DNA from: Ophelia neglecta
Lineage: Eukaryota
Direction: 5' to 3'
Length of the DNA: 64,000 nucleotides
Assembly (NCBI GenBank): GCA_965285935.1
Contig: OZ260663.1
Coordinates: 59,086,001 to 59,150,000 of the forward strand
In this document: positions 1-64,000 of the stretch, one piece after another
Numbering within the stretch: the first letter of the stretch is position 1
Layout: every line of letters starts with the position of its first letter
Translations under genes and position numbers: made by a program
The notes under the pieces: model-generated
The model's input: only the letters and a program-made list of their open reading frames with translations
Told to the model about the DNA's origin: nothing
The model's database searches: none

Positions 1-572
1 AACGTTTGGCTTTGGTAACTAGGCCGATTCAACTGAATTATCGATGCCGCCTTTTAACTTTATTTATTCAAGTTCCAAACCCCCTAATTTTTCTTTGTAA
101 CTTGCATGTACTAAACCAACTTTTGAGAGATGTATGCAATTTTGGATCCTATAAGGCTCTATAAAGACAACTTATATGTACAATACTAATTTTGCCTGTT
201 GCAACTGGGTCTTACAAAAATTACCTACATGCATATGTACATATTGCTGGAGTGAAAAATATTCTAGGTTACATAAATTACAATGGAGTTAAATTATAAA
301 GAATGCAATATTTCACATCAAGTAACAAAATGTTGTTGTCAAGTTTCTATTTTGATCATTTAGGAATTCAGATTCAACCCTTTAGTAACATTTACCTGGG
401 ATCCCCACTCAGTAGTTAAGACATTCTGTTTCATTTCAGTTAAGTGGGATTCTTATTGGGATGTATTTAGTATACTGTGGCAATTAAACTTGCTTATTTT
501 GCTTAATGCTAAGTAAGTGAATTAAATTGCTGTCATGAATTAATGATTTTACAGTATTGTGCATGTAGTAAA

Positions 573-586
573 GTTGCCATGGAAAC
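573..586. promoter_or_regulatory. RFX X-box GTTGCCATGGAAAC
   Basis: Matches GTNRCC(N0-3)RGHAAC; about 0.95 kb upstream of the signal-peptide exon. Confidence 0.4.
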
Positions 587-1567
587 AGGTTTACATCCTA
601 TTACCAGATGGCAGGGCTGATTTAATTAGACTCATTGGTGTAGTTTATTTTTTCTCCTGACTAATAATGCCTGGTCCTAAAACACCATGGACAATTGAAT
701 TTGTAAATGAATTACAAGACTAATTACTTTAATTATGTCCCATCTCTGCTTCATGCTGGGAAAACGAATATGGATTTTCATGCTTCATGTATCATCTTTG
801 TATTGATTAATCTTTTGTAAGCCTGGGAGATATCCACAGAACATGTATCCATGTGTATTAAACCCCACTATAAACAACAACAGCCTCAAAACTACTAAAA
901 GCTGGATTATTTGTGCAGTCTGGCCAATTCTATTTATTTAAGTGAAATATCAACAGACTGTAGAGGTTGTGCAGTGTTGACATTATACACAGGCAAGGTA
1001 TTTGGGTCAGGGACACCTCATGTGACTAAACAGAGGCTGATGATTGGGCAGAAATGACCTACCGCATTAATATGTATTGCACTATGTATCATGCATAATA
1101 CATTGATCTGCAGAAAAGTGTACAATAAGCGCATGGCAAGGGAGGCCAGAGCTTGTTAGTTTGTGTGACTGTGGAACAAGAGGGTTCTACACCAGAATTC
1201 TGGTCAAATCGTCCTCCAAATCACCCAGATATCTGCCTTATGGTGGCCAGAAAGTTGTCTGAACGACCAGAGGCTACTAGGACACCTGGAGTTTACCGTT
1301 AAAAGTGTGGAAATATCACAGTCACTAGGGAACAATACTGATGTGGGAAATGGCTTAACCTACTCTGGAGGCTAGCAGGGACTGCACCGTGCATAGAGAT
1401 GTTCCCAGGGTTGTAGGGTTGCTGTGGTGGGTTCAGGGATACACAAAGGATACCTTGCAGGCTTGTATATTTCAGGTTATACCTGAGGTTTGTATTTGAC
1501 CTCTCTTTCTTAATGTGTCGTAGGTGAAGGCCCAGATTCAACGTGAGCCAGCGCCTAATGTAATATA

Positions 1568-1646
1568 ATGAGGCTGGATGCTGGTCCTAGACCTGTGTTA
1601 CACCTACTACTCCTATTGGCAGCAGCGACCACAGCACTTGCAGATG
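1568..1646 (+). CDS. Lar: LAR-type RPTP first coding exon: signal peptide MRLDAGPRPVLHLLLLLAAATTALAD (whole exon 1524-1646 including 5' UTR)
   Basis: Acceptor ctctctttcttaatgtgtcgtag|1524; ATG at 1568 with A at -3; hydrophobic core VLHLLLLLAAA and A-L-A cleavage motif; strong phase-1 donor GATG|GTGAGT, compatible with the phase-1 downstream exons. Not in the ORF track (too short). Confidence 0.85.
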
Positions 1647-4600
1647 GTGAGTACAGCTTTCATCTTTTTACTTGATATTTCTTATTTAGTATGACCCAGA
1701 ACTCTTTACCAAAGCATGAAGCCAGCATCAGGCCACTCTATTTTGCCACAGATGTCATGTATTTTAACCCTGTAAATATGGCCAGTAATTAAGAAAAGGG
1801 CTCTAGGGGCAGGCTTAGAATCTCCCTGGGGTGCAGAAATAACTAGCCTCACTGTAGCCCCAGCCTTAAGCCCTGAACATATTACATTAATTACTATACT
1901 AGAATGTGCACATGTTATGTACCAGCAGATAGTGCTATACCTGTATGTAGGAGAGTAAACAAGATAGTCAACTTAGCAGCTGTTCAAATATTTGCAAATC
2001 ACTGATACTAGGAAAACACAAAACCCTTTGTAGTGTAATCAAACTAGCCAAGCTACTAGCGAATATATATAGTGATAATCTTGTGATCTGTGGTTGGTCC
2101 CCTATCCAGGTACATCTGTTTTGATGCAGGGAACACAAAAGCTAAATGGTTTCCTTGTACATAGTTAACTGGTAGCTGAGTTAGTTTTATTTCTGGTTTA
2201 TTGTGTACATGTACAGATACACCTCCAGGTATAGTGGTTAAAAGATTCCAGATGTTAAAGGGCTAGTCATCTGGCTAGGCTTGCTGAGGCAAAATTAGAA
2301 GAATTTATAAACTCCCACTACTGGGTTTTCTACCACTATAGAAGCACTCTTCTAGAAGGTAATCTTACCTATCCCAAACCTTAATCACATTTGCATCTGA
2401 GCTCCCTTGGTCTGACCTTTCCCTCACAGTACCTGGTGAAGGAAACTTTCTGCTTGTAAATTGCCCTGTAGCAGCTTACCTTATTAACAAGCCGTTGGGG
2501 AGCTGTGATGGCAGGGGCAATAGCACACTGCTGGAGGCTCCCCTTTCTGTGCTGCCAGCGGAGTCTGGGTAGGCAAGATATCCAGCGGATAGCAGTGGGT
2601 CTGGCCGCTCTCTCCATATAAACAGACTGAGACCTTGTAGTCATATCCCACATTGTGTCAATATGGGTCTCTGCCCTCCCTGCCCCCTCTCATGTGGGGT
2701 ACATGCCATACCCCTGGCAACCTGCTGTGGAGACGCACCCCATACCTCCTCTGGCCAGATAGATCATGGTACAACATGTATTATACCTGAATGGGAAAAA
2801 ACCATGAAATGCTAATATTATAGGGGCTCAACTTTAGCCCTTATGTCCATTGCCACACTAGTCTCTAGTCAGGAGAGGGAATATGTCTCATACAGTAGTC
2901 CTTATAATGACTTCAGACAAGGTCAACACCTTTTTTTGTGTGCAGGTATCTCCTGCATTAACTGTAAATAAAATGTGCTGGCTTCACTCTTTGGATTAAA
3001 TAGTTCTCTGTGTGTATGTATATTTTGTTGTTTTACCAAGTGGTACCTTATCTGAAATTTATGTGCTTGCAACATGTAGAAATTCTTGTTAAATACAGAA
3101 TCCCTGTTTGCTTTTGAATGATAAATGGCTTACAGCCCACAGCTGACATATAATTCTGTTTATAGAGGACTTCGGTAAAGAAAATAGGAGAAATGGGAAT
3201 TATATTTGCTCGGTGGGAAGAAATATATAATTTGCCTGCAATAAAAAACTTGTCTGCAGCGAGCTGGTTCTGCTCACTATGACGTTAACCGTTAACTCAA
3301 GTAGAGAAAAATACAAAAGCATTCCAACTGCAATGTGGTATTTCTTATTCAGCCAATACACAATTATTCACCAAGTGGCTCTGAATGCTTAGTCAAAAAC
3401 AACACAGTGTAGTAACTAAATGTGCAGAATTATCTTGCCATATAAAGTGTGTATAAAGTACCTGTATATAAAATGTACACACAAGTATGGAAGTGGTTAT
3501 TAATATGCTATACCAACACTTCATGCCAGAAATCAATTTTTTGGCATCAACAACATATTTATGAATCAGCTCATTAATATTTTCGTGCAGTTAGTTGGTT
3601 TATGATGATTGAGATATACCATTCTCATTGTCACCGTTATAGCGAATGAGAGAGTGCTGCAGGCAATGAAACAATTGGCAGGTCTGTGTAGGTGATACAG
3701 TCACTTAGCCCCTGCTAGACTCCTGTTACAGGCCCTTCAGCTCTGTGTTTAGGTAGCTCACCACATCATGGCTGAAGCCCACTGCATTATATATATTATT
3801 AATATCACCACCATGACACCTGTCAGTTTTATTTAGCTCAACTATAAATGCACAAAATTAAACTCTTTGAATACATTATAAACGGAATTTAAACATGTCT
3901 AGTTCAATACATGGACATGATTTGGCATGATTTTTGTCTGTTATCAAATTTGACCTATATGTACACCAATAAAATTAAGATAGCATATACCGGTTGGAAG
4001 TATATTATCAGCTGTTATGTAGAGTGTAGTTTCCTATACATCCATGGTGGAACTTTTATATTAAAATGTTTAAGAACATAAACAAGGGATTTGCAGCACC
4101 ATGGGTTATACTTGATCGTTCTGGGATGTGTTACTGAAAAAAATCTTCAATACAGACACAAGTATATAAGCTCCTAGGTGACATAACATAACATCTATGA
4201 GATATTGTAATTCAATGATAAATATCTGTCAGTCGTGCGTTTTCCCACGCAGCTGCCAGCAGCCAGGTAGATTTGTACTGGTTAGCATTCTAAGAGGTGT
4301 ATGAGAATTTCAGGCAGTCTTGGCAGGGATATCACCTTTACTTTGATCACCCATTGATTGATGGAATGCTGGGCTGAGCCACCCTTTCTCAGCCCATGTA
4401 GCCACCCCAATCTGTCTGACTATCTTTTCCAGAGTGCCTTTGGAAAGACTGGAATCATGAATTAAAGATGTTTAAAATGCTTGCCAAGTTACCAGTATGC
4501 GGCCTAGATCAGCAACAGGGCAGTATTTTTTCTAACAAACATGTTAAGAGAAGACATTTTTTTGTGTTGATATACAATCTATTTTGCACATGGACATAGT

Positions 4601-7600
4601 GGCATAATAAGTGAATACCAACCTTGTATGTTGTAACCTCCTGCTACCAGGCAGAGCTAGTATACTGGAATTGGAATTTATATTGATTGGCATGATTCTT
4701 GTTTGACACAATATGTGAGTAAATGAGAGTGAGATTAATACCATGAGAACCAGTGAGTAGGCCTATTCATTCAGAAAGCCTATAGCTCCTTGCTAGATGG
4801 TCTCCTAATGACTGTACAAGACACATGCCAGGCTCAGTCATCTGCTGCCTCGCCTGATGGACTGGGAAAAGTGCCCTCAGCGCTAGGAGAGTGCCATCAG
4901 ACAGAGTGGGCATCAATTATTAATCTTGCCATTTATATCCATGACTGTGGTGCCAGACCAGCAGTCCATGTCCCAGAAACCACAGCCCCACCTTTCGCTT
5001 ATATTCACCTAATATAAACGCTCAGTACTAAGAACACTGAAATAATTTGTTAAATACATCAAAGTAGCCACCCGGTAGAATTGTATAGCCTCAGTGCTCA
5101 TAATGTACACTAGACTAGTGTGGCGGCATTCAGCGACATGGGTTGACATCAGGTATTCAGTGTGTTTATGAATTAGTACACCCTTGAACTGGATGTTGGG
5201 CTTCAGTTCTCGTAATGAGACTTCAGATTAATGTGGTGTCCATTATAAGTTGAAAACCTTTGGCATTCTCCTGCTCACTGGGGATTTTATTGTGGGTTTG
5301 TTGGCTCTTTATTCTGGGTTTGTTCTCCAAGTCAATGCTCTCTCTTTCCTATTATCAACTTGATGTGGGGCTTTGAAATAATTTTTGTGGAAGCTGTCAC
5401 CTATAACATGCCTCTGCATAAATAAGTTGACTGTTTGACACTGCATGTAACAAAATTTGTCTGTCTGCATCTGATCCAGGAAAAACTTTGAACTAGATTT
5501 AAAGGTGTATATACTAAAGTAATCACTATTGTAACTGTTACCTTTATAAGTTGGACTGGTTGTGGTCCCAACCGGTGGACAATTAATGTGTTTCAGAACC
5601 TTGTGTATTTGCATGGAACATGATAAACCTGATGATTCCTTGCAGACTATTTCTCAATGGAGGTCATGCCTTGTCTCAAGTTGTGTGAGGCCTACACTTG
5701 GATTGCTCCAAAAAATTTATTTTAAGCTAACTTAAGAGCCCGCACACAGCCCATCATTACCCAGAAATGTGGATGCAGGGGTGAAGAAATGCAGGAGAAA
5801 AGATGATTATTGTTAGGGCCTAAAGATGATTGCTGCTGATTGTGGGAGTCGTAAAATGAGCGCCCAAACATGTTATAGATATACAGGGGTCACAGTGTGG
5901 CGCAAGAGTGTTAAATGGGTACACAGACAAACCTGGGATTAAAATTGCCTGAGAAATCTCGCACTTGAATGCCACAATGTCAGCAGCTTCAAATTAAGTT
6001 TGGTTATGATGTTGCTGCATGGAGTTATATCTATTTGGTGTAGTAGACAAGGACACTATTTTCACTGTCGTATTAGTTATGTTATGATTATAGTCTCCCA
6101 GGTATTTAACGGTGGCTAGATCATATATCAACAATCACTAGAGGTCTGCACTCTAATCTAACTTATTTGTCTCCAAATTGATGGAGGAGCAACCTGAACC
6201 ATTACAAGACTCAAATCAAACAACACAATTATTGGTGTTTTCTGTAGAGTGTGGATATTGAGTTAGATTGTAAGCTAAGAGGGTGTTAATTAAAGATTTA
6301 GCATAGTATGAGGTAGCTGGGATGATGTAATTTTGAGCTCATAGGGTATAAACAGTTGATAATGGTGAAGAACAAGATTAAAAATTGGACAGATGTCCAT
6401 TAACTCACCTTTTCTTCCATCATAGCAGAAAGTTTAAGGCAGAGTAAACAGCTAGATCTCAATCAAATTGAAAAATGGTGGGCAGGATAAAGCAGTGTAA
6501 GATATTAAACAGAATATATTAGGAGATGGTGTTTTTTTCCCCCTGTATGCAGCCTATTACTGACTGTCGGTTGCAGTGTTATGTGGCCTATCTGTTGCTG
6601 CTGGCTGCCCATTATACCTGTAAAGGCAATCAACCATATTGCAATTTGCTCATCTGCTGATTGGTGGATCACATTTCCCTTGGTTGACTCAGTATGGATG
6701 TTCTGGGGATCTTCTTGTCAGATTTAATCAGGTGACTCAAAACTTGGCTCCCATTGCTGTCAAACTCAGTTACCTTATTCTCCTGGAGGTCACTTGAAAG
6801 GGAACAGAAGCCCACATTGTGTGCTGAAATTTCTCAAATTGTGGGGTTGTCATGAGTACACACCATGGAGCAGACATACTCAGAACCACGCCTCTTACTG
6901 AGCACTTCTTATCAGCACTGCTAATTTTTGCCCTAAGCTTCAATGTTCTAGGCAGTTGCTTTCATGAAGCCTGTCAAAAATGTTTCCGCTTAACTCGATC
7001 CAAAGGCAAATTGATTATTCCAAGGTTATTGTCTAATTAACCATTATTTTACGGCCACCATTTTATGAAAGTGGAGATTAAGTTTTACCTGCTGATGTAA
7101 AGCAATGCAATGTGTTAATAGTAAAAAATAAATAAAAAATATCATGAGAATTTGACAACTGATTCAGTGTTCAAGGATCAATCTATTTCAGTTGTAGATA
7201 TTGAGCTAGCTGGTCTTGGGAATCCTTCCTCGCGTCCGAAAATTTGTCCATTGACTACCAGCTAATGTTATTCTTGCCTTAAGGAATTGACCAGCCAGGC
7301 TTGTTAGCTCTTTTGATTGTGTTATACGCACCTCAGTAATTATATTTTCCAATAGCTACAAAGTTACATTTGTGAAATCTCAGAATTCCTACAATGCTGT
7401 ATATTTTATTTGGCAGACTTAGGAAATATTAGTAAATAATAAGATGGACTATGGCTGAGTGAAATAGGATATTCATACATACTCCACCAACCAAGGTATC
7501 AAACTTCATCCAAATGGAAGGCCTGATAGTCAAGCCATGTACCAAGTTTTGTTGCTGAAACCAAATAGAGGAATATGTGCATTGGATGGAAAATTTCAAT

Positions 7601-9857
7601 TTTTATCTGCTTTTCTCTAGTGAGCAGTTGGTAGGGAGTGTCTTGGAAGGCACAACAGTTGGTTTTTTAAAGTTGGTGAACCTTTCCTGGAAGTGGTAGC
7701 TATCTATCTGCATTATAAGCTAGCCCTTTGGCTACTGCCATGAAGATGATGGGAGATCCTAGGGCCAAAGATGTGTGTATTTGAGGCAAAGACACTGGCA
7801 GATTGGCTGGCTGCCTGCTCTGATCCCTGCCGAAGGCATAACAGAACCAAGAGGCAGTGCCTCTGTTATCACAGTTATTAGAAGCTGTAGCCTCTTGCAG
7901 AGGTTATCTTTATAGCTATTTATGTGTGTGGCTCCACTCTGTCCTTGCTTTCACAATATTAAATGCCTACTTGTCCATGACCCACTTTACCAGGCATTGG
8001 CCTGTTTAATAAGGCTTGTGTAGATTTGGAGCATATCCCAACCAGATAAAATGTTATACATTTTAATTTTTATTTGCCCATTGCCATTCCTTAGATGTAC
8101 AAGTGGCTACCGTAATTCACCTAAAGAAGACTAATGAACTTGTGTGCTAAACTGGGGGATGCATTATGTTTTGGAAAAAACAAACTCCCTTAATAATAAA
8201 TTTATCTAAAAATAAAAAATAAAACAGATATGGCCAGATATATGCATTCTTTAGTAGGTATGTGTCTCCTATTAAACCATTTACAGTAGAGTCAATATAG
8301 CATTGTCGGATTGAAGGTGCCCACGATTTACAGCTCATGGTAAACTTCTGAAGCCTCAAAGAATGGCTTCTATTGATTTTGTTCATCTTATGAAGTCTGG
8401 GTCATTGTGCCAGATATCTCAAACAATGAACCAGTGGAGTGCTGGCCATCACTCTCGTACAACCTACAAGCCAGTCAAGTGCTGACAATGAAGCACGGGG
8501 GTTTGGATAATAGTTTGGACAGTTCACTGTATTTTGACTGAAGTTGGTTCCTCCTTCATTCCTACCAACAATCAGGTCTGACAGGGATAGAAACAGGTAG
8601 ATTACAGCCTGGTCTGACTACAGCAGTTGTCTTCTGATCAGTTTTTATAATTCCCTGACTCACATCTGAATCTTGACATGCATGTCTGTAGATTCGGTAG
8701 ATGAATTGAAATGCTATCTTGTTACATGGCCCTTGTACAGTGTTGGGTAGATGGGAGCTGTCTGGTAGATTTTATGAAATGGCAAGAGCATGAGAACAAA
8801 TACCTGGTTGTTATAGTATTTTGTATCTTGTTACATGTACATGTACATTTATGTCTAGTATAAGCATGTAAAATGTCAGCACTAAAACATTGTGTTTTTG
8901 TGCTGGTGAGTGATGCTCTCTGCAGACCTTGTAGCATAATGAGGTTAGCAGTTTTGGCATGAGATCCAAATTAAAGGAGGTGTTGGAATATATAGCCAAC
9001 TGAATAATGAATGAACTTGTACAAATTCCACTACAGAGTGAGGCAGTGAGTGGCTGAATTGTTCATGCCAGGCTACCATTCATCAATGTAAGCCTGACTG
9101 CAGATTAGATTAATACACCACAAAATGTCATGTTGGAGAATTTTAAGGAAAACTTCAGCCCTACATATAAGAATTAAGATCCGCTAAGATAGCCCTGGGA
9201 ACTGGGCAAGGATACCAAACATGCTGTCCCATAGATCTTTATAAATGTATGATAACCCGGCAAGATATCCATTGTGATCCTTATTTATGATCCAGAATGG
9301 TTAAAGCACATTACCCTTGCTCTGCTGCTGAGTTATTGGTATTTTAGACCTAATTTTCTCCTGCTTACTGCAGGTGAATAGTCAGTGTTATTAATGCAAG
9401 TGGCGTAAGAGGCTGAGAAATTATGAAAATGGTTAGCCAAGAGACGAGGGAGTAAATTGACTGGAGTTGCCATTTTCTGCATATAAATTACCACACTTAA
9501 TATGGCACAATTTGGGGTAACATGGAGACAGTCATCAAACCAAATGAATGGCTCTTTTTAGAATTAAATGAGTGCCCGAAATCGCTGTTTGCTCCATGAG
9601 CACTTAAGTACTCAATATCCTGCACTTTTCTATCCAGTTTAAAAAATGTGCATTTACTTTTCCTCATTAAATTGTATTATAGTGGTTAGGACCTTTGTAG
9701 ATAGATGTAATATGCATAAAAGTGTAAATTTCGATCAGGATATTGTTTTGGTTACTACTTGATCCACTGTGATTTTGTAGGAATCCTATGTTATTTCTCA
9801 TTTTAGACAATTCCATTCTTCCTGTGGTCAGCTTTGGTTATTGAATCTACTGTGAGT

Positions 9858-10446
9858 GTGTTATTGGTCCTCTTAGCAGGGCCATATTACTGGTCCTTTC
9901 AGCAGGGCTGTATCAATGGTCCTCTCAGCAGGGCTCTATCAATGGCCCTCTCAGCAGGGCCATGTTACTGGTCCTTTCAGCAGGGCTGTGATACTGGTCC
10001 TCTCAGCAGGGCCATGTTACTGGTCCTCTCAGCAGGGCCATGTTACTGGTCCTTTCAGCAGGGCTGTGATACTGGTCCTCTCAGCAAGGCTGTGTTACTG
10101 GTCCTTTCAGCAGGGCTGTATCAATGGTCCTCTCAGCAGGGCTCTATCAATGGCCCTCTCAGCAGGGCCATGTTACTGGTCCTTTCAGCAGGGCTGTGAT
10201 ACTGGTCCTCTCAGCAGGGCCATGTTACTGGTCCTCTCAGCAGGGCCATGTTACTGGTCTTCTCAGCAGGGCTGTGTTACTGGTCCTTTCAGCAGGGCTG
10301 TGTTACTGGTCCTCTCAGCAGGGCCATGTTACTGGTCCTTTCAGCAGGGCTGTGATACTGGTCCTCTCTCGAAGGCTGTGTTACTGGTCCTTTCAGCAGG
10401 GCTGTATCAATGGTCCTCTCAGCAGGGCTGTGTTGCTGGCCCTCTA
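9858..10446. repeat. 26-bp minisatellite, about 22 copies (GGGCCATGTTACTGGTCCTYTCAGCA)
   Basis: Directly visible tandem array; produces the 26-aa periodic ORFs at 9834-10677. Confidence 0.95.
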
Positions 10447-11454
10447 GGGAAGGCTGAGTCACACCCTGAGTCAGCCCATTGTCCTTGTAGACCCACAGGG
10501 CATGGTGCCCCTAATTCAAGTCATTGCACAGCACCGATAAGCCTCCATCAAGCAATTTCTTACCTAATAAACAATTATACCACTTATGTTACTGCCAGGC
10601 TCATATGTGATTATTTATTTATTTTTGAACTGTCCAAAGGTGAGTTCTCTCATCTATATTTCCTAATTGATTATTAAGGGAGAACAGCTTTAAAGTTTCA
10701 CAGTATCTAATGGCATATTAGTAGTTCTGCTGTTGGTGTGGCTAGTGTTGGTGTCCTCCTTACTGCATGGGCTGTTGTGTAAGTCAAACTAAGTGACTTT
10801 CAACTTGATAAGGGTGTTCAAGGGGACAATGTCTACAGTCTCTTCTTGTTGTTTTGCTTCATCATTGATTGAACAACTAACTAGTGAGGGCTTCATGTGT
10901 AACTGTACAATAATATGTACCAGGAATATTGCAAAATCTTTCACCCCTTTTTTCTAATGTCAACTAATGTGCCAATAAATATCTTATTGTTTTTAATCAT
11001 TATTTCATTGGCTTTGTTAACAGAGAAGTACTGAATGAATGCTAGACTTTAAATATTATCACCTTAATTTCAGCAGTAATACCACTTCCCTTGATGTAAA
11101 ATTCACACTTGCTCTCGGGTGGCCAATAATTACACCACCAGATTCTATCAGCCAAAACAAGCTGGAGTCAAAGGGGTATTTGTTGAACTGGCTTTGCACA
11201 TTTTTACTGTCCAGGAGTCATGTAGTGGTCATTTGGGCAGACAGCCCAAATGTTTAACTTACACAGAGAAGCTTTTTATTACTTGCAACCAAGTCCAGTG
11301 GATAAGCAGTTGACAATTACCAATTATGTGTGGCTTAGATAAAATGACTTTTAAGTTATTAAGGATTCTTTTAATGTCTCTGACAATGCTGCCTGGTACT
11401 AGAATCTAAGTCCTGAATTCTTAGGTGAGTGCTTTAATGACTGCCACTGACTTG

Positions 11455-11610
11455 GGTACCATAATATATGTACTTGATTCTGATAGTGGTACTATAAGGT
11501 AAATATTGTTTCTGATATGAGTACTATAATGTCAGTATTGCCTTCTGACATTAAAATAATGTCAAGACTGACTTCTGTCATGGGTACTATAATGTCAGTA
11601 CTGAATTCCC
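11455..11610. repeat. Degenerate ~31-33-bp tandem repeat (GGTACTATAATGTCAGTA...TTCTGA), about 5 copies
   Basis: Recurring gtactataa / ataatgtca / ttctg words. Confidence 0.55.
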
Positions 11611-12131
11611 AGAGGACCCCCTTGTGAAATCTGGTTATTTTTCATGTTTTACTTTTATATAACACTTTTGGAACCAAGTGCCTACATTATCAAGGGCAAT
11701 TAAACTAAGAGCAGATGACAAGCAGATGACCCCTTCCACACCAGACATATAGTAGTTACTAGTGGAAATTCTGAATAAATGTTGCTAAGTTACCAGTTTG
11801 TTTCTGGTTTAAAACTCACTGGGTGTCCAGCAGAGTGCAGTTGACATTTTATTTTTATATATTCCAAGGTATTTTAGCCCTTAGACATCATTTCTGGCGA
11901 ACTGCTGAGCTCAATTTTCAATTTCAATTTACTCAAATGTGGAATTTTTCCTGGCACCATAAGTGTCAACTAGGGTTTGTGTCTGTCTTCTTTCATAGTA
12001 ACTAATATTACCACAAACCTCTCACTAGTAAATAGAATTAAACTGGCTTAAGATATAATTAATATTATGAAGTATTATCGGGTTAGTAAAGTTGACACCA
12101 AGTTCTTGCTGTTATTGTTTTGTTTTTTCTT

Positions 12132-12165
12132 GGGGATGGGGGGTGGGGGTGGGGGGGGGGGGGTG
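12132..12165 (+). other. G-run tract with G-quadruplex potential
   Basis: GGGGATGGGGGGTGGGGGTGGGGGGGGGGGGG; low complexity. Confidence 0.4.
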
Positions 12166-14079
12166 TAAGGTTGGAGAGTTATCTTGTATGAATATGTGGA
12201 AGCAGAGTAATCTCCATAGCTTGGGTCATAACTCAGCTGTGTAGTAGATGAATGACCTCGTCCATCCTTACCACCAGGACAAGGACTGGAGAAAGACTGC
12301 CACGAGACACACCCGGCTGGCTGGCACCACCCTGGCACTAAGACATCACCCTAGACTACAGATTCAGCTCCTGCTGAACTCTAATCTATCTGCAGGTTGA
12401 CACTAACCATGTTAAGATCTTGTAACGTAACCCAGGCTGGGACAGGGACCATCCTCTCACTCAAACAGCTCTAATTCACATGACACACACCGCTTCTAAT
12501 TTAACCCTTATGTATTATGCATGACTAATCTGGTCCTGGAAATGGCCCCCTTTTCACAGGACACCTATTTTTGCATAAACTGCTATTTTCTTCAATTGTT
12601 GTGCATGATGAAGATTTTGCCCATTTCATTACGGGATTTAGGCCCATGAGTCTGAAACTTGGGGATTGGATTGCATCAGTGAGTTTTGTTGTCTTTGAAT
12701 TTTGTAAAGTCAAGTGAATTTAAATTTCTGAAAATCCAATCCAAACTTGTTTTAAGTGTATACATCTTAATAAAATGGTTTCAGGTGGCACAACTCTGAG
12801 CTTAAATTAGATTTACTTAATTTCAGATCTTTTATAATTAGTAAATTGGTTTGCCTTTTAAAAGGATGTGTTTCTGGCATTGATTTTTGCCAAAATCTTA
12901 AGCCCTAACCTTGGTGAGGACTATTTAGTATTTAAAATGATCAATGAGCTCTCGATATCTACGGGAAGAGCATTTATGTGAACTAAAGTAGAAGGACACT
13001 CGAGATTGAATTGGTTTTAAATTGGCATTTCAACATTAATATCTGTTGAGATCCTTGGAGGTGGAATTGTAGCCACATGGAAATTGTAAGTTTTTTTTTC
13101 TAGTAGGTATGGAAAATCAGTTTCCTTGGAAACACACCATAGGAATTCAGCTGTTTCTGTGGTGTTTCATAAAAGTCAGGTGTCTGGTTGAGAACAAATC
13201 TAACACCACCTGGCTGCGGTGGTGAGGAAAGAGGAGCTCTCATATCTCATGGCAAGACATTCTTCCCTCTCCTGAATGGACCATAGTGGCATCGCATCTT
13301 CTTCCACCTGATGGCCTCTTTATTCCTGGTGATTAATCCCAATTTGCTGCCTCCCTGGGTAGAGAAATCACATTATAAACAGGATTGTTTGTGCCTATAG
13401 CCCGTCTTCTTTGGAAGACGTAACCACAGGATAGCCCTCTTCATGTACTATACATAGATCTGTGTATATGTAGGCAGATCTCTTTATGTACACACATCTC
13501 AGACCTCAGACTGAGTTTAGAGTTCTGGGCAAAAATCATCAATGATATTGATGAAATAAGCCAGAAACACAAGAGCCCTCTGGGGTAAGCCAGTCAATAC
13601 TGGTATGATAATGTTTCATTAGTCACTGGTTAAGTCGGCCCTGTTATTATTGCCTTTCCTTGGAGCATACCAACCGACTTCCGTAGTACCAAGTGTGTTA
13701 GTATTGAGCCGATGTGTTGTCATTTCATAATGTATATATGATGAGTCTGGTGAATGCCATTAGTGAGAAAGAAATGTCATTCTTGATTTTCACGACTTCT
13801 CTTTTGTCTGTTTGTATCTGTACTGGGAAAGTTTTGCAGATATGGATCAATGCACTATTAGGTTGTTTTTAAATGGATTTATGCTCACTTCTTTGTATAG
13901 TAGTTTGGGCAAAATATTTCTAGCTCTTCCCTTTGAACCTTCATATTCTGTAGACATCTATCTCCTTCCTATGGGTGTTTTTTTTTGTTTTTTTACTTTT
14001 TATGTAGCTCTAAGGCTTATAAATCCTTTAGAGGTACATAAAAAAGAATATTATTGTTGGTGACACCTTCCTATAGCAA

Positions 14080-14736
14080 GTTAGCCTAGTAACCCTGAGT
14101 CACCCTGGAAACACTAAGTCAGCCTGGAAACCTGAACCAGCTTGTAACCAGGAGGCATCCTGGAAACAAGATGTCAGCTTGGTAACCAGGAGTAAGCCTG
14201 GAAACCAGAAGTCAGTCTGGAAACCCTGATTCAGTCTGGTAACGCTGAGTCAACCTGGAAACCTGAGCCAGCCTGGTAACCAGGAGTAAGCCTGGTAACC
14301 AGGAGGCAGCTTGGAACTGAAAAGTCAGCTTGGTAACCAGGAGTAAGCTTGGTAACCAGAAGTCAGTTTGGTAACCCTGCATCAGCTTGGTAACACTGAG
14401 TCAGCTTGGAAACCTGAGGCAGCCTGGTAACCAGGAGGCAGTGTGAAACTGAGGAGTCACCTTGGTAACTAGGAGTCACCTTGGTAAGCCTTAGAACGCC
14501 TGGTAACCATGAGTCAGCCTGGTAACCCTGAGTCAGCCTGGTAACCCTCAGTCAGCCTGGTAACCAGGAGTCAGCCTGGTAACCAGGAGTCAGCCTGGTA
14601 ACCAGGTGTCAGCCTGGTAACCAGGAGTCAGCCTGGTAACCAGGTTTCAGCCTGGTAACCAGGTGTCAGCCTGGTAACCAGGAGTCAGCCTGGTAACCAG
14701 GAGTCAGCCTGGTAACCAGGAGTCAGCCTGGTTACC
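14080..14736. repeat. 19-bp minisatellite (GAGTCAGCCTGGTAACCAG), about 34 copies, degenerate at the 5' end and homogeneous at the 3' end
   Basis: Directly visible; each unit carries the palindrome CCTGGT-A-ACCAGG. Confidence 0.95.
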
Positions 14737-17700
14737 GCTCCTTGCTACCCTGTAATGTCCTTTACCTGCTTAGTTCTGGTGGAATACCTGATACAATTTC
14801 CACCTAATTTAGATCACCTTTTCACCTGTAATGCAAATCAGCCTTATTATGCATGGCTCAGGTGAGCTGATATCAGTGGTGACCATTAATCTTGTGGCAA
14901 CCAGACATGACGTGGACATGATAATTGTTTTATCCAGTCATATAAAGGCTGGGTGACTCTGTTCTGACATGGCCAGTCCACTAATCTAAGTATGCCTACT
15001 CTGTTTCTCACCAGAATAATGTGTGCTTAATTCCCCTTAGATAATGGTTTAGGAACATTCTGCTCTGACACCATCGAGTATTAGCTGCTGGGGAGGCAGA
15101 CTTGAGCCCTGGGGCTTGGCTTTCAATTCATCAGGTACCACAACATTCACATACATGTACCACAGTACACTAGAACAGACTAATTATTCATTATTATATT
15201 ACTATATGTAGTAAAACAATAAATGAGGGTACTGCCTTATTGTCGCATATTGAGTTTATTCCTTGTGTACTCTGACCAACTGGTGTCAATTTAGAGCCTT
15301 GTGATATAATTGCCAGTGTGTCCTTGACCGCACTATAAGCTGTTTGCCTATGCCACTCCACATCATATTTTTATTTATTTGTTTTTCATATCTGCATCTG
15401 AATACTCTTGTAGAATGTATTAGTAGAACTTGGCAAATAGATATGATTGCTGAAATTGAGCAGTGAGAGCAAGGACCTGTCAGAGCACAAGATCTGAGCA
15501 AACATCAGTAATGATGATCTCACGCCTACATAAGAGTTATGGCCAAGGCCCTTTTTGCCAGCCATTGTTTTAAAGCGTTTTTCCTCGCCTGAAAATGTCA
15601 AGTCTGGCAATACAAGCATACAGTTTTCCTTTGATGAATACATTGGTAATATTATTCTATATCTTTCTGAAACTGTCTTAAACTGTATCATCAGCTGATT
15701 AGTATGTGCTAGCAAGGAATGTGAAAATGAGTCATTAGCATGATGAACTCATCATCTGTAGACCTCTCTTACTTTTTTAAGCCTGAACCTTTTCAAGATA
15801 AATTTCCCCCATGGGATTCATATTAATTAAGTTGAACTTGGTACTAGTAATTGACACCTTATGTAACAGACATATTTTTCTTGTTCCATCCTATAATTAT
15901 TGCTTACAGTAAGTATAGGATTCAAAGAGCCATGGCAGCTTCATCCCTAGCCCTCCAGCTTCTTTAGACTAAAGTATATACAGTGTTCATTTAAATTGAG
16001 CAATCCTCACCTGTCTCCAACATAAGGCAGAGCTGCTGTCTCATTGAGTCCACTCTACAGTGCCCTTTCAACAGAGTGAAATATCTCAATATTGATATTA
16101 CATGAAGAGAAAACTGTCACAAGGGAATTGGAGTCAAATGAAGGTTAAGCTAGAATGAAATTGGTCTTAACAACCATGTTTCTGACAGCGATTAAAATGT
16201 CTGCCAACCAGGAGATGGATTATAGTCAGACTGCGTAAATCCTGAATGGAATCTGAAGACTATAGAAGAGTCTTCTGGTTCTAGGTGTTCATGGTGAAAT
16301 ATTGCAATAATCTTGATACAGTCCCACTGGGAATGATAAATCTTCATTCCTACATCTGCACATAGTTGGGAAATGTCTGCCATTCTTTCCAGCATTCAGA
16401 TACTGATTTACGATGGCCTGTTGACTTGATGATATTAGGGATGGCCTAGATTCCATTTGAGACAATTGCCGTATTCAGCGGCTAATTGCAGTAAGATGGT
16501 AATTTGTTGTCAGAACCATGAGCCTCCTGCATGATTCACAGTGATACAGGAGCCTGTTAAGCTAGCAGGGTATGGCTGCTACAAGCAGGTGGCAAATCTT
16601 AGAGGCATATCTATCTGGGCATTTTTTTGCTGCAAATTGCTCAGTGCAGAAGAAAAATAAAAATATAAACATGCCTAGTGCTGTTGCCCTGTCCCACACG
16701 GCTTTGTGGGGTTAGTTTACAGTCAGGCAAACTTCTAATTTCCTTTTGTTGTTACCCTGCCTCGTTGTTAAACATATTAACAACTTATATCATGATCAAT
16801 GCACTATTCATGGCTGATTTGATGGCTGCCTGGTTCACTGTTGTTGCTGCCTCAAGCATGTTTGATGCCATATATTGGTTTCCTGGTATTTGTTGTCCTA
16901 CGGTCTACAAGAATGCCAATAACAGTCATTTGTGGTGTGTGTGTTCCTAACAGGTATTAAGGTACACCTAGATGTGAGATTTGGAGAACTGCCAGACGCT
17001 TGGCCATTCTTGGTGAAAAAATGTTTTTTCTTAAGAATGGCCTAATAATAAGTAGTTTCTGACTAAAATCTGATCAAGCATGTAGGTTGGTTCATTTGGC
17101 AGTAGGGGCAGACCAAATAATAGATTTATGTCACAGACAGATTTTAGCTAGGTGTTAAAACACCTGCTTGCAACTTATGTATCATTACAGTGTATAGTAG
17201 GTCTTACAATTAGGAAATGGCCTGACTATGTGGTTGCATTGATCCTGAGCTGGCTGATGGGGATGAATGTTGATCTAAGGCTGAGAGTGTTTTATTAATT
17301 GATCCTATGATTGTTGTATTCTCATGAACCAATTAACAACCTACCTCTAATAAAAGCAGCATTGAAAAGCATGGAAACCATTTGCATTAGGTTTTCTGCA
17401 AAATATGGCTGGTCATGCACATTTCCTGTTTGGTTTTGACAAGCCGGGGTAAATCAATGTGAAACTGGAGGCGAGAGCTCAGCGAGAGCTCAGCGGCAAA
17501 CCCCGGCCATTGCTGCCAACATCTTTAATGAGGAGTCAGTAATTACCTCCTCAATACATGTCAAACTTGTAGAATCCTCTATGTAATGGTTATTGTCTAC
17601 TATTTATTAACATGGTTATGTACTTCTGTGATTAACAAGAACACTATGTGCACCAGTTTGCTCCTTCAGGAGCCAGTTAGCAGCCAACTTCCAGTTCCTG

Positions 17701-18051
17701 CTGAAAATCCTATTGTGTAGAGCAGCATCAATATACAATACTCAGGGAGTCTGTCTACTAATTCATGGTAGTTGGAGCTTGGGAGGCAACAACCACACAA
17801 TTTTATATAGGCAGAACAATAAAAGGTGTCTGAGGTACTAAGTATTTTCAAATTGGCTATGATGTTCAGAATTTGGTTTGTGATATACTTAGTGGTAACA
17901 CTTTAATAATGCCATTAATTTGACGTGCTGGTTGGGCTTTAAAGAGCCTCCTTCACTTATATTGATATGAATTTTTAAGTGTATATGAACTGCTGAAGAG
18001 AATAGTGTCTGATTTAATTGACTGGTTTATGAGAAAGCCTCCTAGTTTAAG

Positions 18052-18243
18052 TCCCCCTCCCTCCCCCCCCCCCTGCCTCCGTCCCTCCAAACCAGTACCA
18101 TGTGATGTCTTGACAATTTCCTCCCAAACTGCCCTCCCCTATTGCTCCGCACCCCCCCCCTCCCCCCCCCCAACCAGATCCCCACTAATGTCCTGTCAGA
18201 GGCATCCCAGTCTGAGACCCCCTCTCCCCCTCCCCCCTCCACC
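18052..18243 (-). repeat. C-rich low-complexity region (G-runs on the minus strand)
   Basis: Multiple C5-C11 runs; source of the spurious Pro-rich and Gly-rich ORFs. Confidence 0.6.
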
Positions 18244-21200
18244 TTAAAGCTACTATATCTCTTACTGTGACTTACCCTCAATTCATTACTGTCACAAGGC
18301 TTCAATGGCTGAATCAGTTTGTGTCAATGCCTTTCATGTTGTTGCAGGGTATACGATTTGAACAGGGTAAATAATTTGAACATGATTTAAATACAGCAGT
18401 GTCATATAGCAGACATGTTGTCCTTGTTCTGGTGAGGGTCCCTGTGCTGGGCTCCTCTATAGGCCATAGGGCTGCGAGAAACATCAAATCCATATATTGG
18501 GGACCAAAACTCCATTTTGTATGCTACATGTGCCTTTGAGAATACTCAATATTGTGGTAGTAGTGATGTGGAACATTGGGGCAATGGCTGAAACAACTTC
18601 CCAGGCCAATCGTTTGGGTGCCTGTCTGACAGGAAGTGTAACTGCATCCGGGTCCAAGATGGTTCAAAGTGAAAAACATCATCCATCACACACTTATTTA
18701 GATAATTTTCCTACTCCTGAATAATAATTAGATCTGCCTCTTTGGATTTATTTTGGTTACTACATGTTAGTTTCCTTCGTATGTGAAAGAACAGGGCTTT
18801 AATTTTCATTGCCCATTATCCTGGTATGATTGTGACAATTTTAACTTCCACTCATAAAATGGATCCAATATTGAATTCTGTCTCTTTGGGCTGCAATAAA
18901 AGTGAAGCTTTGAAATATGAAATTAAAATAAAGGTTATGACTGAAGCTGGCTCAACCTGGTAGCCTGTTTATGTACCCATCAAACACACAAGTGGCAGTG
19001 ACAACAGATGTCATCCTCTCAATTATCTGGGCCATTGTTATACTACTTGCTGTTATATGTTTCCAACATTTGAGGTAAACTAGCCTTTGACCTCAGGAAA
19101 TGAGTGTACAACTCTATATAATATAATGAAATGAGTTATAGAGTGCCCTGTATCAGATTCTATCTAGACACCTGTCATTGTAGATGATCAGGGCCAATCA
19201 AGCTTTTTGCTGGCTGTCTTTTGTCACTAATGCATTGCCACTTCATGTGACGTTTGGTGCCAGAAATGTTTTGTGTGACAGTGATTCTGCCCTGAATCAA
19301 TCTTTCCGTAGACAAGATAATTGGCAAATTTCAGCGGCGGCTGCCAGGATATGACTGCGACCATAATGCGACCAGTTCCGCTGTTCTTTCCTCTTCTTTC
19401 TGTGCACCTTGATATTATACACTGATTGGCCTCTGTTTATGAGAAATCCAAATCACATACTATTATATAGGCCATTGTTTAATCAAATGCCTCCATTGTT
19501 ATTATGAAAACTGAAATCATTATTTATATTTCCTGGGAATTATAAGATGGCCTGCCTTCAGCCCTGTTAGATTGAGTAGGCGTGCCCAGAGTTAAAGATG
19601 GGGATTAGGACTCAGCACAGAGTCATTGCTGCATGGGTGCTGTGATGTATGCCACAGGTGAGCAGCTAGCATAATCTCCTCGTCGTCAGCAAGATACACA
19701 GGAAGGGAGCGGAGCGGAGGGGGTGGGCGTGCAAAATGAATCAATATACAGGTATATAGGTTTGAACATGCTAGACTCCTGTAATCTTGTCATGTCTTTA
19801 ACATTATCGTACAGTACAAGATAAATTCATCAGCTAATTATATAAGTGACATTTTTGGATATTGTTTTTCTTTGATATGTTGGATTTGATAATTAGAAGA
19901 AATGTATGTTGCTATATAGGTGCTGTTAATCTGGTGTGAAAAAAGCCAGATTGACATTTTGGTATGGTTGGCAATTCCTGTGGGTGGCGTGGAAGAGTTG
20001 AAAGGAAATGAAAGGTGAAAGAGTAAAACAGGTTGCTTTCAGCTCGTACCTGTTTCAAAGATGAGCTGGAAGTTGAGTCCCTGCCCTCCCCCCCCTCCTT
20101 GTGCCCTTTCCCTCACCTAAAGAAGTCAAATAATCTGCTATCCTCAGTATCCACCCCAATGCTAGCTTTTAGTAAGGATACTGTGACATTAACAGTACAT
20201 ACATGTACAGGGTACTCTAGTGGTTGATATTGGATGGAGTTAATTTGAAATTATCTGGTGATGTAATATTTCTGTGCTGGCCCAGGTGTTAATGTAGTTG
20301 GTTTGCTCTCATTACAATATTCCCCAGTTTCAGATCACATTTATCTTCCAGGACATGACAAGCCACCAAACCATACTCAACCAGCCTATACACCTGTATT
20401 CCAGCACCAGATAGCAATTGTTTATACAGCAATCTCATGAATTTTTCATGACAAGCGCAAGCTTTATTTTAGCTTGGGGAGTTGTGGGCAATGTTGGGCA
20501 AAATTTGCTGCTTCCCTGTGAGGTGGGATAGCAGTCTTGATTTGTCTGGCCAGCTTCATGTGAAAATACTTTATGGAGGTGATTTCAAAACTGTCACCCC
20601 CACCGGGGAGCCTTGATAGTTATACTAGGACTTATCTGCTCCAATAAATAAGCCCTACATTTGTTTCAATATTGAATGCGTAACCTGCTTTAGAGCAATT
20701 TTACAAATCATTTACCTTTTTTCTGGTGCTCTGACTGCAGCAACATTTCAGACAGTGCAAATAAAAGAAGACAAGTAAAAACTAATTTGGTAAATTAGGT
20801 TGTTGATTTCCTCTTACAGTAATTCTGGGGCACTTTGTAGAATAATAAATAACAATATTTTTGTTGATGTTTGTATATTTGCTCTATTTATTCCCTGGTA
20901 CTTTATTTTTCTATATCGGAAAAGGAATTAACAATGTTAAAACATGCCTTGTGCCCGTTTTGCTGGTTATTTGTATAAAAGTGTGTCTAATAAAAAAAAA
21001 TTCTCTAAAGGTCAAAACGGCAATATAATGTCCAGGCCATCAGCACACATTATTGTGAATGAACATCCTCCTCTGAGCTGAAGGGTTCCTCCAGTATTAA
21101 CACACAGGGTTTTTTGTTAACCAGCTCTTTGTTTATCAGACACAATTATACTTAGAACAGATCCCTCAGGACCAGCACATTCTTCAGGCTACAAGTATAA

Positions 21201-22186
21201 ACAAACACCAGTGCAGAGAGCTTCTGGATAATACACCTTCATGTTGCAAGCACATTTTTATGTTAAAATGTTTTAGACTCATTGTTTGTTTTTGCCATGT
21301 TGTCTTGTGGAAAATAATACTGTTAACTGGAATTGGCTCTTCATTGTATGTTCTCTTTCTCTTCTTTAAACATTTTGTACAATATTAGGCAAAACTCTTC
21401 TGCTAAAATAAACTGCTAGTGTTATCTGAAACTGAAATGTAGTTTTGTACTGGTGAAGGGACAAAGGGTTTAGTGTCAAACTTTACCAGTACTGCTCATA
21501 CTGCATCAGTTCTTAAAGCATATAATCATATCATATAATAGAAAACCCTATCCCCAATGGTATTAAAGATCTTGTTGTAAAATATTTCGGTTCAAAAATC
21601 CTTTAACCTTTTGTCCTGAATGTTAGTGTAAGGTGCTTAAAAATATGACATTGTTCTGTTGTAGAAATGCACTTAGACTAGATCTTTACTTGCCATCCTA
21701 TCTTTGTCTCTGGTTGAGGTACCACTAACAAAGCTCAGATACACTCGATTCATCTCAATGATATTCTAACATTCTGGCCTACTTAGCTTTTCAAAAACTA
21801 AGGCTATGCTATATTTTTTCATTTCCTGTGCAATATGTTCTATTTATACTGGGGTATATTCTGGTATAAACACAGTAAATGCTGGATAGATTGAATTTTG
21901 AGCTTTGTCCTGCATGCCAGTAGGGTCCAGAAAGCAGGCTAAACAACAAAAATCATATTGTGACCTTTGTGGAACAATTAGTTAAATGGAACTCTTTTGA
22001 CCCCACTACTAAGATTTCTGGTTAATCTTCTTTTTCACATTCAGAAAATGAAAGCAAAATAATTTTTTTTAAATGTATGGATAATGGACAAAATGAATTT
22101 AAGTGTGTATGCCTGTCTTCCTGCTTATTTGTACAATATATGGCCCACTTGATGATGACTAACCTAACCTATTTGTCCCTGTACAG

Positions 22187-22345
22187 ATCCATCTCCGGCA
22201 CTGGCTGCTAACTCTGACCATGGGGCTGTGGGGGGTGTAGGGGGTCCAGAGGCCCCTGGGGCCGCTGACCAGCTAGCAGCTGGGGCTGCCACTCCTGGGG
22301 CCTCGGGCAACTTCACCCATTTCCGCTACATACAATACCTTACAC
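22187..22345 (+). CDS. Lar: Probable (alternative) exon encoding a 53-aa Gly/Ala/Pro-rich segment before Ig1: DPSPALAANSDHGAVGGVGGPEAPGAADQLAAGAATPGASGNFTHFRYIQYLT
   Basis: Branch point GACTAAC (22157-22163), acceptor tttgtccctgtacag|, donor CAC|GTAAGT; 159 nt, phase 1-1, no stop; GC-rich island in an AT-rich intron. Confidence 0.75.
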
Positions 22346-25174
22346 GTAAGTAGTGGTGTCCACCCCACTACTGCAACTGATTCCACCAGAGGGCTATGCA
22401 ACTCCTGGAGGCATCTGAAAATTGCCTGTTACTAAGTGTATACATTCAAAAATAATTTTACTTACAATTACTAATGAACAAATTCAAATATAAATGCAAT
22501 GACAAGCAATTTTATTTACCAACTTCTTAAAATACACACTCCTTTTGGCATATTGGTCTTTACTTCTGCTGGTCCCTCACCCACCACTGCAAGGGGTTAA
22601 TTTATCTGACAAGGTCCCACCTCCTCTCTTCAGTTCACATCAGACTTTCAGCCATTTCTACCACAAACATTGATTTAGGTTTGGGGCAGTTCATTTGGTG
22701 TGTGTGTTCAATCTTGATCTGATTGGTTTTGTACAATTTTACCCAAACTCTCCCTGGAGTCTTATTGAAAAACCTGAATGATAATTTAAATTATCTCCTA
22801 GTTTGCCAAAGGAGACTGGCTGGGAATGGAAATCAGGCCTGAGATATTTATATGGTATCAGTTTTTTTTGTAGATTTCTTTACAGTGTTTTGCCTCTAGA
22901 AATATATTCTTATTCCTTTCAAGATACAGATTTGTGATTTCTGTTAAATCAGCAGTCCTCTCAGAGGCCACTATTCAACATGTGAACGATTATCCCCAGG
23001 GGGTGATTTTATTCATAAAACTGCTCAAAGTAGTGACTCTGGCATCTTTGATAGTAATGTAAGCTTCTTCCCTCAGTCCCTGACATTTTAGTTTTGGTAG
23101 ACGCCTAGACAAGGTGGAAAAAAGCATTGAATGCTCAAGTCTGTCCTAAACTAAAGAACTACACATGGAAGAGAATTTGCTTGTTGTTCCTATCAGTTTC
23201 CCAAGATCTTGTAAAAACCCATCCCAATGTGATGTGTCTTGGTAGCTCATTGTTTTCAGGTTTCGTTCTTCTTGTTCTGTGGGGAGCAGGGTGAGGTGAT
23301 GGGCTCTGAGTTGGAGAATGGATAGGGTGTGAACAATATAAAGTAATTACCTTATGTACTATATTGTGCCTCCTCTTTAGGAGGTAATGTGCTTATGGGC
23401 CAAAAAGTATGTGGCCTGGAGCATTACATTTACATGTACAATATTGACAGCATATTTTATAGTGAGGGTATAGTCCAGCTCATTGCTTGCAGATTTGTTA
23501 CCTTTTAAGTCAGAATGATCCTGTTCCATTATGGGAGGCTGAGTAGGGTGTTCTGATCAAACCTATAACAATCAAATATTGTTTAATTGACACATCAAGT
23601 ACTTTTATAGCTGAATCCGATGTAGTCTGCTGTTGTAGTAAGCATCGAACAGGGAGTACCTGTGTTAGTGCTTGCTGCATCCAAAAATTTAAACTTGAGG
23701 TTTTTACTCTGTGATCAGAAAAAAAACTATGGGTAGAGTGGATTGGTCAACAAGAGATAATGTAGATATATCAGAGAAACCCTATCATGACTTCTTTAAT
23801 CTATAATTGTAAATCCTCTGGCTTTTAGTGTGCCTGTTTATGTATTTGATAATTAATATCCTCTTTTAGTGACATAGGTCATCATTTGTCTTTGAGTTGT
23901 CTGCCATCATTTCCTAGCTTTGGCATTATGGATTTCTCACAGGAAATTACTAATGGGCATCTTACGCTTGGTGCTTCATTGGAATCTATGTATGCTGCTG
24001 GAAGAAGGCCTGAAGAAAGATGTATAGGAAGCAGCAAGCCATGGGAAATCCCAGGGAAATAATGTCTCCTCTGTCAGGATAGAATTGTCCACTTCTGGAA
24101 TTTGCCCTGTCTATATTCCTGAAATTGATGACTCTGAGCCAAACTCCTCTGCCAAACAAGGTATAAAGGGTTGTTTTCTCAGACAATGAGAATATGTCTT
24201 GGCCTCTTGTTTACAGCAAGGATTGGGGCCCATGTCATGCCAGGAGCCATATTCTTTCTTCATACCACTGTTGTAGTTGTAGTGTAATAGTCACCTGGCT
24301 ACAAGCTCCCTGGAAGGAATGATGACATCAAGGACAAAAACAAAGAGCAATGTGGCCATTAGCCACTTCTAAAAGCAGCAGTACATAGCAGATCAGATAA
24401 CTACTCAGGTGTATATATTTTTTTCCAAGTCAGAATATGCCAGTCCAACAGGTGCTCAATGTTAATGGAACCTGTGGGAGACTGGCTGCAGGCAAATTAA
24501 TTTGGACATTGTGACTTGGGGACCTGGCCACAGATTCCCTGACACTCCTGAAGACCTCTAAGAGTGTCCAACTACAAGTCCTATCAGGAGCCTAAGCCAA
24601 ATATTCATATTAAAGATGTCTCGTGGGGATTGCCAGATGGTATATTATTATTGCCCATTTCAGTTTTATGTTTCCTTGTCAGTTAGTTGATGTTTTAGCA
24701 GTGTTGGGTGCCAGGGAGACATGTGGAGCGGCCTGGTGGCTGGGTAGCTCTTTGGTGTCTCTGCAGGCAGTGGTTATGTTCATTGAAGATGGTGGTTGGT
24801 GGTGGCTGTTGGCTTTGCCCTTAATTAACATGAATGATGCTTAAACATTAAAAACTCTCTGCTTTGTAAAAACACAGGGTGCAAATTTTTGTCCCATTAC
24901 TGAAGTAGATTACATGTCATACAAATTTATAGAGGTCTGTCAAAGCCTGATAGCAATATATCAGTTCCCTTGAGGCTCATATTCATAGATTATCAATCTA
25001 GGAAGGTTTTCATTTCAGAGTGGGACTTAAATGTGCACACAATATGTTTCAATTTTCCACATGGCAATCTTCTATTTCAGAAAATACAGCTGGTTGGAAT
25101 TCTATTTTATCACCTGGTCTCTAATCATTCTTCTTTTTAAATCTGCTGTAACCTGGTTTTCTGTATATTTTCAG

Positions 25175-25474
25175 ATGCCCCACGGATAACGCTGGCCCCC
25201 AGGGACCAGAAGGTGGTGGAGAATGGCATCATCAGCTTCTTCTGCAAGGCGTCTGGCAACCCAAGTCCGGACATCCACTGGAGAAAGGGAGGAAAGAGAA
25301 TCACCGCCAATCGCCAGCGCTACATCATGGTGGACATGCCCCATGGGTCAGTACTGCGCATGGAGCCAGTCAAGCCGAGAAGGGACGACAGTGTCTTTGA
25401 GTGTTATGCAGACAATGGCATAGGAGAGCCAGCCACGGCCTCTGCAAAATTGGAGGTGTACCCTGAAGGTCAAG
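25175..25474 (+). CDS. Lar: LAR RPTP exon, Ig domain 1 (APRITLAPRDQKVVENGIISFFCKASGNPSPDIHWRKGGKR...FECYADNGIGEPATASAKLEVYPEGQ)
   Basis: Ig I-set C/W/C pattern and LAR-specific motifs SFFCxASGNPxP, GSVLRxEP, FECxAxN; ttttcag| and CAAG|GTGAGC; 300 nt, phase 1-1. Confidence 0.97.
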
Positions 25475-28319
25475 GTGAGCAATCTGATGAACCCAAATAT
25501 GACATTTAACTGATCTCGCTAGAACTTGCAAGAAAAGTCAAAAGACCCCTTTTGTAGAGATTACTGCTAACTAGCAGTGTTGTATTTAGGGCAGGCTAGC
25601 AACTACAGTATTGAATGATGCTATGTATATCATGGGCTGCTGATGAAAGGAATTTAAAATAAATTATAGTTTCATTTGAGATAAGTTGTCTTATTGTTCA
25701 ATTGACATTAGTATTTTGATTTGATTGCCCATCCTTTCTCCTGTGGAGATAAAAACTCAACCAGAATGAAGTACAGCTATAAAAGAGCTCCTTTTCGATG
25801 GTGACTTATTTCCCCCTCTGGACCAAGAAGTAATAATGAATAAAAGCACCATCCTACTGGGGGATGTTTTATATGGCTTGGCAGCCACCCAGACCCAGAC
25901 GTGGGCCAGACGTAAGCCAGGCGTACACCTAGAGCATTACCAATTCTTGAATATAATTCGTTTAATTGTTTTACAAGCATACCTAATTTACCAAGTGAAA
26001 GTTTTCCAATGGGATAGGCTGGCAGAACAAACTTTTAAAATAATAAAGGTAGAAAGAAGTGTTTGTGTAAGTTTAACCAGTAACTTCATTAGTGATTTAG
26101 AGAAGACGATTGATGTTATGTGTGGAGCTCTTCATGTAAGACATTTCAATTTTTACTCTTTATTTTTGTGCCACTTTTCTGTATTCTTGCCTAATGATGG
26201 AGCTGAACATAAGGTTGTAGATACTGTATATTTACCCTTTGATGGAGCATTTTTCCAGGCAAGTGAATCGGTTGTAAGGCCTGCTGCCGTAATTGTGGAA
26301 AGGTGATGCCTGGCTTATAATGCCTATTAGAAGACGAAGACGGTAGTCATGGCTGCAGCCATTGGGTGGTGGAATTGAGAGACTGCCAGTATGGCATTAA
26401 GACGTGATGGCCAGTGTGGGTGTGACAGGTGTGACTCCTGTAAGATGATGCCATGCCATCAATGCTGCTGGCAGAAAATTTAATACAGCATGAGAGTACT
26501 ACAGTTTCTACAATAATTATTGTAGCTTTTTGCAGCATACCAACTTATTATGTGATAATTTCTGCTGATGCATGGTGAAAAAAAGCTTAAATTTAGATTA
26601 ATATATTCATGGTAATCATTTTGGCCATGACAGTATCCATCAAATACGTAAGAATAGATATGTAGGAAATGTGTATTGAATTGGCCCATTGCATGAAGAC
26701 ACTAATCAGTTGAGTTATGTCTGGTATACTGTGCCCATTACTGATGTTAGGACCAAGAAGTGACTTGGTCTGCTGCCAGTATCTGCTGGGAAGGTAGTAG
26801 TGGCAGCATGTGCTGAGGAGGCAGAGCTGACCAGGTGTGGCCACATATCATCTGATCATGTAGTTCTTCATTAATTCCTCTGGGTACTCATTCAATCATG
26901 TCTTAGTAGCTTGTGTTAGGAGAGGGATATCCCAGCCCAGACCTGCTTCCCTTTGCCAGAAAATACTGTTTATATTTTGCCATTCTTGTTATGGTGCTCC
27001 TGTGTTATAAAATGCGCTTTGTTTGGTTTTCTTGTCCTCTGCATCTGCTTTAATCAAATATTTGTATCCAGTTTTCTTTGGTTACATGTAGCTACCAGTG
27101 AATGCTGATCAATTCTGAATGATAAGGTTTCCTTCTGGGTCAGCCAGTTCACCCCAACCAACTCCTCACACATGGTGTGCATAAATTGATTGTCAGAACC
27201 ATTTAATAATAAATAGATGTTGTAGGGAAGCAACAAGCTCTTAGAGTTTAATTAATGCATCGAGGGCCTTGTGGGTCTTGGCGACTCTCAAGTTCCGATC
27301 TTCATTCTTTAAATTGGTGGAAATCCACTACATGCAAATTTGTAATTTACCACCTCGAGTTTGAAGGTTACATGAGAAGGATGGCTCATGGTGGCAGTAT
27401 GATTGGGCTGGAGTGCAGGGACACTGAGCTGAACGTGTGACCTCGCTCAGTGTTTCACCCATTCCTTGCTGTAAGCAGTTATAACCTTTTTATTCTTAAA
27501 TACTAAGTGCATTACACTGTTTGGAAAGGACTGTTTATTATAAAACAAATGAAAAATCTGAGCCCTGGCAGACCCCTGTTATCTAAAAGTGGCCAACCAG
27601 AAGAGAGGTCAATCAGACCAAGTTGATCTATGGCATCTTGTGATAGTCTGAATGCTTCAATATACTCAGTGGTCAATGGTCTGGGGAGTGGCTTTGTCCC
27701 ATGGCCTGTCATCTGGCCCTTTGACTCTCCCCTATCTTTATTGTCTGGAGGTCAGGACCCCTGGGCCTGTTGATTGTGTCTCCAATCTGCCGCCATGTGT
27801 GGAACATAAGACAGTTGACCGGCCAAACTGATGTGTCATCACCCATTATTGACATGGCTGGTTGTGATTGGCCTGATTCACCTCTTTCAAGGGAGCAGAT
27901 CCTTGCAAGGAGCACTTTGCTAAGAGATGCTATGTAGATGTTGCATTGAGTTTTCCAGCACTGTAAAAACTGAAATGGTGAATGCAGGTGGCCAGCCTCT
28001 AGCGCTGCCCCCTAATACTGTTAAAAGTCAGAACTCAGTTGGAAATAGAAAGGGCCATTTTACATATAGTTCTTACTATAGTTTGTGGCACAAAAAGATA
28101 TTTAGAAACAATATTTTATATTCTAAATATTTATTTTTTTGGCATTTGTTCAAAAAGTGGCTATGTCTTACTGGAATTACATTTCTACAGTACAAGAAGC
28201 AATGTATCAAGCTGATGTAATATGTATGAAAGCATTGTCACCGTTCAAGCAGTAAACAAGTGGCTTATAACAGCTACAATATGTCTGAGCATGCGTCTTG
28301 GTGAGCCAGACCAGGTTCT

Positions 28320-28470
28320 TGCTGCTTGTATGTACAGTCTTCATAACTGACATGATCTATGACCTGAGCCATTTCCTGCGCTCTTCCTAACTGACATGGT
28401 GGATGGCCTGGACCAAGTTCTTTAATTTTCACAACTGTCATGGTCTATGGCCTATGCCATGTTCTTTGTG
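28320..28470. repeat. Degenerate ~44-bp tandem repeat (AACTGACATGGTCTATGGCCTG..CCA..TTCT), about 3 copies
   Basis: Recurring aactgacatg/aactgtcatg words. Confidence 0.45.
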
Positions 28471-30144
28471 CAGCCCAAGTATTGAGAACACAGAATACAA
28501 TTTCAGATTGAAGGAAACATGGTCTTATAGTTTGTAGTTATAACACAATACTCCACACACAGTTGTATAAGCCTTTTGTCTGTGTATCACTGATGTCCAT
28601 TATGAGTAATGAATGTTTTTGAATATTCCTTGTTTAAGGAGTTAGCTTTCATAAATCAGTATCCCCACCTCAGACAATGGGGTAAAGAGCAGACCACATG
28701 TGGCGAGTCTCAGCAGCCTCCAACACCTTTCAGCCTACGTGTGCCATCTCATATGGCCCTAGATGTGATTTGAGTTTGGGAGGAAAAGCATTCTCTCTGA
28801 AGGAAGTGAAATCCAATTAATTTGGTTTGGGGCGCCACCTGGTCCTATGGTTATGTCACCCTCTTTTGTGGAATGGGAAGGTTTAGTTAATCATTCAATA
28901 TATCTTTCACTTCCTTCCATGATTACTGATTTTTCTGATTTCGATTTTTCTGAATTTTGTTATTTGGTGTTCTGATGAATAGATTTAATGATAGTGTTGC
29001 CATGAAGGTGGGTTAACCAGTTCATTGGCCAACCAACCCCAGTGTCATTTCTACTATGCTGCGATTTACCAAATAATGTGAAATGCTGTTGGCTTTAATT
29101 TGTAGCATATCGCCCCCAAGAGACCATCTCATTAAAGCGTGGGCCATGGAAATGGGTAGCCATCTAAAGTTGTATTGGTTAAAAGTGTCTGGCAGTTTGT
29201 GACAGGCACACAATGGCTGCCATGAATCACTAAGTTACACACAGCACACTTTGTCGAGTTAGAATCACATATCGGCAGCAATTGTCCATTTGTCACTTTT
29301 CATAAAGCCAAGATTATGATGTAGTAGCTTGATGCCTCGCCAAATTTCATCTTCATCGTCAGGGAAGAGCCAACGAGATTCATGGGCGGATGGCACAATT
29401 TGCTGGCAAAGCTTGTTTGCCGATCCAGTGTGTGTGAGAGGAATAGAGAGCACACTTGGTTGCTGTCCCAATAGAAGGTGTGGTAATATGGCATTATATA
29501 GGGACTATACAATGGGCTGGTCAAGCTAATTGTCATGCGCAACACACAAACACTAATTGACACTGAATACTGGCTGATGAAACTGAAGCTACAGCCTAGT
29601 TATTTCCAAGTCATGTCAATATAGTATCAAATTAAGTTAAAACATGCATAATTTTAAGACTGCCTGGAAACTTGTGTATAAAAAAGCAACTTAATAATAT
29701 GTTAATTTGTTCCATTGAATTTATGACACTGCCAGAGAGTTCACTGACAAATGTGTGACAGAGATTTTCTTTAGGCATGAATGTTTGTATTGGACACGCA
29801 GATTTTATATCTTCAGGTATTAACTATAAACGTGTTCCTAATGTGATTAAGCCCTACATCTGCTGTTTGGGTGCTGGTATTTTTTTTTAGCAAGACACTG
29901 CTGTATGGTCAATTCTTTTGCTTGAGCAAGAGGTCATTTTTGGTATTTGTTCTTTCTCACAGAACCCGTATAGCTCCATGTCTCAGGTATGGATTTATTT
30001 ATTCTCTTTTTGCATGACTCGTTGAGTTGGGATACTTCATGTATTGTCTTTGGCCTTCTGCAGAAGAGCAAGTTGTACTTTAAAATGTTGCCATTGCCAA
30101 TAGTGGTCATACATCATAAATATTTCCCTTATCTCCCTGGAGAA

Positions 30145-30736
30145 GATCTGTCCATTAGACTCTTTCTGACCCTCTGACTAGCAGGCTTGGGAACAGAGAA
30201 GTCTGTTAGTCTCTCTCTGACTGGATGGCTGGGGAACAGCGATGTCCATTAGACTCTGTCTGACCCTCAGACTGAATGACTGGGGAAAAACATGTCCATA
30301 AGAATCTGTCTGACTCCTGACTGGCAGGCTGGGGAATAGAGATGTCTGTTAGTCTCTCTCTGACCTGAGCCTCTGACTGAATGGCTGGGGAACAGTGATG
30401 TCAGTTAGTTTCCCTCTGACTGAATGGCTGGGGAACAGTGATGTCAGTTAGTCTCCCTCTGACCCTCTGACTGATTGGTTGGGGAACAGTGATGTCAGTT
30501 AGTCTCCCTCTGACCCTCTGACTGATTGGTTGGGGAACAGTGATGCCAGTTAGACCTGTTCTGACCCTCTGACTGGCAGGTTGGGGAACTCAGAAGTCTG
30601 TTGGTCCCTCTCTGACCCTCAAACCAATCAACTGAGAGTTTTCAGATCCTATCCTTCAACTGAGAGGAAAGGGAACAGAGATGTCCATTTGCTCTCTTGT
30701 AGCCTCTGACTGAGAGATTGGGGAACAGGGATGTCT
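30145..30736. repeat. ~51-bp minisatellite (CTCTGACTGATTGGTTGGGGAACAGTGATGTCAGTTAGTCTCCCTCTGACC), about 11 variable copies
   Basis: GGGGAACAG recurs at 30430, 30481 and 30532, and in degenerate flanking copies. Confidence 0.9.
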
Positions 30737-32293
30737 AACAAATAAACTTTTGATATAAATGCCTTTTCCTGGTCAAATATCCAGGATAATTTTTGTGTTC
30801 TCCATTCTCGTTTTCCTTACCACTGTGGTTTAAAGTAGAAACCATGATTGTGCAAACTGTATTAAGTCATTATCGCCATGCTCGGTAATACAGCAGCACA
30901 GTCATCCAAAACTAATGGACTTTAGCGCTACATGAATAACTGAAACTGGAAAAGTGCTTGCCGTAATGAATATTTCAAGATGTGTTCAGCTGCGTGCTGT
31001 CGGAGGAGGCTAGCCGCTGATTTCTTAGATCTGCTTCAGGTGACATGCTGCTCATAATTGCAATATATGTCCATGAAAATTTGATTGCTATGGTTATATT
31101 TTTGCTGTGAGATAAACATAATTGAAAGAGAAGTGCTTTTCTGGTGGAACATATAAATTTCTAGTGAGCATTTATTGTTGCCCCTAACATTTTGTAAAAG
31201 GGTGGATATGTGTAAATAGGGCTGTGTTGGCACCAATAACAATCTAATTACTCAGCAAGCCTTGACATAGTGAACCAAATGATGTATTCAGTCATGGAAA
31301 ATTTGTATTAAGTAGTATTCAAGACTATACAGCTACTAGATTTAAGACTATATGGTTACCTTAACATGTGAGTGCAATGCTGCAAAGAGTATTAACATCC
31401 GGTTGGATAAATAAACATAAATAGGAACTATGGAAAATGTGTTGGTATTTATGCATGATTCCTAAAAAAAATTACCCAGCTAGTATTGTCTAGGACAATG
31501 AATGGGATCCGATAGAAAATTTAACAGTTTGTTGTGAATCTGGTGGTTCTGACCTTGTCCTACATTTTCAAGCCAAAGTTGAAAAAAAAAACTAGTTTAA
31601 GCCTGTAGCTAAGGGAAACTTCATGCATTGCTTGTCTGCTGTTGTGAGTAATGGTTTTGATCTTGACCTGAAATGTCTAGATAAAGTCATTGGACATATT
31701 TATGGCTTTATTATAGCAGCTTGATCTTGGACAGCTCTTGGGAGCTCTTGAATGGGGGTGGGAGTATAAGTATGAATTTTTGCTGGGAATTATATATTTG
31801 GTCTGAAGGCTCCATTGCCATATTTTATCATAGATAGCATTCAGTTACATCCCATGCTCCTTTAACATCTGGGGGCAGGTTTTTCTAAATGCTTTGTTGA
31901 GACTGCCTCTATAATGTATTATATATGAAACTAATTGCAGTTCCTCAACTTGGCCAATGTTTATCGCTTATGGCATTACAGATGTTGGTTATTTCCTGGT
32001 TGGCTCTCTGCAGAAGTAGGTCATGGACAATGACATGTCTATAGGCGGTCTTACAGGGTATTGCCTTAGGAAGATGTATATTATGGTGCACATCATCTGC
32101 ACTCTGTAGGAAAACCCTGATAATCCTATAGATTTCTCAAACCTTGGTAGCTGCTTGCACATGTACTTGTATCCATCGGAGGCTTAACTTGTACTTTGTA
32201 ATATTGCCATGGCTGGTACAGACCTTGCCCAGACACACTTTATTAGTCATGTGTAGAGTGGTCTGATGGCCCATCCCCATTGTAATAAATATT

Positions 32294-32307
32294 GTTTCCA
32301 TGGTAAC
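32294..32307. promoter_or_regulatory. RFX X-box GTTTCCATGGTAAC (reverse complement GTTACCATGGAAAC)
   Basis: Canonical 14-bp X-box palindrome in the Ig1-Ig2 intron. Confidence 0.35.
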
Positions 32308-35300
32308 ACATTTACTGGCTGAGCACAGACCCTTTCTGACCTTTTCTACCTAAACATTTGTCAACCTGCAGAGACATGTTATATGGCTGGCTCATTCATT
32401 GGAATTTCTGTCTGAGTCCAGCCAAAAATGATTGCCAATCCCATTAAATAAGTCATAACCAAGTACAGTTTTATAGGAAACGGCAAAATGTTTTAGTGCT
32501 CTTTGCTAGATATTAAATCTGCCCTGGGTGAAAGGTGACAATTGCCACTGTGAATTTCATTCACATATGAAGACTGGGTGGGGTTCATGAGGCCTGCAAG
32601 GTTTAGTGTGGATGGCAGCAATGCCCCTGATCCCGTTGTGTACTCTGAACCTCATTAAGAGGGAACCTGCAGACACTGATGGATGTGAGAGACTTGTTTT
32701 CAATGTTTGTTTTGCATATATCTTAACCTTCTCATTGCTGGTGAAGAAGGTATAAAATTGTCTCTAAGGCAATAAAAAACCTTGACCTTCAATTGGAGCT
32801 TATTGCTTGATTAGAATTGGGAACAGCTATCTGTGTGCTGTGTGGAGTCTCTAGTTTTTTGCCTTTAGTTCCCAGATATTAATTAATACCAAAAAGGCTA
32901 GTAACTAGCATGAATAACTTTAGGCAGGTGTCACTCCTTAAATTTCAAATACTGCCTTGTTGCAATTGCCCAAATAAGTTTAATAAAATTCATGATAGCA
33001 CCATACAGATGTGTTTCAAATTTGTGTTCTTGTTTCATCCCAGTTTGATAGATAAAGCCTTGGCTCAGAACACTTTCTGGTCCCCTTTCCAATATTTTGA
33101 TGCCAGCATTAAATGGGAAGCTATTTCTCAACAGAATATTAAAATGGAGAGTGGAAGGATGATTAAAGCTAGCCTTCATTTGCTCATCAAGTTCTCCCGG
33201 ATTGGTGGCGGTCGCTGGGCTGCTCCTGGCCAGGATGTGTGAGAGTGGCTGGGTTTTAATGGATCCCGCCTGTGGGGAGCCTCTTAGCTTTTCCAGACTC
33301 CGGAGTGGGCCCTTCATTTACAAACATCAAGTGGACATCTGATTTATCCTGGAAATTTCACCCAGTGGGCATCCATTAAACTCTTCTAAATCACTAATTT
33401 CATAATAGTTCATTTTCTAGTAATTTGAGGTGGCAATCATGTTAAGAACCATTGTCAAAGCCTCAGGAGACAAGTGGTAATTGTACTCCATTTTGATAGG
33501 GTGATACATCCTGCTAAGTAGTTGCCTATCTCTAATGCTTTTATTAATTAAACCTTTTTGCCAGCATATTTGTATAACATATATTCTAATTACTGTCTAA
33601 ATACTTGTAGTTCATTCCAGTTTATATTGTAATTCATTTGGATTTTTGTTAAGAAATATCATGAAATAAATAACAGTTGTACATGTAATAATTATATTTA
33701 CAGTTTAAGATGAACAACATTATTATTTTTTCACCATCCATCGGAGTTTATTTGTGAGCAGATAGTAAATTTTTTATGGTTCTAATTTAAGGAGAAGAAT
33801 CACATGTATCTGATTCACATTCAGTCAACATTAAGTCACTGGAGCATGATTATTACCCAGGATTCAGATCACCACACATGGCTTGATCTGTCGTAATTGG
33901 CAATTCGTTTGCTTCCGATCTGAACCAAATTTCAACTCTATGATACGTGGCAAAACTGTGGATGTCCTGCTTCTACTTTTAGTTTGAAAAATATTTGTAG
34001 GCTACATTATTTCAAAGCGTGTGTGGAAATCACCTGTATCTATATATTAGCAGTAAGATTTATTTCCTCGTTTTATTTCAACATACAGGTAGCTACTTGT
34101 CCATTGTATCTTTTCCCATTGATATTTTGTTTGTTTATACATCTTTCTTTTGTTTAACTACTCAAATATCTTGATTTTGTAATCGACATATGCATTTGTG
34201 CCAAATTGAGCAATTGTCATCAAATGGCTGTCTTAATTCTATATCCTGTAATATTTGATGCATACTTTAAAAAAAGATAAGCAACAATTTCTTCAATTTC
34301 TTGTAATAATCAGCATTCTCATGGCCTACACTGCATGGGAAATATTTAGATTTTTTTTATTGATCTATTTTCCATGAATAGCTCAAGCTATATTGATCAA
34401 CCACGAAACTCTTAAACCTCCACAAAATCTCATTGAACAAAAACCTTCAGAGGAAAGTTGGCTTCAATAAAGTCATTCATAATCCATTTGGTGTTTTGCA
34501 TCTGACTCTTGAGGGCACCTGACCCGCAGTGAATGGCAATCTATTGGTGGGGTGCAGATTCTATGGGTTGGATATTGAAGCTCTAACCATTTTAGTCAAA
34601 TGTTTGTGCAATAAACCTTTTGATGTGAGGAAAGGTTGGTTGTGCTGCTAGGAGATTTTTTTTGATTGAGATGAATTGCAGGAGCTGGAGGTCAGCTATA
34701 TTCTTATATTTTCAAGCATTCTAATAATTATGTGTCAGACTGAGTGAAGAATCAGTTGACTGGCACCAGTGGGATTTTTACTTATTTGCAATTTAGTACT
34801 TTACAAGAATTATAAGCCCAACATGTATCAGAATATGGCCAAATGTGTCCCAACTTTTATTTTTTTCAAATGTATAGCCTACTTGTCACCAATGTCTACC
34901 TCTAAATTAAAGAGACCAGAGGACTGGAAGAGACCTGCTTTATTTCCTTAAGTCTAAAAACAAGAAAGTATGCTGATATTTGGTACACCTATAAGCCAGG
35001 ATGGGCAAGAGAATATTGCTTGCCTGCCTATTTTAGCCTTGAGTCGGACAGAGGGATGTAGACACATGAGTTCTCCTGGGATTTGACATTCTGCTCTCCC
35101 TGATCACAGACATATATCTCTCTCTCTACACTTCGTTCACTCAGTATTAGCTAAGTGCAAAAATTATCACTGTCAGACCATCTTTGTGTGATTGTGATCG
35201 ATTTGAGTCTTGAGAATGAAATTTATCCCACATGTCTTTAGATACAATTTCATAGTATGATTGCTTGAAATTTATCATATATGCTTTCAGCATATTATAT

Positions 35301-38300
35301 CAGCTCATAGTACTTAGACACAAAAAAGTATGCAATTTTTCTGTCGTGACAGCATATTTACACATCCTGCCAGACAGACACAAGGGCTGGCTTTTACTGG
35401 GGAATGAGAAATCCTGTTCTAAATCAGAACAACCTGGAGCAAGGCGGGCAGAGATTGTCCACTTTGGATGTGAGTGTGACTTCCAAATAGAGTTAGGTTA
35501 ATGCCGGCTACCACTCAGGGCTGCTCATTTGTTTTAAGTGAAGCAATTGCTGTTTGTAATTGGCATAAGACATTTGGCAAGGCCAAGGACAAGACCAAGG
35601 ACAATAATGTGATGATACAGCCAGGACAGGACAGTGTTGTGGTGAGAAATAAGAGACCCTGAGACCAGCAATAAGACTGTTAACTTTTAAGTCATACATC
35701 GAGGCTGAGGCTTGCCAGGGTCAGTAATTTACTACTGGGTTAAGTTAGAGGATAAGTGCTTGGCTAACACTGAACTACTGAGCGGAAATTGGTGTGACCA
35801 GGCCATGTCCTCTGGCTCCTTATCTCCCATAGCACTTGTGTGTATGAATGGCCCAGCCGAGAGGCATACACCTGTACAGAAAGAATCTCACTCCTTAATA
35901 TCAGTGAATACATGAAAATTTAAGTTTTTTTTTTTTTGAGAAAACAATTTTTTCCCTGAAATTATCGCACTGCCGTATCCTGCAACTAATATTTAGTTTT
36001 TACCTTGACCTAGTTAAGGATGTAGTCTATTCTTGGCTTTGGTTTAGGTGGGTTTTCTTCTGCTGTACCTTGCACATGTCATAAATCATGTCAAGACCTC
36101 ACTCTCTAGTTATTGCTTATGATTCAAAGGAATGTTTTCCCTCGTCTTTGCTGTTTGGTTGCTTGTAAATCAGAAAGATCCTAATATCATGTTTCACATC
36201 TTAATTCATCAATAGGAATGGCTGGTTGGAAGTGATCACAGTGATCAATAGCATTTCATTTGGAATTTGGCAGCAAATGGTGAACAACATCTTATTCATG
36301 CACACTTTAAGAACCCTATTGAGTTGTGAGTGCTCCCTGGGTGTGTGGTAGACATGTACTTAAGGCAATATTGAAGCTAGGACAAGGGTATATACATATG
36401 AGCCATCCATGTATACAAAGATGTGTGAGGAAGACAAATAGCTGAGCTCACACCTGCAGACCAGGCTCCTTCCACTATAAGATCACCAGTGAGTGCAGCT
36501 CTCCCTGCGCCTCATACGGGTACATCGCATCGGCAGACTCCTGGACATGGCCTACTTCACAGGCCAACTGTGAGCAGCAGGCCCAGCTTCCATTACCCTC
36601 TTGTTACCAATGCTTAAACGATGACTTCAACATTTATTGAACAACTGTACTCCCAGCCTAAGCAGCCCCAATATGAGATGCCCTAATATATATAGATATT
36701 GCCAAATGATGACATTTTATGCTGTGCTCAAGTTCACGTCAGCTATAAGCTAGTTTGACCAATCATTTTTCAACCTCTCCCGGTGAAAAACCATCGTTGT
36801 GAGTTTCCATTCATTGGAGAATTTCTATGTAACTCACAGTCAGGTTCTGTGGTTCAGATCATCCTGTCTGTGCAACACCATAAATTCTTTACAGACGACA
36901 TGAGAAAAACTAGTTTGTTGACTTCATTCTGAGAGAGCCGTCTGTTATTGGCTCATACAGTAGAGAACCTGTGGTGTTTTAGAAGCCAAAACACTGATTC
37001 TTTTCATTGTGAAGACTTGCTAGTTTTTGCAGTCTGTCAAACATTTGCTTTGCAAGGAACACTTTTAGGCTTTATGTGTAAATCTGAGTAAGGTACTGGT
37101 TAGGTATGAAGTTTTTGTCGCTGGAAAAATTAAATTATAGTTTACAGCCAGAAGTTTTTTCAAGTCCAGAAGTGAAGGGAAAAATTTAACATGCATATAC
37201 GCCGAGTAAAAGAGATGCTGGCACCTTTAATGTAAAAGGCAAAGTGACATATCAGTCTTTTGAGTTTTCATTTGTTTTACTCCCAATGGTTGTCAGATTT
37301 GGTAAACAATTTTATAGGACAATTAAATTGTATAATTATTTACCAATTTCACTGTCTTGAAACAGGGAAAACGTTGGGTATCAGCTTATACCTCATGAGT
37401 ACAACATACTTTACATAGCTGATTGACAAATCCTTTTTTTTTAAACGTTATTGTGCATGGACTAATTTTGGTTGAGTTTTGCCGGTCTAAGAGTATTTGT
37501 GATGTTCCCTAGATACCAAGGAGCACTTTATATATATAAGTAATGTAGGTCACTGACAGTCACTTCTGGCTGGTACTGAACTCTACAAGAACTGCTCTGT
37601 AAACGTACTTTTGTAATTATAGTAGCAATCACATTACAAGACAGGGATACTTAATGCCACTTTATGCTGTTTTTGTGTTCTGAGTCAATGCTAATGGAGT
37701 TTAGATGCTTGGCACTAGTGTTTGGAGTCCCAAATGGATCTCAAACAATCCCATTGGCACTTCTCGTGTTTAGGCCGGGTGCATACCAAACCCAATAAGG
37801 TGTCAGGAAATTCCAAAATGATGGTAACTGAAATGGTCGCCAAACAACTTTTCTTCGCCATTCCTCTTAATTTGCCTCTAAGTTGACTAGTAGGCACCCA
37901 TTTTTCATTTGAGCAAATCAGGTTTATATTTTATACCATCTTGAGCAATTCAATGATACGCTGGATAGATGAACTGCTACTTTAAGAGGACTAGCACTGA
38001 TTCCAATAAGTTTTAGAGTCTAATTTCCTAAACGACACTTTCACTCTGATGATCAAATAAGCTGTAGCAATAAGTATTGCAGATTTGAATAGAATGATTC
38101 CTTGCACGCGTGTGGCTGAGTAGGCCAAGGGTTGTCTGTGACAATGATCACATTGATGGTATATGAGATTTGATATTGTCTGATTAAGGATTCTCCCTGC
38201 TTTCAGCATCTTTTTCTCAAGGTTTTTACCAGACTCATCATCCATTTTCTGTGCATGACACAACCATCAGTCTCCATCTCCAGATGTGGCGAAATTTACC

Positions 38301-40696
38301 GATCTATTCTGCTCAACACTGTATTGTCACTGTGATGCAGGAGTCAGCAATGTGAATGGCTGTACATATAGAGAGCACTGAGAGCAGCTCCTGGCAAGAT
38401 CTCTCCTGATCAGTGACAGGGCTCAACACACAGGAAATGAAACTGGTGGCTGAGCCGATAGACAGTTGACAAGATTGCCAGGCTGTAGTGTGTGCCTTTT
38501 GCTGCCCTTGTGGGGTACAATAGATTTAGTGAAGGCCTGGAATGATCTGCTGAAGATAGCAGAAACCTCTAATGAGATGGAAGCCATCTATTGAACTCCC
38601 AGATAGCACATCTCTTGGGCCAAGCATTGTTCTGTCATATTGGAGTTATTTATGACCCAACTCCTAATTGTACAGCAACCTCTTGCTGTGTTATCATTCA
38701 AATAGTTTCCCCACAGCCCTAAACCAATGCAGATTTTTTTCCACCCCATTTCAAAATACACTAATTTTAATTTATGCCCATGTTTATAATATTTAATGAA
38801 GTGGTCCTTGGCTGATGTAACTGGTGTGTTATTTGGATAGAGGTCTGATATCACTGAAGCTGCCCTGGACCTTTGAGGTCTGTATGATTACTGTATGGAC
38901 ATGATATCTCAGAGGGGTGGAGATGGCATTGTCCTCCTGGGCTGTGCCTCTTGACCCCTTGTCTAGTCCACTTACTGAACTGGTAGTGGCAGGAACAATG
39001 TTTTGTCCTTTGACTGACCTTCGATTTCCATTAAATACGGAAGTCTCCATCTACCAACAATTATCACCCTATTGAGCAGTGGTTGTTGAGGTATTTGGGT
39101 AATAAAAAATACATAAGCTGATTGAAGGATGGATGCTTTTTGCTCCTGTCCCCACAACACAGGTCCTTGTTCCATTCCATTCTCCTCTTTTACCACCTCC
39201 CTAACCCAATTCATTACCACTTCCCTCACCTTCTTTCCCAGCCACCCTCTACCCCTTCCCTTACCCCTCTCCCCACTCCCCACCTCTTCCCACACCCCCT
39301 TCCCCACCCCCTCCCTCACACCCTTCTGATTGAGATGAAAGGTAAACCAGTCAGTACGTCTATTGCGTTAGTATTGATTCCCACCCGTCAGCTAACTCAA
39401 ATCAGCAACACTGACTTGCGCCTACCAATGCAATTTGTGCCCAGGAATGAATATGAATGCCAATTGGACAAGCAAGATAAATCAATTGGAGAAGTTCACG
39501 TAGGGCCCTGCATACGCAATGTAGGCCTGGCTTTGCCGTCTCAGTGGCCGCTTTCCTAGTCATTCTCATATCAGGCCTTTTTATCATGACAAATAAAGTT
39601 AGGGTAGTTAGTATAGGGACTTGCTCTGCATTGAGCAAAGCTCTTGTCTCAGGGAAAATTGTGTTAGGCATCCAATTTGGCCTGTATAATTCTCAATAAC
39701 TGATCAGGACAAATCAAAGCTTTTTACAAGTTTCTAGCCGCCTGGATGATGAAGTTATTTGGTGCTCTTTGGTGGTTGAGGTATTGGAATCAGGCCTCTG
39801 GAATCATATTTCCCTGACAATTGTACAAGATAATTGAAAATTGATTGATTGTACCATTTTGAATTATAGAGGTATTGTGATACTGCTGGTACCTGTGAGT
39901 CGAGCCTCTGAGCTATGAAGTTGAGCCTTTGGTCTGCAGTGCAGGGACCATTTTTCCAACTGAACAATATACTAGACTAATGTAAAGTGGCCAAGGTACT
40001 GAAAATATGGTAAATTTTCCCACCTTTTAATCCAAGACTTCAGGATGTTTGAAATATATTTCTCTTATATTTTATGCACATGTATAGGTGAAATTTCAAC
40101 TCAAAGAGTGTAATTCTACTTAACAAAGGATGTTTATGGGTGTAGGTGTTTTGGTCGGCAGTAGTGAGGTAAACTGAATGCCTCTCCTTTGCCAGACGAA
40201 GCTGTGATTAATCATTTTCTGGATCAGGTGTGCCGCCCAGTAATGGTGGTGAAGAAGGGGACACTTCGCTGCCTCAGGGAAGCTGTAGAGCTCTCCACCT
40301 GAGGAGGTTGTATTACAAAAATACCTATAATGCTCTATCAGCTCACCCACAAATTGTCACAGGGCTGATCAGACAAACCAACATCTTCTCTCAAACTAAA
40401 TGGAATATCCAGACAAGCTAAAGACAGTATTTTACTCACATTTGTCCACAAACATGTCTCATCTTTGAATGCAACTGGATTATCAAACAAATCAAGAGCA
40501 AAGTGGATACAAGTGTTAAAACTCCATGACATATGTTTGCAGTATTTAGCATGACCATTGAAATCATTTCATCAGCAGCTACCAACAACAATAGTATCCT
40601 TAATACACCTTACATACACCCCATGTTAATGTGTTAGTTTTATATTTGTGATATTTGTGGCCAGTAAGTATTAATGATTTTCCCTTTTTACTACAG

Positions 40697-40870
40697 TTCC
40701 TAGTGGATACCCAAGAATCACCGAAAGTCCTACGTTAAAAGCTGTGGAGAAGGATAGAAACACGGTGATGATCTGTGGTGCGAACGGAAACCCTGATCCT
40801 ACAATCATCTGGCTGAAAGACTTCATTCCAGTAGACCTTTCTGATCCCAGGCTTAAACTACTGGATACTG
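40697..40870 (+). CDS. Lar: LAR RPTP exon, Ig2 N-terminal half (VPSGYPRITESPTLKAVEKDRNTVMICGANGNPDPTIIWLKDFIPVDLSDPRLKLLDT)
   Basis: Resembles LAR Ig2 (PxGxPxI...PxLKxVE...GNPDPxIxWxKDFxPVD); ctacag| and ACTG|GTAATG; 174 nt, phase 1-1. Missed by the ORF track. Confidence 0.95.
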
Positions 40871-41454
40871 GTAATGTTAACTGCTAGTGTCAACCTCACC
40901 GAGAAAAATAAATCATCTCTCCCTCTAAATATGTTATGTCTAACACAATTGTAGATTCAGTTCTTTTAATGCTTCAAAAACAACTGATAAAATAATAAGA
41001 TTTTTTCTCTCCAAACTGTGTATAATTTGTTACTGTTAGGGTGTAATGTTTATCTACTATGTGGGTGGGTCTCCAGTACTGGTGGACAGATTGGGTCAGA
41101 TGAGGGTAGGCCTGTTCAAAAGATAATACATGTATAAAAGGAAATGATGGATATTCCAAAATTTGAGCATTGATTCAAAAACATTACAAAGCAGTTTGAT
41201 AGATAAGATCATAACAAATCTTCAGGTGTAATCAGATTTTCTTAATTTCTCTCCTCATTATTTGACTCCCCCCAGTATTGTGTTTTTACTCACTGATATC
41301 TACATTTTATTTTGTTAATTAAGACTGTTCTAATTAAACAAATTTCTTACTGCACTATGGAGTGTGTTTGAATAAGGGATTTTTTTCATATCAGTGTACA
41401 TTAATATTGATGTTTGTTGTTATTAGGTTAAGATACATCTAGTTTTTGTTACAG

Positions 41455-41565
41455 GAGCCCTTCAGATCCGACACAGCATGGAGTCTGATGAAGGAAAGTA
41501 TGAATGTGTTGCTGAGAACAGTGCTGGCGTCGCCTACTCGTACGGAGCCAACTTATATGTCCGAG
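41455..41565 (+). CDS. Lar: LAR RPTP exon, Ig2 C-terminal half ([37 protein letters not shown])
   Basis: Hallmark GALQI..SxESDxGKYECVAxNSAG..ANLYVR; ttgttacag| and CGAG|GTGGGT; 111 nt, phase 1-1. Confidence 0.96.
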
Positions 41566-43825
41566 GTGGGTAGTGCATGGCAGCATCTTTACCTATTCTA
41601 CTCATATATACAAGTACACATTTGCACTTTCTGATCCAATTTAACACTGACTTAATAAATAACTAAGTACACTATAGAGCTTTACCTGAACCAGTAACTT
41701 GTGCACTGATGCTTATATTCTAAACTTGAATTTATAAATAAGAAAGTATAAGTAAGTTCCAAGAATGATTGGATCATAGTTGAAGACAGGGAAAAGTCTG
41801 CAATTTGACATGCAGGAGAGACAGCATTGCACTTAAAAGGCATCTACACTTTACCATTTAAAATGACTTTAGAAGGACAGACTAACCGCATGCCATGCCT
41901 CGTTTTACGTAGAATGGCAATTGGTTTTATTTCTAAATGTAGTCCCTCACAGTTTTATTTTGAGGAAACATGTTTGTCTTTCTAAATTCATTTGTAAAGG
42001 TTACCTAGCTATCAATAACACCAATGATTGTAGACTTTTTCCTGTCGTATTGTTTTTTATTTTATATTTAGTGTTGTTATTATTTGGGTGTGAGATTTTC
42101 AAATCATCTGATTTGTAAAGTTCTGAACACGAATATTAAGCAAACAAATTCCTTTTGTTCTAAAGTTTCACAGCTATTTCTTGTAGAAAGATGCCACCAA
42201 TATATAACCCCTTGATATTTTATCAGCAACCTGCTACAGGAGTAGTAGACTGTTACAACATGAGAGCATTTTACCCTAAAAAGGAGGTTTTAGGCACTTG
42301 TTAGTGCAAATGAATTTCTATGAATCCACAGAGTATGGTTGTTGAATGGACTGAAGGATACTTGCCAGTGCACCAAATGTTTGCATGTGATTTTTCCAGC
42401 AAACAAGTTGCCCAGCTTAGTCAGTTACCTCAGAATATTATGCTTTGGCGTTGCTTTTGTCTTGGCTGCCGTGAATTTATCTCCAAATGAAATGAGTTGT
42501 GTATGTGCACTGCTGGCTCGATTAAGTTTTCATGGAAAACTGATTGAAAAGGCACTTGTGCTCTGCTTATGCTTGCAAAGATGTAATTGGATTCCCTTGA
42601 AAGGAACTCGACTCTGCTTCTTAGGGATGAGTTTCATGTCACTTACTGTATCTTGAGGCTTTTCCTTGACTGTATTAAATTCTCTGTGTTGGTTTTATTC
42701 GAGCAACCTGTACTTGGCTTTTTAAGTAAATTTTGATAGCTCACCCAAAAGTGGTTTTAGAAATAAATTATAATGCACCAAATGTCGAAGCATGTACAGT
42801 GGAGATGCTTGATTGATTATTGTGCTCAGACTAGTCCTGTGGCATTATTTGCCTTTTTGTTAATATTAATGCACATACATACAAATGTATATGTATATAC
42901 ACTAGATGGTTTATTTGTAACAAGTGTAGCCTTCTGGTTGAAAAATAATCATATTTGGCTCTGCATGAGACCAAGCAGTTTAATAGTGCTCAATGGTAAC
43001 AAAACTGGGGCATTTTCATTGAGCAAATACATGCTTGTTAAACTCACAACCTGCTTTATGGAAATCTTCTGACAACAATTCAGTTAGGAAATATTCCCCC
43101 AAAAAGAGAGTAATATCAGTAGGAGATGGATAGCCTTTGTACTTCAGCTGTTAATGTGTATTTATTCCATCATTGAAACTTACAGTATACAAAAAGCATG
43201 GCTTGAAGCTGAGAAACGACGTGTCTGGCAATCATGGTTTTAACTTTATTGGCAATTCTGCTTCATTAAGGTGTAAAAAATAAGCTTGCTTTTATTAGTT
43301 GATTTAGTGTCCATCCACAATCTACCTTTAGTAATAAATGAAGTGAAAGGAGTGCCGAACGATTGATTCATTATTGTGATTATTAAAGCAAAGATAGGAA
43401 CAAAAAAAGAGAGCAAAGTGGAAATGTGACACACACAAAAAACCAGATATTACGGTGGAGTTGGCATGCTGTGCTTTCAGTTTGTTTTATGTCATTAGAT
43501 AAGTTTCAATCCAGTTTAGTGTTAGGGCCTGTCAACACTTGTTGTTTAAACTTGTCAGATGTTGATTGTGTGTTGCTTGCTTCTCTGGTCTAACCATATA
43601 CAGGCATAAGATAATCACAAAACTGTCTACGCTGCATTAAACATAACATCAGGCATCAATGACTCAACAGCCAGGAATTAGGAGAAGACAAAACTGCAGG
43701 AAGTTAATAAGAGTGCCGGTCCTCTGTAAGGGCTAGTAATATTGCACAGGGCTAGCGCTAGCCGACACCAATTTCTAAGATGCTTTTTTCTGAGACGCTA
43801 TGTTTCTAACTCCACTTTTCCTTAG

Positions 43826-43906
43826 TGCCGTCCACTCTGTCACCGCCACCAACCACCACCAAAACGTCCTCGTTCAGGAGAAACCATCCTAATATCACTG
43901 GTTCAG
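43826..43906 (+). CDS. Lar: Candidate cassette exon in the Ig2-Ig3 linker (VPSTLSPPPTTTKTSSFRRNHPNITGS)
   Basis: Branch point TTCTAAC 43804-43810, pyrimidine tract ccacttttccttag|, donor TCAG|GTATCC; 81 nt, phase 1-1, open frame; ACTAAC cluster downstream. Confidence 0.65.
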
Positions 43907-44557
43907 GTATCCATCCACGTCTTGAGAATGTCGCCCGAATGCTAACTCTACTAACACACTAACCCCACTGTGTGTAGTTGATATACTGGTCGGTTTACTG
44001 AGGTTTGGTACGTCCCCTAGGTGGGTGTGTGACACACTAGGTGAATGTCTCCCTCCTACTAATATGGAACTCACATGTTTTCCTAAGAAGTTCTCCTGAA
44101 TGATCAGTGTGGATTCTTGTAATTGTAGTTTGAAATCAGTTACATTATTAAAAGTCTAAACAGTATTCAGTTAATTTTATAATATATTTTCTATTGCAAT
44201 TTCAATAGTCTTTTGATTTATTTTTGAGAACACTTTACAAGAACTTGATTCAATATATTACTTAATATTTGATTGATTGCTAGCCAGTAAATTGTTTATC
44301 AACTGGATCTATATGTTGATAGATTTATAGGACATGGGATGTTATTAATTATAATGACACTCATTTATATGATAAATAAATTTGCTCAATGCAAAATGAT
44401 AAGGATTATATAGGAATGGACCATATCTGTACTTGTCTGAAGATGAAAAATCAGAAATTGTTGTCTTTTTGCTGCCTAAACATTTCATCTTTGTGCTGTA
44501 TGTTTCTTAAAATGGTTATAGCCTATAGAAATTTCAGGTTAAATATCACCCATTTCC

Positions 44558-44708
44558 TGTATTCACACACTGTAATATCACAGAAAAGACTGTGATATTC
44601 TGCATTCACCCCCTGTAATATCATGTAATATCACAGAGAAGACTGTGATATTCTGTATTCACCCCCAGTAATATCATGTAATATCACAGAGGAGACTGTG
44701 ATATTCTG
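44558..44708. repeat. 53-bp tandem repeat x3, each unit with a perfect 10-bp hairpin AATATCACAG-N6-CTGTGATATT
   Basis: Hairpins at 44574-44599, 44627-44652 and 44680-44705. Confidence 0.9.
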
Positions 44709-45011
44709 TTGGATGTAATACCTTCCTGGTAGTAAACTCTCCAGCCTGCTGCATGTCTGATAACATAGACCTTTGATAGTTGGACAGGATGAAGATGTCT
44801 TTTCCATGTCTGGTCTTACGCTGCATCTTGATACATGTTTTTACTCTGTTTGGTCACTGCTAAATGTGTGCAGGGAATGCAAAATCAGACCAACAGAGTA
44901 AACGTTGAATTCTGTAATACTTTGATAGAAAATAATTAATTTGAAAGGTAAACATACATGAAGTAATGAATAAATTGTGTTTGAACTATGTATGTCTACT
45001 TCTATCTCCAG

Positions 45012-45281
45012 TGAGAAGAGTTCCACCTCACTTCTCCATCCCACCGGAGAGCGCTGAGGTGATGCCAGGGGGCGCTGTTAATCTGACCTGCGTAGCAGTC
45101 GGCTCCCCTATGCCTTATGTCAAGTGGAGGCTGGGCGCCGTGGAGCTCACTCCCGAGGACAGCATCCCCATTGGCAAAAACGTCCTGATGTTAACAGACA
45201 TCCGGGAGTCGGCCAACTACACCTGTGTGGCAGCATCGGACCTCGGCAACATAGAGGCCATCGCGCAAGTCAAAGTCAAAG
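45012..45281 (+). CDS. Lar: LAR RPTP exon, Ig domain 3 ([39 protein letters not shown]...[24 protein letters not shown])
   Basis: Closely matches the LAR-family Ig3 signature VRRVPPxFSIPP/[17 protein letters not shown]; ctccag| and AAAG|GTAGTT; 270 nt. Confidence 0.98.
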
Positions 45282-46167
45282 GTAGTTTGGGTTTAGTCCT
45301 GGTACATCAACATGCACTTGAGTTGTATAATCAACAGGTAAATCTAGGGAGAGGCCACAGAAGTCTCCATAGAGGTCTGGGGTAAAGTATACGGGGGAAA
45401 GCTGGAGCTGGAAATATCTACCTCATTTGACAACTGGCTACTTAAAACTAACGTGTAAAGTTATCTTCAAAGTAGTTTTATAGTTAGGTATTAATGTTTA
45501 TGTATCATCAGATCTTGATTTGTTGCTGTTAAGTTTGAATATTATACATCTCATCCAATTACCTAGAGTTCATTCTGCAGCTTAATTTAAGGAAGGTGTG
45601 GTCTGCTGCTTTGTAAGATAATCAATTAATTCTCTGTGATCTAACATGATTTTTAATGCTAAAATATATTAAGCAAATTTCATAGTGAAGAAATTCTGAT
45701 GGTGAATGTTTGATTGAACTCTTCCTTTACACTTGTTTGTAGCAGTAAAGATTTTGATTTGAGTTAACTACACGTTTAATACATGTAATATACCTGAATA
45801 ATGTTTCACTGTGATCTTGTACCATAACCCATGAGGCAAATCTTGACTTTCTTGGTGATGGCCCACTTCTCGATGTATGGTGTAATTAAGTTATCTGTAG
45901 CTTATGGAAGCACTTTAGTTTTACACTAGACCCCTCACTCCCTGTCTCTCTACATATATGTGTATTGTATTGTCCTCCACCAGCAGTCGAAACTCAAGAT
46001 TTGCCTTCAGAGCCACAACATACATTGAAGCCTCGTCATCACATTGTATCTATATAGTAATACTTGTATACATCGGCTATGGTTTCCTCAAAGTTGTTTT
46101 GGTTGCTTTGTTTTTGCCATTAATTTTTCATTTCCTAATTTTTGCTTGTCTCTGTTTCTTGCTCCAG

Positions 46168-46455
46168 CATTACCGCAACCGCCCACAAGTCTAGTTATCT
46201 CTGAGGTCACTGCCACTTCGGTCAAACTGACCTGGAATTCGGGCAATGTTGATCCCGTAGAATCGTACGTCATCCTGTACAAACGTAAATATGCCCCAGG
46301 GGCCACGCATGACGAAATCACTGACATAACCAGCAGTGAGTACACCGTCATGGGGCTCAATGCGTACATGCAATACGAGTTCAAAGTGATAGCGGTCAAT
46401 AACATAGGCCGCGGTATTCCCAGTAACCCTGTAGATGTCACCACCGGAGAGTTGG
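46168..46455 (+). CDS. Lar: LAR RPTP exon, FN3 repeat 1 (ALPQPPTSLVISEVTATSVKLTWNSGNVDPVESY...GRGIPSNPVDVTTGEL)
   Basis: FN3 W/Y/Y pattern, LAR-like TATSxxLTWxSGNxDPVxxY; gctccag| and TTGG|GTTAGT; 288 nt. Confidence 0.97.
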
Positions 46456-47131
46456 GTTAGTATCTATGTTGTCCTTCTTTCATGTCTCTGTCTTGTCCAT
46501 TTTACACTTCATACACCTAATCGTCCAAACATGAAACATACTATTTTCTTACACATGTCTGGACGTCAACTATCTGCATTCTTTTTTCGAGTCCTTTTCA
46601 AAATAAATATACACTTGTATGTTTATAAATGAGATCCCGTGGACTCGCTGTCCAACCAGAGTGGCCATTGTGCTGGAAGTCCGGGTCTCTTTATGTCTGT
46701 ATGTTCCATGTTTATGTCTGAATTCAATTGACATGGCATCAGCCTTGATGTTCATGGAAATTGTTGTTTCACTAGTGAACTTTTATAAGTGTGTTTACAT
46801 TCATACATTAGTCAGTAAACTTATCATTTTTCCAAGTATAAAATTTTATACCAGTTATAAATCTTTCAAAATGAAATTCTTTGATAATCATGTAGAAAGA
46901 GTAGTCAATTAAATTTCTTTGGATTAGTTTATCTGTCATAATTGAAGTCTTTTTTATATGTATTTGAATGTCTTTTTGATCGGATACATTTTCTACCATT
47001 TATATTATGCATGAGGCAACACCTTCCAACCATATTATGTATCTTCATGTTTCTCTTACAACCCTTGTAGTTACCATTAGCTATTTAGTTAACATTTCCC
47101 AATTTATGATTCCCATTTAATACCTTCACAG

Positions 47132-47143
47132 ATATGCAAATGG
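47132..47143 (+). CDS. Lar: Candidate 12-nt micro-exon (DMQM) between FN3-1 and FN3-2
   Basis: cccatttaataccttcacag|ATATGCAAATGG|GTATGT; consensus sites on both sides; phase 1-1, frame preserving. Confidence 0.55.
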
Positions 47144-47441
47144 GTATGTGCTATATCAACAATGCCAACCTTTGGTGCCTTGACACATTAGAGACTTGTT
47201 TATTCGTCTGTACCGTACTTAACACTACTGCTGCCACTACTACATGTTATTCCTATGTACTTTGTACTTTTTGTCATTAATCACTTGGCTACCATGTTTA
47301 TTTAGCATTGGTTGAATACACAGCTGGTGGACATAGTCTAACTCATTCTACTGTAAATCCTCTTGATTTTGCAGTCGGAATGAATATTGGCAAAGCATCG
47401 CGCTGTTGGATTAGAATGATTGCCATTGCACTTTAGCCTGT

Positions 47442-47601
47442 TACTACTGACACTACTATCGACACACTCTGTAGCCACCCCCAGGCAACATTTAACTACT
47501 GACACTTCTTTCCACACACTCTCTGTAGCCACCCCCAGGCCACATTTAACTACTGACACTACTATCAAAACACTGTCTGTGACCACCCCCAGGCCACATT
47601 T
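47442..47601. repeat. ~54-bp tandem repeat x3 (ACTACTGACACT...CTGTAGCCACCCCCAGGCCACATTT)
   Basis: Directly visible triplication. Confidence 0.85.
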
Positions 47602-48851
47602 CATTGTGCCACTCAATGCCTAACTCATTCGCCTAACTCAAACTAAATTATATTGATATATCTCCTTTTGATGATATACATGTAAGTGCCATTTCATATG
47701 CCATTGTATTTTTATGATATTTCCAGAAATCCTTTATAGTTCATTGCAGCAATTATTAGTTTCCTCAACTAAAAATCATTAAACTCAACATACAATTTTA
47801 GCCTGTCATAGAACAAGATAAGATTAGAAGGGTTTCTTTATTCGTAATAATGAACTTATATGTGTTTCATCATTAAGTCTGTCATGGTAAAAAGGGAACC
47901 TTAGCTGCCTGAAATTTGTTTGCTGTAGGAAATTACAAAACCAAATTGCCTTAAAGATTAAAAAACCACAAACAACCTTCGACAAATCTCACATGTCTCT
48001 GTAAGACTGTTTTGGGATTGCAGCTATTATTTTTGTCTAATTGTAGGGGCTAAAAAATGCTAATTTAGAATAATTTTATTCAATTTAACCTACATTTTCT
48101 AGGTTATTCAGCTGTGCATCAAGAATTCAGCTTTCTATTTTTAAAACACTTTGATATGTAATATCAACTGGCTTAGATGAATCAAGCCAGATCCACAAAC
48201 AAGACTATTAGTAATTCAAGTCGGTTTAATTCAGTAGCATTTCTGAAGTACAAAGGCCCTTGTTTTTATTGCCCCAGAGGATGTAGTGTGTGAAGTGATG
48301 AAGGGGAACCATTGAGGGTGAATTTGGGGGGGGGGGGGATATATTGTTGGATGAAATATCTGTAAGTTTGGTCATTTTGGACCTTTTTCACTGCTTCATA
48401 ATTTTTCAGACTGTGAGTATTGGCAAACTCTAACTATGTACTAGTGTTAATACATGTATGGGCCTGAATGTTTAGTTTGCAAATGTCCTGGGAGTTATAA
48501 AATATGATCCTATTCCAAGATTTGACAAAATGTGTTGCAGTGATGTCTATCTTTTTACATACTGTAATAGATTACCCCTTGAGGTAGTAGTAATTGTGGG
48601 TGTTGGCTCTTCCCTTTACACCATATTAACAGCTTTCTTAGCAGTATAACACTCCATGTTGATAGCCTCTGCCCTCTGGTGAGTCTTGCCACTCCTATTT
48701 ATAGTTACTCTACACATAACACTACTAGGGCTTGTGCCTGCCTGATTTATTGGTTGGTGGAGTGTTGTCAAGGCTTGAAGCTGGCAAAGTATGCCCAATA
48801 TTGTTAGTTGTAATATTTATTAAGTTTGGAGATGATAAATGGTCCTTACAG

Positions 48852-48952
48852 CACCTGGGAGTCCACCGCAAATTGTACGGGCAAGACCCGTGAGCTCCAG
48901 CACTGTGGTTGTCCAGTGGGATGAACCTGCCTTCCCCAATGGAATCATCAGG
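48852..48952 (+). CDS. Lar: LAR RPTP exon, FN3 repeat 2 first part (APGSPPQIVRARPVSSSTVVVQWDEPAFPNGIIR)
   Basis: ccttacag| and CAGG|GTAAGA; 101 nt, phase 1-0; LAR FN3-2 motif. Confidence 0.96.
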
Positions 48953-49167
48953 GTAAGATCACAGTCAAAGCAGTACTTATATCATGATGTTAGCTATAAG
49001 GATCAATTATGTTTATTTGTAAAGATAACGTTTGTTTTTGGCTAAGTGATAGTGTAATTGGTTTACTCTTAAACTGCTAAATAACTAATGTTAACTCAGA
49101 GATATTTAAACTTCAATTTTGCCATCTCTGGATCCAAATCTTTAATTGTTGACATTCCTTGTTTCAG

Positions 49168-49363
49168 GGATACAAGGTTTACTATACATTAAAACCTGAC
49201 TTACCTTACTCCCTGTGGACCTTGCACCCAGTGGACAATAGTCAGCTGACCACCATCAGCAACCTGCTCACCAACCGCACCTACACCATCCGGGTGCTGG
49301 CCCACACCATCGTGGACGATGGTCCACTCTCAGATCCTATCCAGGTCAAAACTCAACAAGGAG
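49168..49363 (+). CDS. Lar: LAR RPTP exon, FN3 repeat 2 second part (GYKVYYT...DGPLSDPIQVKTQQG)
   Basis: gtttcag| and GGAG|GTAAGT; 196 nt, phase 0-1; GPLSxPIQVKTQQG signature. Confidence 0.97.
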
Positions 49364-50804
49364 GTAAGTGTATAGATGAAAGACTTCTAATTACTAGTGG
49401 CTTTGCTAGGCATTGTGCGCTTGCCTAACATTGTGTGGAGTTTTTATATTCACATGTATATGGTAAGTGTAAACTCCGTGGAGAAATACAGGATGTGGCA
49501 GACTTAATTTTAATTGTTGATAAAATAGGCTTTTACTAACAAGTGAATTGTGTTCTGTGATCATCAATGCTGTTAGTATATGATGTGTGTGAAAGGCACT
49601 ACTAGAGCATCTAAATATTTTAGTCCTACCACTGGTGGAACAGATTTTGTCATCACTTGGGTGGAGGGTGTTAGGTAGGAGTGCAGATTTGCCGTTTTTT
49701 CACCTATTGTCATCTTAAAATAGCAGGCAAACTACGACTTCAAGTAGTACAAGTACATAGGACATCCTGGATACCTTTTTTTTTCCTGTGACCTTAAACT
49801 ACGAAATTCTCCCCAGATTTTAATGAGAGCTGATGCAATTTCTTCTTCCTCACTGTTTTTATCATATACATTACCAGACTGGCATATGGGTGGAAGTTTA
49901 GACCTCTGACCAATCTCAATTCTGATCAGCAGGCCATTGATAAGTTATAGCATTTGCCTATGAGCTATCTAAAGGGCTATTCTCAGATAAATATCTTTAT
50001 TACAAACACCAAAAGTCTCAATATAACTGTTATTAGAGACAATTATAAGTCACCCTAGAGTCTGATTTTCTATTTTTCTCATAATGCCATTAATTCCTGA
50101 TCATTGGTCCTCTGCTAGCTGTTACCATACATTAGATAGCCAAGACAGTAAATGAATTATTATTCCACTCATCAGGTGCCTTGATTGTATAAGATAGTCA
50201 GCGTGAAGGTAGTGAATGCTCGTATAGCCTGAGGGTAGATCAGAATATGAATTTACAGAAACAATAATATCACTGCAATTCTTAATAAAACAAAGGTCTG
50301 GTCACTTGTGAAGTTAAAACCTGCAATCAATGTGTGCTGTGATTTGGCAGTTCAGGACATTATTCCTGTGGGCAATTTCTAAGCGAGAAGTGTATGTAGT
50401 CAGAGAGGCCAAAATGGAATTAAGTTTTCTTGTTATGTTGTATGACTGTGGTTGTTCCCTTTGCTTGCGACTAGTATAATTGTAACCACTGTGATGTTGA
50501 CCGTGACAATGGCTGCTAACATTTATGTGTAAAATTGTGCAGGAAGCTACTTGAAAATGAGTTATAAAAAATTCAGTTTTTACAATGTTTTGGAAATTCA
50601 TAATAAGTTTTCTTATAATAAAATATTGTTATTATACTTACCTCATGGGATTAGGATATTCCATCTCTCCATATATATGTATTTTGTATAATTATGTACA
50701 TGAACATGAACATTGTTGCAAATTAATACACATTGACTAACTTTCTGAAGACTTCCAATAACATTGGTTACATGAGTCTGTCCTATCTAAAACATCTGCT
50801 TGCT

Positions 50805-51385
50805 AGACTGTCTGTCAGTAATGTGCTTCTGTCAGTCTTATATCAAGGCTTGCTGTCTTGTCAGTGCCTCACTGTCTGTCAGTGCCTCACTGCCTGTCAG
50901 TGCCTGCTGTCTGTCAGTGCCTCACTGTCTGTCAGTGCCTCACTGCCTGTCAGTGCCTCACTGTCTGTCAGTGCCTCACTGCCTGTCAGTGCCTCACTGC
51001 CTGTCAGTGCCTCACTGTCTGTCAGTGCCTCACTGTGTGTCAGTGCCTTGCTGTCTGTCAGTGCTGTGCAGTCTGTCATTCACAGTGCTGCCTTGTTAGT
51101 GATGTGCTGTCTGCCAGTGATGTGCTGTCTGTCAGTGATGTGCTGCCTTGTCAGTGCTGTGCTGTCTGTCAGCACCATGCTGCCTTGTCAGTGATGTGCT
51201 GCATTGCCAGTTTTGTGCTGTCTGTCAGTGCTGTGCTGTCTGTCAGTGCTGTGCAGTCTGTTAGCACTTTGCTGCCTTGTCAGTGATGTGCTGCATTGCC
51301 AGTGATGTGCTGTCTGTCAGAACTGTGCTGTCTGTCAGTGTTATGCTGTCTTATCAGTACTGTACTGTCTGTCACTGTCCCAGAC
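50805..51385. repeat. 18-bp minisatellite (GTCAGTGCCTCACTGTCT, grading to GTCAGTGATGTGCTGTCT)
   Basis: Directly visible; explains the [18 protein letters not shown] periodic ORFs. Its last 88 nt (51298-51385) recur at 52109-52196. Confidence 0.95.
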
Positions 51386-52235
51386 AAAAAACTGCCACTT
51401 TCTTGCTATTAACTTTGTATTTTTTTTACCAGACTTTTGGTCATGTTGAAGTTTCATGGCATGCTCATATTGCCTGGTGGCTTATCAGACTCGACCTCAT
51501 AAATCACCCTTTCTTTCTTTGGTTTGTCAAGTCTCTTACCTGTCATCACATTTATGCATTTTGTCTCACAAAGGCTGAACCTAAGAGTTTGCCAAATGTC
51601 ATGTTGCATCCCTTCAAATCATTGTTCAATTGCCTGTTGCCATTTATGCCTGCAAACTGTTTCAAAACTTTGAGTACAACATTTAGTAAGCATTAGAATG
51701 TCAATATAAGCTCCCATCTGACAAACTATTTAGACTTGTGCATTTTTTAAGACTCAACATTTATGTTTTGAATCCAATTATAAACTATATATTTAGTAGT
51801 TTTCTTTTTATCAATAGTCCCTTGTGATTTCTTCTGCACTGATCTCAGGTATAAAGCTGACCTGAACAAACTGCAGTGTATGGGCATCTCTCAGCTCTTA
51901 CAGTAGTGTGCTTAATCTTTAATCTACACCTAATGCATCAAAGAGGTTAAGATGATTTAGGTCTGAACTAATAACACATTTCCTAGCTACACATCTCACT
52001 CATGCATCTTTGCAAAAAAAAAGTTATAACTTGGTTATATACAAATTTTGGGAGAGATGACACCTTTCAAGTTGGGGCCAAAGGAACAAAAATATGCTGC
52101 CAACTTTTGCCAGTGATGTGCTGTCAGTCAGAACTGTGCTGTCTGTCAGTGTTGTGCTGTCTTATCAGTACTGTACTGTCTGTCACTGTCCCAGACTCTG
52201 TAGTGAGGTGGAAACACAACAAAGCAACATAACCA

Positions 52236-53371
52236 CCCCGTGTGCTAGAAAAAACTGGGCTAAGTATTTTCTCAGGCAAAACGATTCCATTGCCATTGGC
52301 TGAGCAAATTCTTGAACTTAAGCTTAAAACTTAAGTCAAAGAAAATGAGTTGAGGGTGTTCTGAAAGATTCTTAGACTTAGTTTTTACTTAAATCTTGCT
52401 CAGACTTAAGCAAGGTGTATAGGTCACTTAAGTCTGGCAGATCATGCTCAAATATGGAGGCACAACATAGACGCTTGAGGAGGCTGTTGGTTTATTTGTT
52501 GAACCACCCATACCAGGGGTATTTAGAGACTTATCTAACCCCCCTTGAGCGTTATGATGCTGAACAGATAAGACAAACAAATATGCTGGCACCACTTGTT
52601 CTTCTATTTTTATAAAATCATTAATCTTATTTTCATACCTGTTTACTGCCTCAGTAATTTTGTCCCATGCCTTGTCCTTCCAGTCTATTAGCAAGCCCGA
52701 AGAATCTCCCTAAAATTAAGGTTACTAAATATAACCCTAGCTAGCCACTCCTGTTTAATTTATGACCTGAGAGTCTGTGAGTAATAAGACATGACCTTAT
52801 AAATCTGTACTGGTCCTGTACATGGATGGGATTAGTGCTGTCAATCCTATGTGTGAGGCCCAGCCTCTAAGAGAGCCACAGATGACAGGTGCTTTGGGTA
52901 CTGATATGTATAAAATATAACAGGAATTGTATGTTTCAAAAAAAATGTTAGACTTTTAACTGAACCAATTAAAAAGTCATCAAAGGCACAGATATAACAC
53001 AAAATCATTTACCTTTACTGTAAATACATTTTAAACGGAGCTTTGACCTGACATGTGCTAGGTCCAGTCAAATTTCCTAATGGTGGTTTAATTATCACCA
53101 CAGGTAATTAGCCTGTGCCATAAACCTGCTGTCCAAGTGCTAGGCATAGAATTGTAGAAAATCTACTTTTTATCTACTGCCCATGCGCAGCCCGGAAGCA
53201 TGTATACATTTTGTATCTAGCGATCAATCCTTGCTTAACTTTGATTTATACTTAAACTTTGCTTAGTTTGGACTTGAGAAGAATCTAGCACCCCAATCTT
53301 GAGAAATTCTTAGCTAAGAATTTTCTTAGTTCATACTTAGACTTAAGTTAAGCAAAATCCAGCACACAAGG
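52236..53371. mobile_element. Decayed, internally deleted PIF/Harbinger-type DNA transposon
   Basis: Imperfect inverted ends (CCCCGTGTGCTAG 52236 / CCAGCACACAAGG 53359-53371) with CTTAAG/CTTAG-rich subterminal inverted repeats; + strand frameshifted GVFRDLSNP/LERYDAEQIRQ (52513-52576) resembling a Harbinger transposase N-terminus; - strand KDKAWDKITEAVN (52641-52679) resembling the Myb/SANT partner protein. Family call is from motif recognition, not a search. Confidence 0.6.
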
Positions 53372-54174
53372 CAAGTCTTTAGAAAGTTGCAACCACTTTT
53401 AAATATTAGTAAGTGCAACTACTCATTCGAATATTTATAGTTTGTGGTCTGTACACCAGCATAGGCTGTGGTAAGGGAGAACTTGATCTAGATCCAGGTA
53501 TGTATGAAAAAGAATAGCAACATAGCATAAGTAGAGCAACAACTGTATAAAAAGGAAAAGAAAGAAACAAAAGAAAGATAAGCAAAAATATTACAAAAAA
53601 TAATCTCATAAATAGAATGAACTGTGGAAGAGTTAGGTAAAGTAATTCTTAAACGTCAGTATCATACTTCCCAAAAGTAAAAACCAAACCCCCCGCCCCC
53701 CGCTGAGAGCTGCCCATTGATTTCTCACAGGACAACAGTAGAAGTTACTTGTGTTTGGTTCATGCCATATTCTAGTAAGCTTTCCGTTCTGTTATTATTA
53801 TTTCAGCCGTTTATATGTAGACCTCTAGAAGCCCATCCTAGTTTGATCCACCTACGGCATGCCACTCTTGTTGAGAAATTGATCTCCGCCTTCTACTCAA
53901 GTGCAACATCTACAGTGCATATTTCCATCCTCTCCGTCATGTAACCTGTTATTTCAAGTACTGATATATTTTGTTGAGTCTAATCAATTTGGGTGAATTT
54001 TGGTCAGTTCAAGTGAGTTTTGATTGGCTGTTTTGATTACCCGATTGCCCTTGTTTATTATTCCAATCACCATTTGATCACCAGAATCATTTGTGTTGAT
54101 TGGCTGTCGCCCATGATAATACTAATGCACTTTTTGATCATGTTTTGCGTCTTTGATCGTGTGGCAACCCCCAG

Positions 54175-54198
54175 AGATCCGTAAGGGCATATTTGACC
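54175..54198 (+). CDS. Lar: Candidate micro-exon with two in-frame donors (6 nt EI; 24 nt EIRKGIFD) in the FN3-2/FN3-3 linker
   Basis: Branch point TACTAAT 54120-54126, acceptor cccccag|54175, donors |GTAAGG at 54181 and |GTAAGT at 54199; both lengths are multiples of 3. Confidence 0.5.
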
Positions 54199-54871
54199 GT
54201 AAGTAACCCTCACACTGTCTGTGTGTCTGTGTTTCTGTGTGTACACCCTCTGTTTCAGGACCAAGAGGTCACCATATTGACAGCTAGGACTCAGCAATCA
54301 GCCATACCACTCTTTGTCATGCATGCTATGTTGTCTAAGACTAACTCATCGGTATTTCACAAGAAATCTGAATTTCTTACAGTTTGTTTAATTTCACCTA
54401 TTTGTTCCTTGCATATTCCTTTCTATTAATATATGTAGTTTTAAGTCTCTCCGCTCGAGACCAATGTTACAATTACTTATACCGATATTCATCTGATTCT
54501 TATAAGTAAACTTTGATTGTGTTTGTAATTTCAATTTTATAACTACACTGTGAGTAAAGAATTTGTTCCATGTTGCCAATGATAAAACATAGAACTAAGT
54601 ACCTACATGTTCAGAAGGAGGAGGGGCCAACTGTTACTATAGTTTAATTTAGTTTGTGGAGAAAAGCCCAACAGTTGCAGCCTCATGTTATGTCCGTCCT
54701 CTGATCTGTTTTGTACTACTTATTCTTGGTTCCATCTTATGTGTATCCATATATGTTGACTGTATATCCAGCTTCCAAGGATGGGCTGTGCGGCTCATTT
54801 TTGCGACGTATTGTACCATATTAACCGTGTAATTTTGCTCTATTTTGAATGGCACCTTCAATTGTCTGCAG

Positions 54872-54880
54872 GTGGTCCAG
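54872..54880 (+). CDS. Lar: Candidate 9-nt micro-exon (GGP) in the FN3-2/FN3-3 linker, or the 3' end of a longer alternative first exon
   Basis: ttcaattgtctgcag|GTGGTCCAG|GTGAGA; strong CAG|GTGAG donor; phase 1-1. Confidence 0.5.
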
Positions 54881-56419
54881 GTGAGAGAGTCAACAGATAT
54901 ATATATCTATATATATGTCAGAAATACGTACAAATATATTTATATACCACTCACAAGCACACTCTGCTACATTACAACTGTCATCCTAGAAACCGTACAT
55001 TCCAACGTGATTCTCAAAAAGATCATGTGTTTTGGTTATTTTTTCTTCACCTATGTTGGTTTTGGAGTCACTGTGCCTGTGTTTTGTGTGTGTGTCTTGT
55101 CATTTTACTCATTTTTTCTCCTTTTGCTCAGTTTTTGATAATTAAAGCAATTAGGAAAATTGTGCACTGAAATTGCAGGTATTCTAGGCAATTTTCTGAC
55201 AGGGGATGGGCCACTGGATATGTAAATGTATAACAATAATGCGGCATGCATGCTGATCTTTTTGTCTTATCTATCGACATATCAGTTTTCCACACTGCAG
55301 TATTACATATTTACATATGATGAGTTGAAGCTATGGGCTACATTTAGCTGCATTTTAGCCTGTAGCTTTGTATTAACTACTATTAATTACTTAGATATTG
55401 ACCAGTTTATTATTGTATCTGGTGAGAGGCATTGAATTACCACAAGGTCAGAAATGGATTTTGCCCACCATTTTAAGAGTGGGAGTACAGATTAAGGGGG
55501 CTTTAGGTCAATATTTAAATAATTAATTGGTAGTTGGGAACAGAAGGATGCAGGTCACTGTGAAAATTGATATTAAAAACACTCGCAAAACTGATTTCTC
55601 ATCTAATATATGTTGTGTTTTTACTCATGGTCAGATGTTCTTTATCTATTTGATTGATGTAGGGTAGAAAATGTTTCATAAAATTTGTGGCAAACATTTT
55701 GAATGATGCTTTAAATGTATATTCATTATGTTAGGATATTGGGAAAATGATAGCATTTTCCCCCGAGCCAAACATTTCTTAAATCAGTTCACACATTATA
55801 CACAGGATAGCAGTAAATAATTTAACAGTACACCAGAGTAAATGAAAGGTGCTTGAAAAGTGAGGGGCTTAAATTGCCTAGGCCTAAGCTGTGTATAAGT
55901 TGTGAATGTATTCCATATTATATCAATTGTACTGCATCCTTATCCCTTCTTCGCATATATATGTGTGCATTGAAATTGACTATTACCAGTCTGACTGGTT
56001 GGTATACATTACATGTCCAGTATAGTGCAATGAGGGTTGATTGGGTATTTTGAAGTTCATAGACTTAAAATACTTGGGATTGATATGTTGACAAAGGAAA
56101 GACAGGTAGGGTTTAGTCTAATGTCTCATCACAGCATATGACATGCTGTGCTTGCTGCCAATTCAGGCAATACCAAAATTTACCATATGTATTGATATAT
56201 CATTCATAAAATGATTGTCCTTTAAAAAGTAAGTTACTGCATGAAAAATACAATAGGTAACGTGTAACCAAAAATTGTTTATGTGCGATTATCTCTACTA
56301 AAACTCCTTTTGTGAATTTGACCTGTCATGTCCTGAACACTCTATTGGAAAATGCTTTCCAGTAATGAGTCCAGCATGATTAGATGTGATTATTTATGTT
56401 TGTTTGCTGTTTGTTACAG

Positions 56420-56707
56420 TGCCAGAGCAGCCCACTAACTTACAGGGGGAGTCCAGCTCTCCCAACTCGATCCAGCTGACCTGGGACCCGCCCGAGGACT
56501 CCGGGGAGAGTATACAGAGCTACGAGCTGTATTACAATGACTCCCACTTCCGTCAGAATGTCCGCATCACCATCTCGCCACCTAGGAACACCTACCTTCT
56601 GGAGGATCTGACCCCCGACACTGTGTATCACATACGGGTGGCGGCCAAGTCCCTTAGAGGGGAGGGGGCCAGCACGCCCACCATACAAGTCAGGACTCTG
56701 GAGTATG
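56420..56707 (+). CDS. Lar: LAR RPTP exon, FN3 repeat 3 (VPEQPTNLQGESSSPNSIQLTWDPP...GEGASTPTIQVRTLEY)
   Basis: ttgttacag| and TATG|GTAAGT; 288 nt; FN3 pattern. Confidence 0.97.
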
Positions 56708-59008
56708 GTAAGTACCATACGAGCTTCTCCTTAGTCCTTCGCTTCACGTTTGTCTAGCGTGTTCGCCTCTCGTCTGGTGATAACGCTCTCTATACTACTC
56801 TGTGTGTTGCTAGAGGCACCGGTTGCCAGGCAACCACTGGTTCTGTTTTGTCTTTCTCGTAACTCGTAGCCTTCTCCATGCCTTGATATATGACTCGATG
56901 AGTTGCCACATATATGTCAGGCCATCTATCCTACAATGACAGCTACTTACTAGTTTCAAAGTGTTTTCTCCTGTCTTGCTTAGTTTCATTTCATTTGGTT
57001 GTCAAAGGGGAGTGCAATAAGTGACTATGCTCTGTATCTCAAGTTTTGAAATATTTTGCTGGCAGTATTTTTTACCTGTTTTTGTGACTCTTAGGAAGAG
57101 AATGCGATATCTGTCTACAGCTCATAGACCTACAAATTTTTGCCCAGCCCCAATTGTAATATTTCAAAACTTAGTGGGATACCAGTCATGCAGATAAAGT
57201 TCACATGTTTAGCCTTTGATTTCTTATTACCACTTTTGATTGTTAGACAACAATGGCTGAGTACATCTAGTCACGAGTACTCTAGCAGTGTTTGGGTTTA
57301 GCACTGAGCACTGATGTCCTGAACCAATTATAAATGTTATCAATCACATTCATTACAAAGTTGATCAGGTTTGGTGGTGAGAGGCCACTGTCAGGTGAGT
57401 GTAGGGATACGAACAACTTCCACATAATGTAGTGGTATAGTTTTTCATATTTTACTCCACTTTATGCCTAAACCATATGTAAATCAATATGACAAAAAAT
57501 TTAGCAAGTTCATTTTCCAGAGACTCCGTTAAAATGGGTTTATGATAGTAAATATTTGCTATACAATGATGACTGTTCCGAAAACTTGGACAAAGAGGGT
57601 GGCACATATCTATTGTGCAGTGTGTGCATTATTCGGCACAGGAAGCAGCTGTATTCAACTCCTTTTGACACAGGATGTCAACTAGAAGCTGACATTGATT
57701 GTGAAGAAGCAATATACACAGCAGAGGCATTCAGTCACGTACTATCAATACACTTCATGCACATTTCTGGGTGCAATTTATATAGATTCGAGCCAGTGTA
57801 AAAAGTGAATTGCAGGTCTCTCTTTCTAGAAAAAATGAAGGAATGTTCATTTAGGAGACTGCTTTTAGGGCAGGCAATGATTAGCATCGTCCCCAGGTCC
57901 AATATGTTAAACGGGTTGTCGTTACTTCAAGTCTGAGGATTTCGCTGTCCACTCTAGTACCCAGCCTGCATTCAAACCACCTTCCATGCCACTCAATCAT
58001 GTCTTTCACCTCGTCTTTGCCCTGCGGGCAACTTGTTGTCTTAGTCCTTGAAGTTAACTTGATACTTGCATGTCAGCAGCCAAGGCACAAGATACACCTG
58101 TCTCTTATCGATTCATGCTAAGAAATGTTTCCAACATAATCTGTCTGTATTCTTCATGGACTAGAAACAAAAATAACTTCAGCCAAGGAAGGTTTCATTT
58201 TACATTTAAGGCTGGAGAGCAAAGTAGTGCCTATCAACTATATCTGCAATGTATTTCTAAATCTAATCCATTGTTCAAGTATTGTTTTGTACATAACTGC
58301 ATTATTATAAAAAAAACATTTAGCTATGCATAATATATAATATAAAGGACAGATTATGTAGGAAAACCAGTCTGTCGAATGTTATACCATTTTATATTAC
58401 AGTACAGTATACGTAGTCATTTCCATGACAGTATTTTGGTTCAAATTACATATTTCAGTCCACTCTCTCTCCTTGGTGATTACTCTGTGCACAGTGTGAG
58501 AGTGAACCTGTCAATTATTGTAGACTGATTTACAGTCATCTTTTGTTTTTGTGAATTACTTTAATTTTGCACTTTGGTCAGCTCTATAGCTGGCAGTGTC
58601 TTTTATTATTCACATTTAAAGTACTATAACTGAAACCATGAAATGATTTCTTGTATACATTTGTTCAATTAAATTTGTCCATATGTTCCCATAAAGAATC
58701 TTCATTATTTTTGTTCATAGCATAATGGCTGCCTACTTAAACAAATTTATAAACCTTGACTGGGGGAAGGTTTCAAAATATTTGAGCTACTTGTAGCCAT
58801 ATGACATGTAAATTTGAGCTATATGCCCTGGGATGAGAAGTCATTTCATGGTTCTTTACAAGGTCACTACAGATCTCTACACTGTGGTTGTGACCACTTG
58901 CATGTGAGTTGAGTTTCATCACTCTGTGGATGACGACCTGTACCTGTGTTTTGTTAAAGCTTTAACATTTGCGTTTCTTTCTATTTCACCTCTCCCCCGC
59001 CCATCCAG

Positions 59009-59317
59009 TCCCCAGTGCCCCGCCCCAGAATGTGCGTGGGGTGGCCCTAGACTCTACCAGCATCGAGGTAAGCTGGGAGCCCCCACCCAAGGCCGCCCAG
59101 AATGGTGTCATCTCTGGCTATAAGCTGCTCTACACCGACCAGGCCAGCAACCAGGGTCCTGAGGAGGCCACTGCGCTCACCGTAGGCGCCACTGAGCTTA
59201 CACTCGCCATACGCGAGCTGCAAAAGTGGACGCCCTACAAGATCTGGGTGTCTGCATTCACGCAGGTCGGGGATGGGCCTCTCAGTGATGTCATCGTCGT
59301 CCAGACAGACGAGGACG
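59009..59317 (+). CDS. Lar: LAR RPTP exon, FN3 repeat 4 (VPSAPPQNVRGVALDSTSIEVSWEPP...VGDGPLSDVIVVQTDED)
   Basis: ccatccag| and GACG|GTATGT; 309 nt; LxKWTxY and VGxGPxS..TDED signatures of LAR FN3-4. Confidence 0.97.
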
Positions 59318-59417
59318 GTATGTAACCGCGGCAACCAGCCACTACTACAACTACTACTCCACTGGGTGATTGGGATGATTTACAACAAGGTTGCTGTGTT
59401 CGCTCATGTCCTCCCAC

Positions 59418-59973
59418 ACTAACACCCAACGCAAAAGGGAATGTGTTGAGTTTTGTAAAGCTTTTGTCTCAAATTCATTGGCTACCAAGGAGAATCTGCC
59501 AGTCACCATAAAATTGTATACTTATATGGTTTGGGTTGCAAAAAAACATCCCTTTTAGATTTCCTTGTTATTTCCTACTTTTCAAATAATGTTTATGGTG
59601 GCTTGAAAGCTTGGATACTCCACTCATTTAATGAGGTTTTGGTTGAGTTTTGGTGTGAGGACAGAGTTTTGTTTCCCACAGACTTGTACATATACTGCAA
59701 CGGCTGAATGTGGGATCGATAAAGACTGTGTGATTACTACTAACAACACTACTAACTTTCCATTCAACCCCTTCCCTCTGCTAACCTTCCTGCACCATGA
59801 CTGCTTCAGACATGCATACTACTACCTTTATGTGCTATCATCCTTGCTTTTCTATGGTAATTACTAATGCTAGAATTTCACCCGTGTTACTACTAACCTG
59901 AGTAGTAAGGCGCCACACCACCTGGCTCACTGGGAATGTCCACTCACTTTTCACCTGCTGTTCAAATACTAAC
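59418..59973 (+). promoter_or_regulatory. Cluster of ACTAAY (Quaking/STAR-family or SF1-type) RNA motifs downstream of the FN3-4 exon
   Basis: ACTAAC at 59418, 59739, 59751, 59892 and 59968, ACTAAT at 59863, GCTAAC at 59780. Confidence 0.5.
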
Positions 59974-61555
59974 ACTTGTAGCTCAGGTTCATGGCTAGCC
60001 CAGGTTAGATCAACAAGGTGTACAACTGTATATGGCTGTAAAGGCTAGATACTTTGAGCAAGGGGAGTATGAGAGATGATTTCCTCTTATCAATGTTTTT
60101 TTGTCACAAGACAATTCTGTATTGATCTATCTACTCTATTCTTTCACTTAACATGCCTTATTGACTTAATACTAAAAGATTTGGGTTTGCTGGTGTTACA
60201 TCTGCCATGTTAAATATAAATGTGCCCCTGTATATATATATATATATATCATACTATTTTTTACCAAAAGAAGAGATCCCTGGGGTAGCCTTTGCCTGCA
60301 ATCTTCTCTATCATAATGTGTTTATAAATCAGCAGCTTAGCCTAACTTTCATATTTTATACTTTAATAAATCTTAATGAAGTTGGACTGTCTAGGAAAAT
60401 AGGCTAATAGGATATGTTGTTCTGTGTGACTATTGATCAACTTTTACTGAATGGTTTGGTGATTGATTTCTAAATTAATTGATTGATCGATTGGTTAGTT
60501 GGGTGATTGACTAAGGCTTGGTTATGGTTCAATCAATTCTAAATGATTCCATGGTAAGTGAACCAACTTTTCTGAGCATGTTTATCATTGGGTTTATGTG
60601 ACATTAATCTATATGTATTAATTAAGGTGGATATTTCATACAAAATGAAATAACCACCTTTAACTGTACAATTGTATGATTTTAATTATTTCTATTGACT
60701 ATGGTGTTTCTTTGACAACTTTCCTTGTCCTTGCTAATGCTGCAAAGCATTTGGAAAAGTAACAGCTTTTAGTTTAGTGTGTGTGTCCTCAATTGTATTC
60801 AGAATTACATGTCTATCTGTTTTGTTTCCATCTGAAACAATTTTTATAGAAAAAAAGTGTGATTCTAATTAATTAAATAATGTATTGATAATTTGTTTTG
60901 TGGTACTATTTTTGAAACTTGTAACTGAAGTGGAATTTACTGAATTGTACGATACAAAGTGGTATGCAACTTGTGCCATATTTGTTGAACTTGTATCATT
61001 TGAGTGATGCACTTCTTGCCTAGGCTAGCTCTCGGCAACTAGAGTCCCTTTATATATATATATATTGTCACATGCTACTCAATTGTGGAAATGTTTTAAT
61101 CTAATGCACCAATTCATTACTAACTGCATGATGTAAATACCTGTAAAATACACGTATATGGGATTGGAAATAGCATGGGTATGTAAAAAAAGCTAATAAG
61201 GCAACCTTGGTGCATCATCTACTAACTCTATTAATTGTGAACAGAAATCAACTCACTAAGTCAAGTTGTTCTGTTATAACTGCACACATTGGTTGTAGAA
61301 TTGGAATGATCACAGCTTTGATAAGAAAAAAAAGGGAAAACACATCTACTTTAGATATTTATTAAGCATAAACCTCTGTCTTCTAGCAAGTCTTTTAAAA
61401 AAGCACAGCAATCCAGAAAACTATTAGAGAGTAGAGTTAATTCAGTTTATAAGTAGATTGCACAACAATAGCCTAGGGTTTGGTTCTCCTTTACATAAAC
61501 CGGATATGACATTGGCCAATTTTGTTTTACTAAAGTGGCTACCTGTCCATTACAG

Positions 61556-61867
61556 TACCAGGAGAACCTCGGAAGGTCAAGTTGGAAGCTATCAACTCTA
61601 CCGCAGTGCTGGTAGAGTGGCGGCCCCCCTCCATCAAGGAGCAGAATGGCATCATCCGAGGCTTCCAAATCCACTACGTCATGATCAATGACCAAGACCA
61701 GCCCATTGGCCAGCCAGGCATGTTTGACCTAATGGACGGCAGTAAGTCAGACGTCATCATCGGTGGCCTTCGACCTGATGCCTCCTATCAGTTCCAAGTG
61801 GCGGCCTACACCCGGAAAGGTGATGGAGACCGCAGCAAACCCCGCAATGTCAAAACTAAAGGAGCAG
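61556..61867 (+). CDS. Lar: LAR RPTP exon, FN3 repeat 5 (VPGEPRKVKLEAINSTAVLVEWRPP...VAAYTRKGDGDRSKPRNVKTKGA)
   Basis: cattacag| and GCAG|GTAAGA; 312 nt; PRKVxxEAxNST and AAYTxKGDGxRSKP signatures. Confidence 0.97.
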
Positions 61868-62568
61868 GTAAGAAAGACAGGTTTCTTTACAGGAAAATAT
61901 GATATTTATAATAATTATCCTAATAATTAAACTAATTTCTTTTCAAACTATGATGACTTCATTATGACATAGACCAGCATATCTATGAGCTGAATGTTAG
62001 ATTTTTTTGTGATAAGACATTTTAAGGGAGATCTGAAAAGAAGGAGCATTTGTCTTTTACCTCAAATCATTATTCTGACTTGGACCTTAAAATGTGACAT
62101 ATTTTGGACTAAAGGAAATCTTGTATATGGAGTTGATGTACTTTCTGCCTTCTTGTGTTTTAGCTGTCTAGTACACATTGAGTAGGGTATAAAGAGTAAT
62201 AAACTGTTTGTTACTTGTGTAATATTTCCCAAGGGTGAGGCAGGGCAGATTTTTTCAATTACATTCTTTTGTAAAGATGAGGCAGTTGTCAATTTATACT
62301 ATTTTGTTTTAATTTTGACTCTTCAGAGGCACTCTTTAGTTAGAAACAGAAAAATTGTCCTTCTGATAAATTATTTTCTTTAGATTTTTCTCTTATTCTT
62401 ATTTTTCCCTTTTTTCTAAAAGAATTCTATAGGGTCAGTGTTTTAACAAAAAATATTAAAAAGAAATTTTGGTGTGGATATATAGAGAGTGAGGCAGGGT
62501 CCTAGAATTAAATTATCATTTGTTAGCAGCATATTTATTGTATAATTGTTTATATTTCCTCCTGCCAG

Positions 62569-62766
62569 TTCCGAGCTCCCCGCGGGGTTTGCAGCTGTCA
62601 CTGAACCAGGAGGACCCTCCGTTGGTCCTAGCTACATGGCAGGTCCCTCGAAATACCCACGGCAGCATCCTCAGCTACAAACTTACCTATGGAATACAGG
62701 GAGAGAGTTCAGTGGAGGAACGCAGGCTGGATGAGGAGAAATATAGGTTTACCACAGGATTCCTTG
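62569..62766 (+). CDS. Lar: LAR RPTP exon, FN3 repeat 6 first part (VPSSPRGLQLSLNQEDPPLVLATWQVP...KYRFTTGFL)
   Basis: cctcctgccag| and CTTG|GTTAGT; 198 nt, phase 1-1. Confidence 0.93.
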
Positions 62767-63136
62767 GTTAGTAAATGTACAAGAATGTGGTTCTAACAAG
62801 TCAGAAATATTGTGATACAAAGAAAATAAGAGTAAAAAATAATTTTGATGTACAGTGAAGGAACAAAACTAATAAATGCTCCTTTTTTACCTCGGATAGT
62901 AAATAAGTGTTGTTAATAAGCCTTTTGATGTTTAATCATTCTAAACAAAAGACATAATGGTTGTGTGTAAATGATTGATAAGATATACTTTGTTATGTCA
63001 TATTGAATTGAATTGATTTTGCTTATTATAATGACCAAAAAAAATTGTAAGGAAATCACATTTGCAAATGATCTTCATAGCAACCAGGTTCATTTTTAAG
63101 TCTTTAAACAAACTAATATTTTCTCTTGTATTTCAG

Positions 63137-63229
63137 AGAAAGGAGCGGTATATGAATTCCGCATTTCTGCCAGGAATTCGGTAGATTTTGGTGAGCAGGC
63201 CGTGGAAACCATTCGGACGCCGGATGGAA
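63137..63229 (+). CDS. Lar: LAR RPTP exon, FN3 repeat 6 second part (EKGAVYEFRISARNSVDFGEQAVETIRTPDG)
   Basis: tatttcag| and GGAA|GTGAGT; 93 nt, phase 1-1; KGAxYxFRxSARNxVxFGE motif. Confidence 0.94.
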
Positions 63230-63828
63230 GTGAGTCTTGCCCTATTTCCACCCCACCGGTGAACTGTAGGGCGCGCCCTCTACTGGGCTGTATAGGTGTC
63301 TCAGCCGTTTGGCAGGAAGGAGGCACATTGCACACATACCCATCTGCATCTTCACCGATGTCGGTCCCCTATTGAGTTGTTTCTTGAGTTTGCTTCATTT
63401 GGCCTAGCATTTGGTTGTATTGAGTTGGTTACACTTTAGTTTGCCCTCCCAGTTTTTGTTTTCTCTATGCGAATACTGCATAGGGAGGAAGGAAGGAGAG
63501 CCAACCACCTCATGGCAAGAAACCTGTAGCAGCAATCAAGTGCCTTACATTACCAGTTTCACACAGAAACAATATGAAAGCACTGCTACAGTCCAGCTCA
63601 CTTATTAGTTGATCTAGCTAGCAGTTCAATGTAATTTTTCCGTTTCACATAATATTTTGATGGTTGTGTGTATTAGAGATGCCATTATTTTGACAACCAT
63701 CACTGAAGTGCCCCAGAGAGCTAATGTTATAAATTTCAACTAGAAAATGCCCAGAGAATTAAAACATTGCCTAATTTTGAGCGGCACTTCAGGACGATAA
63801 ATGGCATGTAATAATATGATATTGTCAT

Positions 63829-63945
63829 GAGGACACCCGCTCCATTCCACCCGGTGGCAAACATGCAATGGCTCCGGCGGTCACTTGGCGGCCAGCCATA
63901 GCCTGTTTGCGGCGGTTGAAGATAGAGCGGGGGGTGACTCGCCTC
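63829..63945 (+). other. Predicted ~115-nt intronic RNA hairpin immediately upstream of the FN3-7 polypyrimidine tract
   Basis: In-register pairs: GCAAACA 63857-63/TGTTTGC 63904-10, GC/GC, ATGGCT 63868-73/AGCCAT 63894-99; outer CCCGCTC 63836-42/GAGCGGG 63925-31 and GAGG/CCTC. Confidence 0.6.
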
Positions 63946-63968
63946 TTGTTTTCTTTTTTCCCCAACAG

Positions 63969-64000
63969 TCCCTAGCGGAGCACCCCAGAACTTCACGGCA
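63969..64000 (+). CDS. Lar: LAR RPTP exon, start of FN3 repeat 7 (IPSGAPQNFTA...), truncated by the window end
   Basis: Long pyrimidine tract ttttcttttttccccaacag|; PSGxPQN FN3 start, in frame with the previous exon. Confidence 0.9.

Follow-up and report, generated by a model that had tools for sequence, protein, structure and literature searches.

Conserved frame-preserving exons in the inter-domain introns of an annelid-like LAR receptor ectodomain

Sequence comparisons indicate that a LAR receptor gene of Ophelia neglecta contains at least four extra frame-preserving exons in phase-1 introns, which most likely serve as alternatively included cassettes. The gene was analysed in a window of 64,000 nucleotides (contig OZ260663.1), and all exons described below lie on its plus strand. 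Four candidates, at 22187-22345, 43826-43906, 54175-54198 and 54872-54880, are retained as frame-preserving exons in relatives. The comparison set comprised three other annelid genomes, namely Capitella (locus L001), Ridgeia (L002) and a closer relative from ENA (L003 and L004), together with the isoform sets of 12 protostome species; the RefSeq isoforms are automated computational models with RNA-seq support, not cloned cDNAs.

As judged from its sequence, the window gene codes for a type IIa (LAR) receptor tyrosine phosphatase of an annelid-like lophotrochozoan, with the 5′ part lying inside the stretch; Pfam domains, PDB matches and collinear relatives bear out the invertebrate LAR-type receptor recognized in an earlier note on this DNA. 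This part encodes a signal peptide, Ig1-3 and FN1-6, which correspond to the LAR ectodomain. Exon by exon, Pfam assigned Ig to Ig1, Ig2a/b and Ig3 and fn3 to FN1-FN6, and full-length Lar proteins show the same collinear arrangement, with three Ig domains at the N terminus and FN3 repeats thereafter. The best PDB matches of the window exons are PTP-delta, PTP-sigma and LAR, those of Ig1 being PTP-delta, PTP-sigma and Drosophila Lar. Members of the LAR family are nearer in sequence than other Ig/FN3 receptors: Ig3 matches PTP-delta and PTP-sigma with E ~1e-50, compared with 1e-20 for DSCAM and Robo. The nearest full-length proteins are those of Capitella, Lineus and two Logan transcripts. LAR receptors additionally have a transmembrane segment and tandem D1/D2 phosphatase domains; the window stops in the intron after FN6b, and in full-length relatives, for example P0152 and P0153, PF00102 is present twice.

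All domain-boundary introns are in phase 1 (the earlier note had given almost all), only the intron inside FN2 is in phase 0, and nearly all ectodomain modules correspond to symmetric phase 1-1 exons. The signal-peptide exon (1568-1646, ATG at 1568) encodes MRLDAGPRPVLHLLLLLAAATTALAD plus the first base of a split codon and ends in phase 1 at a GTGAGT donor. The Ig1 exon (25175-25474) has a second in-phase donor at 25468, 6 nt upstream. Ig2 is divided into Ig2a (40697-40870), whose 3′ intron is at the vertebrate meA position, and Ig2b (41455-41565). These are followed by Ig3 (45012-45281), which scores highest with Ig3 of PTP-delta in the PDB (phmmer E 6e-50), and by the symmetric 1-1 exon of FN1 (46168-46455). 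The remaining modules are FN2a (48852-48952, phase 1 to 0), FN2b (49168-49363, phase 0 to 1), FN3 (56420-56707), FN4 (59009-59317, symmetric 1-1), FN5 (61556-61867, a single 312-nt exon), FN6a (62569-62766) and FN6b (63137-63229).

Between signal peptide and Ig1, the window contains a 159-nt phase 1-1 exon (22187-22345), which is Ala/Gly/Pro-rich and ends in GASGNFTHFRYIQYLT with an N-F-T sequon. From the isoform sets, we defined a protostome pre-Ig1 cassette as a phase 1-1 exon at this location that switches the junction codon on inclusion and ends in the pattern G-[ND]-x-[ST]..[FYR]-[RA]-[YF]-[IV]-x-[YF]-[LV]; the window exon, aligned with 12 species, has all of these properties. When it is skipped, the junction codon is Asp (G|AT); when it is included, GNFTHFRYIQYLT is followed by C|AT and the codon becomes His. 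The conserved motif at the cassette end reads GN-x-T-x-[FY]R[YF]I-x-Y-L, for which AlphaFold2 returned no confident fold. By tblastx, the exon matches Capitella L001 14631-14801 (E=4e-6), and the Capitella genome carries ..ANGTNQYRYIQYLT|gtaagt ~400 nt upstream of its own Ig1 exon. The sole difference between the Logan transcripts P0408 and P0156 is GNNSTQYRYIQYLR, with the same His/Asp junction switch. The cassette is also alternative among the isoforms of Liolophura, Haliotis, Octopus, Lingula, Biomphalaria, Physella, Tachypleus and Parasteatoda. According to these models and transcripts, alternative splicing of the pre-Ig1 cassette extends across protostomes, with examples from chelicerates, molluscs, a brachiopod and an annelid-like transcript pair. 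Inclusion would provide the receptor with a low-complexity, N-glycosylatable N-terminal extension that has the conserved motif last.

The Ig2/Ig3 cassette (43826-43906; 81 nt, phase 1-1) encodes the Ser/Thr/Pro-rich peptide (V)PSTLSPPPTTTKTSSFRRNHPNITGS with an N-I-T sequon and is located in the intron that houses vertebrate meB. Phase-1-open, S/T/P-rich counterparts occupy the same intron in Ridgeia (L002 8021-8077), Capitella (L001 20086-20112) and the ENA relative (L004 5615-5677). A conserved intronic GAATGT (43926-43931) follows 19 nt past the cassette donor, and in the four genomes this hexamer is found 13-20 nt after the donor. The pattern AGGTAN{8,25}GAATGT, which was defined post hoc with the data already seen, has one match in the window, at the cassette donor, and also occurs at the counterpart donors in L001, L002 and L004. 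Conservation concerns position, composition and the flanking 6-mer, but not the sequence of the cassette itself. When included, the exon would lengthen the Ig2-Ig3 linker, at the vertebrate meB position, by an S/T/P-rich segment with a glycosylation sequon.

Two further exons lie in succession in the intron between FN2b and FN3. Micro-exon 1 (54175-54198, 24 nt) encodes (E)IRKGIFD plus a split codon and has counterparts in Capitella (L001 23421-23447, AISITGLFD), Ridgeia (L002 15551-15571, VLRGIFD) and the ENA relative (L003 3656-3679, VLDIGIFD). Its codons vary at third positions (GGC ATA TTT GAC, GGC ATT TTT GAC, GGT CTG TTT GAT). Micro-exon 2 (54872-54880, 9 nt) has the sequence GTGGTCCAG and encodes (G/R)GP. 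The string CCAGGTGAGA has a single occurrence in the window, against 0.12 expected, and likewise one each in L001, L002 and L003, always at micro-exon 2 of the same intron. All four genomes share the intron and the order, an exon ending in G[IL]FD preceding a 9-nt exon that ends CCAG|gtgaga. We defined the pair as two micro-exons that follow each other in the FN2b-FN3 intron, the upstream one with a [GP][ILV]FD ending and the downstream one encoding x-G/S/K-P before V-P-x-Q-P. The window, Capitella, Ridgeia and the ENA relative each have such a pair, in collinear arrangement with 536-1225 nt between its members; of ~1,190 loose candidates elsewhere, only 1 has the [GP][ILV]FD ending. At the site of micro-exon 1, alternative ..PIFD inserts are present in isoforms of gastropods and cephalopods, and gastropod isoforms also have xGPx-like inserts (AGPP, VGPT, AGLP) at that of micro-exon 2; the mollusc combinations are APIFD+VGPT, APIFD+AGLP, AGPP and, in Octopus, KPVIFD+QS. 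By this comparison, the FN2/FN3 pair is common to annelids and molluscs. Micro-exon 1 (..GIFD) would add 8 residues to the FN2-FN3 junction and micro-exon 2 (xGP) 3 residues.

Read from the window alone, AG/GT borders and lengths divisible by 3 prove nothing, because about 70 equally good pseudo-exons exist in the same introns. With a crude splice-site matrix and thresholds set by the weakest candidates, we counted 70 phase-1-open AG..GT segments of <=200 nt with lengths divisible by 3, and lengths of 0, 1 and 2 modulo 3 were equally common (259, 253 and 217), without any mod-3 excess. The seven in-frame candidates of the earlier note do all have AG/GT flanks and lengths divisible by 3, but its term consensus splice sites was an overstatement: the 54175 acceptor and the 54259 donor are weak, and the scores of 54175-54198 and 43826-43906 are mediocre. 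Moreover, 54175-54180 and 54259-54267 have no counterpart in any relative compared. The proposed stop-containing exons at 29963, 45984, 59682 and 63484 are unsupported; they are acceptor-like sites only, for which short-word blastn detected no conservation in Capitella or Ridgeia, and nothing supports the secreted decoys suggested along with them. That the small exons in general are such chance pseudo-exons of long introns, never spliced in, is nonetheless exceedingly improbable: the frame and splice sites of four candidates persist in three other genomes, although the introns show no alignment elsewhere, and three of these four match alternative peptide inserts in isoforms of other phyla. The conserved islands might instead represent intronic regulatory elements (enhancers, or splicing silencers or enhancers), above all the 19-nt element at 47132-47150, which comprises a 12-nt candidate micro-exon ATATGCAAATGG (47132-47143) followed by GTATGTG and contains the octamer ATGCAAAT. 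This element is identical at 19 of 19 positions in the orthologous Capitella intron, yet there it is preceded by GA instead of AG, with no in-frame acceptor upstream; it is absent from Ridgeia and from the closer ENA relative, a copy with 2 mismatches is found on the minus strand (63333-63351), and the sampled lophotrochozoan, deuterostome and horseshoe crab isoforms have no FN1/FN2 insert. On the other hand, a strong polypyrimidine tract directly precedes the 19-mer in both the window and Capitella, the block closes with a donor consensus, and the FN1/FN2 site varies among spider isoforms (DYRTEP), so that 47132-47143 as a micro-exon (DMQM) is ambiguous. For the other four exons, variation tracks codons, lengths are multiples of 3 and the peptides are present in isoform models, and as an account of the islands a purely regulatory role is unlikely. 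Conserved islands, which the earlier note had proposed to seek in related introns, exist at the four exons, at 47132-47150 in Capitella only, and not at the other candidates.

The conserved exons could also be constitutive in Ophelia neglecta, leaving no combinatorial choice; Centruroides has the pre-Ig1 cassette in all sampled isoforms, and Lineus has an FN2/FN3 insert in all eight. We consider this improbable. No linker insert occurs in the transcripts nearest to the window gene (P0153 and P0156) or in the Capitella model, so that skipping appears to be the default, and P0408 differs from P0156 by the pre-Ig1 cassette only. The pre-Ig1 and FN2/FN3 inserts are missing from P0152 (Capitella), P0303 (Ridgeia) and P0153 (Logan); among annelid models and transcripts, the Logan transcript P0408 alone carries the pre-Ig1 cassette. 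For each insert, most annotated relatives have both isoforms that include it and isoforms that lack it. Alternative inclusion is therefore the reading that we infer for Ophelia neglecta. In the isoform models of relatives, the extra exons occur in combination both among themselves and with the loss of entire FN1 and FN4 exons: seven relatives have isoforms that skip the FN1 equivalent, and FN4 is skipped or missing in isoforms of relatives as well as in P0153 and P0156. Together, cassettes and FN1/FN4 skipping would yield many ectodomain isoforms. Inclusion is presumably regulated, perhaps in a neuron-specific manner, and the exons may alter ligand binding or ectodomain geometry.

In vertebrates, mini-exon inserts of the LAR-RPTPs PTPRF, PTPRD and PTPRS set ligand choice (PMC8711739, PMC10883964). 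Insert meA (ESI/GGTPIR) lies in Ig2, meB comprises the four residues ELRE or DQRE, meC is inside FN5 and meD is juxtamembrane (PMC8711739). The window gene belongs to the same receptor family and likewise has short frame-preserving ectodomain exons, here with probable alternative use. The Ig2-Ig3 linker intron is used by vertebrate meB and by the window cassette alike, in the same phase; however, the latter measures 81 nt and encodes 27 unrelated S/T/P-rich residues in place of the short acidic/basic insert, and it may or may not be homologous with meB. Our control search recovered ELRE and DQRE in vertebrate isoforms. At the meA position, the window has an intron inside Ig2 (..LLDTG | ALQIRH..) of 584 nt, in which no meA-type exon of 3 or 6 residues was found before ALQI, none of four loose candidates being conserved; the corresponding Capitella intron measures 54 nt, and vertebrate RSGGTPIRG was recovered as a control. 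FN5, a single exon without internal intron, offers no equivalent of meC. The best-conserved sites, the pre-Ig1 and FN2/FN3 inserts, have no counterpart in the sampled vertebrate isoforms.

Splicing of FN3 domains has a precedent as well. The FN4-8 region of LAR is alternatively spliced, and inclusion of a 9-residue Fn5 exon eliminates laminin-nidogen binding (PMC2133008), which provides an example of a tiny insert that changes ligand binding. The symmetric phase 1-1 FN3 exons of the window permit domain skipping; protostome relatives skip FN1 and FN4, whereas the vertebrate block is FN4-7. The FN2/FN3 micro-exons resemble SRRM3/4 eMIC neural micro-exons (3-27 nt) in size (9 and 24 nt, thus <=27 nt), in keeping the frame and in belonging to a synaptic adhesion receptor, and further in deep conservation and a highly conserved intron flank beside the exon. 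Exons of that programme also have a UGC-containing enhancer close upstream of the 3′ splice site and are included specifically in neurons. TGC is found upstream of both micro-exons in the window, as chance alone would give about half the time, and in most orthologues, but a 3-mer says little.

RefSeq Lar-like isoforms of molluscs, Lingula, Lineus and chelicerates variably contain homologues of the pre-Ig1 cassette and of the FN2/FN3 micro-exons, so that 'hidden', the earlier note's word for the code, does not apply. Nor is the code independently derived in this lineage: the pre-Ig1 cassette and the FN2/FN3 pair are ancient, because the former spans protostomes, from chelicerates to molluscs, a brachiopod and annelids, and the latter annelids and molluscs. 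The proposal that extra exons extend into the FN3 linkers did hold, the FN2/FN3 pair occupying a site unused by vertebrate meA-meD. These results suggest a LAR 'splice code' specific to invertebrates, located at sites unused in vertebrates; a literature search found no publication describing the pre-Ig1 or FN2/FN3 sites. With regard to the introns themselves, which had been described as structured and as having ACTAAY clusters, no Rfam family matches the window, and TACTAAC is mildly enriched (15 occurrences versus 8.8 expected).

The 64-kb window contains no N runs, and along its plus strand runs a series of open segments, resolved by Pfam into three Ig domains followed by FN3 domains. Among solved structures, the Ig3 exon gives its top scores with PTP-delta and PTP-sigma (E about 1e-50), whereas DSCAM and Robo score far lower, and the best matches of Ig1 are PTP-delta, PTP-sigma and Drosophila Lar. 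The nearest full-length proteins are those of Capitella teleta (annelid), Lineus longissimus (nemertean) and two Logan transcript assemblies, with 60-87% identity per exon; behind them rank molluscs and Lingula. A search at the exon level also retrieved genomic fragments from ENA, Logan and NCBI assemblies that are 91-97% identical in FN3. On the basis of the Pfam domains, the structure matches, the closest full-length proteins and these fragments, we identify the gene as a type IIa (LAR) receptor tyrosine phosphatase, or RPTP, from a lophotrochozoan that is most probably an annelid; it is not human. The protein encoded by the window itself was not found in the protein collection. Every search used a single exon by reference and no joined spliced model; the ranking obtained with the FN5 exon was swamped by giant multi-FN3 proteins and served only to pick the representative P0012 as a bridge to named relatives.

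On the plus strand, the signal-peptide exon (1568-1646) is followed by Ig1 (25175-25474), Ig2a (40697-40870), Ig2b (41455-41565), Ig3 (45012-45281), FN1 (46168-46455), FN2a (48852-48952), FN2b (49168-49363), FN3 (56420-56707), FN4 (59009-59317), FN5 (61556-61867), FN6a (62569-62766) and FN6b (63137-63229). All domain-boundary introns are in phase 1, as the earlier note had said of almost all of them; such a layout is usual for Ig/FN3 receptors and unremarkable in itself. The end of the Ig1 exon (25462-25480) holds two in-phase donors 6 nt apart, GAAG/GTCAAG/GTGAGC. Splicing at the proximal one would shorten the Ig1-Ig2 linker by Gly-Gln; it is the distal form to which homologues align. The FN6b reading frame stays open for another 143 nt past its donor (63230-63372).

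The in-frame candidate exons listed in the earlier note all have AG and GT borders and lengths divisible by three. On the window sequence alone, the list is nevertheless indistinguishable from noise. With thresholds low enough to admit the weakest candidates, 70 phase-1-open segments of at most 200 nt with lengths divisible by three are found in the introns, and segment lengths leaving remainders of 0, 1 and 2 are equally frequent (259/253/217). Several of the candidates score as weak splice sites with a crude matrix calibrated on the 12 real exons, and a strict filter was passed only by 22187-22345 and 54872-54880. Intronic minisatellites at 9807-10677 and 50727-51290, with units GPCYWSFQQGC.. 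and CLSVPH/SVSASL, have long open frames in several frames and yield many false pseudo-exon candidates. A tblastx comparison of orthologous introns recovered the exon preceding Ig1 and a 19-mer between FN1 and FN2, but was blind to the smallest exons, and therefore motif and donor-anchored searches were needed. Comparison with relatives shows that four extra exons, at 22187-22345, 43826-43906, 54175-54198 and 54872-54880, keep the frame and, as coding exons, are under selection. Extra exons at the linkers, including an FN3 linker, are real, as the earlier note had proposed, whereas three to four of its coordinates are wrong. The donor-anchored screen (32,523 comparisons) found no conserved candidate in the FN3/FN4 and FN4/FN5 introns.

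Read in phase 1, the cassette preceding Ig1 (22187-22345) encodes ..AAGAATPGASGNFTHFRYIQYLT. In the Capitella locus (L001), ..AAAAAAAANGTNQYRYIQYLT/gtaagt is encoded some 400 nt upstream from the Ig1 exon (tblastx E=4e-6), within a 147-nt exon of phase 1-1 (L001 14638-14784) that is missing from the JGI model. The sole difference between the Logan transcript proteins P0408 and P0156 is GNNSTQYRYIQYLR, and the junction residue changes from Asp (G/AT) to His (C/AT), exactly as the window predicts. The motif can be aligned across molluscs and Lingula and occurs in chelicerates too, where it is alternative (Tachypleus isoforms X1/X2 versus X3; Parasteatoda X1/X4 versus X6/X7); none of the amphioxus, hemichordate, brittle-star, locust and bird proteins sampled has it. 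By these alignments, the exon is an old protostome cassette and not a lineage novelty. In the ENA relative, a walk upstream from locus L004 to L006 covered 19.6 kb from Ig2a without meeting Ig1. An AlphaFold2 model of the cassette-containing P0408 N-terminus is confident for Ig1-Ig2 (mean pLDDT 87.6), and the cassette has no confident structure. The Capitella JGI model P0152 lacks this exon and both FN2/FN3 micro-exons, although all three are present in the Capitella genome; its N-terminus, ..LLLRSIQYIAEYE (L001 10001-11526), is doubtful.

The intron between FN2b and FN3 holds two exons, whose order is shared by the window, Capitella, Ridgeia (L002) and the closer ENA relative (L003); the last of these is 94% identical to the window in FN3 amino acids, and its introns do not align with those of the window. 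Micro-exon 1 measures 21-27 nt and encodes (E)IRKGIFD in the window (54175-54198), VLDIGIFD in the ENA relative (L003 3656-3679), AISITGLFD in Capitella (L001 23421-23447) and VLRGIFD in Ridgeia (L002 15551-15571), with codon differences mainly at third positions. Micro-exon 2 reads GTGGTCCAG in the window (54872-54880), CCGGTCCAG in the ENA relative (L003 4297-4305), GTAGTCCAG in Capitella (L001 23983-23991) and ATAAACCAG in Ridgeia (L002 16796-16804), and is followed directly by gtgaga in all four genomes. The string CCAGGTGAGA has one copy in the 64-kb window (0.12 expected) and one in each other locus, always at micro-exon 2. A count over some 1,190 loose plus-strand candidates from three loci gave only one non-orthologous segment with the ending [GP][ILV]FD; this match, ..SGIFD at 23000-23053, is an AG..GT segment with weak sites in the intron between the cassette and Ig1, and is probably due to chance. 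The peptides of both micro-exons match alternative inserts of molluscs. For two further micro-exons that the earlier note suggested here, 54175-54180 and 54259-54267, there is no counterpart anywhere. In the window (54199-54245) and Capitella (L001 23448-23500), the GIFD micro-exon is followed 20-45 nt downstream by a GT-rich run, TGTCTGTGTGT, which is not readily seen in Ridgeia and the ENA relative; UGC counts upstream of the micro-exons were taken by eye.

At the Ig2/Ig3 linker (43826-43906), the peptide is not conserved among the four genomes compared. The window, the ENA relative, Ridgeia and Capitella nonetheless all have a phase-1-open, Ser/Thr/Pro-rich exon in this intron, of 81, 63, 57 and 27 nt respectively, with an N-x-T sequon in the window and Capitella, and in each GAATGT follows 13-20 nt after the donor (43926-43931 in the window). 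The pattern AGGTAN{8,25}GAATGT occurs once in the window, at the cassette donor, and also fits the corresponding donor of each relative. Because this pattern was devised after seeing the data, we rate the sequence support for the Ig2/Ig3 cassette as good, but weaker than that for the other three.

To survey splicing in relatives, the window exon peptides were aligned singly to homologues, and RefSeq isoform sets were then aligned within each species; the vertebrate controls meA (RSGGTPIRG) and meB (ELRE, DQRE) came out where they are known to lie. An alternative segment of 13-23 residues precedes Ig1 in Liolophura, two Haliotis species, Octopus, Lingula, Biomphalaria, Physella and the Logan pair P0408/P0156. 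Alternative segments at Ig2/Ig3 occur in Lineus and Haliotis. At FN2/FN3, molluscs have at least two tiny inserts (APIFD+VGPT, APIFD+AGLP, AGPP, KPVIFD+QS) as well as a 20-residue insert ending in PQPIFD, and no insert was seen there in any vertebrate or arthropod sampled. The aligned isoform models show that homologous inserts are optional in relatives. Together with the chelicerate, mollusc and Lingula matches of the pre-Ig1 cassette, the mollusc FN2/FN3 inserts contradict the earlier suggestion of a lineage-specific or independently derived code. Whole-exon skipping of FN1 and FN4 is found in most species, recurring in molluscs and Lingula, and FN4 is missing from the two closest transcripts (P0153, P0156); the FN1 and FN4 exons of the window are symmetric (1-1), so the same skipping is possible. 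An alternative segment of about 10 residues at Ig1/Ig2 is confined to molluscs, and neither the window nor Capitella or Ridgeia has a counterpart of this micro-exon (..NPWVVKYE). In Lineus (P0352, P0349, P0348), two alternative exons, coding for 28 and 5 residues, occupy the vertebrate meA position in Ig2, and an 11-residue alternative insert is present at FN4/FN5.

The mini-exons of vertebrate LAR-RPTPs (PTPRF, PTPRD and PTPRS) are the textbook splice code by which a presynaptic receptor chooses its synaptic partner. They comprise meA in Ig2, meB at Ig2/Ig3, meC in FN5 and meD in the juxtamembrane region, in addition to skipping of domains FN4-7/8 (PMC8711739, PMC10883964, PMC2133008), and the meB insert alters ligand choice (PMC8711739). 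The window shares with this system the principle and the meB intron, whereas the sequences differ. There is no credible candidate at the meA site, the FN5 exon has no intron that could hold meC, and the best-conserved sites of the window, pre-Ig1 and FN2/FN3, are not among the vertebrate ones. The literature searched describes neither these invertebrate sites nor a similar code in invertebrate LARs; the sites are, however, present in automated RefSeq isoform models.

We tentatively propose, at somewhat less than even odds, that protostome LARs have an ancient splice code of their own, apart from meA-meD. Its glycosylated N-terminal cassette would be older than the chelicerate-lophotrochozoan split and its two-micro-exon FN2-FN3 module older than the annelid-mollusc split; both would be under regulation, probably neuronal, and change Ig1 ligand binding and the reach or angle of the ectodomain. 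If this proposal is true, combinatorial LAR splicing is an ancestral bilaterian strategy whose sites differ by lineage. In the species of the window, the four extra exons are probably cassettes skipped by default, since the nearest transcripts lack them. Inclusion of the pre-Ig1 cassette would then place a glycosylated tail, bearing a conserved aromatic motif beside Ig1, at the N-terminus, that of the Ig2/Ig3 cassette would give a longer, glycosylated linker, and the two micro-exons would lengthen the FN2-FN3 hinge by 3, 8 or 11 residues. The 9-nt and 24-nt exons are kept from annelids to molluscs and the N-terminal cassette from chelicerates to annelids; only strong selection preserves sequences so short for so long. 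A micro-exon class thought mostly vertebrate-specific thereby gains deeply conserved non-vertebrate members. Current annelid gene models miss these exons; their exact coordinates open the way to RT-PCR, knock-outs of single isoforms and binding assays in tractable animals, among them Capitella, Platynereis, Aplysia, Octopus and spiders.

Other elements of the earlier note fared less well. Its candidate stop-containing exons at 29963, 45984, 59682 and 63484 are acceptor-like sites, with a good donor only for 29963-29986, and short-word blastn against the whole Capitella and Ridgeia loci found no conservation of them. No Rfam family matches the window, and no evidence was seen of secreted decoys. 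TACTAAC is mildly over-represented (15 versus 8.8 expected in the window); four exact copies of this branch-point-like heptamer lie within a 236-nt stretch of the FN4-FN5 intron (59738-59973).

The FN1/FN2 candidate 47132-47143 and the next 7 nt (ATATGCAAATGGGTATGTG) are identical in the orthologous Capitella intron, and this 19-mer, which includes the octamer ATGCAAAT, is the only non-exonic blastn match with E<0.01. In Capitella it is preceded by GA, not AG (around L001 21790-21800), with no in-frame acceptor upstream; it is absent from Ridgeia and the ENA relative, and none of the lophotrochozoan isoforms sampled has an FN1/FN2 insert. The 19-mer (47132-47150) is a conserved element, and as an exon only a candidate. 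A copy with two mismatches lies on the minus strand 16 kb downstream (63333-63351; 0.02 expected), and the two would be complementary in the pre-mRNA. The Argiope bruennichi isoforms P0278 and P0295 differ by DYRTEP at the FN1/FN2 linker, and this linker is therefore alternatively spliced in at least one arthropod.

What the first reader, a model, noticed from the sequence alone, without database searches (positions are those of the whole stretch)
43804..43963. 81-nt Ser/Thr/Pro-rich cassette exon at the vertebrate mini-exon B position, followed by Quaking-type motifs
Seen: TTCTAAC...ccttag|exon 43826-43906|GTATCC inserts VPSTLSPPPTTTKTSSFRRNHPNITGS between ANLYVR and VRRVPP. A weaker in-frame donor at 43901 gives 75 nt. 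GCTAAC/ACTAAC/ACTAAC follow at 43941, 43950 and 43958, and ACTAAT at 44058. Established: vertebrate meB (4 aa, ELRE) inserts at this same junction and changes Ig2-Ig3 spacing and ligand binding; QKI/HOW binding ACUAAY downstream of an exon generally promotes inclusion. Inference: a 27-aa mucin-like spacer (possible O-glycosylation, NIT sequon, basic FRR) acts as a much longer meB, possibly under muscle or glial STAR-protein control.
Basis: partly seen in the sequence, partly recalled or inferred. Interest (0 to 1): 0.75.

Follow-up and report, generated by a model that had tools for sequence, protein, structure and literature searches.

The report
Worm LAR receptor hinge cassette exon
An 81-base stretch in an intron of a worm LAR nerve-adhesion receptor gene has exon-like counterparts in the same intron of related genes and is likely an optional exon that would lengthen the hinge between the second and third Ig domains and remove a predicted furin cut site, at the spot where vertebrates use their 4-residue mini-exon B.

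Summary
43826-43906 is an AG/GT-bounded, phase-1, stop-free 81-nt segment in the Ig2-Ig3 intron of a LAR-family phosphatase gene, most likely annelid. It is probably a real exon: 16 of 80 related loci carry a phase-1 exon in the same intron ending Gly-[Ser/Ala/Thr] (87, 42 or 39 nt). The 87-nt one shares the last 10 bases, the donor and downstream motifs (0 of 300 shuffles score as well); the 39-nt ones evolve as coding. A fish locus holds the 12-nt meB in this intron and phase. The skip junction reads RVRR, a furin-like site that meB disrupts in vertebrates; this exon removes it too. No RNA evidence of inclusion was found. Not supported: the 75-nt donor and conservation of the NIT sequon or FRR. 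A Ser/Thr/Pro-rich body is shared with one locus only. STAR motifs are real and partly conserved, but absent after the 39-nt exons; 19 of 26 complete introns show no such exon. Verdict: a positional equivalent of meB with no sequence homology to it; new variant of a known kind.

The parts
41455..41565 (+). Upstream exon, second half of Ig2; ends phase 1 after ...LYVR
   Evidence: tblastn 79-83% to the annelid-type LAR proteins P0007-P0009
43804..43825 (+). Acceptor of the cassette exon: branch-point-like TTCTAAC, pyrimidine tract, AG
   Evidence: score 2.62, like the Ig3 acceptor at 2.59; branch use inferred
43826..43906 (+). 81-nt frame-preserving cassette exon at the meB position, 27 aa, S/T/P-rich, ending Thr-Gly-Ser
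   Evidence: counterparts in L004 3144-3230, L066 6770-6811, L077 2465-2506, L028 4689-4727 and others
43907..43912 (+). 5' splice site CAG|GTATCC; CAG|GTA is identical in all 10 exon copies compared
43922..43930 (+). TTGAGAATG, same offset in L004; GAGATG in L066 and L077; contains GAAUG, a secondary Rbfox motif in mammals
   Evidence: motif role from 10.1101/840272 passages; function here inferred
43941..43963 (+). GCTAAC/ACTAAC/ACTAAC cluster, STAR (QKI/HOW)-type or branch-point-type
   Evidence: one CTAAC at +31 to +36 in L066 and L077
44043..44063 (+). Distal GAATG...ACTAAT pair, matched by a GAATG...ACTAAT pair in L004 (3392-3414)
45012..45281 (+). Downstream exon, Ig3; begins V-R-R, completing RVRR when the cassette is skipped

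Best explanation
The segment 43826-43906 is likely an optional, frame-preserving exon of a LAR receptor phosphatase gene that, when included, would insert 27 Ser/Thr/Pro-rich residues into the Ig2-Ig3 hinge and replace the RVRR furin-type motif of the skipped form, so it is predicted to work like a long mini-exon B. Shown by sequence: position, phase, open frame, loss of R-x-R/K-R on inclusion, and counterparts of 87, 42 and 39 nt in the same intron of related loci that keep the 3' end (Gly-Ser/Ala/Thr, CAG|GTA) while length and 5' part vary. Inferred: (1) it is spliced in, in some tissues or stages; (2) skipping is common, since all annelid-type proteins and both spliced contigs I retrieved that span the junction skip it; (3) a STAR protein on the CUAAC cluster, perhaps with Rbfox on GAAUG, promotes the donor; (4) the included form has a longer, probably O-glycosylated hinge that resists cutting at this site, so Ig1-Ig2 stays attached and sits differently against Ig3, which changes ligand choice. 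My odds: real exon 0.88; alternative rather than constitutive 0.9 given that; STAR control 0.5; cleavage switch matters in vivo 0.35.
For: L004: same intron, 87-nt phase-1 open exon behind a pyrimidine-rich acceptor, identical 13-mer across the donor plus TTGAGAATG at the same offset; local DNA score 57 against shuffle mean 33.5, sd 3.9, 0 of 300 reaching it; best of the tiles across the window's intron. L066 vs L077: a 118-nt block (E 4.5e-25) is the only strong match between the two introns, spans a gap-free 42-nt exon with 3 synonymous and 5 mild amino-acid codon changes, and ends at CTAAC. 39-nt exon: 10 loci, 8 distinct sequences, no indels, AG and GTAA invariant, pairwise codon differences 104 synonymous to 62 non-synonymous in the predicted frame against 39/125 and 12/149 in the others; it is one of only two blocks shared by all six introns compared. 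A profile from L004+L066+L077 ranks window 43893-43955 first in 64 kb, E 0.0036. RefSeq models insert at this junction in Lineus (3 of 8 isoforms, 20 aa) and Haliotis rufescens (8 aa). RVRR in the skip junction of the window, L004, L028, L066, and no R-x-K/R-R after inclusion; Coles 2014 report cleavage at RVRR, its predicted disruption by meB, and a hinge at Ig2-Ig3 (PMC4239663 passages).
Against: No transcript or protein with this exon or its annelid-type counterparts among the stored proteins checked. Peptide similarity to L004 is weak (score 37; 22 of 300 shuffles reach it), a shared 13-mer anywhere in the two introns arises in 118 of 500 shuffles, and an AT-rich tile scores 54 against 57. 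L004, L066 and L028 were found with window-derived queries, so the profile test is partly circular; with L066+L077 alone the window hit is first but E 1.8, and a window+L004 profile does not find the 39- or 42-nt exons. Homology of the 39/42-nt exons to the 81-nt exon therefore rests on position, phase and three terminal residues. 19 of 26 complete introns show no such exon, 14 of them with RVRR. The Lineus insert carries its own RLKR, which does not fit a general cleavage-protection role. No CTAAY after the 39-nt exons.
Confidence: 0.7

Rival explanations
1. The acceptor is used but the 43907 donor is read through, giving a terminal exon (secreted Ig1-Ig2 form ending at TAA 43960-43962) or, with the stronger donor at 44021, a stop-containing poison exon.
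For: The frame stays open for 18 codons past the donor; L004 keeps the same 15-nt spacing to TTGAGAATG, which reads L/I-E-N in both; 44021 is the best-scoring donor in the intron (4.53 vs 1.43).
Against: L066 and L077 differ by frame-breaking indels right after the donor; in the 39-nt group conservation and alignment break directly after GTAA; CAG|GTA is kept in all 10 copies.
Confidence: 0.1
2. The CTAAC cluster is a branch point for a second small exon starting at 43978 (30 or 63 nt in frame), tandem or mutually exclusive with the 81-nt exon, and not a STAR enhancer.
For: AG at 43976-43977 lies 15-23 nt after the ACTAAC adenines; in-frame donors at 44008 and 44041 score 1.93 and 2.56; QKI and branch-point motifs look alike (PMC9786888 passages).
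Against: That acceptor scores -2.39; in L066/L077 the conserved block stops at CTAAC with no conserved AG after it.
Confidence: 0.08
3. A chance or decayed pseudo-exon: AG..GT pairs in frame are common and the matches elsewhere are coincidence or unrelated exons.
For: 257 such pairs in this intron, with modest scores; weak peptide similarity; no inclusion transcript found; absent from 19 of 26 complete introns.
Against: L004 match sits exactly on the donor named in advance, in the same phase, with its own acceptor and similar composition; coding-type evolution of the 39-nt exon.
Confidence: 0.07
4. The exon is constitutive in this species, a fixed lengthening of the hinge.
For: Its splice-site scores are close to those of the Ig3 exon (acceptor 2.62 vs 2.59, donor 1.43 vs 1.63).
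Against: Spliced contigs L010 and L065 and proteins P0007, P0008, P0009, P0017, P0055 all skip this position; L065 groups with the loci that carry the 42-nt exon.
Confidence: 0.05

Closest known systems
Mini-exon B (meB; ELRE in PTPRD/PTPRS, DQRE in PTPRF) of vertebrate type IIa (LAR) RPTPs
   Same: Same intron and phase; lengthens the Ig2-Ig3 hinge and breaks the RVRR motif (PMC4239663 and PMC8711739 passages).
   Different: 81 nt and 27 aa against 12 nt and 4 aa; no sequence likeness; S/T/P-rich; length varies 39-87 nt among relatives; inclusion and ligand effects not shown.
RefSeq-predicted inserts at the same junction in Lineus longissimus LAR (isoforms X1, X3, X4; 20 aa) and Haliotis rufescens LAR (X9; 8 aa)
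   Same: Optional insert between ...LYV(R/K) and (V/I)RRVPP in a spiralian LAR.
   Different: No evident sequence likeness to the window's exon; the Lineus insert is basic and holds RLKR; they are gene models, and I could not see their read support.
QKI-activated cassette exons (e.g. Capzb exon 9; weak 5' splice site with downstream ACUAAY)
   Same: Non-consensus donor with ACUAAC and a second site 8 nt apart, 35-57 nt downstream.
   Different: Known examples read are mammalian; motif conservation here is partial and binding is untested.

Membership tests
LAR / type IIa RPTP (host gene) | Three Ig domains followed by FNIII repeats, closest to PTPRD/S/F and Lar | tested here: met
LAR / type IIa RPTP (host gene) | Transmembrane segment and tandem D1/D2 phosphatase domains | not testable with these tools
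   The window ends within the FNIII exons; no genome is held
Mini-exon B | Lies in the phase-1 intron between Ig2 and Ig3 and keeps the frame | tested here: met
   12-nt meB in fish locus L062
Mini-exon B | 12 nt, four residues ELRE/DQRE | tested here: not met
   81 nt, unrelated sequence
Mini-exon B | Disrupts the RVRR furin-like motif of the skipped form | tested here: met
   (sequence only); PMC4239663 passages
Mini-exon B | Alternative inclusion shown in RNA | not testable with these tools
   No RNA run of this organism was available to lay
Mini-exon B | Changes binding of Ig-domain ligands | not testable with these tools
   Ligands of the annelid receptor are unknown to me; needs binding assays
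QKI/STAR-activated exon | ACUAAY core plus UAAY half site within 20 nt, in the downstream intron | tested here: met
   ACTAAC 43950 and 43958, GCTAAC 43941; definition from PMC9786888 passages
QKI/STAR-activated exon | Motif conserved beside the homologous exon | tested here: inconclusive
   Proximal CTAAC in L066 and L077; distal ACTAAT only in L004; none in 10 loci with the 39-nt exon
QKI/STAR-activated exon | Weak 5' splice site | tested here: inconclusive
   1.43 against 5.75 and 1.63 for the flanking donors under a crude matrix
QKI/STAR-activated exon | Binding and dependence on the protein | not testable with these tools
   Needs CLIP, knockdown or minigene
Mucin-like spacer | More than half Ser/Thr/Pro (criterion recalled) | tested here: met
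   16 of 27 here, 15 of 29 in L004; not true of the 39- and 42-nt versions
Mucin-like spacer | O-glycosylated in vivo | not testable with these tools
   No predictor or proteomics on hand; the NIT sequon is not kept in L004

The most novel reading that the evidence does not exclude
The Ig2-Ig3 hinge of LAR has been an alternatively spliced switch since the protostome-deuterostome ancestor. Vertebrates, annelids, nemerteans and molluscs fill the same intron with different inserts, and the oldest function is to toggle furin cutting at RVRR (shedding of the proteoglycan-binding Ig1-Ig2 head) and hinge length, not to form a specific ligand contact. In annelids the exon keeps its 3' end and donor, stretches at its 5' side into a mucin-like stalk, is driven by STAR/Rbfox elements, and was kept by two of four paralogue groups after gene duplication.
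Probability: 0.25. Interest if true: 0.68.

Novelty: new variant of a known kind. Interest (0 to 1): 0.5.

Why it matters
The meA/meB splice code of LAR receptors is described for vertebrate synapses. My five literature searches on this point (open-access library only) listed no paper on an invertebrate exon at the meB site. A conserved annelid exon there, with database inserts in a nemertean and an abalone, suggests the site is an old or repeatedly used switch. It gives a natural series of hinge inserts (4, 8, 13, 14, 20, 27, 29 aa) for asking whether length, cleavage or sequence is what meB changes. It is an unannotated isoform of a known gene, not a new system.

Tried and rejected
No whole genome held. 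Sequencing-run search: no RNA holder listed; three runs of one sample. Laying them gave contigs only, 16 substitutions in 6.1 kb and none in 43507-44559, too few to show constraint; they may be this DNA's source. Search of 50%-identity representatives was swamped by multi-Ig proteins; the 14 LAR-like matches printed (11 proteins) showed no insert. RNA folding of 43780-44000 is unremarkable (z 0.37). Rfam: nothing at gathering score in six loci; one chance-level hit in the window's intron. Earlier-findings look-ups returned nothing. blastn of the window's intron against all 80 loci found no significant block; the L004 match came from tblastn (E 4.4) and was then tested. One search had a pattern error, fixed. 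My end coordinate for the L037 intron was 13 nt short, so its junction is wrong; read by eye it lacks RVRR. Rejected: the 75-nt donor; conserved N-glycosylation; FRR as a furin site (no R-x-x-R in the insert); a recursive AG|GT site (short intron, in-frame acceptor upstream in every copy, coding signature). No structure prediction was run, so the shape of the included hinge is open.

Full report
Observation. The segment 43826-43906 lies in the 3446-nt intron between the exon ending Ig2 (41455-41565) and the Ig3 exon (45012-45281); both junctions are phase 1 and the segment is open in that frame. Under a crude splice-site matrix of my own it is first of 257 in-frame, stop-free AG..GT pairs in the intron (4.05; next 3.42), and the GT at 43901 scores -4.89. 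The CTAAC triple after the donor has Poisson P about 8e-5; two other triples exist on the + strand of the window.

Host gene. Ig3 matches PTPRD/PTPRS structures. tblastn places Ig1, Ig2 (two exons), Ig3 and six FNIII repeats between 25174 and 63228. Over 776 exon-coded residues identity is 70.1% to Capitella, 68.9% to Lineus, 50-61% to molluscs and about 49% to vertebrates. Ig3 has WRLGA as in Capitella, where Lineus has WRKGA and Haliotis WREGA. So the animal is a spiralian, most likely an annelid.

Position. Of 120 homologues, 19 vertebrate ones carry ELRE between LYVR and VRRVPP. One of five fish loci examined (L062) holds the 12-nt meB with AG/GT in the same intron and phase. Reviews and a structural paper place meB there as a flexible linker (PMC8711739 passages; PMC4239663 passages).

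Comparative evidence. A scan of metagenome contigs gave 80 loci with the Ig3 exon; 26 hold the whole intron, 2 are spliced (L010, L065, both skipping), the rest hold part. (a) L004 (Ig3 92% identical) has an 87-nt phase-1 open exon at 3144-3230, 15 of 29 residues S/T/P, ending in the same ten bases, with the same donor and TTGAGAATG at the same offset. Its DNA score against the window is 57; 0 of 300 shuffles reach it (mean 33.5, sd 3.9). Against this: peptide similarity is reached by 22 of 300 shuffles, a shared 13-mer somewhere in the two introns by 118 of 500, and an AT-rich tile scores 54. What makes the match persuasive is that it falls on the donor named in advance. (b) L066, L067, L068, L074 and L077 have a 42-nt exon ending SGA or SGS; L066 and L077 share one strong block (118 nt, E 4.5e-25) that covers it and ends at ACTAAC/GCTAAC. 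(c) Ten loci (8 distinct sequences) have a 39-nt exon, DSR[VI]P[VA]LQxQxG[AT], with invariant AG and GTAA and no indels; codon differences are 104 synonymous to 62 non-synonymous in the predicted frame, 39/125 and 12/149 in the others. These counts are pairwise and not independent. L029 and L030 of this group hold 3.1 and 3.5 kb upstream without it; the exon lies 2.3-4.3 kb upstream in the others, so it may be off their ends. In all, 16 of 80 loci carry an exon, 7 of 26 complete introns. The other 19 (14 of one group, 4 of another, and L037) show no exon ending Gly-Ser/Ala/Thr that recurs, and no block shared by two or more of ten group members against four reference introns; a very short microexon would be missed. 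Four groups occur in one assembly (L011, L032, L068, L072) and separate on the Ig3 tree (weak backbone), so they are probably paralogues, two with and two without the exon. Profiles link the window to L004+L066+L077 (first hit, E 0.0036) but only weakly to L066+L077 alone (first hit, E 1.8), and all were found with window-derived queries. I regard L004 as a likely orthologous exon and the 39/42-nt exons as probable, not proven, homologues.

Other phyla. RefSeq models insert 20 residues here in 3 of 8 Lineus isoforms and 8 residues in one Haliotis rufescens isoform; 8 Liolophura and 4 full-length Gigantopelta isoforms do not. No stored protein contains the window's exon or its annelid-type counterparts. 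Inclusion in RNA is therefore not shown.

Mechanism. The skipped junction reads R-V-R-R in the window and in 21 of 26 complete introns (L037 read by eye). Coles et al. 2014 describe Ig2-Ig3 as a hinge, report frequent cleavage of RPTP-sigma Ig1-3 at this furin-like motif during crystallisation, expect meB to disrupt it, and show that meB lowers TrkC binding (PMC4239663 passages). With the exon included, the residue four before the cut is Ser, Ala or Thr and no R-x-K/R-R remains in the window, L004, L028 or L066. I infer that inclusion lengthens the hinge by 27 residues and protects it from this cut. The Lineus insert, with its own RLKR, and the 14 exon-less introns with RVRR, show this is not universal. 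For regulation, QKI binds ACUAAY with a UAAY half site within 20 nt and favours inclusion from the downstream intron (PMC9786888 passages; its Figure 2 legend states the reverse of its text), especially at weak donors (PMC12424749 passages). GAAUG is a secondary Rbfox motif (10.1101/840272 passages). A GAATG/GAGATG followed within 20 nt by CTAAY occurs within 200 nt of the donor in the window (three times), L004, L066 and L077; six more such pairs lie elsewhere on the window's + strand. The 39-nt exons lack CTAAY within 300 nt. STAR control is plausible for this exon, about even odds, and the tissue is unknown.

Comparison and novelty. It works like meB by position, frame and effect on RVRR, but fails the length and sequence tests, so it is not meB itself. 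Searches for invertebrate meB-site exons listed no such paper; I saw only listings for most, passages for six papers (also PMC12598525), no supplements, and the library lacks most subscription journals, including much of the older leech HmLAR work (recalled). Supplementary tables of cross-species splicing surveys could list such an exon. I file it as a new variant of a known kind, interest 0.5.

Noticed in passing
window 22187-22345: A second likely cassette exon, 159 nt, phase 1, before Ig1, with CTAAC branch-like motifs at 22159/22164 and a GTAAGT donor. Its end (NFTHFRYIQYL) matches a 14-aa optional insert in P0253 and P0254 and inserts in Haliotis and Liolophura isoforms. Same pattern as the main finding: conserved 3' end, lengthened low-complexity 5' part.
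   Followed up: partly
window 59008-59316 and 59739-59973: The fourth FNIII exon is skipped in P0008, P0009 and in Liolophura, Gigantopelta and Limulus isoforms; a CTAAC triple (59740, 59752, 59781) and three more ACTAAY lie 420-650 nt downstream. An acceptor-like site near 59681 could mark a further small exon.
   Followed up: no
L001 516-651, L004 3889-4019, window 44705-44734: A second conserved block in the same intron (76% over 136 nt, E 2.5e-20), with only a 30-nt echo in the window (E 0.013). No obvious exon, no Rfam match.
   Followed up: partly
L028 6900-6990 and 17 other loci of the same group: A non-coding block 0.85-1.95 kb upstream of Ig3, found only in this intron of this group, with a weak 10-pair hairpin around an invariant TGATT(AG)AGAT[AG]GCTCTC loop; little covariation.
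   Followed up: partly
P0232, P0235 (Lineus): A 28-residue optional insert inside Ig2 at the position of the window's intron 40873-41454, near vertebrate meA; I did not look for a counterpart in the window.
   Followed up: no
L006, L007, L012, L013, L019, L021, L023, L024, L025, L027: The Ig2-Ig3 intron starts with a GC donor in these loci of the exon-less group.
   Followed up: no
window 44555-44710, 9807-10677, 50727-52300: Local tandem repeats (about 55-nt unit in the Ig2-Ig3 intron; longer arrays giving repetitive ORFs elsewhere), seen.
   Followed up: no
window 25770-26306 (- strand): 178-aa stop-to-stop ORF in the long Ig1-Ig2 intron, possibly a transposon relic; not searched.
   Followed up: no

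Follow-up and report, generated by a model that had tools for sequence, protein, structure and literature searches.

LAR-family receptors guide axons and build synapses, and the full receptor differs in its action from soluble or shortened forms. The question raised by a 64,000-nt stretch of the Ophelia neglecta genome (contig OZ260663.1; hereafter, the window) is whether RNA structure within one intron of such a receptor gene bears on the form that is made. A preliminary description of the sequence had placed competing RNA pairings, of the docking/selector kind, in the intron between the FN3-6 and FN3-7 exons. Our comparison of relatives indicates that this FN3-6/7 intron is deeply conserved and predicted to be structured, and it is undescribed in the literature searched. 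An intron of less than 1 kb whose predicted fold has persisted across deep annelid lineages offers a directly testable handle on the choice of LAR form.

The gene and its relatives

The plus strand of the window carries coding sequence for the extracellular half of a receptor tyrosine phosphatase of the LAR type, with Ig and FN3 exons mapping in order, and the phosphatase exons follow within the next 20 kb of the same assembly, downstream of the window. The ordered Ig, FN3 and phosphatase domains and the best matches, which are to LAR, place the gene in the LAR type (type IIa); among full-length matches to the FN3-5 exon, the highest identities are to annelid LARs (Capitella 62%, Ridgeia 61%). 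The intron length given in the preliminary description was confirmed (63230-63968, 739 nt, with GT-AG ends and phase 1), and the stretches quoted there sit at their coordinates and are complementary as written. Its remark that both intron ends are CpG/GC-rich holds insofar as CpG o/e is 0.53 at 63230-63372 and 0.73 at 63822-63968, against 0.24 in the centre and in the whole window. Such values are about what coding exons show here, four of which have 0.39-0.61 and the short exon 6b 1.28, and the ends are therefore not a CpG island. Features of the region are collected in Table 1.

Table 1 Features of the FN3-6/FN3-7 region, in window coordinates.
Feature	Position	Strand	Basis
LAR exon, first part of FN3-6	62569-62766	+	tblastn to Capitella, Lamellibrachia and Pomacea LAR
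LAR exon, second part of FN3-6, ending ...TPDG	63137-63229	+	LAR protein comparison
FN3-6/FN3-7 intron, 739 nt, GT-AG, phase 1	63230-63968	+	Orthologs of 851, 855 and 862 nt
5' splice site GGAA/GTGAGT, A at -1	63226-63235	+	Identical across window and orthologs
Block around CANNTG core, two middle bases variable	63335-63348	+	Four-intron comparison
Stop of intron read-through frame, 48 added codons	63373-63375	+	Sequence; neither length nor sequence of the read-through conserved
TTCTC-ATGC block and candidate internal 3' splice site (AG 63482-63483), pyrimidine tract upstream	63461-63483	+	Conserved; acceptor use putative
Candidate terminal or poison exon, 41 codons then stop	63484-63608	+	No Pfam match, no FN3 likeness, no conserved donor
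Helix P0, 5' strand, closing the domain	63508-63518	+	Forms in isolated-domain MFE of 4/4
Helix P1 (63524-63531 with 63584-63591)	63524-63591	+	Common to window and L069 only
Helix P2 (63658-63667 with 63693-63702)	63658-63702	+	Conserved complementary blocks
Helix P3 (63703-63712 with 63783-63792), adjoining P2 without spacer, with lineage-specific extension pairs	63703-63792	+	Conserved complementary blocks
Helix P0, 3' strand	63822-63832	+	Identical in 4/4 introns
Long irregular hairpin P4 (local hairpin of the preliminary description)	63836-63931	+	Folding against shuffles
Candidate branch point A63937, pyrimidine tract, distal 3' splice site	63935-63968	+	Sequence; branch point putative, from consensus
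FN3-7 LAR exon start, continuing beyond window	63969-64000	+	Pfam fn3

An alignment of FN3-7 exon homologs led to 118 relatives in metagenome contigs; we kept 80, and 42 of these carry both flanking exons; the orthologous introns all come from one metagenome scan. Three loci share intron blocks with the window: L068 (intron of 855 nt), L069 (851 nt) and L073 (862 nt). In a tree of FN3-6/7, L069 groups with Capitella (98/92), and L068 and L073 are close sisters (100/99), so that the four introns represent three lineages; the tree leaves the position of the window among annelid-grade rows unsettled, at 0.66-0.68 substitutions per residue from each of the three. In L068 (3197-3836), the FN3-5 exon, which is a single exon in the window, is split by an extra intron.

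The remaining 39 complete introns divide into group A, with 15, and groups B and C, with 12 each; these groups are likely paralogs, since identical assembly names recur across them, and they include near-duplicate loci. The first 70 nt of the group B introns (L027, L028, L058, L059, L063, L065 and kin) hold two CRE-type palindromes, CACGTG and ETS-type sites, densely placed after the donor, and those of group C (L039, L044, L052, L061, L075 and kin) hold three CCAAT boxes; group A conserves none. We take the names CRE, E-box, ETS and CCAAT to be appropriate for these motifs.

Three predicted nested helices

Exact matches of at least 8 nt common to the four introns occur in five blocks only (63659-63666, 63694-63701, 63703-63710, 63783-63792 and 63822-63832). 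When 10-mers with one mismatch were allowed, we counted six blocks, against a mean of 0.23 and a maximum of 2 in 60 shuffles; this search adds 63507-63517, the 5' strand of helix P0, and a non-collinear match at 63582-63591. Among the neighbouring introns compared, no comparable conserved block was found between lineages at these divergences. The conserved sequences make up six mutually complementary strands in nested order, P0 enclosing P2 and an abutting P3, and these helices (63508-63832) were absent from the preliminary description. The 5' strand of P0 lies at +279 to +359 from the donor, and its 3' strand ends 136-222 nt before the distal acceptor.

Several properties of the blocks point to pairing in the transcript. 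P2 and P3 are paired in 71 of 72 cells, compared with 24-50% when the strands are slid. Nine of the 11 P0 pairs are invariant, and one G-U is retained in all four introns, as a result of which the sense strand is more stable than the antisense by 4.5 kcal/mol in each. The base at the P2/P3 junction varies (A, C, G and G) and is paired in every MFE structure. The P2-P3 segment folds with z-scores of -5.4, -3.7, -1.8 and -3.6 over the four introns, and in the MFE of the isolated domain P0 forms in all four (z -3.7, -1.6, -1.5 and -3.0, weak in L069 at -1.6 and in L068 at -1.5). Against this, P0 has a probability of 0.00-0.08 in whole-intron ensembles, where P2 is displaced in L073 (0.0); forcing P0, P2 and P3 together costs 3.6 kcal/mol in the window. 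Covariation is not significant, with one double change in 18 pairs, a count equalled by 239 of 500 shuffles of these four sequences from three lineages. The P2 loop (63680-63685) is complementary to 63801-63806, a possible pseudoknot present in the window and L069 only; having been found in two of four introns, it was rejected as a universal element.

The domain is missing from 77 of the 80 related loci. An RNA model of its core, run over 430 kb, found only the four training introns, which match by construction, and left the introns of those other loci empty; it also returned two chance-level matches and, on the minus strand, echoes due to self-complementarity (E 0.016 and weaker). At the gathering threshold, Rfam gave no matches in the window, and four sub-threshold matches in L001, L069 and L073 lay off the domain. 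No second copy was found by DNA search of the same assembly, where a 19-nt pattern gave two 1-mismatch 19-mers, about the number expected by chance, and prokaryote genomes and viral contigs held no exact gapped match of the domain. In DNA-like contigs of one sample, possibly that from which the assembly was made, the FN3-6/7 intron had 0 variants compared with 6 and 5 in the flanking introns, a weak difference among the variants listed; no splice joints were seen in the DNA-like contigs of that sample (three runs).

A conserved hairpin and a proposed switch

The local hairpin at the 3' end of the intron, here P4, which the preliminary description had pointed out, is real. Folded alone it reaches -53.6 kcal/mol (z -3.65, none of 200 shuffles as good), and 63820-63950 folds with z -3.21. 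Its inner helices, 63857-63863 with 63904-63910 and 63868-63873 with 63894-63899, have pair probabilities of 0.96-1.0. The 6-bp partner 63894-63899 falls outside the 3' segment that had been assigned to the hairpin. A hairpin of this type, with about 30-36 bp in 90-130 nt, stands before the branch region in all four introns (z -3.7, -5.6, -5.3 and -7.1), that of the window being the most interrupted. Its place and shape are kept, and its sequence is unrelated between the three lineages; L068 and L073 differ by double-sided changes at 5 of 36 predicted pairs. Folding of the whole region lies beyond shuffled controls, with z -4.0, or -2.84 against block shuffles that preserve local composition. 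Of 26 segments scanned, only 63700-63819 and 63820-63939 fall below z -2.2, and the 5' end (63220-63339, z -0.3) is not unusual in structure.

The preliminary description went on to cast the 3' arm of this hairpin as a strand that docks either with the donor or with its local 5' arm and thereby decides inclusion of an exon at 63484, a model that we regard as very improbable. The 3' arm (63920-63942) is the best intron partner of the 18-mer at 63230-63247, at -19.0 kcal/mol (p 0.011 against arm shuffles, before correction), and the local hairpin is real; however, with any 18-mer of the 5' end allowed to pair with the 3' end, a duplex at least as good arises in 99 of 100 shuffled end pairs, the proposed duplex has an ensemble probability of 0.001-0.004 in three folding windows and costs 17 kcal/mol to force, and it is weaker in all three orthologs (-14.8, -11.9 and -10.7). 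Compensatory changes lend no support, the intron start and the 3' arm aligning between lineages only at the donor. The locus has no duplicated exons, and pairing of the donor itself would be expected to block splicing and not to loop out an exon. A self-fold of the 5' region (63257-63263 with 63351-63357), also put forward, is not among the helices with p>0.2, because local hairpins occupy those bases. Pairing of the 3' arm, as a shared strand, with the donor is at chance level and not conserved.

The shared strand, if there is any, is the 5' arm of P4. Its segment 63839-63856 can alternatively pair with the donor region (63218-63235), and in a 771-nt fold the outer stem of P4 loses to this pairing by 17 kcal/mol. 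Among intron segments it ranks first as a partner for the donor region in the window (shuffle p 0.012) and L069 (0.044), and it does not do so in L068 or L073 (p 0.59 and 0.14). What stands of the earlier idea is that RNA structure in the intron probably bears on splicing around AG 63483: the hairpin is positionally conserved, and the structured domain has an internal acceptor-like site ahead of it in each of the four introns. The particular switch is not supported.

Splice signals around the domain

The donor GGAA/GTGAGT occurs in the window, in all 3 polychaete-grade loci, in 12/12 introns of group B and 12/12 of group C, and in 0/15 of group A. Among seven neighbouring donors, that of the FN3-6/7 intron is the only one without G at -1. 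GGAAGT at the donor also reads, on our assumption, as an ETS-like site.

A candidate internal acceptor lies upstream of the domain. In the window, L068, L073 and L069, an AG after a pyrimidine tract stands 24, 17, 17 and 88 nt before P0, and in the window the segment around it (63459-63489) is predicted to form a local hairpin. An internal YGCAG after a T-rich tract is present in 11/12 group B and 9/12 group C introns, a pattern chosen post hoc in sets that contain near-duplicate loci; in group B it is followed by T/I-D-V/I/S codons with synonymous changes. Every internal acceptor-like site runs into a stop, and the tails share no sequence between lineages; beyond the internal AG, the encoded peptides show no conservation (41, 73 and 93 aa, and shorter). 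No conserved internal donor was found in the compared introns. Nor is a poly(A) hexamer conserved, ATTAAA being present in the window only and L069 and L073 having no hexamer. The candidate exon at 63484-63608 has no Pfam match and shares only chance matches of 8-16 nt with the FN3-6b, FN3-7 and FN3-8 exons.

Proteins give a consistent picture of the mature junction. FN6 and FN7 are joined directly in 90 of the 91 scorable proteins (98 in all), the exception being one tick gene model with three extra residues. None of the mollusc or annelid isoforms listed ends or inserts at this junction, though truncated forms could sit in other clusters, and a protein search with exon 6b plus its read-through, a weak search, gave no match. 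An in-frame cassette exon was rejected given these direct joins, the lack of an inserting isoform and the lack of a conserved internal donor. We likewise rejected a conserved read-through tail, its length and frame differing between introns, and a signal-peptide first exon spliced to FN3-7, for which there is no conserved start codon, signal peptide or phase-1 donor. A conserved peptide from an ATG in the 3' strand of P0 was also set aside: resemblance extends to the window and L069 only, and the seemingly synonymous changes after that ATG in L068 and L073 are explained by pairing within P4.

A model for the choice of acceptor

Our data suggest a model in which the predicted fold (P0, P2 and P3 together with P4) tunes the choice between a proximal, stop-containing acceptor and the distal acceptor of FN3-7; we would give it an even chance of being right. 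If P0 and P4 form, about 430 nt of the intron would collapse, and in the window the distal branch point would then lie within about 30 unpaired nt of the proximal AG. With the branch point brought near in this way and the candidate exon tied up, full-length receptor would be made. If instead folding is slow, or if a protein or a small RNA opens the structure, the donor with A at -1 could be spliced to the proximal AG, or the intron could be retained. Either outcome would introduce a stop, giving a secreted Ig1-3/FN3-1-6 ectodomain or a substrate for decay. Opening by such a factor would account for the near-invariance of the helix sequences, and this near-invariance suggests a trans-acting reader; miRNA-gated boxes are described for Nmnat (PMC13092977).

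Alternative explanations

An alternative that we consider less probable, yet worth serious attention, is that an internal promoter occupies the 5' end of the intron, the fold being the 5' leader of a short LAR transcript running from FN3-7 to the phosphatase, or part of a separate non-coding RNA; this would be compatible with a role in splicing. In group B, the first 50 nt contain CRE-type motifs in 11/12 introns, CACGTG in 8/12 and ETS-type motifs in 12/12, and group C carries three to four CCAAT boxes in 12/12, compared with CRE in 0/12 and CCAAT in 4/11 of the next intron. Conservation extends downstream of the B and C motifs and not upstream, GGAA/GTGAGT is fixed in 28/28 non-A sequences, and a CANNTG block, presumably E-box-like, recurs at +94 to +114 in 4/4 introns. 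Precedents in the family are C. elegans ptp-3, with three promoters (PMC4418752; bioRxiv 10.1101/2022.08.11.503694), and a promoter in intron 11 of rat LAR (PMC2674045); short isoforms of mollusc LARs start with new N-termini at FN3-1. The window itself, however, has neither CRE nor CCAAT motifs, and the groups with clear promoter motifs have no three helices. Upstream of FN3-7 there is no conserved ATG, signal peptide or phase-1 donor that would lead into it, and CpG o/e is not island-like. Loss of the domain in one paralog group, with promoter-like motifs in its place in two others, makes the family a natural experiment on the division of function after duplication.

A broader proposal joins this alternative to the splicing model. 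The intron would be an ancient hinge dividing annelid LAR at the level of the gene: a multi-helix RNA of invariant sequence, gated by a ligand or small RNA, would terminate the upstream transcript so that it yields a secreted ectodomain, a promoter overlapping the donor would start the downstream transcript, and the three-helix domain would represent a new class of structured regulatory RNA in lophotrochozoans. We offer this as a speculation that is rather unlikely to hold in full.

It is unlikely, and slightly more so, that P4 and an extended P3 serve as double-stranded substrates for ADAR, Microprocessor or another dsRNA-binding protein by which the pre-mRNA would be edited or cut, with the other helices positioning them. 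The hairpins keep their length of about 30-36 bp over 90-130 nt and their shape, but not their sequence, in 4/4 introns, and the predicted exon-intron duplex of the window contains the fixed adenosines at -1 and -2. Against such a role, the arms have no sequence common to the lineages, Rfam gave only sub-threshold chance matches, the hairpin of the window is the most interrupted, and conservation of the donor duplex does not extend to L068 and L073. The preliminary description had also raised a pre-miRNA. The stem length fits in the orthologs, but the unrelated arms and the absence of an Rfam match make a conserved miRNA unlikely; a lineage-specific miRNA is possible.

It seems to us decidedly unlikely that the domain closed by P0 leaves the lariat as a new, self-contained intronic RNA, be it a stable intronic RNA, a guide RNA or a ribozyme. 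Its near-invariant helices, the abutting P2 and P3, the closing stem and the possible pseudoknot of the window and L069 are what might be expected of one. Catalytic or guide RNAs usually conserve their unpaired cores, and here loops and junctions are not conserved; further, no second copy was found in the same assembly, prokaryote genomes or viral contigs. A known ribozyme, snoRNA, SECIS element or telomerase RNA was rejected, as there is no Rfam match, and, judged by eye against the consensus motifs known to us, there is no hammerhead, HDV-like, C/D, H/ACA, SECIS or telomerase-template motif.

Finally, the blocks could be DNA-level binding sites, as in an enhancer, with inverted pairs arising by accident and the RNA fold irrelevant. 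They are almost invariant, covariation is not significant and the intron contains other motif-like blocks, but three different sequences each occurring exactly twice in nested inverted order, G-U pairs that favour the sense strand, a P2/P3 junction base that is always paired and the double-sided changes in P4 together make this very hard to credit.

Other variation along the LAR gene

The comparison also brought up variation elsewhere in the gene. The FN3-4 exon (59009-59317 in the window) encodes a whole 103-aa domain that is skipped in annotated isoforms of five mollusc genera (P0064, P0167, P0173, P0148 and P0062), and deletion of FN3-4 is reported for rat LAR (PMC2120354); the skipping is possibly a very old alternative event. 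Six short mollusc isoforms (P0159, P0171, P0145, P0144, P0162 and P0158) have a new hydrophobic N-terminus at FN3-1 and no Ig domains, and long RefSeq LAR isoforms of Pomacea and Babylonia omit FN3-1. FN3-1 and the Ig block may be alternatives in molluscs; the FN3-1 exon of the window is at about 46160-46454. Gene models of Capitella, Lottia and Elysia (P0045, P0054 and P0084) jump from FN3-7 to FN3-9, FN3-8 (L001:3051-3349) being either skipped or mispredicted.

Repeats are present in and beyond the introns. Tandem-repeat arrays with long repetitive open frames occupy 9877-10674 and 50791-51283 of the window, within LAR introns. In the same assembly, a CpG-rich satellite (L005-L006, about 59182000-59194000; o/e about 1.5, period ~0.5 kb by match spacing) lies downstream of the end of LAR coding sequence, and stretches of high depth with many loose ends in DNA contigs (L002:8571-8613, 8933-8985 and 9118-9190) are dispersed-repeat fragments in a downstream LAR intron.

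Comparison with known systems

The literature searched, with few subscription journals and no supplements, reports no RNA structure in an annelid or other LAR intron. Within the receptor family, the nearest parallels are rat LAR (PMC2120354, PMC2674045) and C. elegans ptp-3A/B/C (PMC4418752), where secreted or N-terminally short forms arise from introns of the FN3 region, and a retained intron of rat LAR predicts a secreted form (PMC2120354). Rat intron 11, in contrast, holds LASE-c of FN3-5 and does not correspond to FN3-6/7 (PMC2674045). The covered portions of the rat LAR and ptp-3 articles mention no RNA structure in isoform control, and that of PMC8711739 has nothing on secreted isoforms.

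Dscam1, the model behind the preliminary description, resembles the present case in having intronic RNA pairing in a neuronal Ig/FN3 receptor gene, and 63839-63856 has two predicted partners in the window and L069. Its docking/selector arrangement differs in that here there are no duplicated mutually exclusive exons, and the conserved pairs are one-to-one and not one-to-many; lacking a duplicated-exon array, this is not a docking/selector system. In Dscam-type control, exons are repressed by default and pairing relieves the repression (PMC3535345). The locus control region of Dscam1 exon 6 is closer, in that tandem intronic stems shorten the effective distance from donor to acceptor, as is predicted here; unlike that region, the annelid intron has no docking site, selectors or downstream exon cluster, and its stems are nested under a closing helix and nearly invariant (PMC3535345).

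Similar features unite the annelid blocks with the boxes of Drosophila (Nmnat, Atrophin, CG33298; PMC2724269) and with human PCCRs (PMC8052449): both are intronic conserved complementary stretches of at least 9 nt with few G-U pairs and little covariation, and human PCCRs, too, are often without covariation (PMC8052449). Drosophila boxes were defined by at least 9 contiguous complementary nt, at least two G-C pairs and at most one G-U (PMC2724269); in the window, P0 has 11 bp with one G-U, P2 has 9-10 bp and P3 has 10 bp, L069 breaks two P0 pairs, and the sequences are conserved against a diverged intron in 4/4 polychaete-grade introns. The distance to the splice sites exceeds 150 nt for most annelid blocks, whereas the boxes were sought within 150 nt of the intron ends, a limit that was a search setting of that study and not a functional rule (PMC2724269). 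The annelid intron further differs from boxes and PCCRs in having three nested helices and a sequence-variable hairpin instead of one box pair, and from the Drosophila boxes in having no conserved poly(A) signal. In Drosophila, alternative acceptors accompanied by poly(A) signals are overrepresented among introns with boxes, and the Nmnat boxes control an internal terminal exon (PMC2724269); in the annelid intron, too, a candidate alternative acceptor stands before a stop in the same intron. If the splicing model is right, this intron would be among the few RNA-structure controls of splicing described outside arthropods and vertebrates.
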